Source of the DNA: a virus
Virus record (IMG/VR): IMGVR_UViG_3300033149_000928
Coordinates: 1-64,000 of that record
Direction: 5' to 3' (one strand)
Length of the DNA: 64,000 bases
The notes beneath the pieces are model-generated. The model saw nothing but the letters and a program-made list of their open reading frames with translations, made no database searches and had not been told where the DNA came from. Position 1 is the first letter of the stretch, and each line of letters opens with the position of its first letter. The translations under genes were made by a program, and so were the position numbers. Positions 1 through 64,000 of this stretch are shown here, in pieces.

Positions 1-688
1 CTCCGCATTCCTTAGTGGCAATACCTTCATTCTCTGCAATGAAGCAGGGAATAAATGTTCCGACTCTCTCGCTACTATGAAATGTCCAGGCTTCTCGAAA
101 TCTATCTGCTTTATATTTGAGATACCGAGTTGCATCTGAATAAAGATAGAGTGCAAGGCTCTGTATACGGTATCTTCCATTAATTGATATTTGGTTTGTA
201 TGGTGCCCTTTAATAACTCTTGTTCCAAGTATCTTGGCAACCATTGATAACAGGTCTTTTGAAGCATGGCAGATAGTCGAATGAAAATTTCTACATTGTC
301 CGTTATCTGATATTGAGACTGAACCATCTGCATCAAAAAGTCCTCGGATAAAGTGTCGGATGTAGTCTTCATCGAGGACTGGGAATTGACGTTCGGGTTT
401 TCTAGGCATAGATAACCATTCTGCTCCAAAAAGTACAAGCTCCCCATTATTTGGGATTTTAGTACATTTAATGTCTCTGGCAAATTGTTGTACAAGTTCA
501 ATTTCCTTAACACAAAGCTTACTTCTGTAAGTACCTTTTTGTTTATAGACTGAACCATCTCCATACCAGAACCCAAGCCAATATGCTTTTTGTTCTGTGT
601 CAATACTGTCGAAGTAGTGGGTATCCCAATAGACCCATCTGTTATTAGCATGTGAGCTTGTGTTAAATTCTTTGCTCGGACATGACAT
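1..688 (-). CDS. LAGLIDADG homing endonuclease in an alternative frame inside the intein
   Basis: AGGAGA RBS and ATG at 688; YFDSIDTEQKAYWLGFWYGDGSV and HFIRGLFDADGSV (two LAGLIDADG motifs); open to the window edge. Confidence 0.85.
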   Translation of the reverse strand, partial: MSCPSKEFNTSSHANNRWVYWDTHYFDSIDTEQKAYWLGFWYGDGSVYKQKGTYRSKLCVKEIELVQQFARDIKCTKIPNNGELVLFGAEWLSMPRKPERQFPVLDEDYIRHFIRGLFDADGSVSISDNGQCRNFHSTICHASKDLLSMVAKILGTRVIKGHHTNQISINGRYRIQSLALYLYSDATRYLKYKADRFREAWTFHSSERVGTFIPCFIAENEGIATKECG

Positions 689-918
689 AATTCATCTCCT
701 AGTATAGCTAAAAACAAATGATCTTTACCTACTTTTATATTATGATTATCCACTTTAATATGTATACATTCCATTTCTTTTTCAACAATACGATAAGCTT
801 CAACTGTAATAATATCACCATTTTCATCGTAACAATGCAATCTTGGTTTAGCTCTAGAATTACATTTATACCATGCTTCAATAGAAGCACCATCTACCTC
901 ATAATCACCATCAAGACA
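1..918 (-). mobile_element. Intein in helicase Walker A (N-terminal splicing region visible; C-terminus outside window)
   Basis: Block A CLDGDYEV directly after AEMG; block B-like IKVGKDHLFL followed by VRAKNL. Confidence 0.75.
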
Positions 919-1284
919 TCCCATCTCGGCCGCCCAAACACCATAATGAACAGTAAGTCCGTGTTCAACCATTTCAATTTGATGTTTATATAATGAACGG
1001 TCAGTCTTACATACTACAGGATTCTTAGTATAATTATCATAACGCTCATATGGATTCTGACCCATGAGAAAAGAGAGTTGGAAGATATTCCTTCCACTGT
1101 TTTTAATACTCCAAAGTTTACGAGGATTCTCTTTATCATAACCATGCCATTTGGCACCCTCGAAACTTTTTATCTCAGCTATTAATGTTTTATTATAAGG
1201 TGTTTTCAGAAATATCCTACCACCTTCTACTTCCATACCACACCGAACAAACTTACCTTTTGCTATTAACTTTATCTCTTCCAT
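1..1284 (-). CDS. SF2/SNF2-type helicase N-terminus interrupted by an intein (runs off left edge)
   Basis: Hand translation from ATG at 1284 (GAGGG RBS): MEEIKLIAKG...LYKHQIEMVEHGLTVHYGVWAAEMG|CLDGDY. Q-motif LYxHQ and Walker A start AEMG. Frame stays open to position 1, so it is missing from the ORF track. Confidence 0.75.
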   Translation of the reverse strand, partial: MEEIKLIAKGKFVRCGMEVEGGRIFLKTPYNKTLIAEIKSFEGAKWHGYDKENPRKLWSIKNSGRNIFQLSFLMGQNPYERYDNYTKNPVVCKTDRSLYKHQIEMVEHGLTVHYGVWAAEMGCLDGDYEVDGASIEAWYKCNSRAKPRLHCYDENGDIITVEAYRIVEKEMECIHIKVDNHNIKVGKDHLFLAILGDELCHVRAKNLTQAHMLITDGSIGIPTTSTVLTQNKKHIGLGSGMEMVQSINKKVLTEVSFVLRKLNLYNNLPETLNVLKSQIMGSLYFLEQNGYLCLENPNVNSQSSMKTTSDTLSEDFLMQMVQSQYQITDNVEIFIRLSAMLQKTCYQWLPRYLEQELLKGTIQTKYQLMEDTVYRALHSIFIQMQLGISNIKQIDFEKPGHFIVARESEHLFPASLQRMKVLPLRNAE

Positions 1285-1305
1285 AATTATTTTCCCTCGG
1301 CTGCC

Positions 1306-1803
1306 TTATTTTTCCTTCAAACATACGGTGCCATCTTCAAGATTAACTCTACTATAATTTCCCCATACAGCTTTGAAGTCATGTTCTTCAAAAATACTCA
1401 ATACCAACATAAAGAATATCCTACGATGCTTTTCGTTATCTGAATCCAAGGAAAGGTTGGAGACTATGGTATCTTTCCACTCTCTCAATGTACCTGATAG
1501 CAAAGAGATTTGATTTAGTAAATCAACTTTCTTTATAGACCCATACCATTCAAATTCAATTTCGGAAGCAATAAATACAATCGAGATGGCATCCAAATTA
1601 AGATTACCATCTCTAATGGTTTTAAAAGGTTCTGAGGTTCTTCCGGCTATTTCATTTAAAGTAAGAGCAAAAGTTAATTGCTCATTGAATCTCAATTTAG
1701 ATGCGTCTAAATTACGTGTTGGGGCTTCTCCTAATTTCTCTTTGCAAAAGGACATATACTTAGTCCAATCAATATTAGTGAATCCTATTAACTCAATACG
1801 CAT
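1306..1803 (-). CDS. Hypothetical protein, possibly degenerate ThyX-like fold
   Basis: 165-aa ORF; LSGTLREWKD weakly resembles the ThyX C-terminal region; no RHR signature. Confidence 0.35.
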   Translation of the reverse strand: MRIELIGFTNIDWTKYMSFCKEKLGEAPTRNLDASKLRFNEQLTFALTLNEIAGRTSEPFKTIRDGNLNLDAISIVFIASEIEFEWYGSIKKVDLLNQISLLSGTLREWKDTIVSNLSLDSDNEKHRRIFFMLVLSIFEEHDFKAVWGNYSRVNLEDGTVCLKEK

Positions 1804-1809
1804 TACTAA

Positions 1810-1840
1810 TCCTATCTACCCTATCTACCCTATCTACCCT
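1810..1840. repeat. 9-bp tandem repeat (CCTATCTAC) x3
   Basis: tcctatctaccctatctaccctatctaccct read directly. Confidence 0.8.
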
Positions 1841-1899
1841 AAAAATACGGGTAAGGGTCATATTCTGCTGAGCATATGACCACTACCCTGTTTAATTTT

Positions 1900-2284
1900 T
1901 GGTGGAGACGGCGGGAATCGAACCCGCGTCCTGCGATAAATCTGGTATGAGTTGCTACGTGTGTAGTTGGTGTTCTGTATCCGGCACACCAACAAGCCTC
2001 TCACGTTACTTCCCGTGATTCCAGTCAGATTAATTTCGGTGAGGTACGACCTTGACTTATCATATCCACACCATAGCAGAGTAGTGACCGTACTAACGAT
2101 TACGCTGCCACCTTATCGCTTTCTGGGCTAGGCTTTAAGCAGCCTTAGCAGACTGACCGAAATCAGCATTGATTACGTTATTGGCAGTTAATTTTGTAAT
2201 CGGCTTTTTAACGCGGCCAACCGATCAACCGCGACACGCAACTCAAACTTTTTCTATCCAGTCGATACCTAAAATTTCGTCCCC
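1900..2284 (-). ncRNA. ssrA: tmRNA; tag peptide ANNVINADFGQSAKAA*
   Basis: 5' GGGGACG pairs with 3' CGTCTCC-ACCA including the G3-U Ala determinant; T-arm GCGGGTTCGATTCCCGC; TAACT resume context; tag ORF 2185->2135 ends AA-TAA. Confidence 0.95.
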
Positions 2285-2462
2285 AAATTAAATAAATCAG
2301 TCTCGGCATACTGACATGACCCTTTAATACCAACTGCCACTTTATATCATTTAAACATCCTAAACCTGAGTGGCACGTAGGGCTTTTCCCCTGATCTTGT
2401 ATACTGGGCTCGCGAACCAGATCAAAAGACTAGCGAGTTCATACTGGTACTACTGTACCTAC

Positions 2463-3113
2463 CTATCGTTCACGCTCACTTTCGGGTGCAGCCTCCGCAG
2501 CTTCCGTCGAAGCTACATTAGCAAACTTCATTGCTTGGGCTTTGATTTCTTCTGGATCGGGAATATCAAAAGCAGTACTACAAGGAATAATCAAAGGCCC
2601 ATGCCAACTGTACTTTCCCTTCTCAATATAATGAGTCTTGAAAGTAGCAGCCTTCCGAACTAACTTTATGATATTCTTAGACTCCCGCCTTGAGGTAGCA
2701 CTAGAACAAAGATACGTAGCGAAAGCCTTAACACTATCAACATACAAAAGAAACTCTGGTCCCCACATACATCCAGAATCCCTAACCTTGGACTCCTCTT
2801 CAATACGCTTAAACTCAGCGCTGTCACGCACATGATTGAAAACCGGTGCGTCGCCATCGCTGAAGTCCAAAGCAGTAAAACGCATATGAACCACAAGAAC
2901 GTCGATTTGATTTGTTAAATCAACCACATCATCTTCCGCCCTTATTAATGCGTAATTACCTGCTTTGGCCAAGTCTTTCTTACAGACTTTTGAAGAGGAA
3001 TCCACAACCTGCAACCGAGGGAGATAATCTCCACCAACAATTTCTTTAAACTCTTTCTCGGATACTGGAAGTGTAGGCATTCCATCCATTGGTACAAGTT
3101 CATTTTCTGGCAT
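2463..3113 (-). CDS. Phage replication-region protein, possibly SSB-like
   Basis: 216 aa, AGGAG RBS, YLPRLQ motif, acidic/Ala C-terminal tail; function inferred from context only. Confidence 0.4.
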   Translation of the reverse strand: MPENELVPMDGMPTLPVSEKEFKEIVGGDYLPRLQVVDSSSKVCKKDLAKAGNYALIRAEDDVVDLTNQIDVLVVHMRFTALDFSDGDAPVFNHVRDSAEFKRIEEESKVRDSGCMWGPEFLLYVDSVKAFATYLCSSATSRRESKNIIKLVRKAATFKTHYIEKGKYSWHGPLIIPCSTAFDIPDPEEIKAQAMKFANVASTEAAEAAPESERER

Positions 3114-3153
3114 ACTTCTCTCCTAAAATGTTTGTGTAGATGTTAGTGATTGA

Positions 3154-4110
3154 TTAAGCGGGATTTCCCGCTGCCGCCGCTTTCTCTGCCGCATCCTTCT
3201 CTTTCTTCGCATCCCGTTCAGCCTTACGCTTAGCCTTAGCTTCTATGAGTTCAGCCTTACGCTGTTCCCACTTAGCTTGATCCACCGCAATACTATCAGG
3301 ATCAACCTGAAGGAGCCACTTGATAGCCATATCAAAACCTTCTTCGGCTGTCCCAAGGGAATGCTTATTACAAAGAGACTTACCAACTTCACCCTTCAAC
3401 AGTTCATCCTTAACCTGCGACACCTTACGGACGCGCGGATTCGGCTGGAACTCTTCGGGCTTGGGGTCTCTACCTTCACGCTTGGCTGAACGAATCTCTC
3501 CCAAACGAGTAGTAACTTCAGGGATAAACTTCTGAGGGGTATCTGTCTGAGCACGATCCGAGAAGTTAGCCTGCTCTTCAGGAGGGAGCTTGGCAAGATG
3601 GTTAGCATTCGTCACGCAAATGTCTCCATCATCTACCATCTTCGCAATGCTATCTGTCAACTTGACCAGACCCAACCGTTCACTCAACCATGCCGGACTA
3701 ATAGACAGATTCTCCGACAGGGCTGACATCGTGAGAAACGGACTGAGAGCCAACAAACGATTAAGCTGCTTTGCATACTCCGCAGGGCGCGTCTCAATCT
3801 TATGCAGGTTCGTTGCCAACTGAGCTTCCAATACTTGCCCCTCGTCCATGTCCTTGAGAAGCATCGGAATCTCTTCGAGTCCTGCATCCTTCGCAGCATT
3901 GAATCGCTGCAACCCGTCAATCAGACCAATGTACTCCTCACCAGTCTGCGGGTCTTGACAAACACGGCCAAGAGGCGGGTTCAAAATTCCTTTCGCCTTG
4001 ATTGAACCAACAAGCTCTTGGTACTTCGGGCTATCCCGCTTAACATCTCGGAGCGCGGCGGGGTTCTCGCGAATCTCTCCCAATTTCACAATCTTCACTT
4101 CTTGACCCAT
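3154..4110 (-). CDS. ParB/RepB/Spo0J-family protein
   Basis: YQELVGSIKAKGILNPPL, LIDGLQRFNAAKDAGLEEIP, LATNLHK (ParB N-domain; DGxxR arginine patch variant), then HTH-like MSALSENLSISPAWLSERLGLVKL. Confidence 0.85.
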   Translation of the reverse strand: MGQEVKIVKLGEIRENPAALRDVKRDSPKYQELVGSIKAKGILNPPLGRVCQDPQTGEEYIGLIDGLQRFNAAKDAGLEEIPMLLKDMDEGQVLEAQLATNLHKIETRPAEYAKQLNRLLALSPFLTMSALSENLSISPAWLSERLGLVKLTDSIAKMVDDGDICVTNANHLAKLPPEEQANFSDRAQTDTPQKFIPEVTTRLGEIRSAKREGRDPKPEEFQPNPRVRKVSQVKDELLKGEVGKSLCNKHSLGTAEEGFDMAIKWLLQVDPDSIAVDQAKWEQRKAELIEAKAKRKAERDAKKEKDAAEKAAAAGNPA

Positions 4111-4162
4111 TACACCTTCCTCCTATGAGAAAGCCAATGCACCATTGCATTGGCAAAAGGTT

Positions 4163-4292
4163 TTTGATTTACTAAATCAAGAGTCAGGGATACAAGTCTA
4201 TAGTCTGCCGTAGGGGGAGTTATGTCATCAGGCGATCCGGTCCACACGGGGCAGGAAGGGGAGTACCCTGACTCTTGATTTAGTAAATCAAA
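4163..4292. repeat. 27-bp perfect inverted repeat, 76-nt spacer, each arm containing the 17-bp palindrome
   Basis: TTTGATTTACTAAATCAAGAGTCAGGG at 4163-4189 and its exact reverse complement at 4266-4292. Confidence 0.9.
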
Positions 4293-4391
4293 CATAAACA
4301 CTATCATCCATACACTCAAATTGATTTGATTTTATTGATTTGATTTTGTACAACTGTGTCCGTATAATTCTGGACCTTCTCGCCTATCTCT

Positions 4392-4421
4392 ATTATACGT
4401 CAATTTTGCTCGGAAAGATAG
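4392..4421 (-). promoter_or_regulatory. Putative phage promoter CTAKCTTT-N14-CGTATAAT (leftward)
   Basis: ctatcttt-ccgagcaaaattga-cgtataat; same spacing as the copies at 4667 and 43156. Confidence 0.7.
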
Positions 4422-4666
4422 GCTTTTTTCAGAATAATTTATTACTACTTTGTAATGAAATGTTACACTTACTAACTACTACTTTTCTCAGTTACCTTGT
4501 ATATTATTGTATTGTATTTATACTACTATATAGGTAACTCAAACTATTAGTAGTTAGTAAGGAAAATAGTATAAGTCTATATACAGTAAGGACTTACAGG
4601 ATTTCTTACCTTACTATTCTGGTAAGTCGTTGCCATATAAGGACTTACCCGATTCCCGAAAAATGA

Positions 4667-4696
4667 CTATCTTTTTGGTCGTTTTTTGCGTATAAT
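4667..4696 (+). promoter_or_regulatory. Putative phage promoter CTAKCTTT-N14-CGTATAAT (rightward, replication operon)
   Basis: ctatcttt-ttggtcgttttttg-cgtataat upstream of the plus-strand operon starting at 4781. Confidence 0.7.
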
Positions 4697-4780
4697 AAGG
4701 GGAACGAAGATATCGGAACAAAATCAATTTATTAAATCAAATCAAAGAAAGTTGATTTACTAAATCAAAAGGAGGAAAGT

Positions 4781-5011
4781 ATGAGTGTGATGGCATGTAG
4801 TAGAAGAGGATGTGAACATGTAATGTGTGATAGGTATTCATCTAAACATGGATATATTTGTGGTGATTGTTTCAGTGAGTTATTAGAGTCTGGACTTGAT
4901 ACAAATATTAAAGAGTTTATGGATAGTGAACCTGGCTCAACAATCTTAGAAGAAAGTATTGATCGTTATCTAAAAGAATTTCCTATGCCTAAACCTGAAC
5001 TTCCCTATTAA
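4781..5011 (+). CDS. Small Cys-rich (zinc-finger-like) hypothetical protein
   Basis: AGGAGG RBS; CSRRGC, C and CGDC motifs. Confidence 0.6.
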   Translation: MSVMACSRRGCEHVMCDRYSSKHGYICGDCFSELLESGLDTNIKEFMDSEPGSTILEESIDRYLKEFPMPKPELPY

Positions 5012-5036
5012 TTGATTTAGTAAATCAAAGAAAGGA

Positions 5037-5246
5037 ATGAACATGAAATTACATGCTACACCAGAAGCAGCATCGTCAAGTGGAGACATCCCTAAGTTCC
5101 TCCCAAAGAAATGTCCTTATACTGGTACTTTGGAAGAAGGTCGAATATGTGGAAATTGGTGTCCACACTTTATATTCCCTAAACAAGGGAGCACCGTAAA
5201 GTTGACTTGTGGTGGTCAAGAGAATGTTATTATGTTGGAGGACTGA
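5037..5246 (+). CDS. Small Cys-containing hypothetical protein
   Basis: AAGGA RBS; CP...CGNWCPHF...C. Confidence 0.55.
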   Translation: MNMKLHATPEAASSSGDIPKFLPKKCPYTGTLEEGRICGNWCPHFIFPKQGSTVKLTCGGQENVIMLED

Positions 5247-6067
5247 TGGAAAAATATGATGAATCAAAATTACGGGAACTGGGGTTTGTGGATAGGAAAA
5301 CTCCTTGGGTTTCTGGATTAGAGAAAGATATAGGTGGAGGTCTTCGAATAGTTGCAGTCTCGGAAGGTATGTATAGCGACCTCCTTCTTATGGTACATTG
5401 TAATCTTGTAAGTAGCTTTAAACTAGAAAGTATAAATAAAGAAGAAATCAATAAAAATATCAACGAGTCAGTTGATAGTATGAAAGTAGCACTAAATGAA
5501 GTAGAGGGGATATAACATGAACTATAAAGAAGTCCTTAGATCATTAGGATTCACACAATGTGTTAGTCCTTATGAAATGGAATTAACATTAAAAAATGGG
5601 TACACATTATACTGTATCTATAAACCGCATACAAGTGATATTGAGTTTCGATTAAAAATAATACTCCAAGGGTGTTTTCCTTGTGATGCAATGGATATAA
5701 ATAAAGAAAACCTCAACAAAAGATTAAGTTATATTATGGAGATTATACGTGAATTAATTGATGAACCTTTACCTGAGATTAAGGAGAAACAATGAGTAAA
5801 ATCAATAAAGAAGCACTATTAGCTTTAGGCTTTATACAGGACAAAGAAGGAGTAATGAAGAAATTAATAAATGAAGAGTTAGGTTTAATAGTCTCATGGG
5901 ATAGTCTTAATAAAAAATATCGCTTTACCTTGGACACTTGGATGCAAGTCGATTTCCTCTCAGCAGAAGTAAATAAAGAAGAGATTGATAACAATACTAT
6001 CTTAGGTCTGGAAGCAATGGTAAAAGTATTGGTTAGCACACTTAAAGGACTCAAGGATGCCTCCTGA
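5246..6067 (+). other. Three tandem, apparently paralogous ~90-aa genes (5246-5515, 5517-5795, 5792-6067)
   Basis: Shared N-terminal LRELGF/LRSLGF/LLALGF and C-terminal INKEEINKN/INKENLNKR/VNKEEIDNN. Confidence 0.6.
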
Positions 6068-8774
6068 TAGTAGCCCAACTAAAACCGAAGCAATAAAACG
6101 TTTTCTTATGGCTAAGGCTCCTAAGGACTTAGCTGAAGCATATAATATCGGTATGGAATGTCAAGTAAACGTTGCTCAAGATGATGGTGAACGTGTCGAA
6201 GATTCATATAAAGGTAGACAGTGGCATGGTTGGACTAATGGTATGGAAATGTGGAAGTCATTCCGTATTCCATATAAGGCTAACTCTGCTCCTGAATATG
6301 AAGATAAGAAAATGAGTTTTGATTTAGTAAATCATGCTGAGGGTATTGGCATGACTGGATGGGATTGGAAGAACTTAGTCAGTAAATGGGTGGCTTATGA
6401 TTTCGATGCCATTGTCGGGCATCACGAAAAACACAATAATAAACTCTCACCACAACAACTTGAGGAGGTTAAAAATGCTGCAATGGATGTGGATTGGATT
6501 ACAATACGGAAAAGTACTTCGGGGAAAGGGCTTCACTTATATGTCTATCTTGAAAATATATCTACAGCTAATCACACTGAGCATTCAGCGTTGGCTCGAT
6601 CAATCTTAGGTAAACTCAGTGCTATGACAGGTTTCGACTTCGGAACGAAAGTAGATGCCTGTGGGGGTAATATGTGGATATGGCATCGGAAGATGGAGGG
6701 TACTGATGGTCTTTCAATTATTAAAGAAGGTGGAGTATTAAAAGATATCCCTCCAAACTGGAAAGACCATGTGAAAGTAGTATCTGGAACACGGCGGCGT
6801 GTAGACATCGTAAACGTCGATAACATTAATAGTTTTGAAGAATTAGCAGGGCAATGTAATCGAGTACCATTAGACGAGGAACATAAGAAACTGATTAAAT
6901 TCCTCCAAGATAAAGAAGCTTTCCATTGGTGGGATGCTGACCATCATATGTTAGTATGTCATACTAAAGACCTTGAAGAAGCACATGATGCTTTGAATAT
7001 GCAAGGAATATTTAAAACTAATAGTGAAGGTACTGATCGTAATGAACAAAACGCCTTTGCTTTTGTTATGCGTAAAGGAGCATGGAATGTTAGACGTTAT
7101 ACTCGCGGAATACAGGAAGACCTTTCCTGGGAACAAGATGGTCAAGGATGGACAAAGTGTTATTTAAATCGTATCCCTAACCTCAAAGTAGCCGCGTTGA
7201 GTTCCGAGGGCTTAGAACATGAGAATGGTTCATATATTTTCCAACACGCTTCCTCCGCAGCGAATGCAGCTTTAAAGCTTAAAGCTAATATTGATTTACC
7301 AAATCAAGTTTTAGGGCGTAGTGCTGCACTTAAACAACATAAGGACGGTAGACGTATTATAATGACAATGGAACATCGTCCTCAAGACTCGAATATACCA
7401 GGATGGTTATTTGAAAAAGGTAAATGGAAACGTATCTTTGATGTTGTAGCCTCAGACCCTATCGAAGCTGAGATGTCAAATTTCGATGAACTATCTAGGC
7501 ATCTCATTTCGGAGGGTTTAGAAGATGCGGGATGGTTAATACGTTCAGGACAGGAGTGGAAACAAGAACCCTTAGCCCATGTCCGGGTAGCCTTAGAGAG
7601 TATGGGTTTGAAACCTATTGAAGTAAAAGGCGTACTAGGATCAAGTGTTCTTAAACCTTGGAAACTCGTTAATAGACCTTTCCAACCAGAGTATATTGGT
7701 GATAGACAATGGAATCGTAATGCACCACAATATCGTTTTGTACCTTCCCTTGATAAAGAGGGACTAGAATATCCTACTTGGCTTAGTATTTTAAATCATA
7801 TAGGAACTAGTTTAGATATTGGAGTCCAAAGAAATGGATGGGCAAAAGCTAATGGAATACTTACCGGTTCCGACTACCTCAAATGTTGGATTGCTTCTTT
7901 ACTCCAAGAACCCCTGGAACCGCTTCCATATCTCTTTTTCTATGGGCCTCAAAACAGCGGAAAATCAATTTTCCATGAAGCTTTGAGTCTCCTCATTACT
8001 GCTGGATACACAAGGGCTGATCAGGCTCTTAAAAACCAACAGGGTTTTAATGGTGAACTAGAGAACGCTGTCCTCTGTGTTGTTGAGGAGACAAACCTAA
8101 GACAAAATAAACAAGCGGAGTTAAGGATAAAAGATTGGGTCACTGCAAGGATGTTACCAATACATAAGAAACGTAGAACACCATTTCTTATACCGAACAC
8201 AACCCATTGGTGTCAGGCAGATAATAGTTATGATGCTTGTCCAGTATTCCCAGGCGATACTAGGATAACAATGTTTAATGTTGATGCTCTTGAACCAATG
8301 GCATTAATACCGAAGAAGAAATTGATTCCTCTACTTGAGAAGGAAGCACCAGACTTCCTTGCGACATGTTTAAATCTTGAAATACCGGAATCCCCAGATA
8401 GACTCAACATTCCTGTTATTATCACTGACGAGAAACTACGTCTACAACAAGAGAATCGTACCGTATTAGAAATCTTCATTGAAGAGAATTATAAATATTA
8501 TCCTGGGAAGTGTATTAAGTTTGGTACTCTATATGATAGATTTCGAGAATGGCTTGATACAACAGAAATAATGAACTGGAGTAAAATTAAGTTTGGTCAT
8601 TACTTTACTGCTAATGCAAAGACTTTCCCGAAAGGTAGATCAACGAAGAACGGACAATGGTATATTGGAAATATCCATTCATCTGCACCGGAAACCCGTA
8701 ATAATGCAGATAAACTTATTCTTGAAGAGGATAAGTTAGTCCGTGCTGATGGAGCTAAGCTTAATTATGATTAA
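6057..8774 (+). CDS. Primase-helicase (AEP-type prim-pol N-domain plus SF3/D5-like helicase)
   Basis: AYDFDA and RKSTSGKGLHLY prim-pol motifs; Walker A YGPQNSGKS, FNGELENAVLCVVEET, GDTRI. Confidence 0.85.
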   Translation: MPPDSSPTKTEAIKRFLMAKAPKDLAEAYNIGMECQVNVAQDDGERVEDSYKGRQWHGWTNGMEMWKSFRIPYKANSAPEYEDKKMSFDLVNHAEGIGMTGWDWKNLVSKWVAYDFDAIVGHHEKHNNKLSPQQLEEVKNAAMDVDWITIRKSTSGKGLHLYVYLENISTANHTEHSALARSILGKLSAMTGFDFGTKVDACGGNMWIWHRKMEGTDGLSIIKEGGVLKDIPPNWKDHVKVVSGTRRRVDIVNVDNINSFEELAGQCNRVPLDEEHKKLIKFLQDKEAFHWWDADHHMLVCHTKDLEEAHDALNMQGIFKTNSEGTDRNEQNAFAFVMRKGAWNVRRYTRGIQEDLSWEQDGQGWTKCYLNRIPNLKVAALSSEGLEHENGSYIFQHASSAANAALKLKANIDLPNQVLGRSAALKQHKDGRRIIMTMEHRPQDSNIPGWLFEKGKWKRIFDVVASDPIEAEMSNFDELSRHLISEGLEDAGWLIRSGQEWKQEPLAHVRVALESMGLKPIEVKGVLGSSVLKPWKLVNRPFQPEYIGDRQWNRNAPQYRFVPSLDKEGLEYPTWLSILNHIGTSLDIGVQRNGWAKANGILTGSDYLKCWIASLLQEPLEPLPYLFFYGPQNSGKSIFHEALSLLITAGYTRADQALKNQQGFNGELENAVLCVVEETNLRQNKQAELRIKDWVTARMLPIHKKRRTPFLIPNTTHWCQADNSYDACPVFPGDTRITMFNVDALEPMALIPKKKLIPLLEKEAPDFLATCLNLEIPESPDRLNIPVIITDEKLRLQQENRTVLEIFIEENYKYYPGKCIKFGTLYDRFREWLDTTEIMNWSKIKFGHYFTANAKTFPKGRSTKNGQWYIGNIHSSAPETRNNADKLILEEDKLVRADGAKLNYD

Positions 8775-8961
8775 AGAAATTCTTAGCGCGCTTCAGCCGG
8801 AACAATACAAACAACTTATGTATGCTTTCGAGCAGGAGTTCTCGCAGATAATCATTTATGAACCGGGTAAATTTATCGGGGTCAATATCGGTAGTATTGG
8901 TAATCTTGATTTACTAAATCAAGAAGGGGTTTGGTCTATAGGAAGGGTGAAAGATGAATAA
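8767..8961 (+). CDS. Hypothetical protein
   Basis: Short ORF overlapping both neighbours; start chosen at the ATG of MIKEIL. Confidence 0.5.
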   Translation: MIKEILSALQPEQYKQLMYAFEQEFSQIIIYEPGKFIGVNIGSIGNLDLLNQEGVWSIGRVKDE

Positions 8962-9706
8962 GTGTGAATGCGGAGAAGAAATTAACCCTCTTCAAAATGT
9001 AAGAGTAGGGTATGGTTTTAAATGTAAATGTAATCGTATATACACCAAACAAAATGGAGAATGGGTTTTAACTAAAGATGATAGTGAAAAGACAGTGCAC
9101 GATAAAGAATATTTCTTCATATGTAAATTCTGTGGAGTTAAAAATACACTTGAATATGAAGTATATGCAGGAGCAGAACTTAGGTGTGGAAGTTGTGATG
9201 AATTAGGGGTATATGAGAAAGGACTTAGACCAGGACCAGATATAGTCAAATGTGAATGTGGTAAAGAACACGATGCTAAAGAAGTAGGTGCATTCTACAC
9301 TTGTGCCTGCGGTAAAATATATACCTTTGCCTATGGAGAATGGATGTGGGATTCAGAACCACAAACCGATCCAACAGAAGGTAGGAAGTTCGATCAAGAG
9401 AAACAGCGTTGGGATTTAGTGCCTATGGGTACATTCCGTCAGATTGTTCGAGTCTTAACTCATGGGGCAGGGAAATATGCCCCTGAGAACTGGAAACATG
9501 TTAAGGATGCAAGAAATAGATATTACGCTGCGGCCAAAAGACATATTGAAGATTGGTGGGAAGGTGGTACTAACGATGAAGAAACAGGTATCCACCTTCT
9601 TGCTCATGCTTGTTGTTGTTTACTTTTTCTTATGTGGTTTGATTTAACAAATCAAAAGGAGCATAAGCCTCGAAAGACAAGTGGAGATACTAATGAACAA
9701 ACATAA
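8954..9706 (+). CDS. Zn-ribbon repeats fused to dATP/dGTP diphosphohydrolase (DUF5664-like)
   Basis: CECG/CKFC/CGSC/CACG motifs, then GRKFDQEKQRWDLVP, GAGKYAPENWK, YYAAAKRH, DEETGIHLLAHACCCLLFL. Confidence 0.8.
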   Translation: MNKCECGEEINPLQNVRVGYGFKCKCNRIYTKQNGEWVLTKDDSEKTVHDKEYFFICKFCGVKNTLEYEVYAGAELRCGSCDELGVYEKGLRPGPDIVKCECGKEHDAKEVGAFYTCACGKIYTFAYGEWMWDSEPQTDPTEGRKFDQEKQRWDLVPMGTFRQIVRVLTHGAGKYAPENWKHVKDARNRYYAAAKRHIEDWWEGGTNDEETGIHLLAHACCCLLFLMWFDLTNQKEHKPRKTSGDTNEQT

Positions 9707-9908
9707 AACATTAGGTAAAACATTAGGTAAAACATTACCAGTAGTTAATGGTAAACTCGTTTGTGGACATCAACGACCACTCGATAGAAGACAGCGAGGA
9801 GGAATCATTAGACAACTACGAAGAATCAATGGTTTCCCGACCAGACGAAGTAGTGTGAAGGTTCAATGTTTTGTTTGTGGTTTCAAGTCTAAAGGGTTTA
9901 GGCTATAG
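9693..9908 (+). CDS. Small basic Zn-ribbon hypothetical protein
   Basis: CGH...CFVCG, Arg-rich; 12-bp duplication encoding KTLGKTLG. Confidence 0.45.
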   Translation: MNKHKTLGKTLGKTLPVVNGKLVCGHQRPLDRRQRGGIIRQLRRINGFPTRRSSVKVQCFVCGFKSKGFRL

Positions 9909-9923
9909 AAAGGTTTTAGAATT

Positions 9924-10532
9924 ATGAACATCACTGATACACATGGACATCTTCTCTGTGCTGTGGATACCGAGACTACTGGCCTCGACCCAAAGAAGCA
10001 TGATGTTATTCAATTAGCAATATTACCATTAGGTCCAGACATGAAACCTAATAAACATTACATGCCATTTAATATGCATATAAGACCTGCGCATCCTGAG
10101 AATGTTGACCGCAAGGCTATGAGTGTTAATAAGATTGATTTGAATTGGATTATGCAACATGGTATCGACTGCTATCAAGCTGCCGATCTATTGGATGAAT
10201 GGTTTGAGAAATTGAAACTACCCATTAACAAGAGACTTATGGTAATTGGTCAGAATTATTGTTTCGATAAAGCTTTTCTACAAGAATGGCTTGGCCCTCT
10301 AAGTTATGACCATCTCTTCCATTATCATTATCGTGATACTATGGTTACAGCATTCTACCTAAATGATAGGGCGGCGCTCTTTGGAGAGACACCGCCCTTT
10401 AACTCAGTAAGTTTAGGTAGACTTGCAAATAAACTTAAAGTCGAGAATCTTAAAGCACATGATGCTTTGGAAGATTGCAAAATGAGTGCTGAATGTTACC
10501 GCCTCATGTTGCAGATTTATCCTGGTCTGTAG
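9924..10532 (+). CDS. DEDDh 3'-5' exonuclease (DnaQ-like)
   Basis: ExoI VDTETTGL, ExoII QNYCFDKAFL, ExoIII AHDALED. Confidence 0.9.
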   Translation: MNITDTHGHLLCAVDTETTGLDPKKHDVIQLAILPLGPDMKPNKHYMPFNMHIRPAHPENVDRKAMSVNKIDLNWIMQHGIDCYQAADLLDEWFEKLKLPINKRLMVIGQNYCFDKAFLQEWLGPLSYDHLFHYHYRDTMVTAFYLNDRAALFGETPPFNSVSLGRLANKLKVENLKAHDALEDCKMSAECYRLMLQIYPGL

Positions 10533-11799
10533 ACAAGACAATAAATTCATGTGGAATCTTCTTTAACTGTCTAATAACAATATCCTTTTGCCGGATGAAT
10601 CGTTTAGGATCACCACCCTTGGAAGAAGGATACCCAATACTCTCAGCGTAATCGGTATTACCATTTGTACAAGCATCGAAGGCTATAAGTTTTACTTCCT
10701 TACAACCCCATAGTCTCGCGAACTCAATCGCAACTTGAACTGTAAGGGAAGCATCTCTTAGACCTAAATCTACTGGTCTATATAAGAAACGATTCTCATG
10801 GTCCTTTGCACATTTCCCAGAGAGATACGAAACTAATAATTTCGTATCTTTCTTTGTTGGTTGACAACTATCCTTTAAATGGGCATCTTGTTGAACAACG
10901 AAGAGTGGGTGCTTATCCTTACTCAACCCTAACTTCTCAACCTTATGTATGGCTTCATTCAAAGCAATCACTGGACCTTCACCCTTAATATCTTTTTGAT
11001 TTAGTAAATCAAGTGACGGACCCTTCCCTACAATCGTACATACCTGCCCCTTAAATAAATCTTTAAATACATTAACCTCAGCACCTTCTAATTCAGGGAA
11101 CCAAAGACGTTCTCTTGGTCCACCACTTCTTTTTAGATGTTCATCCATATACTTCTCAATAGTTCTATTTGCGCGTACTAAACAATAAGTTCCATTCGCT
11201 AATATCCTAACCCCAACTGGCAATTCAAAGTCACTCATTGGTAATCTCCTTATCTCAGTGTTATCTTTATATTTCCTCGAAGCCTGATGATGCAGTACAA
11301 CTGCATTCTCTACATGCTTCATTAAGTCAAAGATTTTGATATACTCTTTTGGTAATGCTCTGACATCTAAGTTACCCCTAACGGCTTCAATAGCTCTTGC
11401 CATTGTCTCTTGATCGAAAACCGTTGGATGTTGCTTTTGTATCTCGATCCATATTCTAACAAACTTTTTAACCCTTTCAGTATTCTTAAAGAATATTGTA
11501 CCGCTAAGGGCTTCTCTACCCTTGAACTTGTAATAATGGAGTTCACCTTTGAAGAGTTCATAGTTAGGGGCTTGAAGGAACTCAGCATCGGCATCTACAT
11601 AAAGGATATCTTCGTCTAACTCTTCTAAACAATGAAGAATGAACTCTGGTTTTATAGCACAATTCTTTACCCATGCTCCACGACTCTCATAACCTTTAAC
11701 GTAATTTGGTACTCTGTACTTAATCATTGATCCTTGGAGCTTTTGGATCACATCTTCATACGGCGTATCTTTAGTGTAAAATGCTACAACCTTATACAT
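10504..11799 (-). CDS. Two-domain glycosyltransferase (GT-A plus MAF_flag10/MptE-like domain)
   Basis: IKPEFI, LYVDADA (DxD), DQETM, HHQASR; second domain IVGKGPSL, IALNEA, AIEFARLWGCKEVKLIAFD. Confidence 0.75.
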   Translation of the reverse strand: MYKVVAFYTKDTPYEDVIQKLQGSMIKYRVPNYVKGYESRGAWVKNCAIKPEFILHCLEELDEDILYVDADAEFLQAPNYELFKGELHYYKFKGREALSGTIFFKNTERVKKFVRIWIEIQKQHPTVFDQETMARAIEAVRGNLDVRALPKEYIKIFDLMKHVENAVVLHHQASRKYKDNTEIRRLPMSDFELPVGVRILANGTYCLVRANRTIEKYMDEHLKRSGGPRERLWFPELEGAEVNVFKDLFKGQVCTIVGKGPSLDLLNQKDIKGEGPVIALNEAIHKVEKLGLSKDKHPLFVVQQDAHLKDSCQPTKKDTKLLVSYLSGKCAKDHENRFLYRPVDLGLRDASLTVQVAIEFARLWGCKEVKLIAFDACTNGNTDYAESIGYPSSKGGDPKRFIRQKDIVIRQLKKIPHEFIVLSTDQDKSAT

Positions 11800-11822
11800 A
11801 CATGTATCTCCTTATGTACCCC

Positions 11823-12803
11823 TTAAATAAACTCTTTATGTTTCAATGGGCAAATTAAATTATTTAGTGTGCGATTATAATCATCATAATAACAACGTGA
11901 ACATTTCCTTCCATCAAAAGAATTAGTATGCTTGAACTCTCTCCAAGTACCCATTCTAAAGTCCTCTGGGAGTTTCCTCAACTCTGTACTTGCATACTGG
12001 ACACCACAACATGGATAGATATATCCATCAGCCCCGATAGTTGGTTTCAATAAAGATATGAGGCATTGTTCATGGCCAAGAGTAAAGATATTTCGATATT
12101 GGAAAATAGCCTTATGAGTAATAATTTTACAAATTTTCTTTATGGTATCCATCGCCTCTATATTATATTCCTCAGTAGCATTAAAGATATCTTGTACAAA
12201 ACGAATATGTGTAATATTCGGTATTATAGCTGCAACCTCACATACTTGTCTTGCTATATCCATATCACTCTTGGTTGTAACTGTAAAACTGATCCCAATA
12301 TCTACATTAGGTAACATACCACATATCTCTTCAATCATTCTAATATCATAAATATTCTCAGTATCGAAAACAGATATCCTTAACCAAGTTAAAGCATTAT
12401 TAATGATACTCATATCGAGTTTATTATTTATAAAATTAAGACCATTAGTTACCAAACCACAACGTATATTTAATCTTGCTGCGGCTATTAATATACTAAG
12501 AAAATCCTTATGTACTGTAGGTTCTCCACCACCAGATATTGTAACGGCTTCGGTACCAAGTGACGAGAACTCTTCAAAGATAGCTCTTATCTCTGTTATC
12601 GGTAACTCCAATGTACGGTCCACAGCAGAACAAGAACACCAAGTACAATTTCGATTGCACTTATTTGTTGGGATAAGCTGAAGGTGTATGGGTTTAATAC
12701 TTCCATCTACGATAGCTCCTTTATGTTGTAAGAGTTTCCAAGGCATAGTACCAGCAGCCGTATAACTATTAATCATTAGGTGTCCTTCCCCAATCTTTAC
12801 CAA
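11823..12803 (-). CDS. Radical SAM enzyme with SPASM/twitch-like C-terminus
   Basis: CNRNCTWC (CxxxCxxC), ISGGGEPT, VTNG, GADGYIYPCC, CSRCYY. Confidence 0.9.
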   Translation of the reverse strand: MVKIGEGHLMINSYTAAGTMPWKLLQHKGAIVDGSIKPIHLQLIPTNKCNRNCTWCSCSAVDRTLELPITEIRAIFEEFSSLGTEAVTISGGGEPTVHKDFLSILIAAARLNIRCGLVTNGLNFINNKLDMSIINNALTWLRISVFDTENIYDIRMIEEICGMLPNVDIGISFTVTTKSDMDIARQVCEVAAIIPNITHIRFVQDIFNATEEYNIEAMDTIKKICKIITHKAIFQYRNIFTLGHEQCLISLLKPTIGADGYIYPCCGVQYASTELRKLPEDFRMGTWREFKHTNSFDGRKCSRCYYDDYNRTLNNLICPLKHKEFI

Positions 12804-13509
12804 TATTTCTTTTGACGATCCCTTGTCTAGCTAGGAAGAGTCTTTCATTGTATTTTAATGAGTTCCGGTTACGATTACGATAACTACGCTTATGGTATAG
12901 GTGAACACATTGAGCTTTTGTTTGCTTATAACTGCATCCATAAGCTAAGAGTCTACCTACGAAATCATTATCATCATAAGCTTGACCTGTAAAGTCCTCG
13001 TCATATCCACCTATCTCCATATATATACTACGGCGCATCGCAAAGAGGAAAGGTAACTTTACATTGAGGTCTTTAGCTCTATCATATAAATCAGAGTAAT
13101 GTTTATTTGTACGGGAGATACAATCTAAATATTCCCCTGAATCATCTTTACCTTCTGGTATCCCAAGTGAGAGAGTCCCCTTCATAACTGGTATTGAAAT
13201 TTGATTTATTAAATCACCAATATGATACATCTCCGCACAAGAAATAATAATAATATCTCCTGTAGCTGAGCGTACACCAATATTAAGGGCATACCCTGGT
13301 ACTCTCCACTTCATCGCATTATTAACATTACGTTGTCCTGTGAATATATAATTACACCCATACTCTTTTGCTATTTGTTCAGTACCATCTGGAGTACCAT
13401 CGTTGATAATTATAATTTCATCTGCCCTACGTTGATTTACTATATTCGGTAGTGTAAGTCTAAGTAAATGGTCACGTTGGAACGATGTTATTATCAGGCT
13501 GATTCTCAT
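12769..13509 (-). CDS. GT2-family glycosyltransferase
   Basis: ISLIITSFQR, EIIIINDGTPDGT, ALNIGV, GGYDEDFTGQAYDDNDF, HLYH; start moved to MRISL. Confidence 0.9.
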   Translation of the reverse strand: MRISLIITSFQRDHLLRLTLPNIVNQRRADEIIIINDGTPDGTEQIAKEYGCNYIFTGQRNVNNAMKWRVPGYALNIGVRSATGDIIIISCAEMYHIGDLINQISIPVMKGTLSLGIPEGKDDSGEYLDCISRTNKHYSDLYDRAKDLNVKLPFLFAMRRSIYMEIGGYDEDFTGQAYDDNDFVGRLLAYGCSYKQTKAQCVHLYHKRSYRNRNRNSLKYNERLFLARQGIVKRNIGKDWGRTPND

Positions 13510-13747
13510 TGTTACACTCCATACAAAGTATACATATCTTAGCATTTATCTCTTTATCGTCACGTTTACACCAAGTAACTACACGATCATTCCTACAACA
13601 TTTCTGAGGGGTTCTTTTCTCCCCACGATATTCACAAGGTTCAAGTATCGGATAGAAAACAAAAGGATCACCTTTCGATCTAACATAACCATCGGGGCAA
13701 GCTGGAGGCTTACCCCGATGGGGAGCAAATTTAGTTCCATTACTCAT
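13472..13747 (-). CDS. Small Cys-rich hypothetical protein
   Basis: PPACPDGY, CEYR, CC, C, CILC. Confidence 0.5.
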   Translation of the reverse strand: MSNGTKFAPHRGKPPACPDGYVRSKGDPFVFYPILEPCEYRGEKRTPQKCCRNDRVVTWCKRDDKEINAKICILCMECNNENQPDNNIVPT

Positions 13748-14063
13748 TGTTCTTAGCCGCATCAACTAAACCTTTTAAGTCTGCTGCTCCAATCGCATAC
13801 ATGCCGCCTAAGTCTTTCTTAGTTGATACATCAGTCATACCACTGATAGTGATAGGGATAGGTTTATTTGTTGCTATCCTTATTGCCCCTTTCGCTTCTA
13901 TTGGCTCTTGATAGAGTTGAGAGTAGACAATACGAACCTTCTCTTTAACCCCTATCGAGCATCCCATATTTACTAATGAGATCATCAGTAGAAGTAGCAA
14001 TAACGGGAACAGTCCCTTCCGCTTTCTCAACACTTGTCTCAATAGCAGGGGTCTTGAGAACAT
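13740..14063 (-). CDS. Putative lipoprotein (o-spanin-like)
   Basis: Basic N-region, LLLLLL h-region, lipobox-like NMGC; overlaps the upstream membrane gene in another frame. Confidence 0.5.
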   Translation of the reverse strand: MFSRPLLLRQVLRKRKGLFPLLLLLLMISLVNMGCSIGVKEKVRIVYSQLYQEPIEAKGAIRIATNKPIPITISGMTDVSTKKDLGGMYAIGAADLKGLVDAAKNNE

Positions 14064-14136
14064 CTTTTAATACCTCCCCTAAAACATTACTGATAATATT
14101 ACTTAGTACACCTAGAATCATAGATAAAATAGTCAT
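13945..14136 (-). CDS. Small membrane-anchored protein (i-spanin-like position)
   Basis: Hydrophobic/amphipathic N-terminus; 3' end overlaps the lipoprotein gene. Confidence 0.4.
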   Translation of the reverse strand: MTILSMILGVLSNIISNVLGEVLKDVLKTPAIETSVEKAEGTVPVIATSTDDLISKYGMLDRG

Positions 14137-14151
14137 ACCTATCTCCGATTG

Positions 14152-14277
14152 CTACCCTTTCCGATTGCTACCCTTTCCGGTTGATTGTGTAGAAGAACAT
14201 CCTCCCCGACCACGATTCGCTCGTCGCCCTTTACCAGACCCATCTCATTTTGGCACTCCGGGTTTGAATTTTGCCAT
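14152..14277 (-). pseudogene. Small basic Gly-rich protein with in-frame TGA
   Basis: MAKFKPGVPK*DGSGKGRRANRGRGGC...; TGA at 14245-14247; TAATG coupling to the upstream gene. Confidence 0.5.
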
Positions 14278-14417
14278 TATCTTTTCCCTTTCCTATTTCT
14301 ACTATGTTCTGCAATCCTAATGGCTACCCAAGCTTTCTCAGCCCTTTCCTTGGTATCATAGACGCACCTACCACTACCGATACGCCATTTCCCATTTGGG
14401 CATTTTGATACTGGCAT
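14277..14417 (-). CDS. Small hypothetical protein (46 aa)
   Basis: MPVSKCPNGKWRIGSGRCVYDTKEKAEKAW...; below the ORF-track cutoff. Confidence 0.55.
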   Translation of the reverse strand: MPVSKCPNGKWRIGSGRCVYDTKERAEKAWVAIRIAEHSRNRKGKR

Positions 14418-14434
14418 AATACTATTCCCTATAG

Positions 14435-14830
14435 CTACTTCCGTCCTTTGTACTTAGCAAGTAATTGCTTAATAAAAGAACTAACTTGTCCTTTAGTCCA
14501 ATTAAGAACAACATCTTTAGCTGGACCTGTAGCAATTTCCTTGGCAACTTCCCAAGCCGCACCTTCAAGACTCCTTGCCTCTTCTTTCGTAATCTTATTA
14601 TCAGCAGTTGCTTTCTTAATACCATTTGCAATAGGTTGCTGCTCTGCCATACCAACTAACAAAGCATCAATAGCTTTTTTCTCTGCTTCGGAAACTCCCA
14701 TCTTATCCAAAATAGTCTTAACAAATTTCCTTAATAGAAACCAGAAACCACCTAACATTGCTACGATGATCGTGCCAAGAAGTCCAACCCACCATCCACT
14801 TGCCAATGTTTCTGCTACTTCATTCATCAT
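14435..14830 (-). CDS. Holin-like membrane protein
   Basis: AAGGAG RBS; one N-terminal TM helix (WWVGLLGTIIVAMLGGFWFLL), then a helical domain; follows the tail genes. Confidence 0.5.
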   Translation of the reverse strand: MMNEVAETLASGWWVGLLGTIIVAMLGGFWFLLRKFVKTILDKMGVSEAEKKAIDALLVGMAEQQPIANGIKKATADNKITKEEARSLEGAAWEVAKEIATGPAKDVVLNWTKGQVSSFIKQLLAKYKGRK

Positions 14831-14879
14831 ACTCTCCTTACCTGAACATACCTCAAAATAATAGTCAGACCATTCTGAC

Positions 14880-17800
14880 CTAAGCAATATAAATTTTACT
14901 CACAGTACTTAGTGTGCTCCCATTATATCCCCCTATAATATATAATTCATTATTATATATTATAGCAGCATGATCCTTAACAGAGAAATTAGCAGGAGTA
15001 AATAGTGTATATGTATCTAAAACAGTATCATAAATATAAGTAGTATCAACTTGTGCCCCATTTAATGTTGCCGCTCCACCGTGGAAAATTATCTTATCCC
15101 CAAGTACTGAGGCAGTATGATTATACCTATTAACTGGTGGCGCGGCTCCAGAACCCCAAGAGTCACCAGCTATATTATATATATCCATAGTACCACCAAA
15201 CCAAATATATATAACGCCATTAACTACTGCTGCTGCCGCTTGTTGTTGTTTATTTGCGGAAGGTGTTCTTACATTTAACCATACATCCCCACTAATATTA
15301 TAATCATAAATCTCTTTTCCTTCTTCTGAGAAAGCAACCTCACCCCATGTGAATATATGTCCAGCGTTGGCAACTGCAATCGGACCTTCTCTATATCCAT
15401 TCATCACTGTACCCGGACCATTTACAGCATTAGTAAAGGTATTAGTTACTGTATTATATATCCAAAGATCAGTTTGACGATTGGAAGACCCATCATTTCC
15501 GCCTATCAAATATACTCTAGTGCCCCATAAAGCAGAAGCAGCCTCTATTCTTGCCTCTCCACCTGCTGCTCCATTTGTCCATGTATCGGAAGCAATATCA
15601 TAAATTCTTGTTGTATTAGTTATACCTGATGTTCTGCCCCAAATAGCATATATCTTTCCTCCTGCTGTTTGTGCTATGTGTTGTTTCCGTGCTTCTGGTA
15701 ATGAAGCAAGAGTAATCCATATTTCTGTTACAATTTCATCGTTGAACTGAGCTTCCTTACCTACGATCTCTCCAGTGATTCGGATACCATTTGTCGCGCC
15801 GGGGATATCTAATCGTACACCATTGAAGGACCATTCTCCATTCACAATACTAGCATAAACGAAACCCCCATAGTTACTAGCATTAGGACCAATAGCCAAC
15901 CAATCTAATCTACCACCGCCCGTGTAATCATAAGCTTCTAAACGTAGAGTCTCATTATAAGACGTAGCTACTGATCCATCGGATTGTAAAATAGCACCAG
16001 CCAACTCGAACTCAATATCATCGAGTATTGGCCCTTCTTTCGATAATTGTAGATAATCAGCATTAGCCTGGACTGACTCTGTGAAGATAATATCAGATAC
16101 AACTCCAATAGAAGAAAGTCCAGAAATCGTGAACTGACTACTTTGTTTATCATCATATTTCTCAAGGACATCATCAGCAGTAAAAGTACCGAAGTCGTCA
16201 CCTTGACCGCCATTGATATATGTACCTGAGAAAGTATATGAACCTCCTGCATCTAAAGTAACTTGAGTTATTTCCGTACCTGTAGAATCATATAATTTAT
16301 CAAGAGGATCAGCACTATTAAGTAGTATATCAATGACCTCACCAAATAACCCACCGGATAAAGTATAATCAGGTATTGTTGCTACACGTGTTACTATCGC
16401 AGGTGTTGAGGCCCATGAGAGACTATCTACTTTCGGAGCGATGATATCGAACTCCTTGGTATTATCTCCAGTATACCCACTAGCAGCTACGCTAATAATA
16501 CCTGTCTTCGATCCACTACCCCCAGTAATTTGATTTGTAGTTCCTGTCCATGTACCATTTACTATACTAATATTTGAAGTATTAAGACTCTCAGCCCCAG
16601 GAGGAGATACTACTAAACCAAGGGTAGCTGAAACATTCTTTGAAATTTTATTATTTTGATAGTCCCATGTCTCTACAGTTAAAGTAAAGTTTACACCGCG
16701 TTGTACTTCATTCGGCTCCACAGTAAATTTTAAATAGAAAGTAGGATCACTACCAGTAGTTGTACCACTGGAACTCGACGCTGGATCAGAATTAGGATCA
16801 GAGTCCGTCTGTCCTTGTGTTGGGACTTCATATTCTACTTCCTCAAGACCCTCACCTACATCCTCTGGCATCGGGTTTGAGGGATTAACAGGATTACCAG
16901 GATCACCAGTAAAATAATTAGAATCTTCATCAGGATTATTACCTCCATCTACATCTCCAGCTTTTGATGCTAATTCTGATTCAAGGTGGATGACATTATC
17001 TACAGCATTGTGATTTACTAAATCAAGAATACCGATTAGGGTGTTTGAGCTTAACACATTAAGATCATAATCTACTGCATCGAAATTCTCTAAAGCAAGT
17101 GTTACAAGTGGAGTATCAAGTGCAATCTTCCTCCAGGAGTTCGAGTATCTATACCCCCAAAAACCTGCACTGAGTATTATAAGAGATTCAATATTATATA
17201 TCGTAAACTCCCTATTGAACTCCCTCAATCCATAATTCGCAATATTATTTGAGTAAATATAATCACGTTCGACATTCTCTTCTTCGGAGTAGTTCTTCTT
17301 CCATGTAGCATTGATACGAGTATAGATATCCTCAGTAGAAGTAAATCCCAACCGTATTGTTTTAAGAAGGACTTCACTCTCTATTAATGTCTCATTGATA
17401 CTTGGTTCGATGGAGAGATATTTAATATATACAGTACCATTCTTTATGAATAAAGCACAACGAGATTGCCATGCTATATCTTCACATATTGCAAGGGCAT
17501 CTGGTTGATCGAAAACCGTAAAGTTCGCAGGGTATTTCTCTAGGGCTTCACTTACAGAAGCAAAAGAAGTAGCATCAATAGAGAAAGATGTATATGTCTC
17601 TAGTAAATATTGAATTATATTAGCAGCATTTGGCCCTATGGTGGACCTCGAAGAAACATATACATCACCCTCCCATTCTTCACCGATATAATCTTCGAGC
17701 GCAATCGGGAACTCAAGCGTAGTAGGACTCTCAGTACCCAAGGTATCAGATAGATTCTTAATATAATAACTCTTTGGTATCGGAGCAAATATCCGTTCAC

Positions 17801-19022
17801 CATCAAAATTACGATAGCCATATACATCTAGTATCTCAATGCTCGGTATCAAATTAACCACATAGAGATTTGTATAGGATACCTCTTGATTAACAGGTGT
17901 TCCAGCACGTATATTCCAATGATCCGCTAATATAACAGTTAAGGAACGGACCTCATTATGCTCATGGGATGTTAGTGTCTCATAATACCAAGCAATATTT
18001 TCAATAACAAAAGTCTCAGCCCATGATCCACGGGGTATTGGAGCAGTCTCAGCAATAACACTACTACTATCAATCTGGACTTCCAGGATAGTATCAGCCG
18101 GTCGCCACGGTTTAAGGAACCGACATTTCCTTCCATCTTGTGCTATGCATTTATTAACCATCCACCCATAAACACCATGATTAATAATACAATATAAGCC
18201 CTTGAGATTAGAGGTCTCACCGTACTCTAACCAAAGTACGCTTGCATCGAACCGATCACTATCTGCTACTGGTCTATCTCCCAATCCAAGGGTAGTATGA
18301 TAAGCATCATTCTGTGTGGAGATAGTGAAGGTTTCACCACTAAACGTACCAGTATATTTAATCTGCCCTATAAGGAGATTAATACTTGTACTCTGTGGGA
18401 ACTCTTCACCGCCTTCAACCTCGAATGTCGCGAAGTTTTGATTGATTCCATAAAGAAGTTTACCTATAGGACGGTTCTTAACCCGGAGAGCAGGGGTATT
18501 TAAAGTAGTACCAAAAGAAAAAGGCCATGTTACTCCTTCTGCTTCGGACCAAAGATCAGAGAAATCCCCGGCTTCCGCAGCATAACCAATATTCTCTACT
18601 TCGACATATGATTCGATATCGAAGTCAAGTGTCCTCTCTCCTTCAAGCCAGAGGGTATCCCCTGCGATACGACCTTTCAATATGACGGTTGCATCAGATT
18701 GGGCGTTACCTTCATAATGATGGTAAACGGTACAAGACTTCCCTTCGATGATCTCCGTGTCTACCTTGGTTTTCAAAGAGCCGTCACTATCATCGAGAGT
18801 AACACTGACACTGGAAACCTCTCCAGTGACATCTTGTTTACCTTGGCTGGATATGGCTGAGAATTCCGTGATACTACCTTGCACAGTCCATGCGCCAAGA
18901 GTAAAGGTTTTATATCCGTAATACTCCGTGCCACCAGTCCAATCAATTTGGATAATTATAATTGGCTCAGTAGCCAAAAGAGTATCAGCTTTAGCTTGTG
19001 CTGCTACTGTTAGTGTACGCAC
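14880..19022 (-). CDS. Large tail-tip/central fibre protein with Ig-like domains and C-terminal Kelch propeller
   Basis: Position in tail module; Kelch signatures KIYAIWG, RVYLIGG, KIIFHGG, ELYIIGGYNG, IYDIASDTW. Confidence 0.7.
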   Translation of the reverse strand: MRTLTVAAQAKADTLLATEPIIIIQIDWTGGTEYYGYKTFTLGAWTVQGSITEFSAISSQGKQDVTGEVSSVSVTLDDSDGSLKTKVDTEIIEGKSCTVYHHYEGNAQSDATVILKGRIAGDTLWLEGERTLDFDIESYVEVENIGYAAEAGDFSDLWSEAEGVTWPFSFGTTLNTPALRVKNRPIGKLLYGINQNFATFEVEGGEEFPQSTSINLLIGQIKYTGTFSGETFTISTQNDAYHTTLGLGDRPVADSDRFDASVLWLEYGETSNLKGLYCIINHGVYGWMVNKCIAQDGRKCRFLKPWRPADTILEVQIDSSSVIAETAPIPRGSWAETFVIENIAWYYETLTSHEHNEVRSLTVILADHWNIRAGTPVNQEVSYTNLYVVNLIPSIEILDVYGYRNFDGERIFAPIPKSYYIKNLSDTLGTESPTTLEFPIALEDYIGEEWEGDVYVSSRSTIGPNAANIIQYLLETYTSFSIDATSFASVSEALEKYPANFTVFDQPDALAICEDIAWQSRCALFIKNGTVYIKYLSIEPSINETLIESEVLLKTIRLGFTSTEDIYTRINATWKKNYSEEENVERDYIYSNNIANYGLREFNREFTIYNIESLIILSAGFWGYRYSNSWRKIALDTPLVTLALENFDAVDYDLNVLSSNTLIGILDLVNHNAVDNVIHLESELASKAGDVDGGNNPDEDSNYFTGDPGNPVNPSNPMPEDVGEGLEEVEYEVPTQGQTDSDPNSDPASSSSGTTTGSDPTFYLKFTVEPNEVQRGVNFTLTVETWDYQNNKISKNVSATLGLVVSPPGAESLNTSNISIVNGTWTGTTNQITGGSGSKTGIISVAASGYTGDNTKEFDIIAPKVDSLSWASTPAIVTRVATIPDYTLSGGLFGEVIDILLNSADPLDKLYDSTGTEITQVTLDAGGSYTFSGTYINGGQGDDFGTFTADDVLEKYDDKQSSQFTISGLSSIGVVSDIIFTESVQANADYLQLSKEGPILDDIEFELAGAILQSDGSVATSYNETLRLEAYDYTGGGRLDWLAIGPNASNYGGFVYASIVNGEWSFNGVRLDIPGATNGIRITGEIVGKEAQFNDEIVTEIWITLASLPEARKQHIAQTAGGKIYAIWGRTSGITNTTRIYDIASDTWTNGAAGGEARIEAASALWGTRVYLIGGNDGSSNRQTDLWIYNTVTNTFTNAVNGPGTVMNGYREGPIAVANAGHIFTWGEVAFSEEGKEIYDYNISGDVWLNVRTPSANKQQQAAAAVVNGVIYIWFGGTMDIYNIAGDSWGSGAAPPVNRYNHTASVLGDKIIFHGGAATLNGAQVDTTYIYDTVLDTYTLFTPANFSVKDHAAIIYNNELYIIGGYNGSTLSTVSKIYIA

Positions 19023-19035
19023 ACCGGCTCCTAAA

Positions 19036-19425
19036 CTATATTACTGCACCCTTGAATTGTAAAACAAAGGTTTTTACTTCTACACATGTACCGTTGATTA
19101 TCTTGGTTTCAGTTGCGGTTTCAACGGGATCACTAACTATATATCCCCGCCAGATTACAGCATGGTAATCCGTGTACTTCACTTCCTCACCAGCGGAAGC
19201 TAATACGAAATCAAATAGTTCCGCAGCAATGGCTTTCGTAATATTCTTAAAAGCCAATACCAGTGTCTTATTCTCTGGTGTTCTTCTATGACTATATACA
19301 CTCCCATCCATTGTAATCTGGAACTGAGTCTTAATATCTAACCCTTCGGAGTCTCCCAGTTCTGGATTCCGAAGGGTAAGAGTTAAGGTTGGAGTAGTAT
19401 ATGGATGTTGGAAAGTTATGCTCAA
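19036..19425 (-). CDS. Minor tail (distal-tail-like) protein, paralog of 27013-27453
   Basis: Shared LRNPELGD, F.NI/L.K, ASAGE and W.G motifs. Confidence 0.55.
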   Translation of the reverse strand: MSITFQHPYTTPTLTLTLRNPELGDSEGLDIKTQFQITMDGSVYSHRRTPENKTLVLAFKNITKAIAAELFDFVLASAGEEVKYTDYHAVIWRGYIVSDPVETATETKIINGTCVEVKTFVLQFKGAVI

Positions 19426-19474
19426 AGTAATAGTCCTTTGTTTAAGTTATATTACCTATTATTACCTATTCTTT

Positions 19475-19888
19475 TTACTCCGGCTCAGTGGGCCAAGTCA
19501 AAGCTTCATATTCAGTTTTCGTGTCGGTGCCGGTGTGATCTTCCGGCATATCGCGGAGGGCTTGCATATAATCATACACATCGCCCATCTTACTCGCATC
19601 ATCTGAAGGCGTATCGCTATTTGTTACCTGCTGATAATTACGGTGAACACGCCAATCTGCTGCCTTGAGCCTTATATCTCGCTCAACACGCATCATCTCC
19701 ATGTAGTCGATGGTATCTGCGGCATCAGCGTCGTTCTCTTCTTCCCATACAAGATATTCATCATAATCCCTATCACCAACTACTGCCGGAATACAAGCAC
19801 CCTCTGGGAGCGTCGGGTGAGTACCATCATTTACAATAACATCAGTAACATTTAAATCTACATCCTTAATTAATTTATAACGACTCAT
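19475..19888 (-). CDS. Tail fibre assembly chaperone-like protein
   Basis: RDYDEYLVW, MRVERDIRLKAADW, YMQALRDMP, WPTEP; directly downstream of a fibre gene. Confidence 0.7.
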   Translation of the reverse strand: MSRYKLIKDVDLNVTDVIVNDGTHPTLPEGACIPAVVGDRDYDEYLVWEEENDADAADTIDYMEMMRVERDIRLKAADWRVHRNYQQVTNSDTPSDDASKMGDVYDYMQALRDMPEDHTGTDTKTEYEALTWPTEPE

Positions 19889-19897
19889 TATTACTCC

Positions 19898-21310
19898 TTA
19901 AAGTTCCGCATTAAAAGTAGCATGAACAGCGCATAAATTATCAGCTGTAGCATTATCTGAATTTGAGAAAATTGTAGTTCCCATTTCATTTGTATTACTA
20001 GCGGCTGCATTTCTATCTGTAGAGCCACCTACATCTCTATATTTTCCAGATGCATTTAATGTAGAAGGGGAATAAGGGGTTATAGTCGGAGCTATACGCA
20101 TAGGAGGATTAAATCTAATACTTTGAGCATAAGAAGCAACTCCTCCAGCAGTTGATCCAGCGTGTTCATATAAAGCTCCACTATTTGTTACCGTTCCAGC
20201 AGATACTCCAAGAGCATATGTTTGTCTCCAATATCTTCGACATTGTAATAATTCAGTACCGAAATCCATATGTTCAAAATTAGTTACTACAGCACCAGCC
20301 TCTAATTGAATCCCTGTGACCTGAAACCTCTCCCCAACTTGAGCATCAGTATCATCTAACCAAATTATAATAGCAACATTCTCTGCATTTGAAGTATCAA
20401 TACTGATATTTTCAATTGTTTGACGTACCCATCCACTTGTCAAGGCAATATTTTCTGGTGTATTTTCTGCAGTCCAATTTGTTGCCCAAGTTGGATTTGA
20501 ACCAGAACTATTCCATGCACTTACAACATCAGAAGTAACAGAATCTGCTGTACTGTCCCATGCAAGTACAGCTGCTCTTACATTTGCTAAATTACCATCC
20601 CCTTTAATATAAAAAGATAAACTCGCTACTCCTCCAATAATTTCCTGTGCATTTTTCGCTTCAATAATTTTACATAATCCCATTTTTTTACTAGCAGTTT
20701 CAATATCAAATTTCCAACTATATCTAAATCCAGTTGGAGCATCAGTATCTTGAGTAATATCTGAGATATCATTCCCATCACTCAGAAGAATTGTTCTATC
20801 TAACAAGTAAGTATCATCATTATTTGCAGGAGTTGTTGTAGAATCAAAAATTGTTCCTTGTTGCGCTACCTGCATAGCACCGTTAATAAGAATATTCCCA
20901 CCTACACCCTTAGTATTAAGAGTATTCAAGGCATCAGATACAAAAGCACCAGATACATTTGAATCATTATCTACTTGACTCGCATCATAATCAGAGGCCA
21001 CAGCTACTACTGCTCCTGTCCTAGTGAAAACACTAGATACTGCGGTGGTAGCTATCGTTTCCCAACTATCCCCATCATCAACATATAATGTACTATTATC
21101 TGTTGCCCAATAAAATCGGCCTGACTCCCCGGCAGAAGGCCGGGAAGCCAGTGTACCGACAAGACACCTTCCAGCGATAAGATTACCTGCCCCATCGCCA
21201 ACGAATAGCTCTTTGGTGTCCGTGGTAAATCCAAGCTCGCCAGCGGCAAGGGTAATGCCATCTAACTGAGCCTTTGTTCCACGGCGAACTTGAATATCCA
21301 CGGCCATCAT
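19898..21310 (-). CDS. Tail fibre with Mtd_N-like N-terminal domain
   Basis: IQVRRGT, LAAGELGFTTDTKELFVGDG; NILINGAMQVAQ, QLEAG, ELLQCRRYW fibre motifs. Confidence 0.75.
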   Translation of the reverse strand: MMAVDIQVRRGTKAQLDGITLAAGELGFTTDTKELFVGDGAGNLIAGRCLVGTLASRPSAGESGRFYWATDNSTLYVDDGDSWETIATTAVSSVFTRTGAVVAVASDYDASQVDNDSNVSGAFVSDALNTLNTKGVGGNILINGAMQVAQQGTIFDSTTTPANNDDTYLLDRTILLSDGNDISDITQDTDAPTGFRYSWKFDIETASKKMGLCKIIEAKNAQEIIGGVASLSFYIKGDGNLANVRAAVLAWDSTADSVTSDVVSAWNSSGSNPTWATNWTAENTPENIALTSGWVRQTIENISIDTSNAENVAIIIWLDDTDAQVGERFQVTGIQLEAGAVVTNFEHMDFGTELLQCRRYWRQTYALGVSAGTVTNSGALYEHAGSTAGGVASYAQSIRFNPPMRIAPTITPYSPSTLNASGKYRDVGGSTDRNAAASNTNEMGTTIFSNSDNATADNLCAVHATFNAEL

Positions 21311-21377
21311 AAGCTCCTTGTGTAACCCATTGATTTAGTAAATCAAAGTGGTGAGTATACTTCCTCGCCACTCTAAA

Positions 21378-22985
21378 TTAGAATGAACCACCATCAACCG
21401 CAGCAACGGAAAGCGTTCCAGCAGCATGAGTAAGAGAATCATTGTCAATGGTAAGACCAACACCATTAGCACCAACAGTAACTTGACATACAGTTGCACC
21501 AGTTGTATCATCAGGATCGACTGAGAGTGTACTTCCACCACCACCTGCAATACCATTGCCTTGTGTTGCCAACTGCAACTGTGCTGAGCCATCAGCCTCG
21601 ATACCGACACCATCAATCGCAGCCACATCTACCGCAACACCATTAGCTCCTACACTGACAGGAACCAAATCACCACCAGACTCTGAGTCAGGATCAACAG
21701 AAAGTGTTGAACCATTACCACCAGCAATACCATTACCTTGAACAGCTAGACGGAGATTAGCTGAACCATCAGCCTCGACACCAGTACCGGCAATCGCTCC
21801 AATATCAACACCGACACCATTGGCTGTGATATTAGCTGGCTGGATATCTGAACCCGTTTCCGAGTCGGCATCAACGCTAAGCGTGGAACCATTACCACCG
21901 GCAATACCATTACCCTGTGTTGCAAGGCGGAGATTAGCTGACCCATCAGCTTCAACACCAGTACCAGCAATCGCTGAAATATCAACACCAGCACCATTAG
22001 CAGTAAGATTTACAGGTTGGACATTTCCGCCAGTCTCAGAATCAGCATCAACACTCACGATATTCGTGGTGATGTCGATACCGTTACCAGCACTAAGGCC
22101 CCCACCTTGGTTAATAAGTACCCAAGCACCAGTAGGTACAGTACCATCGAAGGCATACTGATTATTATCGTAATAGCCCTCTTGAACCATTATAGCATTG
22201 CCTTCAACTGCATCTCCTGAGGCAACACCAGTTAATGATGTTCCATCGAAGTCAACTACCTTACTATTATCCGTATTATCCGTATATGGAGAGATAAGTG
22301 CCGTACCAGTATCGGGGGCTAAAGCGGCTCTTACACCATCAGCAACAAAACCACCAGCACCAGTGGTAATTTTGACCCATGCTGATCCACTATATTCCCA
22401 GATATCACCAATTGCTGCCGCTGCCATACCTGCCGCACCATCAGCAGTTGAAACCGTATAGGCGTCACCAGTATTAGTTAAGACTTCGATAACCGATGCC
22501 GCAGCGTTACCAACGAGATTCAGAACATCAATCGGCTCTTTCCAACTTGTACCGGCAACCGCAGCATTAATAGCGGTCTGAATCTTAGAGGCAGTCCAAA
22601 GTTCAGAGGTCGTAGTTCCGCCATCATCGACAGCTTTCCCTGAGTCCTGACCTTTACCGTTGGCATCAAGACTTACGAGGTTATCTTCAGTACCGCCGAT
22701 ATCCGAAGTGATCTCGTCCCACGTTGCACCGTTATCCACAAACAACTCGTCAGTATCAGTAGCATAGAATAACCTACCAGCGACTGCCGCTGAGGGGATA
22801 CTACCAATAGCAGCCATAATAACACGACCAACGAGTAGATTAGATGCACCATCACCTACCCATAGTTCTTTTTGGTCATCGGTAGTGAAACCAAGTTCAC
22901 CCGATGCTAATGTAATTCCATCGAGAGCAGCCTTTGTACCTTTTCGTACTATGATAGTAACACCATACCAATTGCGGATTCTCAT
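21378..22985 (-). CDS. Fibre protein with RxWYG leader, Mtd_N-like domain and three 59-aa repeats
   Basis: MRIRNWYG|VTIIVRKGTK...GELGFTTD; repeat VDADSETG...QGNGIAGGNGSTLS x3 plus a partial copy; ends DGGSF. Confidence 0.7.
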   Translation of the reverse strand: MRIRNWYGVTIIVRKGTKAALDGITLASGELGFTTDDQKELWVGDGASNLLVGRVIMAAIGSIPSAAVAGRLFYATDTDELFVDNGATWDEITSDIGGTEDNLVSLDANGKGQDSGKAVDDGGTTTSELWTASKIQTAINAAVAGTSWKEPIDVLNLVGNAAASVIEVLTNTGDAYTVSTADGAAGMAAAAIGDIWEYSGSAWVKITTGAGGFVADGVRAALAPDTGTALISPYTDNTDNSKVVDFDGTSLTGVASGDAVEGNAIMVQEGYYDNNQYAFDGTVPTGAWVLINQGGGLSAGNGIDITTNIVSVDADSETGGNVQPVNLTANGAGVDISAIAGTGVEADGSANLRLATQGNGIAGGNGSTLSVDADSETGSDIQPANITANGVGVDIGAIAGTGVEADGSANLRLAVQGNGIAGGNGSTLSVDPDSESGGDLVPVSVGANGVAVDVAAIDGVGIEADGSAQLQLATQGNGIAGGGGSTLSVDPDDTTGATVCQVTVGANGVGLTIDNDSLTHAAGTLSVAAVDGGSF

Positions 22986-23068
22986 TACATTTCTCCTATG
23001 TGTAAATTGATTTACTAAATCAAAATCTAAAGCCAGTAATTAAAAAGCTCCCATTAACTAAAGTCTCA

Positions 23069-23233
23069 CTAGAAACTCCCACCATCCAACGTGTCTACGT
23101 CAAGTTTCCCCTTTATCCAAGTGTAAATTGCCAAGAAAGTAATATTATAGGAGGTAAGCGCCTTGACAAAATACGCTATACTCGCATCCGTTATTGTACT
23201 CGTACCTAACGCAGACAGTTTCTGATCAGCCAT
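23069..23233 (-). CDS. Small virion protein (54 aa) ending DGGSF
   Basis: AGGAGG RBS; MADQKLSALG...LDGGSF, same C-terminus as 21378-22985. Confidence 0.6.
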   Translation of the reverse strand: MADQKLSALGTSTITDASIAYFVKALTSYNITFLAIYTWIKGKLDVDTLDGGSF

Positions 23234-23246
23234 GTTTAATCCTCCT

Positions 23247-23477
23247 TTAGTCTTCTAATAGTAATCTATCACCAGATTCTAAAAGTAAATTGTCCCCTGT
23301 TTCAAGCAATAAAGCATTGATAGCACCAGTAGGCTCCTCTCCTAGTACCGTGGTTAAGATATCCTGAACAATAGATAATCGGAGAACTGATCTCATACCT
23401 CTAATAACCCTACGTCCCATCATATTCTCCTTTGCTGCCAGAACATAGCACCTATAGGTATACCGATTAATACCCAA
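23247..23477 (-). CDS. Small virion-associated protein with LLLExGD repeats
   Basis: C-terminus LLLETGDNLLLESGDRLLLED; start uncertain. Confidence 0.5.
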   Translation of the reverse strand: MGINRYTYRCYVLAAKENMMGRRVIRGMRSVLRLSIVQDILTTVLGEEPTGAINALLLETGDNLLLESGDRLLLED

Positions 23478-23782
23478 ATAATTGGGTACATATAGATATG
23501 CTCATTATTAGTGACATGAAGGATAACGTCTCCAATAAGAGAGATGACAGCTAAAGTAACAAGTATGAAAGGTTTCTGTATTGCTTTCTCTTTTACAGGA
23601 ACAAAGAAATGTCCCATTAATACACCTATCACAAGTGGCAACGTTAAACAACGTAAACCGTAGAACATAATAACTTCGGATATTGTATCTCCACGTTCGG
23701 GATTCATGAAAGGTACAATATCCCAAACTATTAGTCCGAGTGCCACTACTATTAGAATAATTTTAGTTATTTTTCTTAGCAT
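23420..23782 (-). CDS. Multi-pass membrane protein
   Basis: About four hydrophobic segments; DTISE and LMGHFF motifs. Confidence 0.6.
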   Translation of the reverse strand: MLRKITKIILIVVALGLIVWDIVPFMNPERGDTISEVIMFYGLRCLTLPLVIGVLMGHFFVPVKEKAIQKPFILVTLAVISLIGDVILHVTNNEHIYMYPIIWVLIGIPIGAMFWQQRRI

Positions 23783-23933
23783 CTTTAGCCCTAGCTTTTT
23801 CCTTTAGCCCTAGCCTTAGCATCTTTAGCCTTCTGTTTGAGTTCCTTATTACTCTTAAATTCTGGTACAACAATTGCTACTTCTTCCTTAATTTTTTTTA
23901 TCTTCTTAGCCACTTTATCTCCTATGGTAGTTC

Positions 23934-24593
23934 TTATGGACAAGTACGCAGAATATGTATTAACTTAATATTAACATCAACAGAACCTATAGACTCATAA
24001 CGAAATCTAACATAGATACCAGCAGGAATAAGTTTTGCATCTGAACAACAACACTCAAACTCCCAATTAGCCCATACATAATTAGTAGCTGCGAATTGTC
24101 CTAATACAAAATCTGCTCCATAGCCAAGAATATTATCGACATCAACCATTTCCACTTCAACATAATCCCCATCCTCTGGGTTCGCATCTAATTTAAATCC
24201 TATTCCTTGTAACATCATATTTTCAGTGTATTTTACTTCATGTTCTAATGTTTCCTCAGCCGTAGCTGTAATATTATATCCTTTACGGAAAATATTATAA
24301 CCTGTAAGTTCCTGGAAACCATTCACTTGAACAGGTGCAGGTATATCCTCTGGATTAGGTACACCTGTATGGGCCTCTACAATTGCTTGGAGAGTTGTTT
24401 GGTCTCCAGAGGACAATACATCTTTAAACCATATGTCTACGGTATCTCCATCCATATCAATATAGTCAACCGCTATTGATATCGAGGATGCGGATATCTC
24501 CTCTTGCAATGTCGTTAAATCTGGTGTTGCTTCTGTTAAACCCGTAAAATCAGTAGTTATTGATTTCGCGTATTTAGTTGGGGTTGGCATCAA
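23934..24593 (-). CDS. Structural-module hypothetical protein
   Basis: Acidic, beta-rich, between fibre genes. Confidence 0.5.
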   Translation of the reverse strand: MMPTPTKYAKSITTDFTGLTEATPDLTTLQEEISASSISIAVDYIDMDGDTVDIWFKDVLSSGDQTTLQAIVEAHTGVPNPEDIPAPVQVNGFQELTGYNIFRKGYNITATAEETLEHEVKYTENMMLQGIGFKLDANPEDGDYVEVEMVDVDNILGYGADFVLGQFAATNYVWANWEFECCCSDAKLIPAGIYVRFRYESIGSVDVNIKLIHILRTCP

Positions 24594-26206
24594 TTAATCC
24601 TCCACAATACAAGTCTAACTCTACGTATACTTACTTGCTTACCAGATGTAGCTGATGCATAGTCTATATCAAAAGTATGTGCTGCATTAGTTAATGTCCT
24701 AATAGCGAAACCAGCCGTAGCCTCATAGCTATTAGTATCTGTTTGAATATTTTGATTCGCTAAATCAGTAGAATTATCTTCTTGTACACGAAAAGCAACA
24801 TCAGTGCTAGTACCATTTCTAGCTACCTCAACCGACCATCCAACATAGTAATCTCCAGCTGGAATAACACTTGTAAGCATCGTAGCTTTCGTTTGCCAAC
24901 TTACACTTGTAGTTGATGATACGCCTTCAGACTTAGCTTCGTGAAATTGTGAACCAAATATAGCGTCTATAGCTGTATTGAGATTACCAAGTTGTACCCG
25001 TTTCTTTGCGTTTGCTACAGCGGAGTCCTCAATAACTATAAGATCAGTTGCTATTGGTGTGGACTTCTCAACAATAGAAACAATCTCACCTGATATATTG
25101 TCATGTATAGCAGTTGCATCAGCACCATCATCTACTGAAGGATTTGGATATGTTCCATTTAAATCCCCACCTGCTGTTCCAGTTGGTATACGGGGTGTAG
25201 TAGTATCATCAAGTGTCGCATCTGTAATCTTAGTATTTAGATTTGCAAGAGTATCTGCTATATGTGCCGACCCACCAAGCGCATGTGTAATACCTGTACT
25301 TAAAGTACTAAGTAAAGCTTTCTTTTTACTATAAGAATCCGCACTATCTTCAATAATAATAATATCTGCATTAACAGGGGTACCCTTCGCACTAATAGCA
25401 TTAATCTCACCAGGTATATTATCATGGATAGCTACATGATCGTCGCCATCTGGTAGACCAAGAGTACCTCCACCAGTTATTGAGGTAGTACCAGATACTT
25501 CCGTAGCAGTAAGATATAACGTACCAGTATCCACATCATAAGCTGTAGATGCCTCAAGTATCGAAGTAACTACGGATACCGTACCAGTACCATCAACCTC
25601 AATACCAGTACCACTAGGAGCTTCAATATGTTCTACTGTAACAATAATACTACCAGTATCATCAACATATAATGCTGTACCTGCTCCGCTAACCTCAATA
25701 TGATTAAACTTAGCGAAGATTTTACCAGTTGTAGCTGCGTCTCCAATAGCGATACCAGTATCAACTAAAGCTTCATGTCCTATGAGTTCAAGTTCACCAG
25801 CAGCACAATGAACACCGTTGGCTCCACTTGTTGCTTCAAGGATTTCAATAAATGCTTTTGCTCTACCTGCTCCAGCAGTTTTTGAAATTACTGTTCCACT
25901 CGCAACTATACACCAATGAGCTAAGAGATATGCTTCATCTCCAAGAATATGATTACCTACAAGCTTAGCAAATGGAGCTTTCAAAACTACATAAGGTGGT
26001 ATTGTTAAATTCTCAGTATATATCCCACCATCGACAACTAAAATACCAATAATATTAGAGGCACTAGGAGTATCGCCACTAGCAGCCGCAAGAGCAGCAG
26101 TAGCTGTTAAGAATGGTTCACTAAGACTTTTGCCTGTATTGGTATCTAAACCATACTTAGCAACATAATATTGCTGTATAGAATCTGGCAATGGAGTATA
26201 CGCCAT
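24590..26206 (-). CDS. Tail spike/fibre-like protein with beta-helix region and internal repeat
   Basis: YYVAKYGLDTNTGKSLSEPFLT N-terminal cap; duplicated AIHDNIxGEI...IIEDSA. Confidence 0.6.
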   Translation of the reverse strand: MAYTPLPDSIQQYYVAKYGLDTNTGKSLSEPFLTATAALAAASGDTPSASNIIGILVVDGGIYTENLTIPPYVVLKAPFAKLVGNHILGDEAYLLAHWCIVASGTVISKTAGAGRAKAFIEILEATSGANGVHCAAGELELIGHEALVDTGIAIGDAATTGKIFAKFNHIEVSGAGTALYVDDTGSIIVTVEHIEAPSGTGIEVDGTGTVSVVTSILEASTAYDVDTGTLYLTATEVSGTTSITGGGTLGLPDGDDHVAIHDNIPGEINAISAKGTPVNADIIIIEDSADSYSKKKALLSTLSTGITHALGGSAHIADTLANLNTKITDATLDDTTTPRIPTGTAGGDLNGTYPNPSVDDGADATAIHDNISGEIVSIVEKSTPIATDLIVIEDSAVANAKKRVQLGNLNTAIDAIFGSQFHEAKSEGVSSTTSVSWQTKATMLTSVIPAGDYYVGWSVEVARNGTSTDVAFRVQEDNSTDLANQNIQTDTNSYEATAGFAIRTLTNAAHTFDIDYASATSGKQVSIRRVRLVLWRIN

Positions 26207-26227
26207 GTCATTCCCCTATAATATTAC

Positions 26228-26977
26228 TTAGAGTACCCACCATTCTGTACCATCACAGAATACATCTAAGGATTCATATTGTGCTGTGATATCTTTGGTT
26301 AAAGAATCATCAATAGTCTCAGTACCATTACCATCGAGAGTCACATTATTTGCACTGGCATTTAACTTCTTAACTCGATACAGTACTCCAGAAGAGGAGG
26401 CTACTGCTGGTAAATTAATAGTTATAGCTCCACCTGTTGTATCGCAAAGTATAATACCCTCACCACCTGGAGTATATGGACTATCGGTATTATCAATATG
26501 TACGAAAGTACCATTTCCAGGAGTTACCCACTCTAATCCAGTTGCTTTAGAATTATTAGCAGCAAGTTGCTGTCCATTTATTCCTACTGGAAGTCGAGAT
26601 ATCGCATCATCTCCAGTACCTGCTAGGAGATCACCTTTCGCATCAACGGTGGAAACCATTAATGCACCAGCACTAGCTACATTAGTAGGGTCAGTGATAT
26701 CTGCTAGAGCCTCAATGCCATCTAACTTAGCGATCTGAGCAGCAGTCGCTACTCCCTTTTGTACTGCCGTGGCATCCTGGATATCATCAGTACCATCTGT
26801 ATGGTCAGTAGCATGTAAGAGTTCAGCTTTGGTATCTGCAATATCCCGTACTGCTTTCTCTGTAGCTAATGAAGTATCAACACCTGGAGTACCAATAGAT
26901 GTTGCTACATCATATCCATCTTCAATATGATTTCCATCAGCAGCCTTTGGGATTTTTCCTGCTGTGAGATCAGCCAT
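26228..26977 (-). CDS. Fibre-like structural protein
   Basis: KLDGIEALAD, DAKGDLLAGTG...RLPVG, CDTTGGAITINLP, VTLDGNGTETID. Confidence 0.6.
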   Translation of the reverse strand: MADLTAGKIPKAADGNHIEDGYDVATSIGTPGVDTSLATEKAVRDIADTKAELLHATDHTDGTDDIQDATAVQKGVATAAQIAKLDGIEALADITDPTNVASAGALMVSTVDAKGDLLAGTGDDAISRLPVGINGQQLAANNSKATGLEWVTPGNGTFVHIDNTDSPYTPGGEGIILCDTTGGAITINLPAVASSSGVLYRVKKLNASANNVTLDGNGTETIDDSLTKDITAQYESLDVFCDGTEWWVL

Positions 26978-27012
26978 ATCATTTCCTTTGATTTACTAAA
27001 TCAAATTGTAAT

Positions 27013-27453
27013 TTAGATAGCATATACCGGCTCTTCATCAGTATTATAAATTTGCTCTTCATCCGTATTGAAAAGTCCTTCGGGAGCACCAAGATTCACT
27101 CCCATTAATTCAAAGCTAACCTCATAAGAACCACAGTTAGTATCTCTCTGTGTTATAATATCCATAGGGTTGGAGATAACAACTCCTTCCCAAACTTCAT
27201 TGTTATGATCTGTTATTTTAATCTGTTCACCAGCAGAGGCTATCAAAATAGCTTCAAAATCCTCTTTTGTGGTTTTCTTTAAATTACTAAAGGAGAAAGT
27301 ACGCATCTCCTTATTAGGCCAACCTGCATCTTTAACACTTTTAACCTCTCCACCTATAGTTTCACGGTTAACTGCGTAAGTCCTGAGACTATGGGTATCT
27401 CCCAATTCTGGGTTTCGTAAAGCAACATAACCACCATCGTAATAAAAGATCAT
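27013..27453 (-). CDS. Minor tail (distal-tail-like) protein
   Basis: LRNPELGD paralog; close downstream of the tape measure. Confidence 0.55.
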   Translation of the reverse strand: MIFYYDGGYVALRNPELGDTHSLRTYAVNRETIGGEVKSVKDAGWPNKEMRTFSFSNLKKTTKEDFEAILIASAGEQIKITDHNNEVWEGVVISNPMDIITQRDTNCGSYEVSFELMGVNLGAPEGLFNTDEEQIYNTDEEPVYAI

Positions 27454-27950
27454 CCTGCCGCTCCAGAAACCGTATAAGTAATATTAAGGGTATCACTCGC
27501 AACAGCAGAGACATTCCCATCAAGGAAAAGTCCAGTTGCCCAAAGTGTTCCCGTTGATCCACCTTTAGCACTATCACTAGTAAGGAAAAGTCCAGAAATT
27601 GTAGTTGTTCCATTTATATTGAATACAACAAAAGAACTATTAGTAATCTCTTTACTGGCGGCGGCATCCGGTCCCCATGCTTGACGTACAGCTTCTGTGT
27701 AGGTCTGATCTTCGGTCCATCCTGGGTGGCTAGCCATCGTATCGGCAGCAGCAAGATCACCGATAACCGCATCATTGATTAAACCTAGATACCATGCGGC
27801 GATTTGAGTATCATTATGGAACTGAATACCAAGGATGCTGTCGATACCCACATCGACAACACCATTCTTGAATTCATAATTCCCGATAACTTTCCCATCG
27901 CGTATATGTTCTAACTTGAAGGTTCCTTTAAAATTAATGCCGGTTTTCAT
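27450..27950 (-). CDS. Minor tail protein
   Basis: NGVVDVG, WYLGLI, GLFLTS, DTLNITYTVS; follows the tape measure. Confidence 0.55.
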   Translation of the reverse strand: MKTGINFKGTFKLEHIRDGKVIGNYEFKNGVVDVGIDSILGIQFHNDTQIAAWYLGLINDAVIGDLAAADTMASHPGWTEDQTYTEAVRQAWGPDAAASKEITNSSFVVFNINGTTTISGLFLTSDSAKGGSTGTLWATGLFLDGNVSAVASDTLNITYTVSGAAG

Positions 27951-28000
27951 GGGTACTGTCTCCTTTGATTTAGTAAATCAAAGCGGCGAAGCCGCCTCCC

Positions 28001-31000
28001 TCAAAACCTAAGTGTCTTTCTACGGATTTGTCTCTGTAAGAGTTTCCCAACCTTAGTAACGTCATAAGCTTCATTGCCACTGGACTGCATATTGATATTC
28101 ACATCACCAACATTGGTTACAGAGCCGCCACCTTGGAATGGTTGGATACCGGCATTCATAGCTACGAGTTGCGTATGGAACTTCCTAGCTGATCTTGCGT
28201 TCATCACGAACTCACCAGGAGTAAGCATAGCGGGTACGGTGTCTGTACTTCCTGGGACATCTCCTCCTGCTGCTCTACCTAATGGACCGACTTTATCTCT
28301 AATTTGAGCTAATAAAGCTGGAATATCTACTGTTTGTGCTTTCTCAATCTTCTTTAAGTGGTCGTTCCTATCTCTATCCGCTTGTTCAGTGAGGCCAAAG
28401 GTTTTATCGAATGCTTTTCGAGATTCCTCTACTTGCTTTTTCGATGCCTCAGTTAATTTCTTTAGTTCACTAACTGCATTATTATCTCTAGTAATTCTAA
28501 ATAACCTCAATACCGCATCTTCAAAAGTACTAATTGCAGCGACACCTTCTTCCGATCTTTGGCCTCTAAAGAAAGGAGCTAGTTCTTGTTGTGATCTCTC
28601 GAAATCTTCAATAGTTTTTATTAATACTGCTGCACCCTTAGCTGTTGGGTCTTTTAAGAACGGAGCTAAATCAGCTCTGAATTTAGCAAAATCTGGTCCT
28701 AATTTTGCAAAAGTACTTATAAGATCAGTTCTAGCCGCAGGTTCTGATCCTCTTAATTTAAGTTCTGCTTCCTTTTGTACTTTTATTCTATTCTTAAGCC
28801 CTTCTTCCTGGAGTTTGATTGTCTTTCTTACAGTTTCTAGTTCTTGTTCCAAAAGTTTCTTTTTAAGGGTTTCCTCTATCTGTGCTTCTTTCTTAGCTAA
28901 TTGCTCTTGAGCAACTATGGCAGTTTTAGGGTCTTTTACACTGGCCTTTTCAATGGTCTCTCTTGCTTTATCAACATCTTTTAAGGCTTTTAATAAATTA
29001 ACTATTTGTTCATCAACATCATCTACCCCGATTAAATCTTTAACTTTGAGTTTACTTATTTCTCTTGACTGCTCTTGTATAAGTTTAAGATTCTTTTCCC
29101 GTCTTTCTGTTTCTTCTTTTGCCTCCTTTGTGGCTTGTTTTGCTGCTTCCGCTAATTCCTTTTCAAATTCAATTCTCTGTTTTATAAGTGCATTTTGTGC
29201 TTTTGAAATTTCAAGTTGTTCAATCTCAATAGGTTGACGTTCTTTGATCTCTTGAGTAATATTTGCTGTTACTGTTAATAATTTTCTAATACGTTCGTTA
29301 TTTTCTCTTTCAAAACGTTCTTGATCTCGTTGAGCTTTAAGTACTGCCTTATCTTTGCTTTGTATACTCTTAATCTCACCATTTACACTAGTAATACTTA
29401 TTCGTGCACCGGCTCTTATTCTAGCATCAATCTTATTTTCAAAAGTCAATCTCTTATCAGCCGCTTTAAGACGTAAATTTTCTAAATCTGTAGCGGCTTT
29501 CTTTCCCCGTTCCCGTAATTTATTAACTTCCTTCTCATTAGATTCATTCTTCTCCGCTGTATCTGATTGGAGTTTAGCTGCTTCCTCAAGTAATTTCTTT
29601 GTTATATCAAAAGCTGCCCTTGCATTACGTTGAGATTGTTGGTCAGTACCCGTTATTGAGATAGCAGCAACAAATTGTTTTTGAGCTTCAGCTATAAGTA
29701 ATCGTTGTTTTGCTTGAACATCTACTGCACTATCTAATTGTTCTCTAAGTATATTACTAGCTAATTCTCTTTTGAGGTCAGCAATATTCTTAGTAGTTTG
29801 TTCAATAGTCTTTTCTGAGTCCTTAAGAATATCATTAAGGTCTTTAATGCCTGCTTGTATTGACTTAATAACATCTTGGTATGCGAGTTTAAGTCCATTT
29901 GCTAATTCTTTATCTAGTCCGACTTGAGTATCTAATTGTTTACTTAATACACTTTGGACTTGAGCTATAGCCGCTTTAGCTAAGCGAAACTCTACTTCAT
30001 ATCCACTCTCGATAATTTTGAGTCGTGCTGTAGTTTGATCTTTAAGTTTCTTAACAGATTCATTATAGAAATCATCTGCTTCTTTAATAGCTTCATCATA
30101 GGAATTAGTGACTGAATCAAAGGCTAATTTGAGTCCTATACCTGCCGCTGTCAGTCCCGCAACAAGAGCGCCGAAGGGAGTGACAATGATAGCTAAATTT
30201 AGACTCACAAGTGCAGCAGCCGCTAAACCAATAGCTGGGGCTAAGAAAACAGTAATAACACTAGCAAAGAGCTTAACACTATCAGATAAAGATAAAACAT
30301 TATCATTAACAAATTTAATTGTATCAATAAGGTCTCTACCAATTTCCTCAGTAAAGAAGTTCTTAATCTTATTTACTTCGATACGGATTTCTCTACCCGT
30401 ATTAGTTAAGGTTTCTTTAAGAGCCACTTCATAAGATGCTTGAGCCTCTTGGAGTTCTTTCCAGTTATTTTCAAAAGTCTTGAGACCTCTACCGGCAAAG
30501 ACCATTGCGCCACTGATAGCACGAATACGTCCAAAGATTTTACCTAATTCAGAAGAACTACCCTTAGTACGTTCTTCAATTTTCGCAAGTACACCACCAA
30601 ATCCGAAAGCAGCAATTGCAGCTTCACCAGATACAACACCCCATTCTCTAAAGAGTTTAGTCATTTCCGCAGTTGGGCGGATTAATTTTAACAAAATGTT
30701 GCGAATTGCTGTTTGGGCCTTTTCGAATGGCACACCACGTATTGTAACTGTAGTAATAGCAGCGGCAAGGTCTGTAAATGAAAGCCCTAAATTAGCTGCC
30801 GGAACAGCACTTTGTCCTATAGTATTTGCCATTTCATCAAGACGCACACGACCAAGTTCAATCGTCTTAAATGTTTGTGCTGCTATATTTGCAGTATCAT
30901 CAAGGGTAAGATTAAAAGCATTCTGTACAGCAGAAAGAAACTGTACTGAAGCAGCGGCATCTGAAACACCAACAAGTGCTAATTCATTAGCAGATTTTAA

Positions 31001-32053
31001 GAAACCAAAGGCTTCCGCACCTTTAGCTACTTGGTTAGATAAAGTTTGATATGCAGCTTCAGCTTGATCTAATAAATCAAAACCAAAGGCATCACTTAGT
31101 TCACGTAATCCTTCTGCCCATCTATCGGTAGTGAGTTGATTCTGTTGAGAAATCGTTCGGATTTCTGAGATACGTATACTAAACTCAATCGCATCTTCCG
31201 TTGCTCTTTTCACTTCTTGAATAAATTTACTTACTGCTCTATGGATAACTTGCACAACGACAACACGTAAGAATGTTTGCCATGAGAGAGTAAGTTTTTG
31301 TACCCGATCTTTAGCAGTATCTAAACTTTCATTTAATGGTTTAGTTGAAGATGCGACTCCAATAAGCTGACCATTGACACTGGTTAAAGTTGCAGTAAGT
31401 TTTTGTCCATCTGTAGTTGTAGCATTCCAGATTTCTTGAGTACGATTTGATGCCGTATTTATTTTCTTTGATATTATAAGTCCTTCTAATTGACCTTTAT
31501 TCTTTTGTTGTTGTAAAAGATTAAGTTCATTTTGTGCTCTCTTCATTTGATCGGCAAGTTTATTTTCAGCGCGTATTCTTGCTTCCGTTGTTTGTGCTTG
31601 CTTGATCCTAACACTAAGTAAATTATTCTCTGCATCTGCAACAACTTGCACTGTATTACCAGTGGCATCTAAACCCGACCTAACTAATTTTTGTAATTTA
31701 CCATTCTTATCAAGTACAGTATTAATTCTTAAGAGTGTTTTAATACGTTGATTAGCTACTTCATCAGCACGTAATCCTGCTTTAGTACCTTCTTTTAAAG
31801 GAGGAATAACTCCTTCTTGAGCCGCTATGTAATCCTCAAGTTGTTTTATTAATTGACCTAATCCCTTAAATGACCCTACCTCAGTATTAAATTTACTCAT
31901 ACTCTCAGTAAATGCTGCTACACCTTTATTTAAATCTAAGAATGCATCTCTTAATTTATTTATTTCTGCAATAGAATCCCTAGTGTCGAAGACAATATCT
32001 CCGCCAAACTCTTCGCCACCATACCATTTACGATTTTTGATTTGGTAAATCAA
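28001..32053 (-). CDS. Tail tape measure protein (TP901-like core)
   Basis: About 1350 aa, helical/coiled-coil, AYQTLS...FKTIELGR core, TDTVPAMLTPGEFVMN near the C-terminus. Likely TTG start at 32053 (AGGTGG RBS, overlaps upstream TGA). Confidence 0.9.
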   Translation of the reverse strand: MIYQIKNRKWYGGEEFGGDIVFDTRDSIAEINKLRDAFLDLNKGVAAFTESMSKFNTEVGSFKGLGQLIKQLEDYIAAQEGVIPPLKEGTKAGLRADEVANQRIKTLLRINTVLDKNGKLQKLVRSGLDATGNTVQVVADAENNLLSVRIKQAQTTEARIRAENKLADQMKRAQNELNLLQQQKNKGQLEGLIISKKINTASNRTQEIWNATTTDGQKLTATLTSVNGQLIGVASSTKPLNESLDTAKDRVQKLTLSWQTFLRVVVVQVIHRAVSKFIQEVKRATEDAIEFSIRISEIRTISQQNQLTTDRWAEGLRELSDAFGFDLLDQAEAAYQTLSNQVAKGAEAFGFLKSANELALVGVSDAAASVQFLSAVQNAFNLTLDDTANIAAQTFKTIELGRVRLDEMANTIGQSAVPAANLGLSFTDLAAAITTVTIRGVPFEKAQTAIRNILLKLIRPTAEMTKLFREWGVVSGEAAIAAFGFGGVLAKIEERTKGSSSELGKIFGRIRAISGAMVFAGRGLKTFENNWKELQEAQASYEVALKETLTNTGREIRIEVNKIKNFFTEEIGRDLIDTIKFVNDNVLSLSDSVKLFASVITVFLAPAIGLAAAALVSLNLAIIVTPFGALVAGLTAAGIGLKLAFDSVTNSYDEAIKEADDFYNESVKKLKDQTTARLKIIESGYEVEFRLAKAAIAQVQSVLSKQLDTQVGLDKELANGLKLAYQDVIKSIQAGIKDLNDILKDSEKTIEQTTKNIADLKRELASNILREQLDSAVDVQAKQRLLIAEAQKQFVAAISITGTDQQSQRNARAAFDITKKLLEEAAKLQSDTAEKNESNEKEVNKLRERGKKAATDLENLRLKAADKRLTFENKIDARIRAGARISITSVNGEIKSIQSKDKAVLKAQRDQERFERENNERIRKLLTVTANITQEIKERQPIEIEQLEISKAQNALIKQRIEFEKELAEAAKQATKEAKEETERREKNLKLIQEQSREISKLKVKDLIGVDDVDEQIVNLLKALKDVDKARETIEKASVKDPKTAIVAQEQLAKKEAQIEETLKKKLLEQELETVRKTIKLQEEGLKNRIKVQKEAELKLRGSEPAARTDLISTFAKLGPDFAKFRADLAPFLKDPTAKGAAVLIKTIEDFERSQQELAPFFRGQRSEEGVAAISTFEDAVLRLFRITRDNNAVSELKKLTEASKKQVEESRKAFDKTFGLTEQADRDRNDHLKKIEKAQTVDIPALLAQIRDKVGPLGRAAGGDVPGSTDTVPAMLTPGEFVMNARSARKFHTQLVAMNAGIQPFQGGGSVTNVGDVNINMQSSGNEAYDVTKVGKLLQRQIRRKTLRF

Positions 32054-32571
32054 ACTGTCCACCTAGTAGTCGAGATTAGATTTTTATTTAAATATTTTCT
32101 AATTATAGGAAAAATATTCTCTACTATATATTTTTCTGTTTGCAATCCTGCTTCTTCGATAGTTCTCCAAGGTGTATTGGGTATTGCAGTAGCATCGTAT
32201 TCATTCTCTTCCCAGTAATTAACTCCTGGTGCTTTGTTAAGATCAGCTACAGTAGAAGAGAAACCAAAAATATATAAACCTCTTTCTATTACCCAAAAAG
32301 CTTTACCTTGGTCTACTCCTGTACCTACATTCTTACCTTCTCGATTCGGTTCTTCTGCATCATCATAATTAATTGTCAACCCAAATTCAATAGCAGCGGC
32401 AGTTAAAGATGCTCTTGCTTGTCCAGTCCATGCAGGTACTGAATCCTTTCCTATCATACCTTGAATAAAATATTGAGCGGCCTTATAAAGCATACCTTTC
32501 ATAAGATCATCAATATCCCGTTCGATAGTTTTCTTAATATAAGGCATCTTAATTTTAGCTACAAATTTCAT
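32050..32571 (-). CDS. Tail morphogenesis protein (HK97 gp10-like)
   Basis: VPAWTGQARASL resembles the PVxTGxLRxS motif; tail-module context. Confidence 0.5.
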   Translation of the reverse strand: MKFVAKIKMPYIKKTIERDIDDLMKGMLYKAAQYFIQGMIGKDSVPAWTGQARASLTAAAIEFGLTINYDDAEEPNREGKNVGTGVDQGKAFWVIERGLYIFGFSSTVADLNKAPGVNYWEENEYDATAIPNTPWRTIEEAGLQTEKYIVENIFPIIRKYLNKNLISTTRWTV

Positions 32572-33235
32572 GTTAATTTTGCTCCAAGCATTGCCGCTTG
32601 CCGTTCGTCATCTTCGATCTCACGAATCTGATTATATGATATAAGGAGAGCTTGTGTCCATACATTACACTCGTCCCAAGCCTTATCTGCACCTTCTGGT
32701 ACAATCCCCATACGTTCACAAGCTCTCCATATAGAATATAACTCCGTGCGGAAACGGGGAAGTACTATTTTTCTGACCCCGCCTCCTGAGAAGCTAAAAA
32801 ACGTTTCCGTGCCTCTTCAATCTTATCACTATTAAGTCCTTGGGCATTCGTGACACCCATTATAACTCTCAATACTTCCGCCTCAGAAAGCCAAGTACCT
32901 AATTCCTTTTCATAGTTCTTCCATGTATCGGGCTTACCCATATCAATGGTATCCCACTCAAGACCTTCAGTTGCTTCAAGGGACTTGAGAACTTGCCATG
33001 CGTACTTCGCAGTACCATATTCATCAATAGCTTTAAGGAACTTCGGGTCATCAACATTTAGTTCCTTACGTCCACCAGGGAACATCTTCTCCGGTGGGGT
33101 AGGTCTTGGAAACATGTTATTGAAATCACTATAATCCAAAACAGCTTGTGCTTTAATGATAATCGTATCTTCACCACGAATGATCGGAATAATTTCAACA
33201 GCAGGACCATTAAGTACCACACCTTGAATCTTCAT
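32568..33235 (-). CDS. Tail assembly chaperone G (32765-33235) and GT via programmed -1 frameshift
   Basis: Slippery T-TTT-TTA at 32801-32795; the -1 frame is open (FSFSGGGVRKIVLPRFRTELYSIWRACER...) to TGA 32568, coupled by ATGA to the next gene. Confidence 0.85.
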
Positions 33236-33259
33236 TACAAACCCTTTCTTCCCTCAAAC

Positions 33260-33300
33260 TTGCTCCACGGTTTGATTTACTAAATCAAACCGTGGAGCAA
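33260..33300. terminator. 41-bp palindrome (20-bp arms) centred on the 17-bp motif, downstream of the tail tube gene
   Basis: TTGCTCCACGGTTTGATTTA-C-TAAATCAAACCGTGGAGCAA. Confidence 0.55.
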
Positions 33301-33307
33301 CAAAAAT

Positions 33308-33829
33308 CTACTGACGCACAATCAGAGCATCAGTGGCATTACACTGACCTGTAACCGCAACAGTACCAGCAGAAAGATCATGTGCAAGACTCGTATAACG
33401 GAAGTCAGGGAGCGTGATAATTTCATCAAGCTCACCACCACAAGGTGGCACATAATCCACTTCAATATCAACCGCGTAGGGTTCACATGGGTCAGAAGAA
33501 CTTGATACCCAACCCGATGCTTCACCACGCTGCTTCAATGCATCTTCAACAGTCGGTGTACCTGCCGCCGTTGTGGACACAGCCTGGAGGAACTCCCAGG
33601 TAAAATCAAAACGAACGTCAATCGGCTCTTCGTCACCTTCCTTAACGGTGTCAAGGAGTCCACGGTCACGAACATACTCGATATTCTTTCGTTCATCATA
33701 AGTGAGAGTACCCTCACCAATCTTCACTTCAAGACTTTGCTGCGCAGACCCAACACCACCATCTTTAAGCCAGATGGTGGCATTTTTGAGATCAATCTGT
33801 GCACCATACCATCTACGATCTCGAAACAT
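33308..33829 (-). CDS. Major tail tube protein (RxWYG leader)
   Basis: Directly upstream of the G/GT chaperone; acidic, beta-rich, 173 aa. Confidence 0.75.
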   Translation of the reverse strand: MFRDRRWYGAQIDLKNATIWLKDGGVGSAQQSLEVKIGEGTLTYDERKNIEYVRDRGLLDTVKEGDEEPIDVRFDFTWEFLQAVSTTAAGTPTVEDALKQRGEASGWVSSSSDPCEPYAVDIEVDYVPPCGGELDEIITLPDFRYTSLAHDLSAGTVAVTGQCNATDALIVRQ

Positions 33830-33832
33830 ATC

Positions 33833-34567
33833 TTACTCCTCAGCAAGTTCCATTGTATAGTGACGTTCTACACCTGCCTGTAAGACTTCAGCGGCAGGTT
33901 GTAGCTGACCAAAATGACTTACCTGAAGGTTCTTACGTTTACCATCTTGTGCTTGTAAGCAACCTAAGAAAGTATCATCATCCTGGATTTCCTTCCCATA
34001 ACGATAAGTGAGGATATTATTCGTGAACAACGATGTAACGAAATCTGTCTGTAAACGAATATTATGGAAATCCTTATCACTTTTCGGTACGGTAATGATC
34101 GCGTTCACTTCCACAATTAATTTCCACCAGCCCTTTGAAAATTGCTGAAAGAAAGGACCGTCTACACGAAGCTCAAAAAATTCTAATTGATCTTGAGTCT
34201 CGCGATGTTCTCCTTCGAGGAACATGAAAAGCCCTGATCTCAAGTCCTCGAAGTGTTGACAAATAGAAGCATAAATCCAACGCCCCCAGTTGGCATTTAC
34301 GCCTCCGCTCGGTGACGCCCCCGTCACTGAGAAATCTACACTATCTGATACGGTTCCTGTAGAGCCGATTGACATGACCCTGCCAGTATAATCTCCAGGA
34401 GCTACACCTTCTATCTCGATTGTTCCGTTGCCAATAATTGAATTAATGGTATGCCATCTATTGTTATTACGGGTAGTGAAGACGAGAACATTAATTGATC
34501 CCGCTTCCGCACCCGTTATAGTTGCTGTTGAACCAACGATATTAAGCGTTGGGATAGCTGTTGGCAT
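33833..34567 (-). CDS. Tail terminator-like protein with extra N-terminal Ig-like domain
   Basis: Position before the tail tube; beta-rich N-domain, SPSGG linker. Confidence 0.5.
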   Translation of the reverse strand: MPTAIPTLNIVGSTATITGAEAGSINVLVFTTRNNNRWHTINSIIGNGTIEIEGVAPGDYTGRVMSIGSTGTVSDSVDFSVTGASPSGGVNANWGRWIYASICQHFEDLRSGLFMFLEGEHRETQDQLEFFELRVDGPFFQQFSKGWWKLIVEVNAIITVPKSDKDFHNIRLQTDFVTSLFTNNILTYRYGKEIQDDDTFLGCLQAQDGKRKNLQVSHFGQLQPAAEVLQAGVERHYTMELAEE

Positions 34568-35006
34568 TAGTTATTCCTAAAGCATTCAATAGTATTTGGA
34601 TGTTATTACGTCCCTTAATAGCCACATTAATATGTGGATATTTCCGTTTGAGTTGACTCTCTCGTACCGTATCTCCAGTATAAACTACGTATGGAATATT
34701 ACGGTGGTTACTCTCGAATTCTTCAACTATTTTCTTACCGCTATCTTTTTGTTCTAGATTCAAATCAATAATAGCGCAAATTATTGATATGTTCTCTTCA
34801 TGTAAAATATCTAACGCATCTATCGAATTATCAATGACTTTTGATTTAATATGTTTTGATTCAAGTATCTTCTGTAGATACTGAGCTACATGAGCGTCAT
34901 CTTCAATAACAAGACAGAAACCATCAGGACAAGTTGCTTGCCTCAATGCAACACGGGTATGTTGCGAACTTGAGAAGAAGTCTGAGATTGTTTTCTTATT
35001 CATCAT
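34542..35006 (-). CDS. Stand-alone response-regulator receiver (CheY-like) domain
   Basis: LVIEDD acidic pocket, AIIDLNL phospho-Asp, SG, VVYTG, AIKG. Confidence 0.8.
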   Translation of the reverse strand: MMNKKTISDFFSSSQHTRVALRQATCPDGFCLVIEDDAHVAQYLQKILESKHIKSKVIDNSIDALDILHEENISIICAIIDLNLEQKDSGKKIVEEFESNHRNIPYVVYTGDTVRESQLKRKYPHINVAIKGRNNIQILLNALGITNANSYPNA

Positions 35007-35226
35007 CAGATTTACCAGCCTTGTAATTCTGAAGAGCATCCTTGACCTCTACCATTAGACTATTAGAAGTCCGTATTAACTCTGCTAGGCCACCCATTAA
35101 TTCTTTACATTCTGAAATCAAGGACTCGACCTGTCCTTGCTGGTTTATATTTTGTTTATAGAGTACCCCTATGGCTGCTGCGAGAGCACCTATAACACCG
35201 ATGATAACTGAAAGAGGGATTTCCAT
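34996..35226 (-). CDS. Small single-TM coiled-coil protein
   Basis: VIIGVIGALAAAIGVLY TM helix, then coiled coil. Confidence 0.6.
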   Translation of the reverse strand: MEIPLSVIIGVIGALAAAIGVLYKQNINQQGQVESLISECKELMGGLAELIRTSNSLMVEVKDALQNYKAGKSDDE

Positions 35227-35253
35227 ATTTTTCCTTTGTACTTATGCTTGTGT

Positions 35254-35541
35254 TTACTGACTAATACGCACTAAAGCTGTACCACTACCATAATCACCTA
35301 CTTTAAAACCAATACGATAGTAGATATTTTTCTCAGGATCATCGCCTACTTTTTGGTCATTTAATGTGAAAGCTTCAACATCAAACCAATCTTGCCCATT
35401 AAAAGAACGTTGAAGAGTAACAGTACCCGTCCAAGTTCCAGAGATGGACATATTAAAGACTTCATTCCTTAAACGTATTACTGCGAAGTCATCTGCTTGT
35501 GATATACTCTTTTCAGTTGCAGCTATCGCATCGGTAGTCAT
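35254..35541 (-). CDS. Small beta-rich virion protein
   Basis: SISGTWTGTVTLQRSFNGQDW, YYRIG. Confidence 0.6.
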   Translation of the reverse strand: MTTDAIAATEKSISQADDFAVIRLRNEVFNMSISGTWTGTVTLQRSFNGQDWFDVEAFTLNDQKVGDDPEKNIYYRIGFKVGDYGSGTALVRISQ

Positions 35542-36041
35542 ACTGTACCCTCCACTTCCTCAAAGAATTCGATTTGGGCACTTACTTCTTTATTGTGCCA
35601 TTCAAAAGGTAATTGTTGAACAGTTTGTTTAGCTACAATATACATTGCTAATCCATCAGCATAAGAGTTTACCTCTTTTAGATTATAACGCTTATGCTGA
35701 TAGATTAAGTGCCATTGTAAATCAACCTTTACAGTATCTCTAACTGCACGTGGGAGGTCTTTTGTCTCTATGATGTAATCCCTAATTCCCATATCATAAT
35801 AAGCACCATACTGGAAATTCTTATTAGCAGCAAGGAAAGTAAGGTCATATGCAAATTTCCGCATTAATTGTTTAGGTAGTGGTATCCCTCTTTTGATTTT
35901 ATAAACATTATAATCCATAACTATCTCACCAGTTTTAACATTATTGCTACTACTGGTGACTTGATATAAATACATACGATCACCATACTGTCTTTTCAGA
36001 CGGTATAGTAATCTCTTCATTTGTGCTTTAATGGTGTACAT
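35538..36041 (-). CDS. Head-closure/head-tail joining protein (putative)
   Basis: Directly after the capsid gene; LKRQYG...NVKTGE. Confidence 0.55.
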   Translation of the reverse strand: MYTIKAQMKRLLYRLKRQYGDRMYLYQVTSSSNNVKTGEIVMDYNVYKIKRGIPLPKQLMRKFAYDLTFLAANKNFQYGAYYDMGIRDYIIETKDLPRAVRDTVKVDLQWHLIYQHKRYNLKEVNSYADGLAMYIVAKQTVQQLPFEWHNKEVSAQIEFFEEVEGTV

Positions 36042-36113
36042 TTTGTTTATTTCTTTTGATTTAGTAAATCAATTTGGCTCAGCCAGTGGCGTAGCCAGTG
36101 GCGCAGCAGAGGG

Positions 36114-36148
36114 TGGGGTGAGTGAGCCACAGTAGCTCACTCACCCCA
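36114..36148 (-). terminator. Stem-loop after the capsid gene
   Basis: TGGGGTGAGTGAGC-7 nt-GCTCACTCACCCCA perfect 14-bp stem; no strong U-tract. Confidence 0.55.
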
Positions 36149-36161
36149 GAGCAAGGCGACA

Positions 36162-37556
36162 CTACCCAAGCAACACCGCACCCAAGTTCGTATCAAGAAC
36201 CTTCACACCACAAAGGAGGTCCACGGTCACTAAGTGACCCTGAGACGTACCATTGTAAGTGATCGTAACGCGAATCGCGACACCATTAGCACTCGCCACG
36301 GCACTCAAAGCACCAGTACCGGCTCTCGGAAGAGCAAGAGGACGCGAAACAAAAGTAATAGCATTCCGATGGAAAGCAAAGTTATAGCTTCCAGCGGGAC
36401 CAATACACACATCGTCATTATTGGCAATAGCAGCACCAAGAGGACGATCCAACGTGATACCGATAAGAGCATTAACCGCAATGATCGTATAGATATCAGT
36501 TGTGGTGGAATCACCGAAGGTCACGAACTGACCAACCTGCGGGGCGACCGTGAAGCCATCAATCACGATTTCCTTGGCGTAACCAGCCGCGTAATCACCG
36601 ACCTTATTGACTTCACCAGGAGTATAAACCGTGATATCAGCATCATCCACGACAGCCGTAGAAAGACCAGGAGCAAGAACCGTGATAGTAGTCGGCGTAG
36701 CACCGACAACCGCTGAGACGACCCGAAGAGGAGTCATATCCCCTTCAATGGTAATCCATGAGCCAGCCGCGATTGCAGCACTGAAACCATCAACCGTAAA
36801 CACGGTTGAACCAGCCGCATAACCAGCGCCAAAATTAATCTCGCCAGCCGTAACGGTATTACCCACAGCGACCGAGGACATATGCTGATCCATGTAGTTA
36901 TCAAAGCCAAGCTTACGGCCCATGCTAGCTTCACGGAGAGCAGTACCTTCGTCACCAACGGTATTTGCGGTTAAGAAAATCTCAGTATCTAGAGCCTGAG
37001 TCTCACCATCAGGGTTCCAAACGAGATTCCTTCCCTGAGCATATGCCAGATTCTCGTTCATGACCTTACGAGTCTGGAGCATATACTGCTTAGCGGTCGT
37101 ACCACTGAGACCACCAATCATTCCAGCTTCATTAGCCAGGAACTGGGGCCATTGACCAAGGATAACCTTATCGGTTGCCTGGGCAATGGAGAGAACCGCA
37201 GGACCAAGATGGACTTCGATCAAGTCCTTCATGGACTTCGACAGTTCGCCATCCTTAATGGTAAAAGATGTATGGAAGTGCTGATCCAGAGGAACCTGGA
37301 TATTCGTGAGACTCGCATCCTGTACCGTCACATCATCATTATCGGTCTTCCTCTCAGCCGTAAATGTACCGGGCTGACGAGTATTGACGAGATCGCCTTG
37401 ACTCGCAATTTCCATCGAGAAATCCCGATGAACGAGATTAGCAGCGACCATATTTTCGGTTAAGATAGCGACAGACTCATTAGCCCAGACTTCCGGGATA
37501 AGTGCATCGTTATCATTGACACCGTACCAACTTCTACTTCTAACGTATCGAAACAT
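36162..37556 (-). CDS. Major capsid protein, P22 coat-like, with two inserted beta domains
   Basis: ALIPEVWANE, LVHRDF, GDLVN, GRKLGFDNYMDQ, AFHRNAITFVSRPL, VDLLCGVKVLD. Confidence 0.9.
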   Translation of the reverse strand: MFRYVRSRSWYGVNDNDALIPEVWANESVAILTENMVAANLVHRDFSMEIASQGDLVNTRQPGTFTAERKTDNDDVTVQDASLTNIQVPLDQHFHTSFTIKDGELSKSMKDLIEVHLGPAVLSIAQATDKVILGQWPQFLANEAGMIGGLSGTTAKQYMLQTRKVMNENLAYAQGRNLVWNPDGETQALDTEIFLTANTVGDEGTALREASMGRKLGFDNYMDQHMSSVAVGNTVTAGEINFGAGYAAGSTVFTVDGFSAAIAAGSWITIEGDMTPLRVVSAVVGATPTTITVLAPGLSTAVVDDADITVYTPGEVNKVGDYAAGYAKEIVIDGFTVAPQVGQFVTFGDSTTTDIYTIIAVNALIGITLDRPLGAAIANNDDVCIGPAGSYNFAFHRNAITFVSRPLALPRAGTGALSAVASANGVAIRVTITYNGTSQGHLVTVDLLCGVKVLDTNLGAVLLG

Positions 37557-37582
37557 GGACTATCTCCTATTTCCTTGTTTGT

Positions 37583-38533
37583 TTACTTCACTTCGTCTAA
37601 AATGTTTTTGCCATCTTTCTTCAGTTTCTCTCTTCTTGCAATGTATTGCTCCGTGGTTAAGTTCCCCACGTCAACACTACCACCAGAGCCTTGGACTCCG
37701 GCTGCATCCCCTAACCCACCAGTGACGTTAGCCTTGAAGAGATTCCCGTACTGCTGTGGGATATCCTTCATCTTTGCTACGGCTTCCGCAACCGGGAGAT
37801 CAAGTGTAACAGGTTTACCATCACCATCCACACCAGCTAATTTGGTTCGAGGAATCAAATTACCTGTGGCCTTACCCTCTCCATCCAATTCCTCGGATAG
37901 AGTAGTATTCGGAATTAACAGAGTAACGATTTGTGGGGGCGAAAACGCATCGTTAGCTACTGCGGCATCCAAGATAGCTCTACTAATTGTCTCGTTTGTA
38001 TACCGCTCTTGAAGAGCGTTGAGTTGATTTTGTAAATCAGTTACCTGTGTTGCATTCTCATTCTTGATTCGATCTTGTTCCTGTTTTGCAAGTTCCTCCT
38101 TTGTTTTAAGTTGATCGTTGAGTTCTTTGACTTTACCAGTGAGTTTAACTTTTTCTTCAGCCGTTAGACTGCCAGATTGAAGAGCTATGACTGTATCTTC
38201 AAGCTCAGTAACTTTAGATTGGAGTCCACGCTTATTATTAGCAAGCATCTTATTCACTTGTTCTTGCGTGAAGGTTTTAGGTTTAGTTCCACCTTCTCCG
38301 CCACCTTCTCCGCCAATACCGTCACCAGCACCATCGCCATCACCTGCTCCAGCGCCATCTCCTGCTCCAGCACCATCTCCAGCACCATCTCCAGTACCAT
38401 CTCCGCCACCTTCTCCGCCACCTTCTCCTTCACCATACCAACTACGATCTTTGATTTTGTAAATCAAAGATGCTGGTACACACATACTAACCACATCACT
38501 CATACTAACCACATCACACTCAAACATCTCCAC
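37583..38533 (-). CDS. Capsid scaffolding protein
   Basis: Gly/Asp/Glu-rich N-terminus, KTFTQEQVN motif, coiled coil; directly upstream of the capsid gene. Confidence 0.85.
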   Translation of the reverse strand: MEMFECDVVSMSDVVSMCVPASLIYKIKDRSWYGEGEGGGEGGGDGTGDGAGDGAGAGDGAGAGDGDGAGDGIGGEGGGEGGTKPKTFTQEQVNKMLANNKRGLQSKVTELEDTVIALQSGSLTAEEKVKLTGKVKELNDQLKTKEELAKQEQDRIKNENATQVTDLQNQLNALQERYTNETISRAILDAAVANDAFSPPQIVTLLIPNTTLSEELDGEGKATGNLIPRTKLAGVDGDGKPVTLDLPVAEAVAKMKDIPQQYGNLFKANVTGGLGDAAGVQGSGGSVDVGNLTTEQYIARREKLKKDGKNILDEVK

Positions 38534-38538
38534 TCCTT

Positions 38539-38988
38539 CTATGTAGCCCTATTGACCTCTAATGACTGAGGGTCTACTAAGTATGGCTTCAAGTATTGCC
38601 AAGCTAAAGTGCTTGGTATACCGGCCTGTAGATGCTCAGGTACAAAAGATCGGTCATAGGTAGACCTCGCCGATGCGAGTCCTTGAGACTTCATCCCAAG
38701 CAATTCAATTTCTTTATCGGGATCAACATCATCTAATAATACAAGTGCGAGTTCCGCACATGCATTCTGGATATCTTCTGGTATAGTCGTATCATCATAG
38801 CGTGGGAACTGCTGTTCTTGATCGGCGGCATTCTTCTCACCAATGAAATTTAATCTATCAATACGCAAAGTGGCCTCTTTAAGGGCAACAAGTTGGGTAT
38901 CCGAATCTTCATCATCCCATGCGCCAGTATTAAGACGTTCAGCGAAATGAGCATCGGCATCGGCTACGGTTATGTAGGGAATAGTCAT
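38539..38988 (-). CDS. Head-tail adaptor (DnaT-like family)
   Basis: YITVADADAHFAERL, W, ALKEATLRID, QQFPR, IQNACAELA. Confidence 0.75.
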   Translation of the reverse strand: MTIPYITVADADAHFAERLNTGAWDDEDSDTQLVALKEATLRIDRLNFIGEKNAADQEQQFPRYDDTTIPEDIQNACAELALVLLDDVDPDKEIELLGMKSQGLASARSTYDRSFVPEHLQAGIPSTLAWQYLKPYLVDPQSLEVNRAT

Positions 38989-40769
38989 TTCTGCCCTCCA
39001 CGCGTTTTATCTTTAACATCAATATCCATATCTTTATTATTTTGAGTCTTATTCTTCTCGTCATCTGCACTATCAAGTTCAGTATCGAGGTCATTTACTC
39101 CTCTTGCGCCTGCGCCTGCGCTTGCGCCAGCCATTTCTGAGGCTTTTGTCTGTGCAATTACGATACGTGCAGCACGTTCTGCGTGTTCTTCCTTGGCTTT
39201 CTCGACCTCGCCCTTTGGATATCCCTTAGCTTCGGATGCTGTCTCCACAGATAGTAACCCATCCTCAATATCCTGGTGGATCGTATTACTGTCTTGTACT
39301 GGAATCTTACTCGCGTCGATCTCCCTATAAACCTTAGTTAATGTCTCTAATTCCACCTTATCAGAGAGAAGAGTAGTTGCAATTTGCTTCGATATCTCTT
39401 TTTTATAGGTCATACTAGCGACATCTCCACGCAAATCTGATAATTTCTCTGATTCCTCTAATCTTTGTTTATCATCTTTCAGAGAATAATTTGATGGATA
39501 TTTCACTGTAGCTTGTTTAGTGGCTTTCTCGTACATAGCCCAAAAACCTGCGACTTTCAGTTCGCCATGCTCAAGTTCTTGACCGATATATGATAAACCT
39601 GCCTCTAATGACTGATCTGTAACCGCTAGGGCTTCCCCAACGGTGTTCCGTGGGACTAGATTCTCGACTGCGAGGTTAATTAACTCCTTTATATCGCGTT
39701 TTAACTGTTCTTGCTTCTTCATTGAGATTTCAAGTGGCTCAGAAGAGGGGTGGATATATGACGGACGTTCAGTACCTTTAGGATATTTGCGCCCTCTAGT
39801 GGCTCCAGTAACGATTTCCTGAGTTTTACTCGTTGCAGCGGCTCCAGCGGTACCTGGGAGGTCAGAAGATGAAGTTACCTCTCCTGTTGCACCTGTTGCT
39901 CCTGCATTATTCTGTCTTAGATGGCCACTAACGATTCTTGGGTCATATTGTTCCGTATAGAACGGGAAATTACTCTTAAAGGAGTAGTTCATATCAGCGG
40001 AAGCTAGATTTAGGAGAGAGACTTGGATATCTGCGACATCCACTAATAAAGATTGGGATAACTCAAAGACCACAAAGGGAATCTTAGGGATATTAAGTTC
40101 TGTGGTAGCTGTCTCTGCCCCTTCTTCATTATAAATAGTTACTAAAACTGTTCCCTCTGGTGTTAAGCGGAAATATCTATATTCCTCTGCCACATCAACA
40201 GGTAGAAGTGTGATGGGGTCGATAACATTAACGAACTTCCTCAATAATAATGCTGCAAATTCATCTGGCTCGACATCAGTACGCATAGTCCATGAACGGA
40301 TATCTTCACGACGGTAAATATATGTGTAAGGGTTCTTCCCTACTTGTTCAAACTGGGATTCCCCGATATCTTTAGGCATATCAACGAAAACACCGACCTT
40401 ACCCATTGAGATCAGTTCCGGGAGGACCGTACAGCCAATGAAATTATTCATTGTGCTGTTCTCACGGTCAACACCTTTATCTCTGCCCTCGATGGCATTC
40501 ATATAGCTCGGAGTGCCACCTTTACGTGTGATGTCCTGCATACGCTGGAAAATGGAGTTCTTAATCTCATTAAGTGAGGACTTCGCAAAGGAGGGACTAT
40601 ATGAGATATCTTTCCTATCTTCGTAATCACTTTTGTTTTCCCTAGTAGAGAAATACTTCAAGTACTTATTTAAGAAGGCTTGACCACCAGTATATGTAAG
40701 TCTCCACTTCTCCCATTCTGGGACAAGTATATCATATGCTGGATGTGTGATTGTAGTGATATCAGCCAT
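38985..40769 (-). CDS. Portal protein
   Basis: Follows the terminase; HPAY...W..WR..Y.GG...YL...E....Y..R N-terminal pattern, IPFV. Confidence 0.85.
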   Translation of the reverse strand: MADITTITHPAYDILVPEWEKWRLTYTGGQAFLNKYLKYFSTRENKSDYEDRKDISYSPSFAKSSLNEIKNSIFQRMQDITRKGGTPSYMNAIEGRDKGVDRENSTMNNFIGCTVLPELISMGKVGVFVDMPKDIGESQFEQVGKNPYTYIYRREDIRSWTMRTDVEPDEFAALLLRKFVNVIDPITLLPVDVAEEYRYFRLTPEGTVLVTIYNEEGAETATTELNIPKIPFVVFELSQSLLVDVADIQVSLLNLASADMNYSFKSNFPFYTEQYDPRIVSGHLRQNNAGATGATGEVTSSSDLPGTAGAAATSKTQEIVTGATRGRKYPKGTERPSYIHPSSEPLEISMKKQEQLKRDIKELINLAVENLVPRNTVGEALAVTDQSLEAGLSYIGQELEHGELKVAGFWAMYEKATKQATVKYPSNYSLKDDKQRLEESEKLSDLRGDVASMTYKKEISKQIATTLLSDKVELETLTKVYREIDASKIPVQDSNTIHQDIEDGLLSVETASEAKGYPKGEVEKAKEEHAERAARIVIAQTKASEMAGASAGAGARGVNDLDTELDSADDEKNKTQNNKDMDIDVKDKTRGGQK

Positions 40770-40874
40770 CTTATATTGTCCTTCTGTTTAATAACTTATA
40801 TTTAGTAACTATGCTTCTTTTGATTTACTAAATCACAACCTCATTTGACTCACCTGAGCCGCGTAGCGGCTCCC

Positions 40875-42533
40875 TTAGTCAGTAATATCATGGCTCCCAG
40901 ACATCTCCGCAGCGAAGTTCAGTGCTAATTCATTATATACACGTGCATGTGCATGGTGGTCAGCATCGGAACCACATACATATTTGGCTGTGGGATTACC
41001 ATGTTGATTACGCTCATATATACGTACAGGTGATTTAATATGATCGCGATACTCTATACCCGTGTCTACCGGGAGACTGATAGTGCGGTTGCGGAACCGA
41101 CTCAGTGCCATATCTAACCAGGAAGTCCTATCAACGGTGATGGAATGTTCGATCTCCTGTCCAACCGCGATGGCTTTGCCCTGTATACCTGGACCATAGA
41201 AACATATCTTCACGTAACCGAGGAAACGTTGCGCGAACTCGAAAGACTTTCGTCTTTCGGGCTGAGCATCAATAACTGCATATTGAATCTGGTAGGCATT
41301 CATTAATAGGTCTAGTTCCTCGAAATTCCTGACCTTACCTTGTTTAAGTATACGCACGTGTGCCTCAATATTAAGGTCAGAGGTCATGCGTGTGGATGGG
41401 AAGCCCCATTCACCAATCTCATAATGTAACCATGTGCCAACGTCAATACCCATTGTACGCATCTTATGTGTGGCAGGAGCACCGTTCTTATATTCCTTAA
41501 TGCATTGGTCAATCTCAGGATCGGTGACACGTGCGCCATCGACGATGTGGGGTAGACCGAGTTTGGAATTATAGAACTCCTGTTCATCAGCCGCATTGCT
41601 CAAGCCATTTATATATGACTTAGCCAACATTGCTGGGTGTACTGTCATCGAGTACATTTGGTTAATATAGAAGCCTCTGTTGTCGCTGTCCCTTTTAGTA
41701 CTATCAGCTTGAGGTATCCAGTAGCCACCCTGTAGATAATGGACCTTATCTTCATGTGACAATTCACGTTTACACTCTGTACAGATGAGATGTGAGACTT
41801 TATAATTTTCCTCATTAATAACAATAGACTCAGGATATATTAGCTCAATGGCCTTCGCACAATGTGGACATGGGAAGAAGAAATGTTCTTGTGTGGACTC
41901 ATTGAAGTATTTGTTGATACCGGCGTTATTAATACTAGGAGTGGATATACCCCACACCTGCCATATTAATTGTCCTGATGTACGCTCGAAGACTAGGGGT
42001 ATATGTTCTTGTGTCATTTCTTCGAGTTCATCAAGTACGATTAGACCTGCTGGCACGGACTTTAACCCAGCGCGGGAGCGACTCCCTCTAATGTATAAGT
42101 TCGCTGATCCTGCTCTCTTATGCCCGACGTTCTTCGTCTCAGTGAATAGTCTTTGGAGATAGGGTGATAGCTCCACCGCAGGATCAAATCTTGCCGCAGA
42201 GAAATCGCTTGCATCAGGGGTTTTCGCTGGTAGTACATATAAGCAAGACACCCCGTTCACGTCGATCTCAAAGAATACTTTATTAAGGACAGTCTCCGTA
42301 TATCCCATCTGTGCGGCTTTTTGTCCCCACACGAAGGTTGTATCGGCATCATGCATAGCCTTGAGCCAAGGATGGTGGAGAAAGGTCCACGCTCCGGGGA
42401 ATGGCTTACCCATGACCCTGTAGTTCTCAGCCCATTGTGAGCATCTCTTAATAGAGCGTCTGTTCAAGCCAGTGGCTAGACGCTCTAAGAAGATGGCTTC
42501 TATGCTACTATTTTTTGGTTCTGTTGCCACCAT
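40875..42533 (-). CDS. terL: Terminase large subunit (lambda gpA-like)
   Basis: KAAQMGYTE Walker A, IVLDELEE Walker B, ISTPS, CPHC/CTEC Zn motif, MGIDVG nuclease motif. Confidence 0.92.
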   Translation of the reverse strand: MVATEPKNSSIEAIFLERLATGLNRRSIKRCSQWAENYRVMGKPFPGAWTFLHHPWLKAMHDADTTFVWGQKAAQMGYTETVLNKVFFEIDVNGVSCLYVLPAKTPDASDFSAARFDPAVELSPYLQRLFTETKNVGHKRAGSANLYIRGSRSRAGLKSVPAGLIVLDELEEMTQEHIPLVFERTSGQLIWQVWGISTPSINNAGINKYFNESTQEHFFFPCPHCAKAIELIYPESIVINEENYKVSHLICTECKRELSHEDKVHYLQGGYWIPQADSTKRDSDNRGFYINQMYSMTVHPAMLAKSYINGLSNAADEQEFYNSKLGLPHIVDGARVTDPEIDQCIKEYKNGAPATHKMRTMGIDVGTWLHYEIGEWGFPSTRMTSDLNIEAHVRILKQGKVRNFEELDLLMNAYQIQYAVIDAQPERRKSFEFAQRFLGYVKICFYGPGIQGKAIAVGQEIEHSITVDRTSWLDMALSRFRNRTISLPVDTGIEYRDHIKSPVRIYERNQHGNPTAKYVCGSDADHHAHARVYNELALNFAAEMSGSHDITD

Positions 42534-42536
42534 TTC

Positions 42537-43085
42537 CTACTCCGCTACCGTTATCCGAGCCATAGCCGAATTAATTTGCGCCGCTATATTTTTGATACGT
42601 TCTTCATCATCCACTTCTGCCGTGATGATTTGGATCAATTCGTCAGCAAGTTGGATCGCTTTATTCTTATCTAGGAGTTGTCCGAGATTGATCTCAAGTT
42701 TGTGACAACTCGCGACTAGTTTCTCGATGCTTAACACCAGTCCAGAGATGGCGGTCGAGCGCATCATTAAATCGCCTTCATCATTACAGGCATTAATTTG
42801 CGCCTCTAATAACATCCTTAGGACGCCGATCTCTTCACGGAGTCCCTTAATAGCGGGATTAGTTGTGAAGTCTGAGAACCGCTGTTTAAATTTCCGTAGG
42901 TTATACATAAACTTTTGTTTTTCATCTTGTACCTTCATAACTAATGCCCCTGTATGTGCTTCACAGTAGTTTGCCCCTGGGACTGCTTTATACCTGCATT
43001 GATTATTATTATGTATAGCCTGACAGCGCCGAGGGTCGTCATCACGCAATATTAATTGTCTTTCACTGTTGGGGTTCTCTGGCAT
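42537..43085 (-). CDS. Terminase small subunit (putative)
   Basis: Directly upstream of terL; RCQA...QC...YCEAH Zn finger, LREEIGVLR. Confidence 0.7.
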   Translation of the reverse strand: MPENPNSERQLILRDDDPRRCQAIHNNNQCRYKAVPGANYCEAHTGALVMKVQDEKQKFMYNLRKFKQRFSDFTTNPAIKGLREEIGVLRMLLEAQINACNDEGDLMMRSTAISGLVLSIEKLVASCHKLEINLGQLLDKNKAIQLADELIQIITAEVDDEERIKNIAAQINSAMARITVAE

Positions 43086-43155
43086 ATTAATTATTCTTTG
43101 TTTTAGTCTTTACTATTGTTGTATACTTCGTCGAAGAGTAAATACTCCACACTTT

Positions 43156-43185
43156 ATTATACGCTAAATCGCAAGAAAAAGCTAG
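43156..43185 (-). promoter_or_regulatory. Putative promoter CTAKCTTT-N14-CGTATAAT of the morphogenesis operon
   Basis: ctagcttt-ttcttgcgatttag-cgtataat about 70 nt upstream of terS. Confidence 0.7.
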
Positions 43186-43385
43186 GCTTTATTTATTATT
43201 TTATTTCGACGAAGAGGGTGTCTTTTAGTTGTAATAAACCTTTACCCTCCCAAAAAAATATGAAATTTCTTTGGGTCGAAATTAGAAAACACCCTCTTAT
43301 TTTTTCGTGTATATGGAGGTACTTATTTAACTTTGTTTTATCCACCCCTCCTTCTTTGATTTAGTAAATCAAGATTCTTATGGGT

Positions 43386-43482
43386 GGGTATAGGGTATAG
43401 GGTATAGGGTATAGGGTATAGGGTATAGGGTATAGGGTATAGGGTATAGGGTATTGGTATAGGGTATAGGGTATAGGGTATT
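43386..43482 (+). repeat. Tandem heptamer (GGGTATA)n, about 13-14 copies
   Basis: Read directly; two GGGTATT variants. Confidence 0.95.
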
Positions 43483-43667
43483 GGTCCTTGAGTCACTTGG
43501 ACTGAGGGTTTTAGGTGCTTGTTAGTAATTGTTGGCTAAAAATACAGGAGTGTGGGATAGTGGTGGGGAGTGGGGGGGTTGTTCTAAGGTCATGCCGAGA
43601 TTTCTTCCGATTTAACCCTCCCACCGGGCAAAGCTGTCAAGCCTCCCGGTGGGGTCGCGTCTTGAGC

Positions 43668-43952
43668 CTAGCAACCCGGCAAGCTGCGGCGTATCAACCG
43701 CTGAAGATTGTACGCTTCTCCGAGTGTGATCTTGTCACGCGCAAAAGCTTCATCCAACAATTCGACAAGGGCTTCCCTCATTCTGTCCGTGTGCTCCTGG
43801 CCCTTGCCGTGCGTCTGTTTGGCTTGTGCTTCGATAAACTTGTGAAAGGTGAGAGAGTAATCGGGGCGGGTCGGGGTTGAAATGGCGGCAATGTTCTTTG
43901 CGGCTATTCTCTCGGCTATTGACAGTCGTGGTCCGTGGTAAGTGAAAATCAT
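43668..43952 (-). CDS. Hypothetical protein in GC-rich island
   Basis: GGAGG upstream; 94 aa. Confidence 0.5.
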   Translation of the reverse strand: MIFTYHGPRLSIAERIAAKNIAAISTPTRPDYSLTFHKFIEAQAKQTHGKGQEHTDRMREALVELLDEAFARDKITLGEAYNLQRLIRRSLPGC

Positions 43953-43999
43953 TTCTCGTTCCTCCGGTCAACGGGTTTGATTTAGTAAGTCAAAACAAT

Positions 44000-44036
44000 C
44001 CCCTTGCATCCATACAATTTGTATAGATGCAAGGGG
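44000..44036 (-). terminator. Stem-loop after the second ParB-like gene
   Basis: CCCCTTGCATC...GATGCAAGGGG, followed on the minus strand by ATTGTTTT. Confidence 0.6.
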
Positions 44037-44050
44037 CAAGGGTCAAGTGT

Positions 44051-45001
44051 TTACTGACGGCTCGCGCAAGTCGCATCAAGCTCGGCAAGCTCGGCCAAGG
44101 CGTCCCGTTCCTCTTCTCCTTCCCCTGGCTTATCGAACAAGGCTCCGAGAGCCTTGAAAACGTCGCTACTGAAAGTCAGCTTCCGATCAGCGATAAGCTT
44201 CCCGGTCAATTTGTTCGGGGCTTTCTGCTCGGCGGGGTCGGCTTTCTCTTCGACCGCTTTGACATGGGCCGAGAAGATTGCTTCGACCTCTTCGGGGGTC
44301 TTGGCGTTGCTCATTTTGCTGACAACGTCGTTGGGATACATCTTGGCCTTGCGTGTTCCGGCGTTGCGTTCGTCGTATACACCCTCTTGATGCTTGGTGG
44401 GTAGCTTGGCAATTTTGGCAACGGCTTGCAATGCGCCGCGAGATGCTTTCTGCGCTTCCTGAACGCTGTCGGCATTTTTGCTCGCGGGGGAAATGCGGTG
44501 GAGAATTTCCCTTGACCGTGACCACAAGAAGCTGACCACTGTGTGGTCGGTCAAGCCCAAATCGGTCATAATGCCGACTAAGGCGCGGGTGATATCTCCG
44601 AGTCCCTTCTCCACGATACCAGTGCCGGTATCGTTCAAGGCAAGGAGCATCGCTCCGGCATTGTCGCCAGTGTAAACAAGGCATGGCACCTTGCTTTCGC
44701 CATCGACATACTGCAAGCGCCGATTGCCTTGGATGGTCTTACCATCGGGGAAGATCACAGCCGGAAATTGTGGGTTCCAGCCGGTCGCCATGCTGTCGGA
44801 CAAGGCGGCATCCCCGAAGGCATCAGGGGTGAGGGTGCGGGGGTTGTCGTCCCAGATTGAAAGCGTGTTGGCTTTCCGGTATTCGATCTTTTGACCGTTG
44901 ACCGTGGGGATGGCTGAGGCCGCTTTCTCCCCTGCTTCCTGCTTCTCGGCTTCACGCTTCTCGGCTGCGGCTTTCTTCTCTTCATCAGACATTTTCGCCA
45001 T
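44051..45001 (-). CDS. Divergent ParB/Srx-like protein
   Basis: WDDNPR, LSDSMATGWNPQFPAVI, TIQGNRRL (GxxR), KVPCLV. Start MAKMSDEE at 45001 has a GGAGA RBS; the longer NQ-rich extension is probably non-coding. Confidence 0.6.
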   Translation of the reverse strand: MAKMSDEEKKAAAEKREAEKQEAGEKAASAIPTVNGQKIEYRKANTLSIWDDNPRTLTPDAFGDAALSDSMATGWNPQFPAVIFPDGKTIQGNRRLQYVDGESKVPCLVYTGDNAGAMLLALNDTGTGIVEKGLGDITRALVGIMTDLGLTDHTVVSFLWSRSREILHRISPASKNADSVQEAQKASRGALQAVAKIAKLPTKHQEGVYDERNAGTRKAKMYPNDVVSKMSNAKTPEEVEAIFSAHVKAVEEKADPAEQKAPNKLTGKLIADRKLTFSSDVFKALGALFDKPGEGEEERDALAELAELDATCASRQ

Positions 45002-48000
45002 GATATCGGTTCTCCATTTCGGGTTTGTGGTCCTTGTGCCGTCCATACGGCGCAAGGATGTAGCGTTCTCTATGCTATAGGCTTTTCCTCCGTCTGCGAG
45101 TCTTTGATTTGATAAATCAAAATTTGCTCTTGCTTGCGGGTCAAGGTGGTCAACATATCGGGCATTCTCCCAACATAGGACAAGGCTACAAGCCGTATCA
45201 CTATTTTTGATTTGATTTTCTTGATTTGATTTTTGGTTTTGGTTTTGGTTTTGCTTTTGGTTTTGGTTCATGGTTTTATCCTTTCAAGACACTATAATAG
45301 AAGCATATCCCATGCCAGACTCTAGGAATTTTGTGCATTATTGTTACTCGTTGATATGTATAGACTTACCGGATCGACTATGCCTATTTCTTGTAAGTCC
45401 CTTAAAAGTCCCGATACTACAAGATATCTTGTAAGTCCTTATGTGACAACGACTTATGAGTGCAACATTTCATTACCTTTGTGGGATTTCCCCACAGTCT
45501 CGATTTTTACTTCTAACCTGTTGATATATAAGGCTTTACCGAGTCTTAAAATCCGACATTGATTCTTGATTTCCTACACTTTTTGTGTAACGATATGTTA
45601 AGTCTATATATGATAAAAGGTTATGGGGTATGGGTCGCTCAGAATACTATCATATGCTATCATGCCTGATATGGGCTTATATAATGTATTAAAGCAAGTA
45701 TTGTTCCAGTTTTGATAATTTCCGATATTAGTTGACCTTATTTTTGATTTTGGTTTATGATTTGATAAACCAAAACCAAGTGTCGGATTTTCCTACGGCA
45801 CTTTCTGCCGCATCATTTTGACACGGCAATTTCTGCCGCTGTAACAAAAGCTTACTTTTGTAACATATTTTTGCGTTTTGTAACAAAAGTTTACTTTTCG
45901 ACCGATTTTCGTATATCCTAGTTTATGCCGGACCCGGTTCGTGATAGATATTCCGGGAAAATTATTGATTTAATAAATCATTTTCACTTTTACAGGGCGG
46001 GTTTCATGTTTTCGGACATCGAACTCTGATAGCGGATAATTCATTTGGACACTTTAATTTTGGTACATTATTCTCTGAGTATTGGTCATGGATGTGGAAT
46101 ATGGATATTTGGGTGAATTGTAGGTTATTTGGGTGTGGATTATAGGGTGTTTAAAGATGATTTTCACGCATCGGATCTCGGCCAGACAAAACAACAAGAC
46201 TATGGTTTTCGGTTTCGGTTCTCGATTGATGGTTTACACGTTTTCGTGTAAGAGACAGAATCGAGGTTATGGGTTTCTCAGACCCCATATCCCTTTACGT
46301 AGCAACAACTTACTACTTTCCTATATCCCGTAAGTTTTATGTAAGTCTTGATTTCCTACACATAATTAATTTCACTCAGATTATTACATAACCTGTAAAG
46401 TCCTAATAGAGCTACAAAGCCCTCCACATGTAAAAGCCTTTACACGAAAAGCTGATATTTTCACTCCTTATCTTTTGTTTAGCTTATCGACGAAATAAAA
46501 GTACTTATGAGAGTATATGAGAGTATATGAGAAAGTGTAGGATTCCACCACACTTCTCGTAAGTCGTTGATATGTATATATATATATGTACCTAAAAACG
46601 TGTATTTAATATAAGTCGTTTTCACAAATGCCTTTACCGAATCCCCATTACGTTTTCCTCAGTTTAGACGCAAGCCTTTTGAGGTCAAGGACTTACTACT
46701 TCTACTTACTGACTGTTTTCTGAGTCACCCATATGGAACAATTATATAATATCTTTTATATGGGGTTAACTGAAAACCATCCAGTTAGTAAGCCCCCGAT
46801 CCACGGCTCTCGACCCCTCTAAGCCTACCCACCAGCAAAGTGCTGAGCATGGGTATACTCCATCCTAAGCCGCTTTGTCAACTTTCCGGGGGCATTGGAC
46901 CTTGAGCCAAGGCAAGCCCTTAGAATCGACGACTAACTTAGTCGTAAAGCAAAACGTAAAGAAATGAAAAGAGTAAAAGCACCTGACAGAAAGAGTAAAG
47001 CAATGGTAACGATACATTACACACTGAGAAAGGTAAAGGGAAAGGTAAGGTAATGTTACATAGTAACGTATCGTTACACTAAGGGACCAAATAAAATAGC
47101 CCAGGAACATATGTCCCTGGACCACTAGCCAATACCATATTAATTTTAGCCACAATCACAACTCTTGATTTACTAAATCACGTAACCACTGTCACATTCA
47201 TATAGGATAATACACACCCATCAATAACATCTCGGTCTGAACCACTAATCTGTGGTGTAGTAGATAATATACGATGGACCTCGGCTAAGGCAACATCAGA
47301 GAGGGCTGCTGGAACACGTACATCAGTACCACTAACCTTAACTACATTAATATTAACAGTAAGAGCAACATTCACGGCTACGCCTCCTTAACTAGTAACC
47401 TTACCCAACGTCCCAGACACACGGTCCACGACTATTTGAGCACAAGCCTTACAAACAGGTAGTCCAGTCCCATCTAACAAGTAATGCACCGCATGACCAA
47501 TACTCTCATAGCAAGGTAAAGAAGTGACATCCTTCCCACATACAGACAAATTACCTTCTGACCAGATATCACGTATACACAAAGAGGGCTGTTTCATCAA
47601 TCATCCTCCGGCTGCGCCACCCTAACGACCCAATGTCCCACCCAACGTATTCTCCACTTGCGTCAATGCCTTATCGAGATCACTTACAGGCATGGCGTCA
47701 ACAATGGCATCAAGGTCCAGACTAAGCTGACCACCAGAATACACACGCTTGAAACGGAACTGCTGACCCTCAGTACAAGTAGTTAAACCCTCTTTAATAG
47801 TCTGCCTAGCAAACGCCTCAATAGTTTTATTCATGGGCTACGCCCTCCGGCTGAACTGTTAAATGTATCCTATGCTTTACCTCACATTTCGAGCATAAAT
47901 GTATTGTCCCACATTCACAATCATGTCCATCCCAATAACAAGGATACTTACTACCACACTCTGGACATGTGAACCAAGAATTATAATGCCAGAAAGTAGG

Positions 48001-49519
48001 ACATTTAAATAGATAATGGAATAGCTTCTTAATCATACCGTCCCTCCATCATAAACCTCAACCCGTTCACTACTACACTTAGGGCATATGTCTGGAAGCA
48101 GCCTCATTATTATCCCGATACCCACCCAATAGCCTGTCCTATTTCCGCTAGGGTAAGGTCCAAAGGATCACCACTGTCACAACCGGAACCATCGACCTCG
48201 GCTCCAGGACAAAGGCGATTAAGCAAAGAATGAATAGCCTTTTGCCACCGTCCCTGCTCCTTAGCCACTGGACCTTCATCCTCACCCATTTGATTTAGTA
48301 AATCAGAGAGTGTAATACGTAAAGCCCAATAATCTTCACGTTTAATCCATTCTCCAATACGAATACTTGATCCACTATCATCCTCAACCTCAACAAAATG
48401 TGGAGAATTATTATCTGGTGGACCATCGAAAATTATATTAATGGCCTGTGGAGGAGTAGAGGCAAAAATAGTAAGAGGAGCAGGTTGATTACTAGACATA
48501 GGCTCAATAGTCCTATCCTTCATACATACATACTCTAAAGTAAGTATACGTCCCAGCCTCACCCTCTATAGACATCTCAATATCTTCATCCCGCATAGCG
48601 AGATTCAATTCCCTACCCTCCTTAGTCCGAAGAGTAAGGCCACGATAGACTTCCTCCAAAACGATACAGCCAAGCTCATTAACGTCAATCTTCATAAGTA
48701 CTCCTTCAACACCGATAATGTATTGGATCGCGTAAATCTAAACCACAAGCCTTACAAGAATCATCCTGTGGGCTACCTTCCTTAGCCACATGAATATGTC
48801 CGAAGGTCTTTCTTAGACTTGCTATTTCAAGACCCATATTATCATTTGCCCTTGGACTATACTCTTTAATCAAACCCTCAATCCAATCTTGAGACTCTGT
48901 TATTTTATCCACTATGACCTTCCCTCCAGTCCCTAAGTACACTCTCCAAACCCGTATGAACCCTATCCACCATATTCCAACTCCGTTTCCATCGTGCCTC
49001 AGCTAGAAGATTAACACTCTTCTCTATAGTGCTAATTAGCTTCGAGGTCAGTTGTCTTTGAGTGATAGTACCCCAAATCTCCTCACTTACCTTTGTAGTC
49101 GTTTGATGATCTATTGGATTTTGATTTGCTGAATCATTATCCTGTAGCCCCATACTACTACGAACAGCCTTATTACAACAAGGCTGAGGTCCAGTGAATC
49201 CATGTTCATTACAATGCCACATACTCATATGTCTAATCCTCTCTTCTTTAGTCGAGCAGCTAAAGCTGCACCGCTAGGAATATCTATCCCAGGATTCATT
49301 TTACGTATCGCACGTAGAGAAACATTAGCCTTAGCCCTCTCCCTCTCCCTATACTCTTCAGTTACCCTCGCAGACTCAATACGCTCAGCCTCAGTCGGAG
49401 TACCATTATTCTCATAAGCACGACACTGGGGATCACAAGTCCCAAGAGAAGGATGGCAATTTACTGGGATTGATTCCTTTGTATTGAACCACTTACAACT
49501 TCTCTCGCCCCATGACATC

Positions 49520-49992
49520 TCAATCCTCCGTTGCGCCGCTTTGATTTAGTAAATCAACAATCTGATCTTGATAATCAACCCAAGCCATAATATATCTACG
49601 CTTCCTTTCGATTGGCTCTTCATTTCCAGGATAAGAACAACTCTCACTGTCACTGTCCATACGTTTGGGGTTAGCAACGAACTCCCTACAAGCTATAGGC
49701 CGATGGCGTTCTTCCTTAATCTTACACCCTGTATCCGTTAATAACGTACATATCCCTGCGCCCGTTGTATTCACGATCTCCCTTGGATCATGTGTAACCC
49801 TTGGTCGCATGAAATAGCAACGTGAGAGTCTATCTACTAGAGCTATATCACCATCCCTTGGATCACCGACCCACCAATCGAAGATGAAGTCTCCTTTAAC
49901 AGCGGCTAGGAAGTCTCCAGCAGGAACATCCTCTGGAAATGCTGACAACATTGCCCGCCACACTCAGCACATACATGAATAGGGTCACTCAT
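49520..49992 (-). pseudogene. YkgJ-like Zn/Fe-chelating protein, frameshifted
   Basis: MSDPIHVCAECGGQCC (start 49992) is in a different frame from CTLLTDTGC...RPIACREF. Confidence 0.55.
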
Positions 49993-51141
49993 ACTTATCT
50001 CCTAATCAAGAAATCTCGCTCAATATCCTTTTGATTTAGTAAATCATTATATAGATGCCAGTTCTCAAAGGATGTAGGTTTACCTTCATCTGTTAAGAGA
50101 TTACCATGATAGGCTAACATGAGTGCATCTAAACGGTGTTCTCCATAATGACTGGGGTTAGCTCCTGCTTCTTTAATAAATTTACCTAACTCACCCTGCA
50201 TCAATACCGACCCGCGTGGATCACAAGGTAATTTGCTATTAGGTACTTCATATTGAAAACAATCCTCACCCATAGCCCACCAACAGGTATTCATAGCCCA
50301 TGTGACAATTGTCTCAGGGGCATTAATACTAATCTCTTTAATCTCATTCCATGTTCGGTAACACACTATTTTCATACTAAACCTCCTATACTTATCTCCT
50401 AAACAAACACTACGGAGTACAAACAAAATAACATTTCTTCTGTGTTGCATGATCCATGTACCCTATAACCTTTAAATAAGACATCTCCTTATCTAACAGA
50501 CGCGCCGAGTGAACTCGTCAATTTCATCATCCGATCTTATATCTCCTATGACAAGTAACTCTTCCATCAGAGTCTGGAGTTTAACCCCTCCATTATGTCG
50601 CATAATTATACCGTGGATACGGTCCTGTATCATAAGTTAAGCTCCCGCGCCGTCCACTTAGTCTCGAAAGCAAGTCCTCTTGTCCCGATAGCCCCGCACT
50701 TCGGACACCATAATATCTGTACTGGTCTAAGAAGATTACTTCCCTTATGTCCCATGAATACTGAGTCCTTATGCTTACACTTTTTATGTTTCTTCTTACC
50801 CATGACTATTTCTCCTTAGGTACATTACCTTTAAACACAAGACTACGCATATCCAACAGGTGCGCTTCCATAGCCTCTAAACACCCTCGCTCATAACTCT
50901 TACCAGCAGGTAGCCCACACTCCTGGATCGCCATCCTCCCGATGACTACGTGCCACAACTCCATCTAGTAGCCCATCTATCCTCTGCATACGCTTAATAT
51001 TGCAATTAAAGCAATAATTCTCACTCCAAGCAGTCCCGGCAGGCTGAGAGCAACCCTCAGTAACGCAAAGCTTACCAGTCCGATAGCGAGGATTATTACC
51101 TTCGGAATCGGGGTTGAGATAATTATCTCTAGCGTCAGTCA

Positions 51142-51945
51142 TCATTCGCCCTCCATGATAATGTTAATCTCGGCCTGTAGGTGCTTCCCGCCGTAGAAGT
51201 CGTCGTGCTCACGCATGATTCGGATTGCCTTCGCTTGTGCCTCTACGATCTTCGCAAGCCTCAACCGGTCGGCGACAACCTCCCTGTGATAATCTATACT
51301 TGGCATCGGGTCGCATGTCTTCCCTCGCGCTATCAGCTTCTCTACTGGGGATTGGGGTTGGTCATGGTTCTCAAGGAACGGTATCCCGGTGGGGCCAAGC
51401 TCGACTTCTTTAGGTTTTATATCCTCGTTCAAGTCGCCGTCATATTCTATCTTTGGCTCCACTTCCGGCATCTTCTTGCCGTCCTTGAGTTTGATACGAT
51501 AAAACTTTAATTTTCTTTGCGCCTCGAAAGGTCCGTGCTTAACATTTACAGTATGCCAATCAAATTTGGTATGACTATCCCAATGATATTCCTCTTGAAT
51601 ACATCCCTGCGGCGCTAGGTTGCGGAGTAACTGACGTACCCATTCCTCTACATCCTCATGTGATAGCCGTGGCTTCAAGGAATATGGGATTTCATCAGCA
51701 CAACAATAACCTTCTTCCCTTAACTCCATACCCTCTCGCTTATAGATTTCTGTGACACTTTGTGTATCTGAGTTTTGATTTACGGCTACGCCATTTTGAT
51801 TTACTAAATCACTTTTACCTTTCCACCCACAACCGATTTCTTTGTCCTTTCGATTCGCACATACTAGAATCCCACCCTCTATAGCTGTAAAGAAAACACC
51901 TTCACACCCAGGACATTTGAATAGTGATTTGAAGTCAGACATCAT
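51142..51945 (-). CDS. Hypothetical protein, paralog of 52461-53363
   Basis: Shared DLVNQNGxAVNQ, RQLLxxLAPQGC and RIKLxxGK blocks. Confidence 0.65.
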   Translation of the reverse strand: MMSDFKSLFKCPGCEGVFFTAIEGGILVCANRKDKEIGCGWKGKSDLVNQNGVAVNQNSDTQSVTEIYKREGMELREEGYCCADEIPYSLKPRLSHEDVEEWVRQLLRNLAPQGCIQEEYHWDSHTKFDWHTVNVKHGPFEAQRKLKFYRIKLKDGKKMPEVEPKIEYDGDLNEDIKPKEVELGPTGIPFLENHDQPQSPVEKLIARGKTCDPMPSIDYHREVVADRLRLAKIVEAQAKAIRIMREHDDFYGGKHLQAEINIIMEGE

Positions 51946-52460
51946 TACTCCTTGTAATCAGGTAACAGTCTCTTCGCCTCTCTACATGCATCAACCATAA
52001 CATTATAATCATCAACCTCGTCCTCACAAGCATGGACGAGTTTATCTAGTGCTGCTTGTAGTATGGGTATAGAGGAAGGTACTGTTTTCTTACAGGTTAA
52101 TACCCCACCTTCACTGAAATTAGAACAACACATAGGATCGCAGTCTGGTCCCCTTTTATGTCCCTCAAAATGTGGACAGTCTTCTGTCGTACATCCTTTC
52201 TCTACACCTTCACAGTATAGTAGATCATCAGTCATCATGACCCCTCCATAACCTCAAGCATATCCCGGATACATTCCACAAGAACCTGTATTCTATCCTC
52301 AGTAGTCAGTTGAAGAATTCTATGTGAATCAGCGAACTCCAACGCTTGTTTTGCTTTAATATCCTTGGATCAGTTGAGGTCGTAAGTGGTATAAATGGCA
52401 CGGGTACTGGCTCCAAGGGCATCGGTACTTTCTTCGGTGCTGGTTGTGGTAGTGACATAG

Positions 52461-53363
52461 TTACTCCTTTTCTTTTTGATTATCCTTCCCGAATATCTTC
52501 TTTATATCTTCTAGTGACTTCTCTACATCTTCTGGAGATACACCCTCCATCATCTTAGCTTCACGTTCCTCACTATACATATGGTCCCAATTCGATTTCC
52601 TCACCTGTCTCCAACCATAACCACAAGTACATATCCCATCCGTGGGGCTATTATTTATAAGAGAAGCATAAATAGTACAATCACCATCATGTCCATCGCG
52701 ATGGATTGGCCCTGCTCTCCGCTCTTCTTTCTTAGGTTCTTTGAGTCTTTCATTAAGAGAAGGATCAACTTTTATTCTTCTCTCCACTTTCGGTAGTTTA
52801 CCATTCTCTAGTTTAATACGGAAATCAGATAAACTATGTCGTGTGTCTGGATTCCTTGTAACACCCCACACTTCATGTTCTGGTATCCCACTCATATATT
52901 CCACACATCCTTGCGGTGCAAGGTCATGTAGTAGCTGACGGGTAATTCTCTCTTCCGGTACCCACATATCTTTTGAGTGTAGTCCTTTGAGGTAATTTAC
53001 TCGTTCATCACCACAAACATAACCTGGATATCGTTCTTGATTTACGGCTGTGCCATTTTGATTTACTAAATCACCCATCCGATGCTCCAAACATCCAAGT
53101 TTCCCACATTGATCACATACCTTCGTCCCACCAACTAGTACTCCTTTATCCTCACCATACTCATTACGCTCTGACTCTTCGAGTACAAGTACAATATGAT
53201 CTCGCTCCAATGATTTTGGTTGTTGTTTTAGCCATGCTAAATCTTCTTCAATCACCTTCCCGTACGCGTGTCGTGTTAGTTTAGTCACGCCTAGTCCTCC
53301 CATTCTCACAATAAGGACAATTAATAGTCTTACACATCGCCGCTGGATGATCCTTGTAATCAA
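52461..53363 (-). CDS. Hypothetical mosaic protein, paralog of 51142-51945
   Basis: Same shared blocks plus HDGDC...CTCG; true start probably near 53288. Confidence 0.6.
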   Translation of the reverse strand: MITRIIQRRCVRLLIVLIVRMGGLGVTKLTRHAYGKVIEEDLAWLKQQPKSLERDHIVLVLEESERNEYGEDKGVLVGGTKVCDQCGKLGCLEHRMGDLVNQNGTAVNQERYPGYVCGDERVNYLKGLHSKDMWVPEERITRQLLHDLAPQGCVEYMSGIPEHEVWGVTRNPDTRHSLSDFRIKLENGKLPKVERRIKVDPSLNERLKEPKKEERRAGPIHRDGHDGDCTIYASLINNSPTDGICTCGYGWRQVRKSNWDHMYSEEREAKMMEGVSPEDVEKSLEDIKKIFGKDNQKEKE

Positions 53364-55144
53364 CAGAGGCCTCTAACTTGTCCCCTATGAGTACAACCTT
53401 CCTACCCGTACCGTTACACTTCCCACAAAGTCTCACTTCCCCGAATAGCCCTCTAATGTTCTCAAGGAAGTGATCTAAATGAGCCATCTCCCCTTCATTC
53501 ATATATCGCCCCGCTATGAAGCGTATACCTTTCAAGTAAATCTCCACTTGATCCATTATGTGGCCATTCATAGCTATAGTCCTCCAGAGCCGCGTAGTGA
53601 ATACATAGCGGCTCACCAATTCCCTCCAGCCGTATCCGCCTCCCCAAACGTACAAGGACCACACATCCTAGTAGTCGGTACTGTAGGTTTCTCTCCACAT
53701 ATAATACAAGGCTCAGTCCAATCTGGCTCAATAACTACTGCCTCAATAGCATATTTATGGCGCTCAAGGATAGCGATTGCTCGCTTAAATTCATTTATCA
53801 TACCATTGAGGTCTACTGTACGACGGACATCAGCCATTTTTGTTCGGAGCTTTGCTTGTATATCTTTAGGGAGTCGTACCCATTCTCCATGTTCAGCCAT
53901 AATAATATGCCCTTTCTATCCCTCCTCCAAGCCCGTAATAGGAATAATCTTCTTAACAGCCGTTAGGAAGGCATGATAATCTTTACTCTCACTATTTTGG
54001 AGACCATCCCAGATATCAACTACCTGAGCCAAGGTTATATATTGTGCTGCAAGTATCTCAGTATGGTCATCCTCAAGATTCTCGTCACACCATTTAACCC
54101 CTTTAAGGAAAAGAACCTTTTCTAACTCTAATAATCGTTTCTTTTTATCCATAACAGTACCACCTGATTCAGATTTTTCATGTATTGCATGGTCAAGAGC
54201 AGATTTACATTGTTCATATTCTTTATATTCAGGTTCATCGAAAATATAAATAATCCAAAGATTTGCTTCAGTAGCAGTCATCAGGGCATGACAACCACCA
54301 ATCAAACCTACAGGGTAACGTTGGTTATCTTTCATTATTTATCCCTTTAACAGTAATAGTAGTTTCAACGATCTTTTCAAACATCTCCAAAGTCATTCCA
54401 TTAAGATACTCTTTCATATCTTCAAATATCACTTTGAGTTCAGGCTCTGTAATATATCGCTTGATGCCGAAGGGAGGCTCAACGTTATCTTTACACCATG
54501 CTTTGGCCTTCTCATAAAGACGTTTAGTTATTTCCTGATGCTCTTCACGAAGTTTAATTATTTTACTTGGAGCACTCGATTGAGTATAGGGATTAGCATT
54601 GTTTGCTAATTGACACTCCAAGATATCTACACCCATTACAATTACCCCTCTACGTATATAATCTGGATCATTTTCTATATACTCATGCCAAGCGTTTGCT
54701 TCCTTACAAGTGAGTACAGTATTGTATCCACCACAAAGTTCTCTTGGTTGCCCTAAATCTACATTTTTCACGGCTATTCCTCCGGGTTATCATTTAGAGT
54801 AAAATCACTACTTACCTCACAATCTACACGTTCCTTAATGAAGGGATGGGCACCCATATTAGTTTTATCCCCAATAATTTTGATTTGATAAATCACACAA
54901 GGCTGGAACTTCCCAAAAAATACCGAAGAGCCTAAACGATGATTATTCATTATCTGGAACCCACCATAGATACGCCGTAGCCTTTTAACACGCTTCAGTG
55001 CCCCTGATATTGACCTACCATATTTGACTTTGATCTCCGGTTCATCATCCTCGGTCCATGTAATAACGAAACGAGTACCCTCAATCTGTCCTTGTATGAA
55101 TCCTCTTGGTCCATGCCATTTGCCTTTAGTGTCTTGTAAGTACA

Positions 55145-55834
55145 TCACTCCTCCTTAAACAGTGATCCAGATTCCCAGTCTTTATACTTAGGCTGCACTC
55201 CAGCCCAATGTATCTTTAATAAAATATCAACCCTCCCATATTTAAAACATCCATCCCTACAAACTGCACAGTGACCAGTCTTATGCTCAAAGGTCTTAGG
55301 ACAGCGAAAACGTTTCTCTTTACGTTGTGGCTCTCCAATCCGTACTGTTGACCATTTCTGCTTAACTAATAAACAATATTCTTCCCAAGTAGTAGATGGG
55401 TCTATAGAAGCTAGTACCCTGGCATTACGTCGTGGCATAATAAATTGCCTAATATAACGATCTATTTCAACATCTCTCCATCCTCTTGTTGGTATCCAGA
55501 ATAACACTTCTGGATTATATTGAAGGAGATCAAACACCTTATAGACATCTAAGATTGTAGCAAACGCTTCTCCTCTTGTACAGAGTCTAATGCGTTTAAC
55601 CTGTTTCTTCTTTCTTTTAAGAATAACATTTAAAATTAATCCATCTAAATGCTGTCAGAATTTATCATTAATCTTATCGCGAGTCAGCATTCTTTTACCT
55701 CGATAATTATAGATAGGTATATTATAACAATATAATTTACAGAAATCTGACTGATGCTTACACGATCCACGGCCACGATCAATAGCCCATAATCCTATCT
55801 CTTTACAATATCTAATCGACCCGTAACTCGGCAT
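55145..55834 (-). pseudogene. Gp88-like (radical-SAM-like) protein with in-frame TGA
   Basis: ATG 55834: SCKHQSDFCKLYCYN...DKF*QHL...RIRLCTRGE...FWIPTR...CP...CAVC; TGA at 55655-55657. Confidence 0.55.
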
Positions 55835-57671
55835 CCTTCTCTTCCTTCCATTGATTTTGTAAATCAGAAGCTAATTCTAATAGATCATTAGCATATATAG
55901 ATTGGGCCATTCTACCTTCACTAAGAGTCATAAGTGCTTGAATAATTCTTTGTCGCTTAATCTTGGTATCATGATGCTTTTTACCTCTTCGTTTAAGTTT
56001 ATTCTTTCTATTAGTAGTAGGATACTTTTCACAAAGTTCTTGATACCATTTTGGATTCGTATTATTAATAACCCTGACACTATGATTACTGTGCTTAGAC
56101 TCTGGTGCTTTACCTAAACCTACTTCCAGTTTATTCTTTTTCAATTGAGTTAACATTATAGATAGAGTTAAACGCAAGTGTTTTGGAGCAATAATCCGTG
56201 ACCATTTCTGATCCTTATTCATTATGGTCCCTTACTACTCTCCCTTAATGCGATGAACAACACGTACTTTTACTACTACAGTCGTACCATTAGGAACACT
56301 ATCCCCATCCTCATGGACAATAGGTATATCCATCCATACCATTCCTCTTTTATTTGTGAACTTATCTTTCTTCTTAATTAACCAACGCATTATTCTCCTC
56401 CAAGATTCATATCGTCATCACTCTCGGTTTTCCTCCATACAGTTAGGATATCATCCTTAACCTTATCTAAAGCACCAAGTAACCAATTCCCACTGTAGTT
56501 TCCTGTATCAAAGTCTACTGTGAATGGTGGACTATGTTTACTTTGATCTGTATTATTCGGATCAATAGCAACTATTGCAAAAGGTATCCTCCTGCGTCTT
56601 AACTCCATACAGATTTCATCTACCGTGGCTAGTCTTAAATCATTCATGGTCACTGATCCTCCGGCCAAATAAAACAATCAGCTTTACCAATAAGGACTGC
56701 CCATGCCTCACGTAGACATTGAAGATATGTCCTATAAGGTATAGGTCTAGCAGGTACCCATTTACCGTTGATTTCTGTCTGAGTTTCTGATGCACATTTC
56801 ATTAAGTCTTTCAGTATCCACATACCCTTACTCCTTATGGAAGAAGTGCCTATTCCCTTTATTGATAGAACGTAGAACTGGTGTCCTTACTTCCCTTGGC
56901 CTTGACTCTTTAACCACCACCCATGATTCCCTAGTCCTTATATTATTTTGTATCTTCTTTAATTGTTCTGCTGCCCATTCATTTGCTGCCCATTCATCTT
57001 GATAAGGTTTTATGTCCACACTATCATGTTCAACCTGCACTCCCCATTGACAGTTTTGACAATCTGTATCAGAACAGGTAGGGCTATATTCAGTATAGTT
57101 ACTCCAAGGTTTTGTACAAGTAAAATGTATCATTTACTATCCTTCGCAGCCTCGCCGTTTTGATTTACTAAATCATTATCTTTATCAAATTCTGCAAGCT
57201 TCTTATTCAATTGTTTAAGTTCCAGTTCCTGTTGCTTCTGAATTATCTGCATTTTAAGCGTGGGAGGATAAGTCCTAGATTTCCAATAAGAGAGCAAACA
57301 AATAACAAGGAAGATAGCTAAAGTATATCTAAACCAATTCTCTTTAATATTTTCAAACATCAATAGCCTCCTTATCAACTTCCACACTAAGAGTAAACTT
57401 CCTCACAGCATCTTCCTTATATTGAATACCCATAGCCCTAAGTAAATCACTAGGGTAGAGTCTCCAGGTTATATCCCCACTAGCGACTCCATCTTTCTTC
57501 ATTTCATCTTGGACTTCTCTTTCCATTAACCAAGGGTCTCTACCGCAGATTCTAATGTATTCTTCCTCAGTGACATCCCAACAGAAGCACTCATTATCTC
57601 CACTCCATGATCCAGTTATCGTTATCTCTTTCATCTTGGCTCCTTAAACATACACATTGATTTAGTAAATC

Positions 57672-58366
57672 ACTCTATAGTACAGTATAAAACTACACCT
57701 TACCTTCACACAACCTTACTATACACAACTATGCAATACCTTTACATAACAAGACAGCACGGTATAAGACCATACCCTTACTTTACTTTACCTCGCGGTA
57801 CTGTACTTTACTGCACCTTCACAACACGTTACTAGAGGCCACTACACAATACCCTCACCTTACCCTCACCTAACAAAACACAACATGACAAGACTATACC
57901 ATTACCAGACAGTACACTACCATGCGCTACGGTGCCTCACCTAACTTCACCTTTACCCAACACTATGGGACAGTACACTACCTTGACAATACCACACAGT
58001 ATTTTACGTAACACTACTACACCATCGCGATACTTCGCCAGACTATACCATAACCACACAGTACCATAACCGTACCGGACAAGATATGACCTTACCATAC
58101 CATTACCCTACGTAACCTAACTATACCTTTACTGCACAAAACGAACTAGACCCAACATCGCCATAACGGGACTACGCGTGACTACGCGTGACTACGCGTG
58201 ACTACACCATTACTCGACCCAACCGAACCCCACAGTACCATACCTTTACATCACCTAACCCAACCGCACCATTACAAGACTTCACACCAGATAACTATGC
58301 CTTACCATTACTCTACCCAACACCACCCCTCTACACCATTACTAAACCAAACGTGACCGTACCATC
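57672..58366 (-). ncRNA. Putative guide-RNA array of NNN-GT pentamers punctuated by NA(A/T/G)GGT hexamers
   Basis: Hand parse: 114 pentamers (one is a 4-mer) plus 21 hexamers = 695 nt, starting at the stop codon of the Cas7-like gene. The periodicity is seen directly; RNA status is inferred. Confidence 0.7.
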
Positions 58367-58997
58367 ACTTCTTCTCTTTCTCGCCACCCTTCTCTCCCAC
58401 AATCTCATAACTGATCCGACCCTTACCACTATTATGCCACTGTCCAAGGGCATTGCGCTTACCATAGTCAAGCCACTCAATGATGTTTGGCCTTAGTTTC
58501 TCGTCATAGGTTTTAATAGTGAATACCAATATATTACCAGCCGGAACGGTTTCGCTACGTGCTAGCGCAACACGCTCACCCTTTGGACCTTGTATCCTTA
58601 GTGGACGTATGCAGATACCCATAACAGGAGGATTACCATCAGGCCCGATAATCATAATCTTTCTCGGAGCGATGAAAATTAATCCATCAATGATCTTCTT
58701 GTAAGCAGTCATTCCTTTACTCTTCGTACCCTCTACCCTACGCAAAGCACTACAGGCATTCTTGAAGAACCCCTTAATCAGATAATCATAGATGAAAGGC
58801 TGACCGTTATCATCACGATGGAAAACTGTTGTCTGCTTCTTTACTTCGTCCTCGACTTCGGGTAAGGTTGACACTTCATCTGGATCAACACCCTCAGGAC
58901 GTTTTGAGGCGATGAACTCTTCATAGAGTTCTGGATTCGCACTGGCTGTCCCAAGCATCTCCTCAATCAAGGTCGCTTTGATCTGCATCTCAAACAT
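58365..58997 (-). CDS. Cas7/RAMP-like RNA-binding protein
   Basis: IKATLIEEMLG; GQPFIYDYLIKGFFKNA (cf. RAMP P.I.GS.IKG); SETVPAG..LVFTI; C-terminal Gly loop LGQWHNSGKGR; AAGGAG RBS. Confidence 0.75.
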   Translation of the reverse strand: MFEMQIKATLIEEMLGTASANPELYEEFIASKRPEGVDPDEVSTLPEVEDEVKKQTTVFHRDDNGQPFIYDYLIKGFFKNACSALRRVEGTKSKGMTAYKKIIDGLIFIAPRKIMIIGPDGNPPVMGICIRPLRIQGPKGERVALARSETVPAGNILVFTIKTYDEKLRPNIIEWLDYGKRNALGQWHNSGKGRISYEIVGEKGGEKEKK

Positions 58998-59050
58998 GGT
59001 TTCTCCTTCAAAAGAAACACAAACAAACGGCTACGCCACATATTGATTTA

Positions 59051-59957
59051 CTAAATCAAAATTTCAAACACATGAACTACTAAAGTGCCCTTCATCATTT
59101 GGAAAGTACCAATATACTTCTTTATATCTGTATGGTTAACTTCATGTCCAGTACCGTGTAATGCAAAGGTTCTTCTTTCATTTTCCTTTGAGTCATCAAC
59201 TAAAACCCAAAGACAAGGTATACCATTCTGCATTTGAACAGTAAGAATTTTAGAATTCTTTGGCATTAGGATATCTAAAGTGTCATTTGTTTCTAGTGGA
59301 TATTTCCATATTGTTTTCATCAGTATCGTCCCTCCCGCGAGTGAGAATGACTATATACAAATTCCTCAAGTTTTCTTACTCTTTCCTCCATTGTTAAAGC
59401 ATCAATAGCCTCAAAATATTCATTATGTTTTTCTTTATTGGTCTCTGCCTTACAATTAAAACACATATCACTTCGTGGTCGGACTGAATGATGTGTCTCC
59501 TCACACCCTATACATGTCCAGTGTGTTATATATGCCATCAATATCTCCTAACCAATTGAGTAACCAATGTAATGTGGCCACGTGAAAAACAGAACAGCAT
59601 AATGAGCTATTCTATGTTTCTCTTTGACTGTATCACACGTAGATTGATTCATACCACAAGCAATTAACCATCCAATGATCCATATGAAGATCATTAGTAG
59701 TTGTAGATCACTTAGCATTATGGTTCCTTTCACTTCAAATATACAAACTCCTTAACCTTCCCTTGCCATCTGTATTCAAGAATACCCACACCCTCCATAG
59801 CGTTGAGAGAGTCAAACAGAACACAGACCTCAAGTTTCTCCTCTCCGATCTTCACTAATTCCGCATATAACTCCGTGACAAGACCTACCATCTTCATACC
59901 ACCGGAATGCTTATTCAGTATCTCCTTTATTAATTTCTGGACTTGTTTTGATATCAT
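59051..59957 (-). other. Four small accessory genes (59051-59320, 59320-59541, 59548-59733, 59730-59957)
   Basis: Abutting ORFs; the first has a common phage motif MKTIWKY...LW.LVD...GTG. Confidence 0.6.
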
Positions 59958-59978
59958 GTAGTGTCCCTCCCTACTGTC

Positions 59979-60941
59979 CTATCGTTCTCTACCCATCCCA
60001 GGTATATCCTCTGGATTCATCGGACCTGTATCCAGGAAATCACACCTTGCCTTATTATCCTCTAGTGATAACCCCGTAAAGAAGTGTCCACTATGACAAC
60101 GCTCCCAGATTTTACAAGCATGATTGAATAGCTCTGTCTGATAACGCTGACTCACGGTACAACGATGCTGTGCTATACCATATACGTTTTGATTACCACA
60201 GATAATCTGGTCGATGGCTACGATGAAGTCACTCCCCACTTCCTCCCCTAACAACCAACCATAGATTGCCAACTGCCTACCCCAGTCCTTATTCACTAGC
60301 TCAAGGGTATGTGTTAAATTAATTTTGATACCATGTAGGAAACCCTCAAACACATCCTTATGCTGCCGTCTCTTATATGTGAGGGCATCAGCTAGGATAT
60401 TAAGATAGCCCTTACATGGGGAAGGCTTCTTCTTACTAAAGTATCCATTGACCTTCCAATCCAGGATCACTCGACCACCATCCTTGTGCGTGAAGTACAA
60501 GTCAGGCTTACCGAGTAGAGTAGGTGGACCTCCCACTTGATTTGTTAAATCACAGAACTGACTACTAATAGCTCCTTCAAGTTTGAACTCAAACTTAGCA
60601 TCAGTGCAATCACCAAGCATAATCAAGAGATCAGCAGCCGCACCATACTTAACATAGAAGTCGAAAACCTTCTTCCCGATCTTCCATGCTTCATCCCGAT
60701 GCTGTTCTTCAACTTGATCCTCGAAAATTGTTCTACGCTCGAATTGTGGGTCGTCACCCATCTTTAGCTCTTTATACAGATAGCTTTTGATGAAGGCATC
60801 GAATGCACTACCAACAGCCATAACTAATAGCTGTGGGTCACGTGGGGTTTTCGTATCAGCAAGATACCTTTCATAGAAGTCCTCTTCATTTGTATCGAAA
60901 CACTTGATACCACTTGGCGACAGGTACGGGATAGTTCTCAT
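59979..60941 (-). CDS. PD-(D/E)XK nuclease (RecB/Cas4-like exonuclease)
   Basis: YLSPSGI, GSAFD, LLGKPDL, ILDWK, QLAIY. Confidence 0.8.
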   Translation of the reverse strand: MRTIPYLSPSGIKCFDTNEEDFYERYLADTKTPRDPQLLVMAVGSAFDAFIKSYLYKELKMGDDPQFERRTIFEDQVEEQHRDEAWKIGKKVFDFYVKYGAAADLLIMLGDCTDAKFEFKLEGAISSQFCDLTNQVGGPPTLLGKPDLYFTHKDGGRVILDWKVNGYFSKKKPSPCKGYLNILADALTYKRRQHKDVFEGFLHGIKINLTHTLELVNKDWGRQLAIYGWLLGEEVGSDFIVAIDQIICGNQNVYGIAQHRCTVSQRYQTELFNHACKIWERCHSGHFFTGLSLEDNKARCDFLDTGPMNPEDIPGMGRER

Positions 60942-62488
60942 TATAGCTCTCCTATAGACCGATTGATCTTTTCCAAAGACGTTTCAATATTATGCAAACT
61001 AGTAATTAATTCCACCATAAGGATTTGATTTACTAAATCAACAGGTTCAATATCATCAGGTATTCCATCAAGGTCTACCTCTGTTTTATACATCTTTTTT
61101 AGTCTGTCCAGACTCTTCATCCTTTTCCTCCATAAGTAATTCAAGTAACTCCATAATAGGGAACGTATAACTCCTTTCCTCCATCATCTTCACTCGATGC
61201 TCACGTATTGCTTCACTGATCCCAGGATACGTAGCCAGTAGCTCGCTCTCGGCTTCCGCCATATGACCACAAGCTAAGTACCAGTGACTAGGATAACCCA
61301 GGCGCGATTCGTCCATCAACACACTGGCCTGTGCTAAATGTTTCAGGCCACAGTTCAAGCAACTTTCCCGCATCGTGATACTCCCCAACTTTAGCTTTGA
61401 TATGACTCCCATCCTCCAAAGTAACCATCATATAGGCTTCCTCCCCATGTGGAGTAATCCCAAGATCATGGTCACATTCTTCACATCTCACATGATGCGC
61501 GATACGTGTAAACAAGACCGTATGGTGTGGACTCAAGAATGTATGGTGTAGGAATACTGGTTTCACTATATACTCTCCACCACAGTCACATGCCATTATT
61601 TGCTCCTTTAGCCCTAATTATATATTCCCAAGCTCATTACGGATTTGTTCTTTAGCCTCTTTAACTGCTTCTCCAAAGATATTAGACATCATTGCTTTAG
61701 CCATACTTGGGGCTAATTCCTCAAGTTTCCTATTCAGGTAGTCAGAAGTGAATTCCTCTATACCTTTATTAGAACCATCCCACGTTGTATTTGTTTTGAG
61801 GTTCGAGTTATTTAGAACTTTCTCAATCTCACTTTTAAGATACTCTCGAATCGCTTGCCATACCTCTGCACGGAAAGGTGTAACATGAATTTTTAAAGTC
61901 TCACGATACTCTTTAGGGTTATGATAGTTACTACTGCTATAAGAATGTATCTTTGACTCCCATTCCCATTCTTTTGTGTGCTCAAAGAATGCCTTAACCT
62001 CTTTATTAATCATCTCTTCCCATTGCTCTTGAGGAATAAGCATCCCAAACGTAGATTGTACTGTTTCTGCGATACGAGCTTTTAGTTGTTCAGGATTGAA
62101 TTGAACCACACTCTTATCTTCAGCATCAGACATTATTTCTCCTTAAATTGATTTAGTAAATCAATCAACCACTATTAATTGCCCCACCATCAGCCCCAAG
62201 GATATTAGGTTTCTCGAACTCCTTCTGTAACTTCTCCTTCTCAATATCCATATACTTCTGCGCTTTGAGATACGCATTCTCTACATCAGTAGCGTTTGGA
62301 ATATATACTGTCCTCCTTGTCTGTGAACCATCGGGAAATGTGATATCCAAGAAAGTAAAGTAATTCCTCATATCTTCATTGTTAATATTCACATGTTCCT
62401 CAATAATGGCATTCATTTTGAGATACCGATTAATACGGTATGTCGGTATAGCTTTCATTTGGTGGTGTTTATCTATGGGTTTATCCAT
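60941..62488 (-). other. Five hypothetical genes
   Basis: Co-oriented ORFs with RBSs (e.g. 61618-62133, 62165-62488). Confidence 0.55.
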
Positions 62489-63471
62489 TACGCCTCCCTA
62501 ATACCTAAAGCCACGAGAATATTCTCCAGTTCCTTGACCTCTTCACTACGCAAATAGGATTTATTCTTTGCTATCCAGTCATTTAGACGCTCCTTTGGAC
62601 TTTTCATATAATCATAAACGAAATCAACCATTGACCTTACAGCCTTGGCCAACCAATCTGGGACGATTCTAAATTTCTTTGACTTAATCTTATCTTGTTC
62701 ATTAATACCGATAGGCATAGTATTACCATATCTCGTAGTCCATGCCTTCGCAATTTTCTTATCATTACGAGCGCCATTATAATCAGATACATCAACCTTA
62801 TCACTTTGAGCGATGTCAATGATCTGTTCCCCATCGAGATACTGCCCTGCCACCCACTGGATATCAAAGAGACTTGGTAGACTACGATCTCTTGTTAGTC
62901 CAACATCTTTAGGAGTGAAATTATAACTATATTTGAGCTTCGGGAAACGACAAACATAGAGTCCACCAACATATATCTTGCCACCTTTACCTATTATACC
63001 ATAAGGTGTGGAGCTATCTCTTATGCCCTCAATAATTTTGTTCATTATTTCTTTGTACTCATTATATCTTATCTCCAACTCAACCATCACTTGATCCATG
63101 TTACAGCGAATAACATCAATAGCTAGGACTTCATCCTCATAGATTGTGCTATCAATGATCTTCGGCTCCCATAATTCTGATCCAGTATAAATCCTCACAG
63201 CCCTACCCATACGAGCAAACACCAACATAGCAAACTTAAAGCCCTCACCATATTGGCCGCGCTTATCGCCGCGCTTATTAACATTCTTATCAGTTTTCCC
63301 AAGGAGTAACTTGTCCCGACTGAGGGTGCCGGGATTCATGATACTGAGAGTACCATCCTGGTAACTATGATGGTACTTACCACTATCCATTGCATTCTGG
63401 AAGAACTCTCTCGCACCTTCCCAGATGCCCCAGTGTTTAACATAGTTCTTGTGGATGGGATATTCAAACAT
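62488..63471 (-). CDS. GHKL-type ATPase domain protein
   Basis: WGIWEGAREFFQNAMD (N box), LLLGKTDK, GQYGEGFK (G box). Confidence 0.75.
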   Translation of the reverse strand: MFEYPIHKNYVKHWGIWEGAREFFQNAMDSGKYHHSYQDGTLSIMNPGTLSRDKLLLGKTDKNVNKRGDKRGQYGEGFKFAMLVFARMGRAVRIYTGSELWEPKIIDSTIYEDEVLAIDVIRCNMDQVMVELEIRYNEYKEIMNKIIEGIRDSSTPYGIIGKGGKIYVGGLYVCRFPKLKYSYNFTPKDVGLTRDRSLPSLFDIQWVAGQYLDGEQIIDIAQSDKVDVSDYNGARNDKKIAKAWTTRYGNTMPIGINEQDKIKSKKFRIVPDWLAKAVRSMVDFVYDYMKSPKERLNDWIAKNKSYLRSEEVKELENILVALGIREA

Positions 63472-63515
63472 GATTAATAACCTTTCACTTCCACAAACTG
63501 ATTTAGTAAATCAAA

Positions 63516-63815
63516 CTAAAACGGAACCTCAGCAAACAGAAATTCATCTTCCATCCAACCTTCATCCCACCACCAATCGTAAGATACACAAGTATCAAAT
63601 ATACTGATATAATCATCTGCATTTTGTTGTTTCCTAGCAATAAGCACATCAATAATGACAGCAGCCTCCCCACGTGTAGCGGGAGGTTCCCTGTCCGGGA
63701 GCATCTTCTTTATGTACCTAAGTTGCTTACGTGTTGGTGGTAATTGCTTCCACTCTTCACCGATATCCTCTGGTAGTGTTGGTATTGGTGGTAGTTGTAG
63801 ATGTTCTATATTCAT
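63516..63815 (-). CDS. Hypothetical protein
   Basis: AGGAGG RBS; PPTRKQLRYI...TRGEAAVII. Confidence 0.55.
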   Translation of the reverse strand: MNIEHLQLPPIPTLPEDIGEEWKQLPPTRKQLRYIKKMLPDREPPATRGEAAVIIDVLIARKQQNADDYISIFDTCVSYDWWWDEGWMEDEFLFAEVPF

Positions 63816-63961
63816 ATATCCTCCTTCCTCCTTAAAAGTGGCTTCCTACACACCATCGCGCCCTTCTTTGATGCCGCCTCGGTCAGCCAGAATAGACGGT
63901 GGGGTTTATTCAAGTCGGACCCATACCGACCCCACGACCCCGAACTAGGGGAGGTTATTAT

Positions 63962-64000
63962 TGGTACCCAGGGAGGGACTCGAACCCTCACGCAGCTTAC
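63962..64000 (-). tRNA. 3' half of a tRNA (long variable arm, possibly Leu), truncated by the window edge
   Basis: GAGGGTTCGAGTCCCTC T-arm, then CCTGGGT-ACCA; anticodon not visible. Confidence 0.85.

Follow-up and report, generated by a model that had tools for sequence, protein, structure and literature searches.

The phage-encoded prohead proteases of HK97, T4 (gp21) and phiKZ-type phages act inside the prohead, where they cleave the propeptides of head proteins. The coat of P22 is not known to need proteolysis for its assembly. The internal proteins of T4 carry a capsid targeting sequence, an N-terminal tag of about 10 residues that is found on unrelated proteins and is removed after use; it is known only from proteins that are packed into the head, and its use requires the prohead protease.

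According to two reports on the Staphylococcus phage 80alpha (PMC5744158, PMC9405229), Prp, a cysteine protease of the host, removes the leaders from the capsid and scaffold proteins and also trims ribosomal protein L27. The second report gives the L27 motif as MLxx(D/N)LQ(F/L)F|A(S/H)KK (PMC9405229). In PMC5744158, the motif cut by Prp is also noted for the major tail protein of the staphylococcal phage phi13, so that a leader on a tail protein has a precedent. The same paper describes the 80alpha scaffold leader as essential for assembly and leader cleavage as dispensable, and thus a leader of this kind may work uncut (PMC5744158).

We analysed a window of 64,000 nucleotides from an uncultured phage, the complete genome of which has 84,413 bp and a GC content of 40%, and belongs to the lower-GC branch of its family, with a basic R-x-W-Y-G tag. 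An earlier note on this DNA had claimed a common N-terminal leader on five virion proteins, and all five N-termini were found on the minus strand as described: R/N-x-W-Y-G ends the leader of the scaffold, the coat, the tail tube, the tape measure, and one fibre. The leaders and the neighbouring genes are as follows.

38985..40769, minus strand: portal protein (phrog_145, E 3e-32)
38539..38988, minus strand: head-tail adaptor (phrog_477 adaptor Ad1, E 8e-17; PF20557), encoded between the portal and scaffold genes
38432..38527, minus strand: scaffold leader MFECDVVSMSDVVSMCVPASLIYKIKDRSWYG, 32 codons from an ATG with an SD site (ORF 37583-38533); N-terminus ...SLIYKIKDRSWYG-EGEGGG
37521..37556, minus strand: major capsid protein leader MFRYVRSRSWYG (ORF 36162-37556); N-terminus MFRYVRSRSWYG-VNDND
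33803..33829, minus strand: tail tube (major tail protein) leader MFRDRRWYG (ORF 33308-33829); N-terminus MFRDRRWYG-AQIDL
32018..32053, minus strand: tape measure leader M-IYQIKNRKWYG with a TTG start (ORF 28001-32062); N-terminus M-IYQIKNRKWYG-GEEF
23069..23233, minus strand: 54-codon ORF, split-off N-terminal part of the fibre, with a homologous segment in the related genome G001
22962..22985, minus strand: fibre leader MRIRNWYG (ORF 21378-22985); N-terminus MRIRNWYG-VTIIVRKG
19898..21310, minus strand: leaderless fibre paralog, MMAVDIQVRRGTK... (phrog_4492 tail fiber, E 1.6e-37)

The scaffold ORF matched scaffolding-protein PHROGs, and its leader is followed, as in orthologs, by a G/E/D/A-rich linker. 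The capsid ORF matched phrog_283 (major head protein, E 9.6e-59), and a PF11651 (P22_CoatProtein) match with E 7.7e-26 was obtained in the ORF set containing the capsid gene; a coat of the PF11651 family, with the scaffold encoded by a gene of its own immediately upstream, corresponds to P22-type assembly. The tape measure ORF matched tape measure PHROGs (E 4e-30), and the tube, an ORF without a PHROG or Pfam match, was assigned by gene order, as it lies two genes ahead of the tape measure. An Mtd_N-type N-terminal domain was found on two members of the ORF set that includes the fibre. The tag is associated here with a fibre gene split in two: in G001, the segment homologous to the 54-codon ORF (MADQKLSDLS...) is in frame with the fibre, and that fused fibre has no leader.

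WYG occurs seven times in the long reading frames of the whole 84,413-bp genome, and five of the seven occurrences are these N-termini; within the first 35 residues of the 128-ORF set, five were observed as compared to 0.18 expected (Poisson P 1.4e-6). An SD-like site with normal spacing precedes each of the five leader starts, that of the scaffold lying at the ATG 31 codons before the G, and the scaffold product begins MFECDVV.... As a check on whether translation could begin after WYG, the five genes were searched for start codons between WYG and the conserved mature sequence; none was found, and translation therefore does not begin past WYG.

Leaderless orthologs begin precisely where the leader ends, those of the tube with M-AQIDFKKAT or M-ARIELRD, and the conserved mature capsid sequence NDNDALIPEVW begins directly after the capsid leader. 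The tagged N-termini are otherwise tightly conserved from residue 2 onward. When the capsid, tube, and fibre were aligned with their leaderless orthologs, the G stood at the position of the initiator Met. The earlier note had the leader take the place of this Met; its internal control, the paralog 19898-21310, aligned to the fibre as described, but it starts with MMAVDIQVRRGTK, with two Met residues and not one. The leader directly precedes the native N-terminus, as the note had proposed. For the putative cut, because G aligns with the initiator Met, WYG| would be at least as likely as WY|G.

The phage is one of a large family of uncultured, long-tailed phages whose coat is of the P22 type and whose scaffold is a separate protein. 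Throughout the family, a tag of 8-30 residues stands exactly before the native N-terminus of the scaffold and the coat; certain lineages, this one among them, carry it on the tail tube, the tape measure, and further proteins too. Among 35 non-redundant genomes, the coat leader was more similar to the scaffold leader of its own genome than to those of other genomes (means of 30.6 versus 17.6; 0 of 20000 permutations as high), although some of the alignments reach residues before Met, and a few scores may be inflated. The own scaffold was the single best match to the coat leader in 18 of the 35 genomes, and in 8 of them the similarity was not above the cross-genome level. The same was seen for nine pairs of tube and coat leaders (mean 33.7 versus 13.5; again 0 of 20000 permutations as high). 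We found no description of phage-specific co-varying virion leaders in the literature.

The peptide could be a by-product of a DNA- or RNA-level element, either a portable translation-initiation cassette or a regulatory site. The tape measure leader and the end of the scaffold leader are identical at 32 of 36 bases, a pairing that is also present in L118, the closest relative, and the continuation of some leader alignments a few residues before Met would fit such an element as well. It is contradicted by the codons: in 26 within-genome coat-scaffold pairs, synonymous codons differ at 90 of 156 identical residues, and the octapeptide MRIRNWYG, which serves as leader of the fibre in this phage and of the tube in G001, is encoded with 4 of 8 codons different. 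Moreover, the 5' untranslated regions of the five leader genes are dissimilar apart from the SD site. Thus, we regard a nucleic acid element as highly improbable. The earlier note had argued for a peptide-level signal from the codon of the conserved Y, which is indeed TAC in the capsid leader, the four remaining leaders having TAT; the conserved R is encoded by CGT, AGA, CGT, CGT, and CGC. Its argument is borne out by the synonymous differences together with the within-genome matching and between-genome divergence over the 35 genomes. As judged from these comparisons, the tag is shown to be selected as a peptide, and to change in concert across its carriers within a genome.

The idea that R-x-W-Y-G represents one set specificity did not hold. 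The tags of relatives are phage-specific and end, depending on the phage, in Y, F, H, R, I, G, or C, and on these alignments R-x-W-Y-G is one local version of a family-wide tag. In contrast, the extension of the leader to tail proteins, seen here in the tube, tape measure, and fibre, was found in relatives too, since 13 of 68 non-redundant tube orthologs carry the leader of their own phage. G001 and L118 have four carriers each, the tube is among the carriers in G005 and G021, and the carriers of G002 include two 95-residue paralogs and a Pam3_Gp34-like protein, one tag carrier of G002 being a replication-module protein. A direct start at M-A-x-I-D/E-L was found in 48 of the 68 tube orthologs, and in one lineage both the coat (M-ANSLDAY...) and the scaffold are leaderless. 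By this distribution, the leader is an add-on. None of the core genes tracked leader presence, but this is a weak test, since the one genome without any leader is 80% complete, with a break at one of the candidate genes.

As the earlier note had stated, there is no prohead protease between portal and capsid, where the single gene 38539-38988 encodes the head-tail adaptor. We also considered this gene as a protease and rejected it, as its PHROG and Pfam matches and the weak fold matches of its predicted structure point to a neck adaptor. The best eight solved-structure matches of its AlphaFold2 model (pLDDT 79.6) were seven phage neck, connector, or adaptor chains and B. subtilis YqbG, all of them weak (E 0.26-1.6). 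No peptidase families were among the Pfam matches listed for 126 of the 128 candidate ORFs of the genome (the best 25 of 27 and the best 25 of 28 families in two tables, the rest being up to five weak matches). These results support the absence of a recognisable prohead protease of the S78, S77, S49/ClpP, or S80 type from this phage.

The search for a Prp-like protease elsewhere in the phage genome, suggested in the earlier note, was negative (PF04327, 0 matches at E up to 1). A host Prp could still be hijacked if it cut leaders that mimic an L27 extension in its host, with a motif of the WY|G type; the aromatic residue followed by a small one at the boundary resembles the FF|A of the motif in PMC9405229. 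However, that L27 motif is wholly missing from the leaders. Additionally, in the Planctomycetota genomes with related prophages, L27 is short and begins M-AHKKG (M-AHKKGQGSS) in 5 of 5, contrary to the expected L27 extension, and PF04327 was above the cut-off in 0 of 5; these results cover the hosts of related prophages, which leaves some room for Prp in the host of this phage. In the five prophage-bearing genomes, a back-translated search for LYLS[QR]P[FW] gave, apart from two chance sites, no matches other than the coat and scaffold genes of the prophages. Furthermore, the tags vary far more among related phages than L27 extensions do among hosts, and cleavage by Prp in the strict sense is very unlikely.

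A small C92 (YiiX-like, permuted papain) cysteine peptidase of the phage itself was another candidate for cutting the leader. Some relatives have such a gene, namely G002, G013, and two Planctomycetota prophages. PF05708 is found in a 67%-identical relative, and all 132 of the 132 family members retain the His and Cys. Nevertheless, the gene was absent from this complete genome when searched with the Pfam model (E up to 10) and with profiles of 132 and 53 sequences. Of the related records, 2 of 10 and 6 of 26 contain it, as do 2 of 6 records at least 90% complete, and the complete leader-bearing genomes G000, G005, G021, and G029 (this genome and three others) lack it. As the cutter in this genome, the C92 peptidase is refuted, barring a homolog too divergent for a profile search, and we give it next to no credence.

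We infer, at about even chances, that R/N-x-W-Y-G is this phage's version of a family-wide phage-specific leader that is recognised by one reader and removed. A single trans-acting reader would recognise the tag on every carrier, and the tag would be removed during or before assembly, by analogy with the action of Prp on the 80alpha leaders. The reader would be neither Prp nor, in this genome, the C92-type cysteine peptidase of some relatives, but either an enzyme of the host or a phage protein that went unrecognised. The variable last residue of the tag would be odd for one protease family, and the lack of peptidase families among the Pfam matches listed for the 126 ORFs speaks against this reading.

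Alternatively, the tag may stay on the protein uncut, as an assembly or addressing tag acting through like-with-like pairing or docking onto one chaperone or hub. Pairing of this kind would give the matching partner sequences, changing fast in concert, that are seen in the coat-scaffold and tube-coat comparisons, and the negative protease searches (Prp, C92, and the Pfam matches listed), the unconserved last residue, and the need of 80alpha assembly for the scaffold leader and not for its cleavage, as described in PMC5744158, are all consistent with it. On the other hand, the carriers are so diverse, ranging from head and tail proteins to fibres and, in G002, a protein of the replication module, that one common physical contact is hard to picture. 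Moreover, 48 of 68 tube orthologs and a whole lineage manage without the tag, which sits on N-termini otherwise conserved from residue 2. An uncut tag is less likely than a removed one, and we hold it only tentatively.

More speculatively, and with a rather low probability, the tag could be a phage-private address code, a rapidly co-evolving peptide that labels the phage's own virion subunits and is read like-with-like or by a fast-evolving, non-orthologous reader. The code would serve to gather the subunits, to time them, or to separate them from the subunits of related phages in the same cell (kin discrimination in assembly). It might also conceal them, until assembly, from sensors by which the host detects capsid and tail proteins, and proteolysis, if any, would be secondary.

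If a specific factor reads the leader, a large, widespread group of uncultured phages marks and matures its virion proteins without a prohead protease or the Prp/L27 system. Among the genomes examined, this one is the most extended case, with head, tail tube, tape measure, and fibre tagged. In annotation, the predicted N-termini of these virion proteins should be kept at full length and not cut back to the part that is conserved.

Like the substrates of prohead proteases, several virion proteins here have a short putative processing motif in common. The phage differs in having no recognisable gene for such a protease among the Pfam matches listed (126 of 128 ORFs), in its coat of the P22 type, and in carriers that include tail and fibre proteins, which are not known to occur inside the prohead. 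With the capsid targeting sequence of T4, the tag may have in common its length of about 10 residues, its N-terminal position, its presence on unrelated proteins, and a putative removal after use, but here it is also found on the tube, tape measure, and fibre. The likeness to 80alpha put forward in the earlier note is the closest: in both, a short leader is common to scaffold and coat at the extreme N-terminus, a phage prohead protease is absent, a major tail protein can be included, as noted for phi13, and a hydrophobic or aromatic residue is followed by a small or acidic one at the boundary. Unlike those of 80alpha, the leaders here are not similar to the L27 motif, and Prp is absent from this phage and from the five hosts of related prophages, in which L27 is short. 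There are five carriers here, the tape measure and fibre among them, on which cleavage is putative, drawn by analogy. Finally, whereas leaders of the 80alpha type copy one conserved host motif, the tag described here is phage-specific and co-varies among the proteins that carry it.

All five N-terminal leaders proposed in the earlier note, on the scaffold, capsid, tube, tape measure and one fibre, were confirmed by translation and read exactly as given there. Each of the five genes has a normally spaced Shine-Dalgarno-like site ahead of its start codon, which is TTG in the tape measure and, in the scaffold, most likely an ATG that gives a 32-residue leader. The stretch from WYG to the conserved body contains no start codon in any of the five carriers, which excludes translation starts downstream of WYG, a possibility that the earlier note had raised. 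Genome-wide, long reading frames contain seven WYG, five of them in the leaders; within the first 35 residues it was observed 5 times versus 0.18 expected (128 candidate ORFs; P 1.4e-6). An 18-base direct repeat that encodes SDVVSM twice lies in the 5' portion of the scaffold-leader sequence (about 38470-38515 of the window, minus strand).

The carriers belong to a complete genome of 84,413 bp with direct terminal repeats and a GC content of 40%, the first 64 kb of which form the window. Its late genes are all on the minus strand.

Late genes of the window, in order from terminase to fibres
40875-42533, minus strand, large terminase
38985-40769, minus strand, portal
38539-38988, minus strand, adaptor of 149 residues, assigned by family and predicted fold
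37583-38533, minus strand, scaffold, leader carrier
36162-37556, minus strand, capsid, leader carrier
between capsid and tube, minus strand, small head and neck genes
33308-33829, minus strand, tube, leader carrier
between tube and tape measure, minus strand, two genes in the chaperone position
28001-32062, minus strand, tape measure, leader carrier
between tape measure and fibres, minus strand, distal tail genes
21378-22985 and 19898-21310, minus strand, two fibre paralogs

Several other genes of this phage deserve mention. Within the head-tail structural module, 34542-35039 (minus strand) encodes a receiver domain of the CheY-like response-regulator type (PF00072, E 7.4e-9); the related genome G001 has a homolog with 40% identity, and in another relative, G004, a receiver-like ORF lies directly 3' of the capsid gene. 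The product of 42537-43085 (minus strand), in the small-terminase position, matches no family, and its N-terminal invariant C21, C30, C41 and H44 suggest a zinc ribbon. Likewise, invariant D147, D161 and K163 suggest a PD-(D/E)xK nuclease in the strongly conserved 320-residue core protein of 59979-60941 (minus strand), which is also without a family match. The small tail-region proteins of 19036-19425 and 27013-27453 (minus strand) share an LRNPELGD motif and match the same prophage ORF; they are probably paralogs of each other. Pfam matches in the ORF set of the first 46 kb include Kelch-repeat, radical SAM, glycosyltransferase, acyltransferase and dATP/dGTP diphosphohydrolase proteins (10504-19022 and the tail region), and a sigma-70 family factor with regions 2 and 4, kept in most relatives, is encoded outside the window (73992-74654 of the record, minus strand).

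Contigs that encode capsid relatives were collected, 42 of them viral and 14 from genomes. The start of the mature capsid is conserved as (A)NDxDA-x-(I/V)PE-x-W, and the leaders ahead of it vary widely from phage to phage. In most genomes, however, the last few residues of the scaffold leader, encoded directly upstream, are those of the capsid leader of the same genome (for example KKF[YV]LLY, ARP-F-AVY, PFVPVY, NRPY[FY], PF[YI]PVY, [LT]VH and LYLS-P---C[YF]). Among 35 non-redundant genomes, the mean similarity of the two leaders was 30.6 for own pairs versus 17.6 for cross pairs, with none of 20000 permutations as high, some alignments extending to a few residues ahead of the Met. The own scaffold leader was the best match to the capsid leader in 18 of the 35, and similarity did not exceed the cross level in 8. 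An alternative reading is a cassette at the DNA or RNA level. Yet, in the 26 better capsid-scaffold pairs, which share 156 identical residues other than Met and Trp, 90 of these are encoded by different synonymous codons, and therefore neither recent gene conversion nor a nucleic-acid motif explains the match; we consider the cassette highly improbable. These codon differences bear out the peptide-level signal claimed in the earlier note, and, judged from the sequences, the leader is a peptide signal within a family-wide system. R-x-W-Y-G itself is the form that this tag takes here; in G001 the tag ends in [LN]-W-Y-G, and across the family its sequence differs widely among phages.

One lineage (loci L021-L023 and L033) lacks both leaders: the capsid begins with M-ANSLDAY, and the scaffold likewise begins without any extension. 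The complete 129-kb genome G027 (locus L201) has a single TAA that breaks the capsid match and a leaderless capsid start, M-LVPEVW, and its scaffold keeps a leader-like MLFWYEILASY ahead of an acidic linker. In loci L007 and L013, the capsid match starts only at residue 34 or 57, and a LAGLIDADG-like ORF (...ILDGEGSF...) lies upstream, in the place expected for the end of the scaffold and the start of the capsid; the capsid gene may there carry an intron or a homing-endonuclease insertion.

The extension of the leader to tail proteins, found in the window, also recurs in relatives. In G001, [LN]-W-Y-G closes four leaders, those of scaffold, capsid, tube and tape measure. In the closest relative, L118, R-x-W-F-G ends the capsid and tube leaders, and IY-x-IR...WYG is common to scaffold and tape measure; the window has the same pairings, so these were inherited. 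Tube orthologs came from 79 loci; among the 68 that are non-redundant, 13 have a leader, 48 start directly with M-A-x-I-D/E-L and 7 are unclassed. For the nine with a capsid in the same locus, tube leaders resembled their own capsid leader far more than others (33.7 vs 13.5; 0 of 20000 permutations as high). The fibre of G001 is a single leaderless gene. Here it is split: the first 54 codons form a separate ORF (23069-23233), and the remainder restarts with MRIRNWYG, identical to the G001 tube leader with 4 of 8 codons different. Such a leader-bearing split fibre is peculiar to this window. Further carriers in the related genome G002 are a homolog of gene 2463-3113 and two 95-residue paralogs; the latter form a tandem pair at 26225-26829 (plus strand) of its contig, just 5' of the terminase genes, with the G002-type leader (MRFAVATPVATSY, MKFAIATSFASSF).

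Counting back from the conserved capsid Trp, the initiator Met of leaderless capsids aligns with the G of WYG, as it does in the tube and the fibre paralog. In the G001 capsid this position is occupied by Y, not G, and across the family the tag ends in Y, F, H, R, I, G or C, depending on the phage. With these alignments, the putative cut may fall at either WY|G or WYG|.

The search for a reader of the tag, with the protease hunt suggested in the earlier note, covered the host protease Prp, which also trims ribosomal protein L27. The phage genome encodes neither Prp nor L27. Prophages with this capsid family lie on long contigs in Planctomycetota genomes; in five such genomes L27 starts with M-AHKKG, and Prp was above cut-off in none. 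Nor was a host gene with the prophage leader motif found in the five: back-translated LYLS[QR]P[FW] matched only prophage coat and scaffold genes and two non-leader sites, and host mimicry was rejected. In these five hosts of related prophages, the short L27 and the absence of both Prp and a host leader motif argue that strict Prp/L27 hijack is not the mechanism of the family; for the present tag we hold it very unlikely.

No peptidase appeared among the Pfam matches listed (126 of the 128 candidate ORFs). A transglutaminase-like match (E 0.0038) fell in a 100-codon plus-strand ORF within minus-strand genes and was taken as spurious. As the earlier note had observed, no prohead protease lies between portal and capsid; gene 38539-38988 is, by family and predicted fold, a neck adaptor, and on that fold a hidden protease was rejected; a sequence search of solved structures gave no E below 0.16. 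Some relatives (2/10 and 6/26 records) encode a YiiX-type permuted papain-like peptidase, C92, with invariant His and Cys, which could cut the leader. However, three profile searches did not find it in this complete genome, and it is also absent from G005, G021 and G029, all of them complete and leader-bearing, which rules it out as a general reader and makes it scarcely credible here. No core gene tracked the leader in a presence/absence comparison with leaderless genomes, a weak test because G027 keeps its scaffold leader and is not fully leaderless, and the G011 contig is broken. Gene 2463-3113, whose product resembles Pam3_Gp34/DUF5895 phage proteins, was rejected as leader-linked since its apparent absence from leaderless G011 reflects a contig break exactly there. 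Gene 1306-1803 gave no match in the family search.

According to PMC5744158, in 80alpha host Prp removes matching capsid and scaffold leaders, the scaffold leader is essential while its cleavage is not, and the phi13 major tail protein also shows the Prp motif, which is given in PMC9405229. A tag left uncut, for assembly or addressing, is possible for the present phage but somewhat unlikely, and some further reading has a small chance. To a removable leader, read by a host or phage factor, we give about an even chance. Capsid identity to cultured phages (Vibrio, Streptomyces, Clostridium and others) is at most 33%, with no close cultured relative found, and therefore their experimental data are not transferable. 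In the open literature searched, the only pertinent papers were those on Prp and 80alpha, and none described the present leader family. To that family this genome contributes the broadest carrier set and the split fibre, and it clearly contradicts the C92 hypothesis. Among known systems, that of 80alpha comes closest: the layout of the present tag is like it, but the features that define the 80alpha system are not shared.

Follow-up and report, generated by a model that had tools for sequence, protein, structure and literature searches.

The locus lies in a complete virus genome of 84,413 bp with terminal repeats (record IMGVR_UViG_3300033149_000928), of which positions 1 to 64,000 constitute the window analyzed here. 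Capsid, terminase, and tail genes are present in the same record, and the host replicon of the locus is an uncultured tailed phage. A vipr-like gene and about 20 candidate guides are packed into 1.4 kb of this genome, with the following features.

59044–59058, no strand assigned: palindrome copy, TGATTTASTAAATCA, 46 nt upstream of the vipr-like start codon and bounding the gene-plus-array unit on its upstream side (motif search)
58365–58997, minus strand: vipr-like gene, encoding a predicted 210-aa Cas7/Csm3-type RAMP (ORF, homologues, AF2 model, Foldseek, and VIA)
57672–58366, minus strand: candidate vrRNA array of about 135 NNNGY pentamers, divided into about 20 blocks (lag-5 identity, unit parse, and run count)
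58170–58205, minus strand: perfect 10-nt tandem repeat of 3.6 copies within one block, in which two pentamer units alternate (repeat search and unit parse)
57658–57672, no strand assigned: next palindrome copy, TGATTTASTAAATCA, adjoining the last pentamer and followed after 23 nt by the start of the next gene, at 57634 (motif search)

The upstream neighbor of the vipr-like gene encodes a DUF7352 protein, and the downstream neighbor, past the array, is a 93-aa ORF with no Pfam or PHROG match. A megablast search of positions 57300–59400 against a phage collection returned no matches.

The open reading frame of the vipr-like gene was found exactly where the preliminary description had placed it. 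Its 210-aa product matches no Pfam or PHROG family and is not recognized by PADLOC. The AF2 model of the protein (pLDDT 80.3, pTM 0.76) predicts an RRM core with an N-terminal helical insertion, a β-hairpin thumb, and a C-terminal glycine-rich loop (G-loop) with the residues G185-Q186-W187-H188...G191-K192-G193-R194; a second RRM domain is absent from the model, and the features of a small stand-alone RAMP are all present. Foldseek comparison of the model with the PDB gives 101 matches at E ≤ 0.001, with Cas7 and Csm3 chains leading and the type VII Cas7 chain 8z4j_J at the top (E = 2.5e-7). CRISPR RAMPs likewise fill all 28 of the 28 best VIA rows, in which Z scores of 12.6, 12.1, 11.8, and 11.7 belong to Csm3, Csm3, type VII Cas7, and Cmr4-like chains, respectively. 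The best of these, Csm3 chain 9g9a_D, aligns over 162 residues with an rmsd of 3.2, and the Cas7/Csm3 matches span residues 1–207. The model and its structural matches thus bear out the Cas7/RAMP identity first proposed from sequence hallmarks, and the protein is predicted to have a Cas7/Csm3-type RAMP fold. No solved VIPR structure is among the PDB matches, from a library that possibly predates such structures.

At the sequence level, 799 homologues (counted as protein clusters) were collected at E ≤ 1e-3, and 141 matches to the family occur among GTDB species genomes from several bacterial phyla. The family profile matches type VII Cas7 at the G-loop (E = 0.009), and a phage protein in BFVD that is 47% identical already carries the label “Cas system-associated RAMP superfamily protein”. 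A tblastn search of the phage collection recovers only four unannotated gut phage records, at 46–47% identity. Nearly invariant in the family is E12, an acidic residue after strand 1, whose position is reminiscent of the loop with the catalytic Asp in Csm3.

The array is 695 nt long and lies on the gene strand, its 5′ end within the stop codon of the vipr-like gene and its 3′ end at the first T of the downstream palindrome. Over positions 57672–58364 of the minus strand the lag-5 identity is 0.481, compared with 0.19–0.30 at lags 1–4 and 6–9, and this value stands far above both 2000 mononucleotide shuffles (0.289 ± 0.016; z = 11.8) and 2000 first-order Markov simulations (z = 10.2). No other 693-nt stretch in the window is as strongly periodic, and the next highest value is 0.328. 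When the array is parsed into units, 135 pentamers result, of which 124 have G at position 4 and 132 have T or C at position 5. The period-5 GT/GC array announced in the preliminary description, with its expected autocorrelation peak at lag 5 and its looser NN-NGY unit, is confirmed as an array of NNNGY units. Position 3, the first G of GGY, is G in 57 of the 135 units overall and in 37 of the 115 units that do not open a block. Ten runs of at least five NNNGY units occur on the minus strand, all within the array; outside it there are none on either strand of the 84.4-kb genome, and shuffled genomes contain a mean of 1.9. A second period-5 signal, at approximately positions 46,900–47,100, was rejected as a vrRNA on the grounds that it holds no run of at least five NNNGY units on either strand.

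In terms of register, the array had been described as keeping phase for 695 nt, which does not hold: about 20 slips of +1 nt, one roughly every 26–61 nt, break the register, the positions of GT modulo 5 are spread over all residues (33/30/29/23/20), and the autocorrelation peaks shift from lags 5 and 10 to lags 16, 21, 26, 31, and 36. The slips divide the array into about 20 blocks of 2–12 units, mostly 5–8, each of which opens with one extra base followed by A-[T/A/G]-G-G-T. The blocks abut, with no conserved non-periodic spacer between them. The perfect tandem repeat at 58170–58205 also corrects the earlier statement that no long repeat is present. The longest gene-strand ORFs in the array stretch are of 53 aa or less, and to judge from its sequence the array is non-coding. 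Neither a 3′ tail nor a pseudoknot was found on it, and an Rfam scan of the locus at E ≤ 1 gave no match and hence no hammerhead or other known RNA. The array RNA is predicted to fold somewhat better than shuffled sequences (z = −3.7, from only 20 shuffles), which one would not expect of a purely protein-coated guide, although G-U-rich periodicity alone could explain it.

Gene and array had been described as bracketed by two copies of a 17-bp palindrome. Both copies are present at those sites, with a short hairpin and T-run (59039–59027) following the upstream one and no copy lying between the vipr-like gene and the array; the notion of a locus-specific bracket is misleading, however, as the palindrome is a genome-wide intergenic motif. 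TGATTTASTAAATCA occurs in 45 copies in the window at up to two mismatches, versus 0.28 expected, and 57 copies are present genome-wide when up to one mismatch is allowed.

The pairing of gene and array recurs well beyond this phage. The homologues were checked for adjacent periodic arrays, as the preliminary description had proposed, and of 82 viral (IMG/VR) loci, 81 contain a period-5 stretch, nearly always adjoining the gene; of 80 loci from GTDB genomes, 76 have one no more than 400 nt from the gene. Approximately 157 of 162 independent loci have the same gene-array architecture. Block punctuation is also a trait of the family: among 1795 unique blocks from 154 other loci, first units have A at position 1 in 73% and G at position 3 in 88%, compared with G at position 3 in 27% of inner units, and the median block holds six units.

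Sixteen pairs of related arrays yielded mismatch rates for each position of the unit: 131/1506 at N1, 170/1505 at N2, 170/1512 at N3, 42/1515 at G4, and 106/1516 at Y5. At the third codon positions of the adjacent gene, 384 of 3071 differ (15 pairs). The constant G is conserved like first codon positions, and at the N positions the rate of change is close to the synonymous one. A fixed G beside drifting N positions is the signature of an anchor held by protein together with free guide bases.

The predicted fold places the protein among the class 1 backbone subunits Cas7, Csm3, Cmr4, and type VII Cas7, with which it shares the RRM core, the thumb hairpin, and the glycine-rich loop (Z up to 12.6). 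Cas7 filaments bind guide RNA with one subunit per fixed step. The locus differs from class 1 CRISPR-Cas in that it has no repeat-spacer array, cas operon, Cas5, Cas6, or large subunit, in that its step is 5 nt with two to three fixed bases whereas theirs is 6 nt with one flipped base, and in its genomic context, which is a phage. The absence of cas genes and of a repeat-spacer array noted at first sight is upheld by a PADLOC scan, which found no Cas protein among 85 ORFs, and by a repeat search, which detected no repeat-spacer family.

The architecture is that of VIPR (Viral Interference Programmable Repeat), a set of systems, first reported in preprints of 2026, that silence DNA under RNA guidance (bioRxiv 10.64898/2026.04.26.720920). 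As described there, VIPR consists of a Vipr protein and vrRNAs of 5-nt repeats, is mostly phage-borne, and comprises 667 cataloged systems of seven types (I–VII) (10.64898/2026.04.26.720920). Published Vipr proteins include the PSI-BLAST family of X1U2U4 and the SUSP1 Vipr, a vap accessory gene is “typically” found in the operon, and phages are reported to use VIPR against competing mobile elements. The preliminary description mentioned such a report, and an unreported system is not supported: the preprints do exist and describe this architecture, looser repeat consensuses included. The canonical GGY/NN consensus does not apply to the present array, in which the first G is found in only 57 of 135 units. 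The preprint, however, accepts NNNGG, YNNNG, and NNNNG as alternative repeats (10.64898/2026.04.26.720920), and the GGY/NN consensus therefore distinguishes subtypes and is no requirement for the family as a whole. Tail-less “staggered” vrRNA arrays are described in the legends of figs. S17–S18 of the same preprint (10.64898/2026.04.26.720920), and non-canonical motifs that are degenerate at one position in a further one (10.64898/2026.10.21.760802).

As far as the text of these sources goes, the YNNNG and staggered systems resemble the locus as follows: a single small RAMP gene is carried by a phage, with no cas genes; beside it runs a long non-coding array whose 5-nt units keep a G and a pyrimidine constant and vary at the other positions; and the guides abut without a conserved tail. 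They differ in that the vap gene is missing here and in that the block grammar of the present array, an extra base and a strict A-N-G-G-Y first unit, does not appear in the preprint text; the likeness is one to that text. We consider it very probable that the locus is a new example of VIPR and no new kind of system. Within VIPR it sits in a branch where G-Y alone is constant (written YNNNG in the preprint), with no vap gene and with a tail-less and punctuated array. Points against the VIPR assignment are the limited sequence similarity to the SUSP1 Vipr, the missing vap gene, conserved neighbor, and 3′ tail, the short blocks, target searches that yielded no target, and the predicted folding of the array RNA. 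No vap gene was found at the locus, where the array follows directly 3′ of the vipr-like stop codon, and the neighbors compared over the 82 viral loci include no conserved accessory gene and no neighbor cluster in common with the window. The largest neighbor “clusters” of that comparison were rejected as accessory genes, being antisense ORFs inside the vipr-like gene.

An experimentally characterized point of comparison is the type II system of Escherichia phage SUSP1, which according to the preprints has a Vipr of 195 aa, vap1, and four vrRNAs of about 100 nt (10.64898/2026.04.26.720920, 10.64898/2026.04.26.720927), its guides comprising 9–16 units and a pseudoknot 3′ tail of about 40 nt and offering 18–32 paired bases. 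Compared by element order and common matches, the two proteins are alike in domain order and nearest solved folds. The model of a 99%-identical relative of SUSP1 Vipr (pLDDT 92.5) and the model of the present protein share the order strand, two to three helices, strand, helix, helix, two strands, hairpin, strand, helix, G-loop, strand, with a helical insertion between strand 1 and helix 1 in both. The best solved matches of the SUSP1-type model are 9g9a_D (Z = 11.4), 6ae2_B (11.3), 6s6b_I (10.8), and 8yhd_A (10.0).

Similarity in sequence is confined to the G-loop, as far as profile comparison resolves it. A search of the SUSP1 genome with the family profile gave no match at E ≤ 10, and hhalign, run against SUSP1 Vipr and family against family, aligns only 25–30 G-loop columns, with probabilities of 12% and 28% and E values of 0.0024 and 0.00062. 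Both G-loops carry the motif G-x-W-[RH] followed by G-R-[FI], and SUSP1 D177, W178, and R179 align with Q186, W187, and H188 here. The residues H17 and D177 that contact G1 in SUSP1 Vipr correspond to T17 and Q186 in this protein, and the SUSP1 thumb residue R138 has no fixed counterpart, both in an alignment of low identity. In terms of the RNA, both systems are phage-borne and have gene-strand pentamers ending in G-T. SUSP1 units are mostly NN-GGY, whereas in the present array only the block-opening unit has a constant first G, and SUSP1 has 9–16 units with a tail and vap1, whereas here the blocks are mostly of 5–8 units and tail-less and there is no vap gene.

These comparisons suggest how the locus may work. 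Gene and array would be transcribed as one unit between the two intergenic palindrome copies, and one Vipr protomer would bind each 5-nt RNA unit, with the thumb and the G-loop gripping the constant G and the pyrimidine. Short helical filaments would form on each block of about 5–8 units, the A-N-G-G-Y unit opening a block and the extra base breaking the register. The variable bases would then pair non-contiguously with the dsDNA of a competing phage, satellite, or prophage, blocking its transcription. The RNP filament, DNA as the target, pairing with a 1-nt skip, and repression are in this scheme taken over by analogy from the type II SUSP1 system as the preprints present it. The core of the preliminary reading, a stand-alone Cas7-like RAMP that holds a constant G-pyrimidine and displays variable bases as a gapped guide, holds as far as computation reaches. 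The present analysis itself establishes the predicted fold, the anatomy of the array, the linkage of gene and array over about 160 loci, and the conservation pattern, in which G is fixed and the N positions are free.

The same protein-plus-array RNP might instead bind or cleave RNA, namely competitor or host transcripts, in the manner of type III and type VII Cas7 filaments. In favor of this, the Csm3, Cmr4, and type VII Cas7 subunits that are its nearest solved folds target RNA, E12 has the position discussed above, and the short blocks and absent vap are unlike the DNA-binding type II exemplar. Vipr of the SUSP1 type, however, is reported to bind dsDNA (10.64898/2026.04.26.720920 and the companion preprint) and has the same nearest solved folds, and the fold neighbors therefore do not discriminate between a DNA and an RNA target. 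The E12 argument, moreover, is not drawn from an alignment to Csm3. We regard an RNA target as improbable.

Less probable still is an array that serves as a decoy or sponge RNA, or as a structural DNA element in packaging, replication, or curvature, and that merely lies beside a RAMP gene. That no target was found in the phage's own genome or in the 973 kb searched would fit this explanation, as would stand-alone vrRNAs encoded by satellites, which are reported to act as redirectors (10.64898/2026.10.15.759431). Against it stand the co-occurrence of gene and array in 81/82 and 76/80 loci of several bacterial phyla, the strand specificity of the motif, and a constant G conserved like first codon positions beside N positions that drift. 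Chance compositional periodicity in a functionless G+T-rich spacer is refuted by z scores of 10–12 versus shuffles, by the uniqueness of the array in the genome, and by its recurrence in those loci, about 157 of 162 independent ones being alike.

For targets, the preliminary description had suggested gapped-pattern searches of phage and host DNA. The array showed no excess of self-targets over shuffled guides under seven pairing rules in its own genome (10 shuffles). An exact gapped-word search with 1818 unique blocks and 14 rule variants over 973 kb (related-locus DNA and the phage's own genome) likewise gave no excess over reversed guides, except under two period-5 rules, and that excess was rejected as targeting, reflecting array-to-array similarity. 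We regard the locus as a well-supported annotation, short of a discovery. VIPR achieves CRISPR-related DNA recognition by a non-contiguous RNA code, to which the locus adds a complete and compact example from a branch that seems large, judging by the 799 protein clusters and 141 GTDB species-genome matches, and whose repeat grammar departs from that of type II: its units are anchored by G-Y and leave three bases free, its blocks are short and punctuated, and both the tail and vap are absent.

The published pairing, GGY/NN with a 1-nt skip (xNN), is non-contiguous; under this NN rule, blocks of 5–8 units would give 10–16 paired bases versus 18–32 in SUSP1 guides. The median block of six units would have about 12 bases, and the third base may thus also be read, giving about 18. 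A speculative suggestion, and one we consider less likely than not by a wide margin, is that the pairing code of this branch differs from GGY/NN with a 1-nt skip, that the third variable base is read as well, and that the strict A-N-G-G-Y first unit and the one-base break act as a start/stop signal in place of the 3′ pseudoknot tail and a processing ribozyme. If three bases are read per unit, or if register breaks end guides, the known code would be extended and a very compact multiplexed guide format would be on offer. In the pairs of related arrays, the three N bases of a unit vary as freely as one another.

The gene and pentamer array described here are a real, well-supported feature of the phage genome, and in all likelihood they constitute a VIPR-family system. 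The locus and its surroundings comprise:

58365–58997, minus strand: vipr-like gene
57672–58366, minus strand: array of NNNGY pentamers, 3′ of the gene
59044–59058 and 57658–57672: palindrome copies on either side of the gene-plus-array unit
59051–59320, minus strand: DUF7352 / phrog_3848 gene (E 8e-26 and 7.5e-23), immediately upstream of the vipr-like gene
Elsewhere in the window, structural genes: P22-type coat protein, gpA-type terminase, tape-measure protein, Mtd_N tail-fibre proteins

The vipr-like gene encodes a 210-residue protein that belongs to no family in Pfam, PHROG, or PADLOC; a large protein collection yielded 799 homologues at E ≤ 1e-3, and no Pfam domain is present among the 120 matches listed. 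The AF2 model (29-sequence alignment; pLDDT 80.3, pTM 0.76) folds first into a β-strand (residues 2–10), followed by helices (22–54), a strand (67–70), and two further helices (72–85 and 99–106). Strands at 107–117, a hairpin (127–151), and a strand (156–163) come next, before a helix (166–178) and a glycine-rich loop that connects to strand 195–203. Foldseek returned 101 PDB matches at E ≤ 0.001, headed by type VII Cas7 (8z4j_J, E 2.5e-7) and Csm3 chains. In an exhaustive VIA-align search, the best match is Csm3 9g9a_D (Z 12.6, rmsd 3.2, 162 residues), followed by Csm3 6ae2_B (Z 12.1), type VII Cas7 8yhd_A (Z 11.8), and Cmr-beta 6s6b_I (Z 11.7), and all 28 of the top 28 entries are CRISPR RAMPs. 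The model and these matches bear out the RAMP/Cas7 identity proposed for the gene product in the preliminary description. The family profile also reaches the G-loop of type VII Cas7 (E 0.009), and the best BFVD match, a protein of an uncultured siphovirus (47% identical, E 1.1e-21), is named 'Cas system-associated RAMP superfamily protein'. Across the family, the G-loop has an invariant W187, with H or R at 188 and Q or C at 186.

The stretch of minus strand that begins inside the vipr-like stop codon and runs to 57672 is rich in G and T (G 238, T 234, A 151, C 70) and holds no ORF longer than 53 aa. The predicted period-5 autocorrelation peak is present: identity is 0.481 at lag 5 and 0.455 at lag 10, compared with 0.19–0.30 at lags 1–4 and 6–9. 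The lag-5 value lies far outside 2000 mononucleotide shuffles (0.289 ± 0.016, maximum 0.344; z 11.8) and 2000 first-order Markov sequences (z 10.2), and 693-nt stretches of the window average 0.265, with a highest value outside the array of 0.328; the periodicity is thus real and unique in the window. The array had been described as keeping constant phase, which does not hold, as GT dinucleotides occupy every residue modulo 5 and the register drifts, the autocorrelation peaks moving from lags 5 and 10 to 16, 21, 26, 31, and 36.

A dynamic-programming parse with 5-nt units and single-base slips resolves the array into 135 units in 20 blocks of 5, 6, 7, 5, 7, 9, 12, 7, 3, 5, 8, 6, 10, 7, 2, 7, 8, 7, 7, and 7 units; with a looser parse the 12-unit block is split, for 22 segments in all. 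G occupies position 4 in 124 of the 135 units but position 3 in only 57, and in 37 of the 115 non-first units; at position 5, T is present in 121 units and C in 11. All 20 blocks open with a unit of the form A-[T11/A6/G3]-G-G-[T19/C1], preceded by an extra base (A in 10 blocks, G in 6, T in 3, C in 1). Runs of at least five NNNGY units number 10 on the minus strand of the 84.4-kb genome, all in the array, and none occurs outside it on either strand; shuffled genomes contain a mean of 1.9. Compared with 20 shuffles, the array RNA has a somewhat more stable fold (z -3.7). Within one block, two alternating units form a perfect tandem repeat of 10 nt × 3.6 (58170–58205, minus strand). It may have arisen by replication slippage; with a period-3 pairing rule, its match would be a target of 6-nt periodicity.

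Periodic arrays accompany the gene in nearly all related loci, as the preliminary description anticipated. Taking a period-5 stretch as one in which lag-5 identity exceeds the mean of lags 3, 4, 7, and 8 by >0.15, we found one in 81 of 82 IMG/VR loci that carry a gene for a relative (the exception is L041), mostly abutting the gene upstream or downstream and in a few loci 200–650 nt off. Applied to the 64-kb window, the same criterion picks out nothing beyond the array and a single marginal site. In an independent set of 80 loci, the best 80 of 141 relatives in species-representative bacterial genomes (Clostridia, Coriobacteriia, Bacteroidota, Planctomycetota, and others), the stretch lies within 400 nt of the gene in 76, elsewhere in 2, and is absent from 2. 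Among the 82 viral loci, the fixed dinucleotide varies by sub-clade of the protein family, being GT in some, GC in others, and elsewhere G with mostly A after it; in several loci the arrays flank the gene on both sides. The block grammar is common to the family: across 1795 unique blocks of at least five units from 154 other loci, under a parse that itself forces G4 in first and last units, the opening unit has A1 in 73% and G3 in 88%, inner units have G3 in 27%, and the median length is 6 units (interquartile range 5–8). The DUF7352 / phrog_3848 neighbour is not kept in other loci. Twelve related viral loci (L038, at 3593–3877, and 11 others) encode a 93-aa protein that by eye resembles a winged-helix DNA binder, its start lying 5 nt (median) beyond the end of the vipr-like gene. 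In this sub-clade it may act as a vap-like accessory gene, and the window has no copy of it.

Related arrays, compared as 16 non-overlapping pairs with 66–97% identity over their BLAST-alignable parts, supplied the substitution counts.

Mismatches by unit position in 16 array pairs
N1: 131/1506, rate 0.087
N2: 170/1505, rate 0.113
N3: 170/1512, rate 0.112
G4: 42/1515, rate 0.028
Y5: 106/1516, rate 0.070

The adjacent genes differ at codon positions 1, 2, and 3 by 0.029, 0.013, and 0.125 (15 of the 16 pairs; the one left out involves L063, which is without a clustered ORF), so the anchor G is constrained like a first codon position. N1–N3 change at about the synonymous rate and faster in some pairs, as in L032/L033 (array 0.15–0.25 versus gene 0.03). 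Since replaced, unalignable blocks are uncounted, array turnover is underestimated. Such a pattern would be expected if a protein held the anchor and the guide bases were programmable or free.

VIPR is described in two April 2026 preprints, one October 2026 preprint, and one language-model survey. Vipr is a small ancestral RAMP found chiefly in phages and proviruses, with seven types and six vap families; the type II guide RNAs (vrRNAs) of Escherichia phage SUSP1 carry 9–16 YNNGG repeats and a structured 3′ tail, recognize dsDNA by pairing of the NN bases alone with a one-base skip, and lead to transcriptional repression of competing elements (10.64898/2026.04.26.720920). In the SUSP1 filament the protomer-to-repeat ratio is 1:1, G1 is contacted by H17 and D177, G2 by R138 and W178, and Y3 by E71, M72, R179, C173, and T175 of the next protomer, while K33 in the helical bundle contacts the target backbone (10.64898/2026.04.26.720927).

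We located the SUSP1 locus in KT454805 as an ORF at 28474–29061 (minus strand, 195 aa) flanked by two pentamer arrays, one on either side; its D177-W178-R179 numbering agrees with that in 10.64898/2026.04.26.720927, which identifies it as the published Vipr. The window family profile has no match in the SUSP1 genome at E ≤ 10, and hhalign aligns only the G-loop, both with SUSP1 Vipr (probability 12%, E 0.0024) and with its family (28%, E 0.00062). The model of a 99%-identical SUSP1 Vipr relative (pLDDT 92.5) has the same order of secondary-structure elements as the window protein and the same best solved matches (Z 11.4 for 9g9a_D, 11.3 for 6ae2_B, 10.8 for 6s6b_I, and 10.0 for 8yhd_A). The G-loop alignment places D177, W178, and R179 opposite Q186, W187, and H188, and a joint MAFFT alignment places H17 opposite T17; both reported G1-reading residues thus appear replaced in the window protein. 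In this low-identity alignment the G2 and Y3 contact residues outside the thumb appear kept or conservatively changed, and replacement of the G1 readers would fit the loss of the first G from the array.

The RAMP fold, the Vipr-like architecture, the phage context, and a strand-specific pentamer array that lies next to the gene, its anchor conserved and its other bases variable, are all features of VIPR, and neither cas genes nor a CRISPR array were found at the locus, in agreement with the preliminary description. In contrast to type II VIPR as represented by SUSP1, the locus lacks the GGY consensus, 9–16-unit tailed guides, and vap1. Alternative repeats NNNGG, YNNNG, and NNNNG, 'staggered arrays with overlapping vrRNAs', and ribozyme-interspersed arrays are listed in 10.64898/2026.04.26.720920; matched by their text description, NNNGY is YNNNG read from another start and the abutting blocks fit the staggered form. 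The suggestion of a VIPR-like system with a looser repeat is supported. VIPR-like arrays with non-canonical motifs in 21 clusters, some degenerate at one trinucleotide position, are described in 10.64898/2026.10.21.760802, and vrRNAs that satellites encode on their own are reported to act as redirectors (10.64898/2026.10.15.759431). The kind of system and its variant repeats are already in print; the novelty left is the code and block grammar of this branch. By analogy with type II, a Vipr-type ribonucleoprotein would bind, target DNA, and repress. With the NN rule, a block of about 6 units would pair through only about 12 bases; no self-targets were found in the phage's own genome and no cross-targets in 973 kb of DNA (related loci plus phage genome).

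The palindrome had been taken to bracket the locus. It occurs 45 times in the window at ≤2 mismatches (0.28 expected) and 57 times in the whole genome at ≤1 mismatch, which makes it a genome-wide intergenic signal instead. Its full form, TGATTTA[C/G]TAAATCA(A), spans 15–17 bp and is present in almost all intergenic gaps (e.g. 1511–1525, 47166–47180, and 62149–62163), a median of 34 nt upstream of the start in the 47 copies with a callable Shine-Dalgarno site and start codon. It cannot form a hairpin because its centre is only 1 nt, and a dimeric factor probably binds it as a promoter, operator, or transcription-unit boundary specific to the phage. No copy separates the vipr-like gene from the array; the two are thus one inter-palindrome unit, an arrangement consistent with co-transcription.

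The virus record is complete (84,413 bp, direct terminal repeats), and the window, its first 64 kb, has a G+C content of 40% with nearly all genes on the minus strand. The region 45300–47170 is without a convincing ORF and contains hairpins, with T/G-rich short repeats at 45207–45277; a weak period-5 signal lies at ~46,900–47,100. Runs of at least five NNNGY units are absent from the region, as are Rfam families at gathering score. An intergenic gap holds a tandem heptamer, (GGGTATA) × 13.9 (43386–43481, 95% match). A full-length phage-encoded tmRNA gene lies at 1900–2284 (minus strand; RF00023, 128.5 bits, E 6.8e-50); an ARAGORN scan of the window listed neither tRNA nor tmRNA. Two neighbouring proteins (19898–21310 and 21378–22985, both minus strand) have N-terminal Mtd_N (major tropism determinant) domains, the second with an internal 177-nt × 2.4 repeat (21583–22054), and adjoin a 1380-aa Kelch-repeat protein (14880–19022, minus strand); all three are candidate receptor-binding proteins. 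A radical-SAM protein (11823–12803, minus strand) partially matches prokaryotic viperin models (E 3e-13, ~100 residues), and a DEDDh exonuclease is encoded at 9924–10532 on the plus strand (E 4.6e-20).
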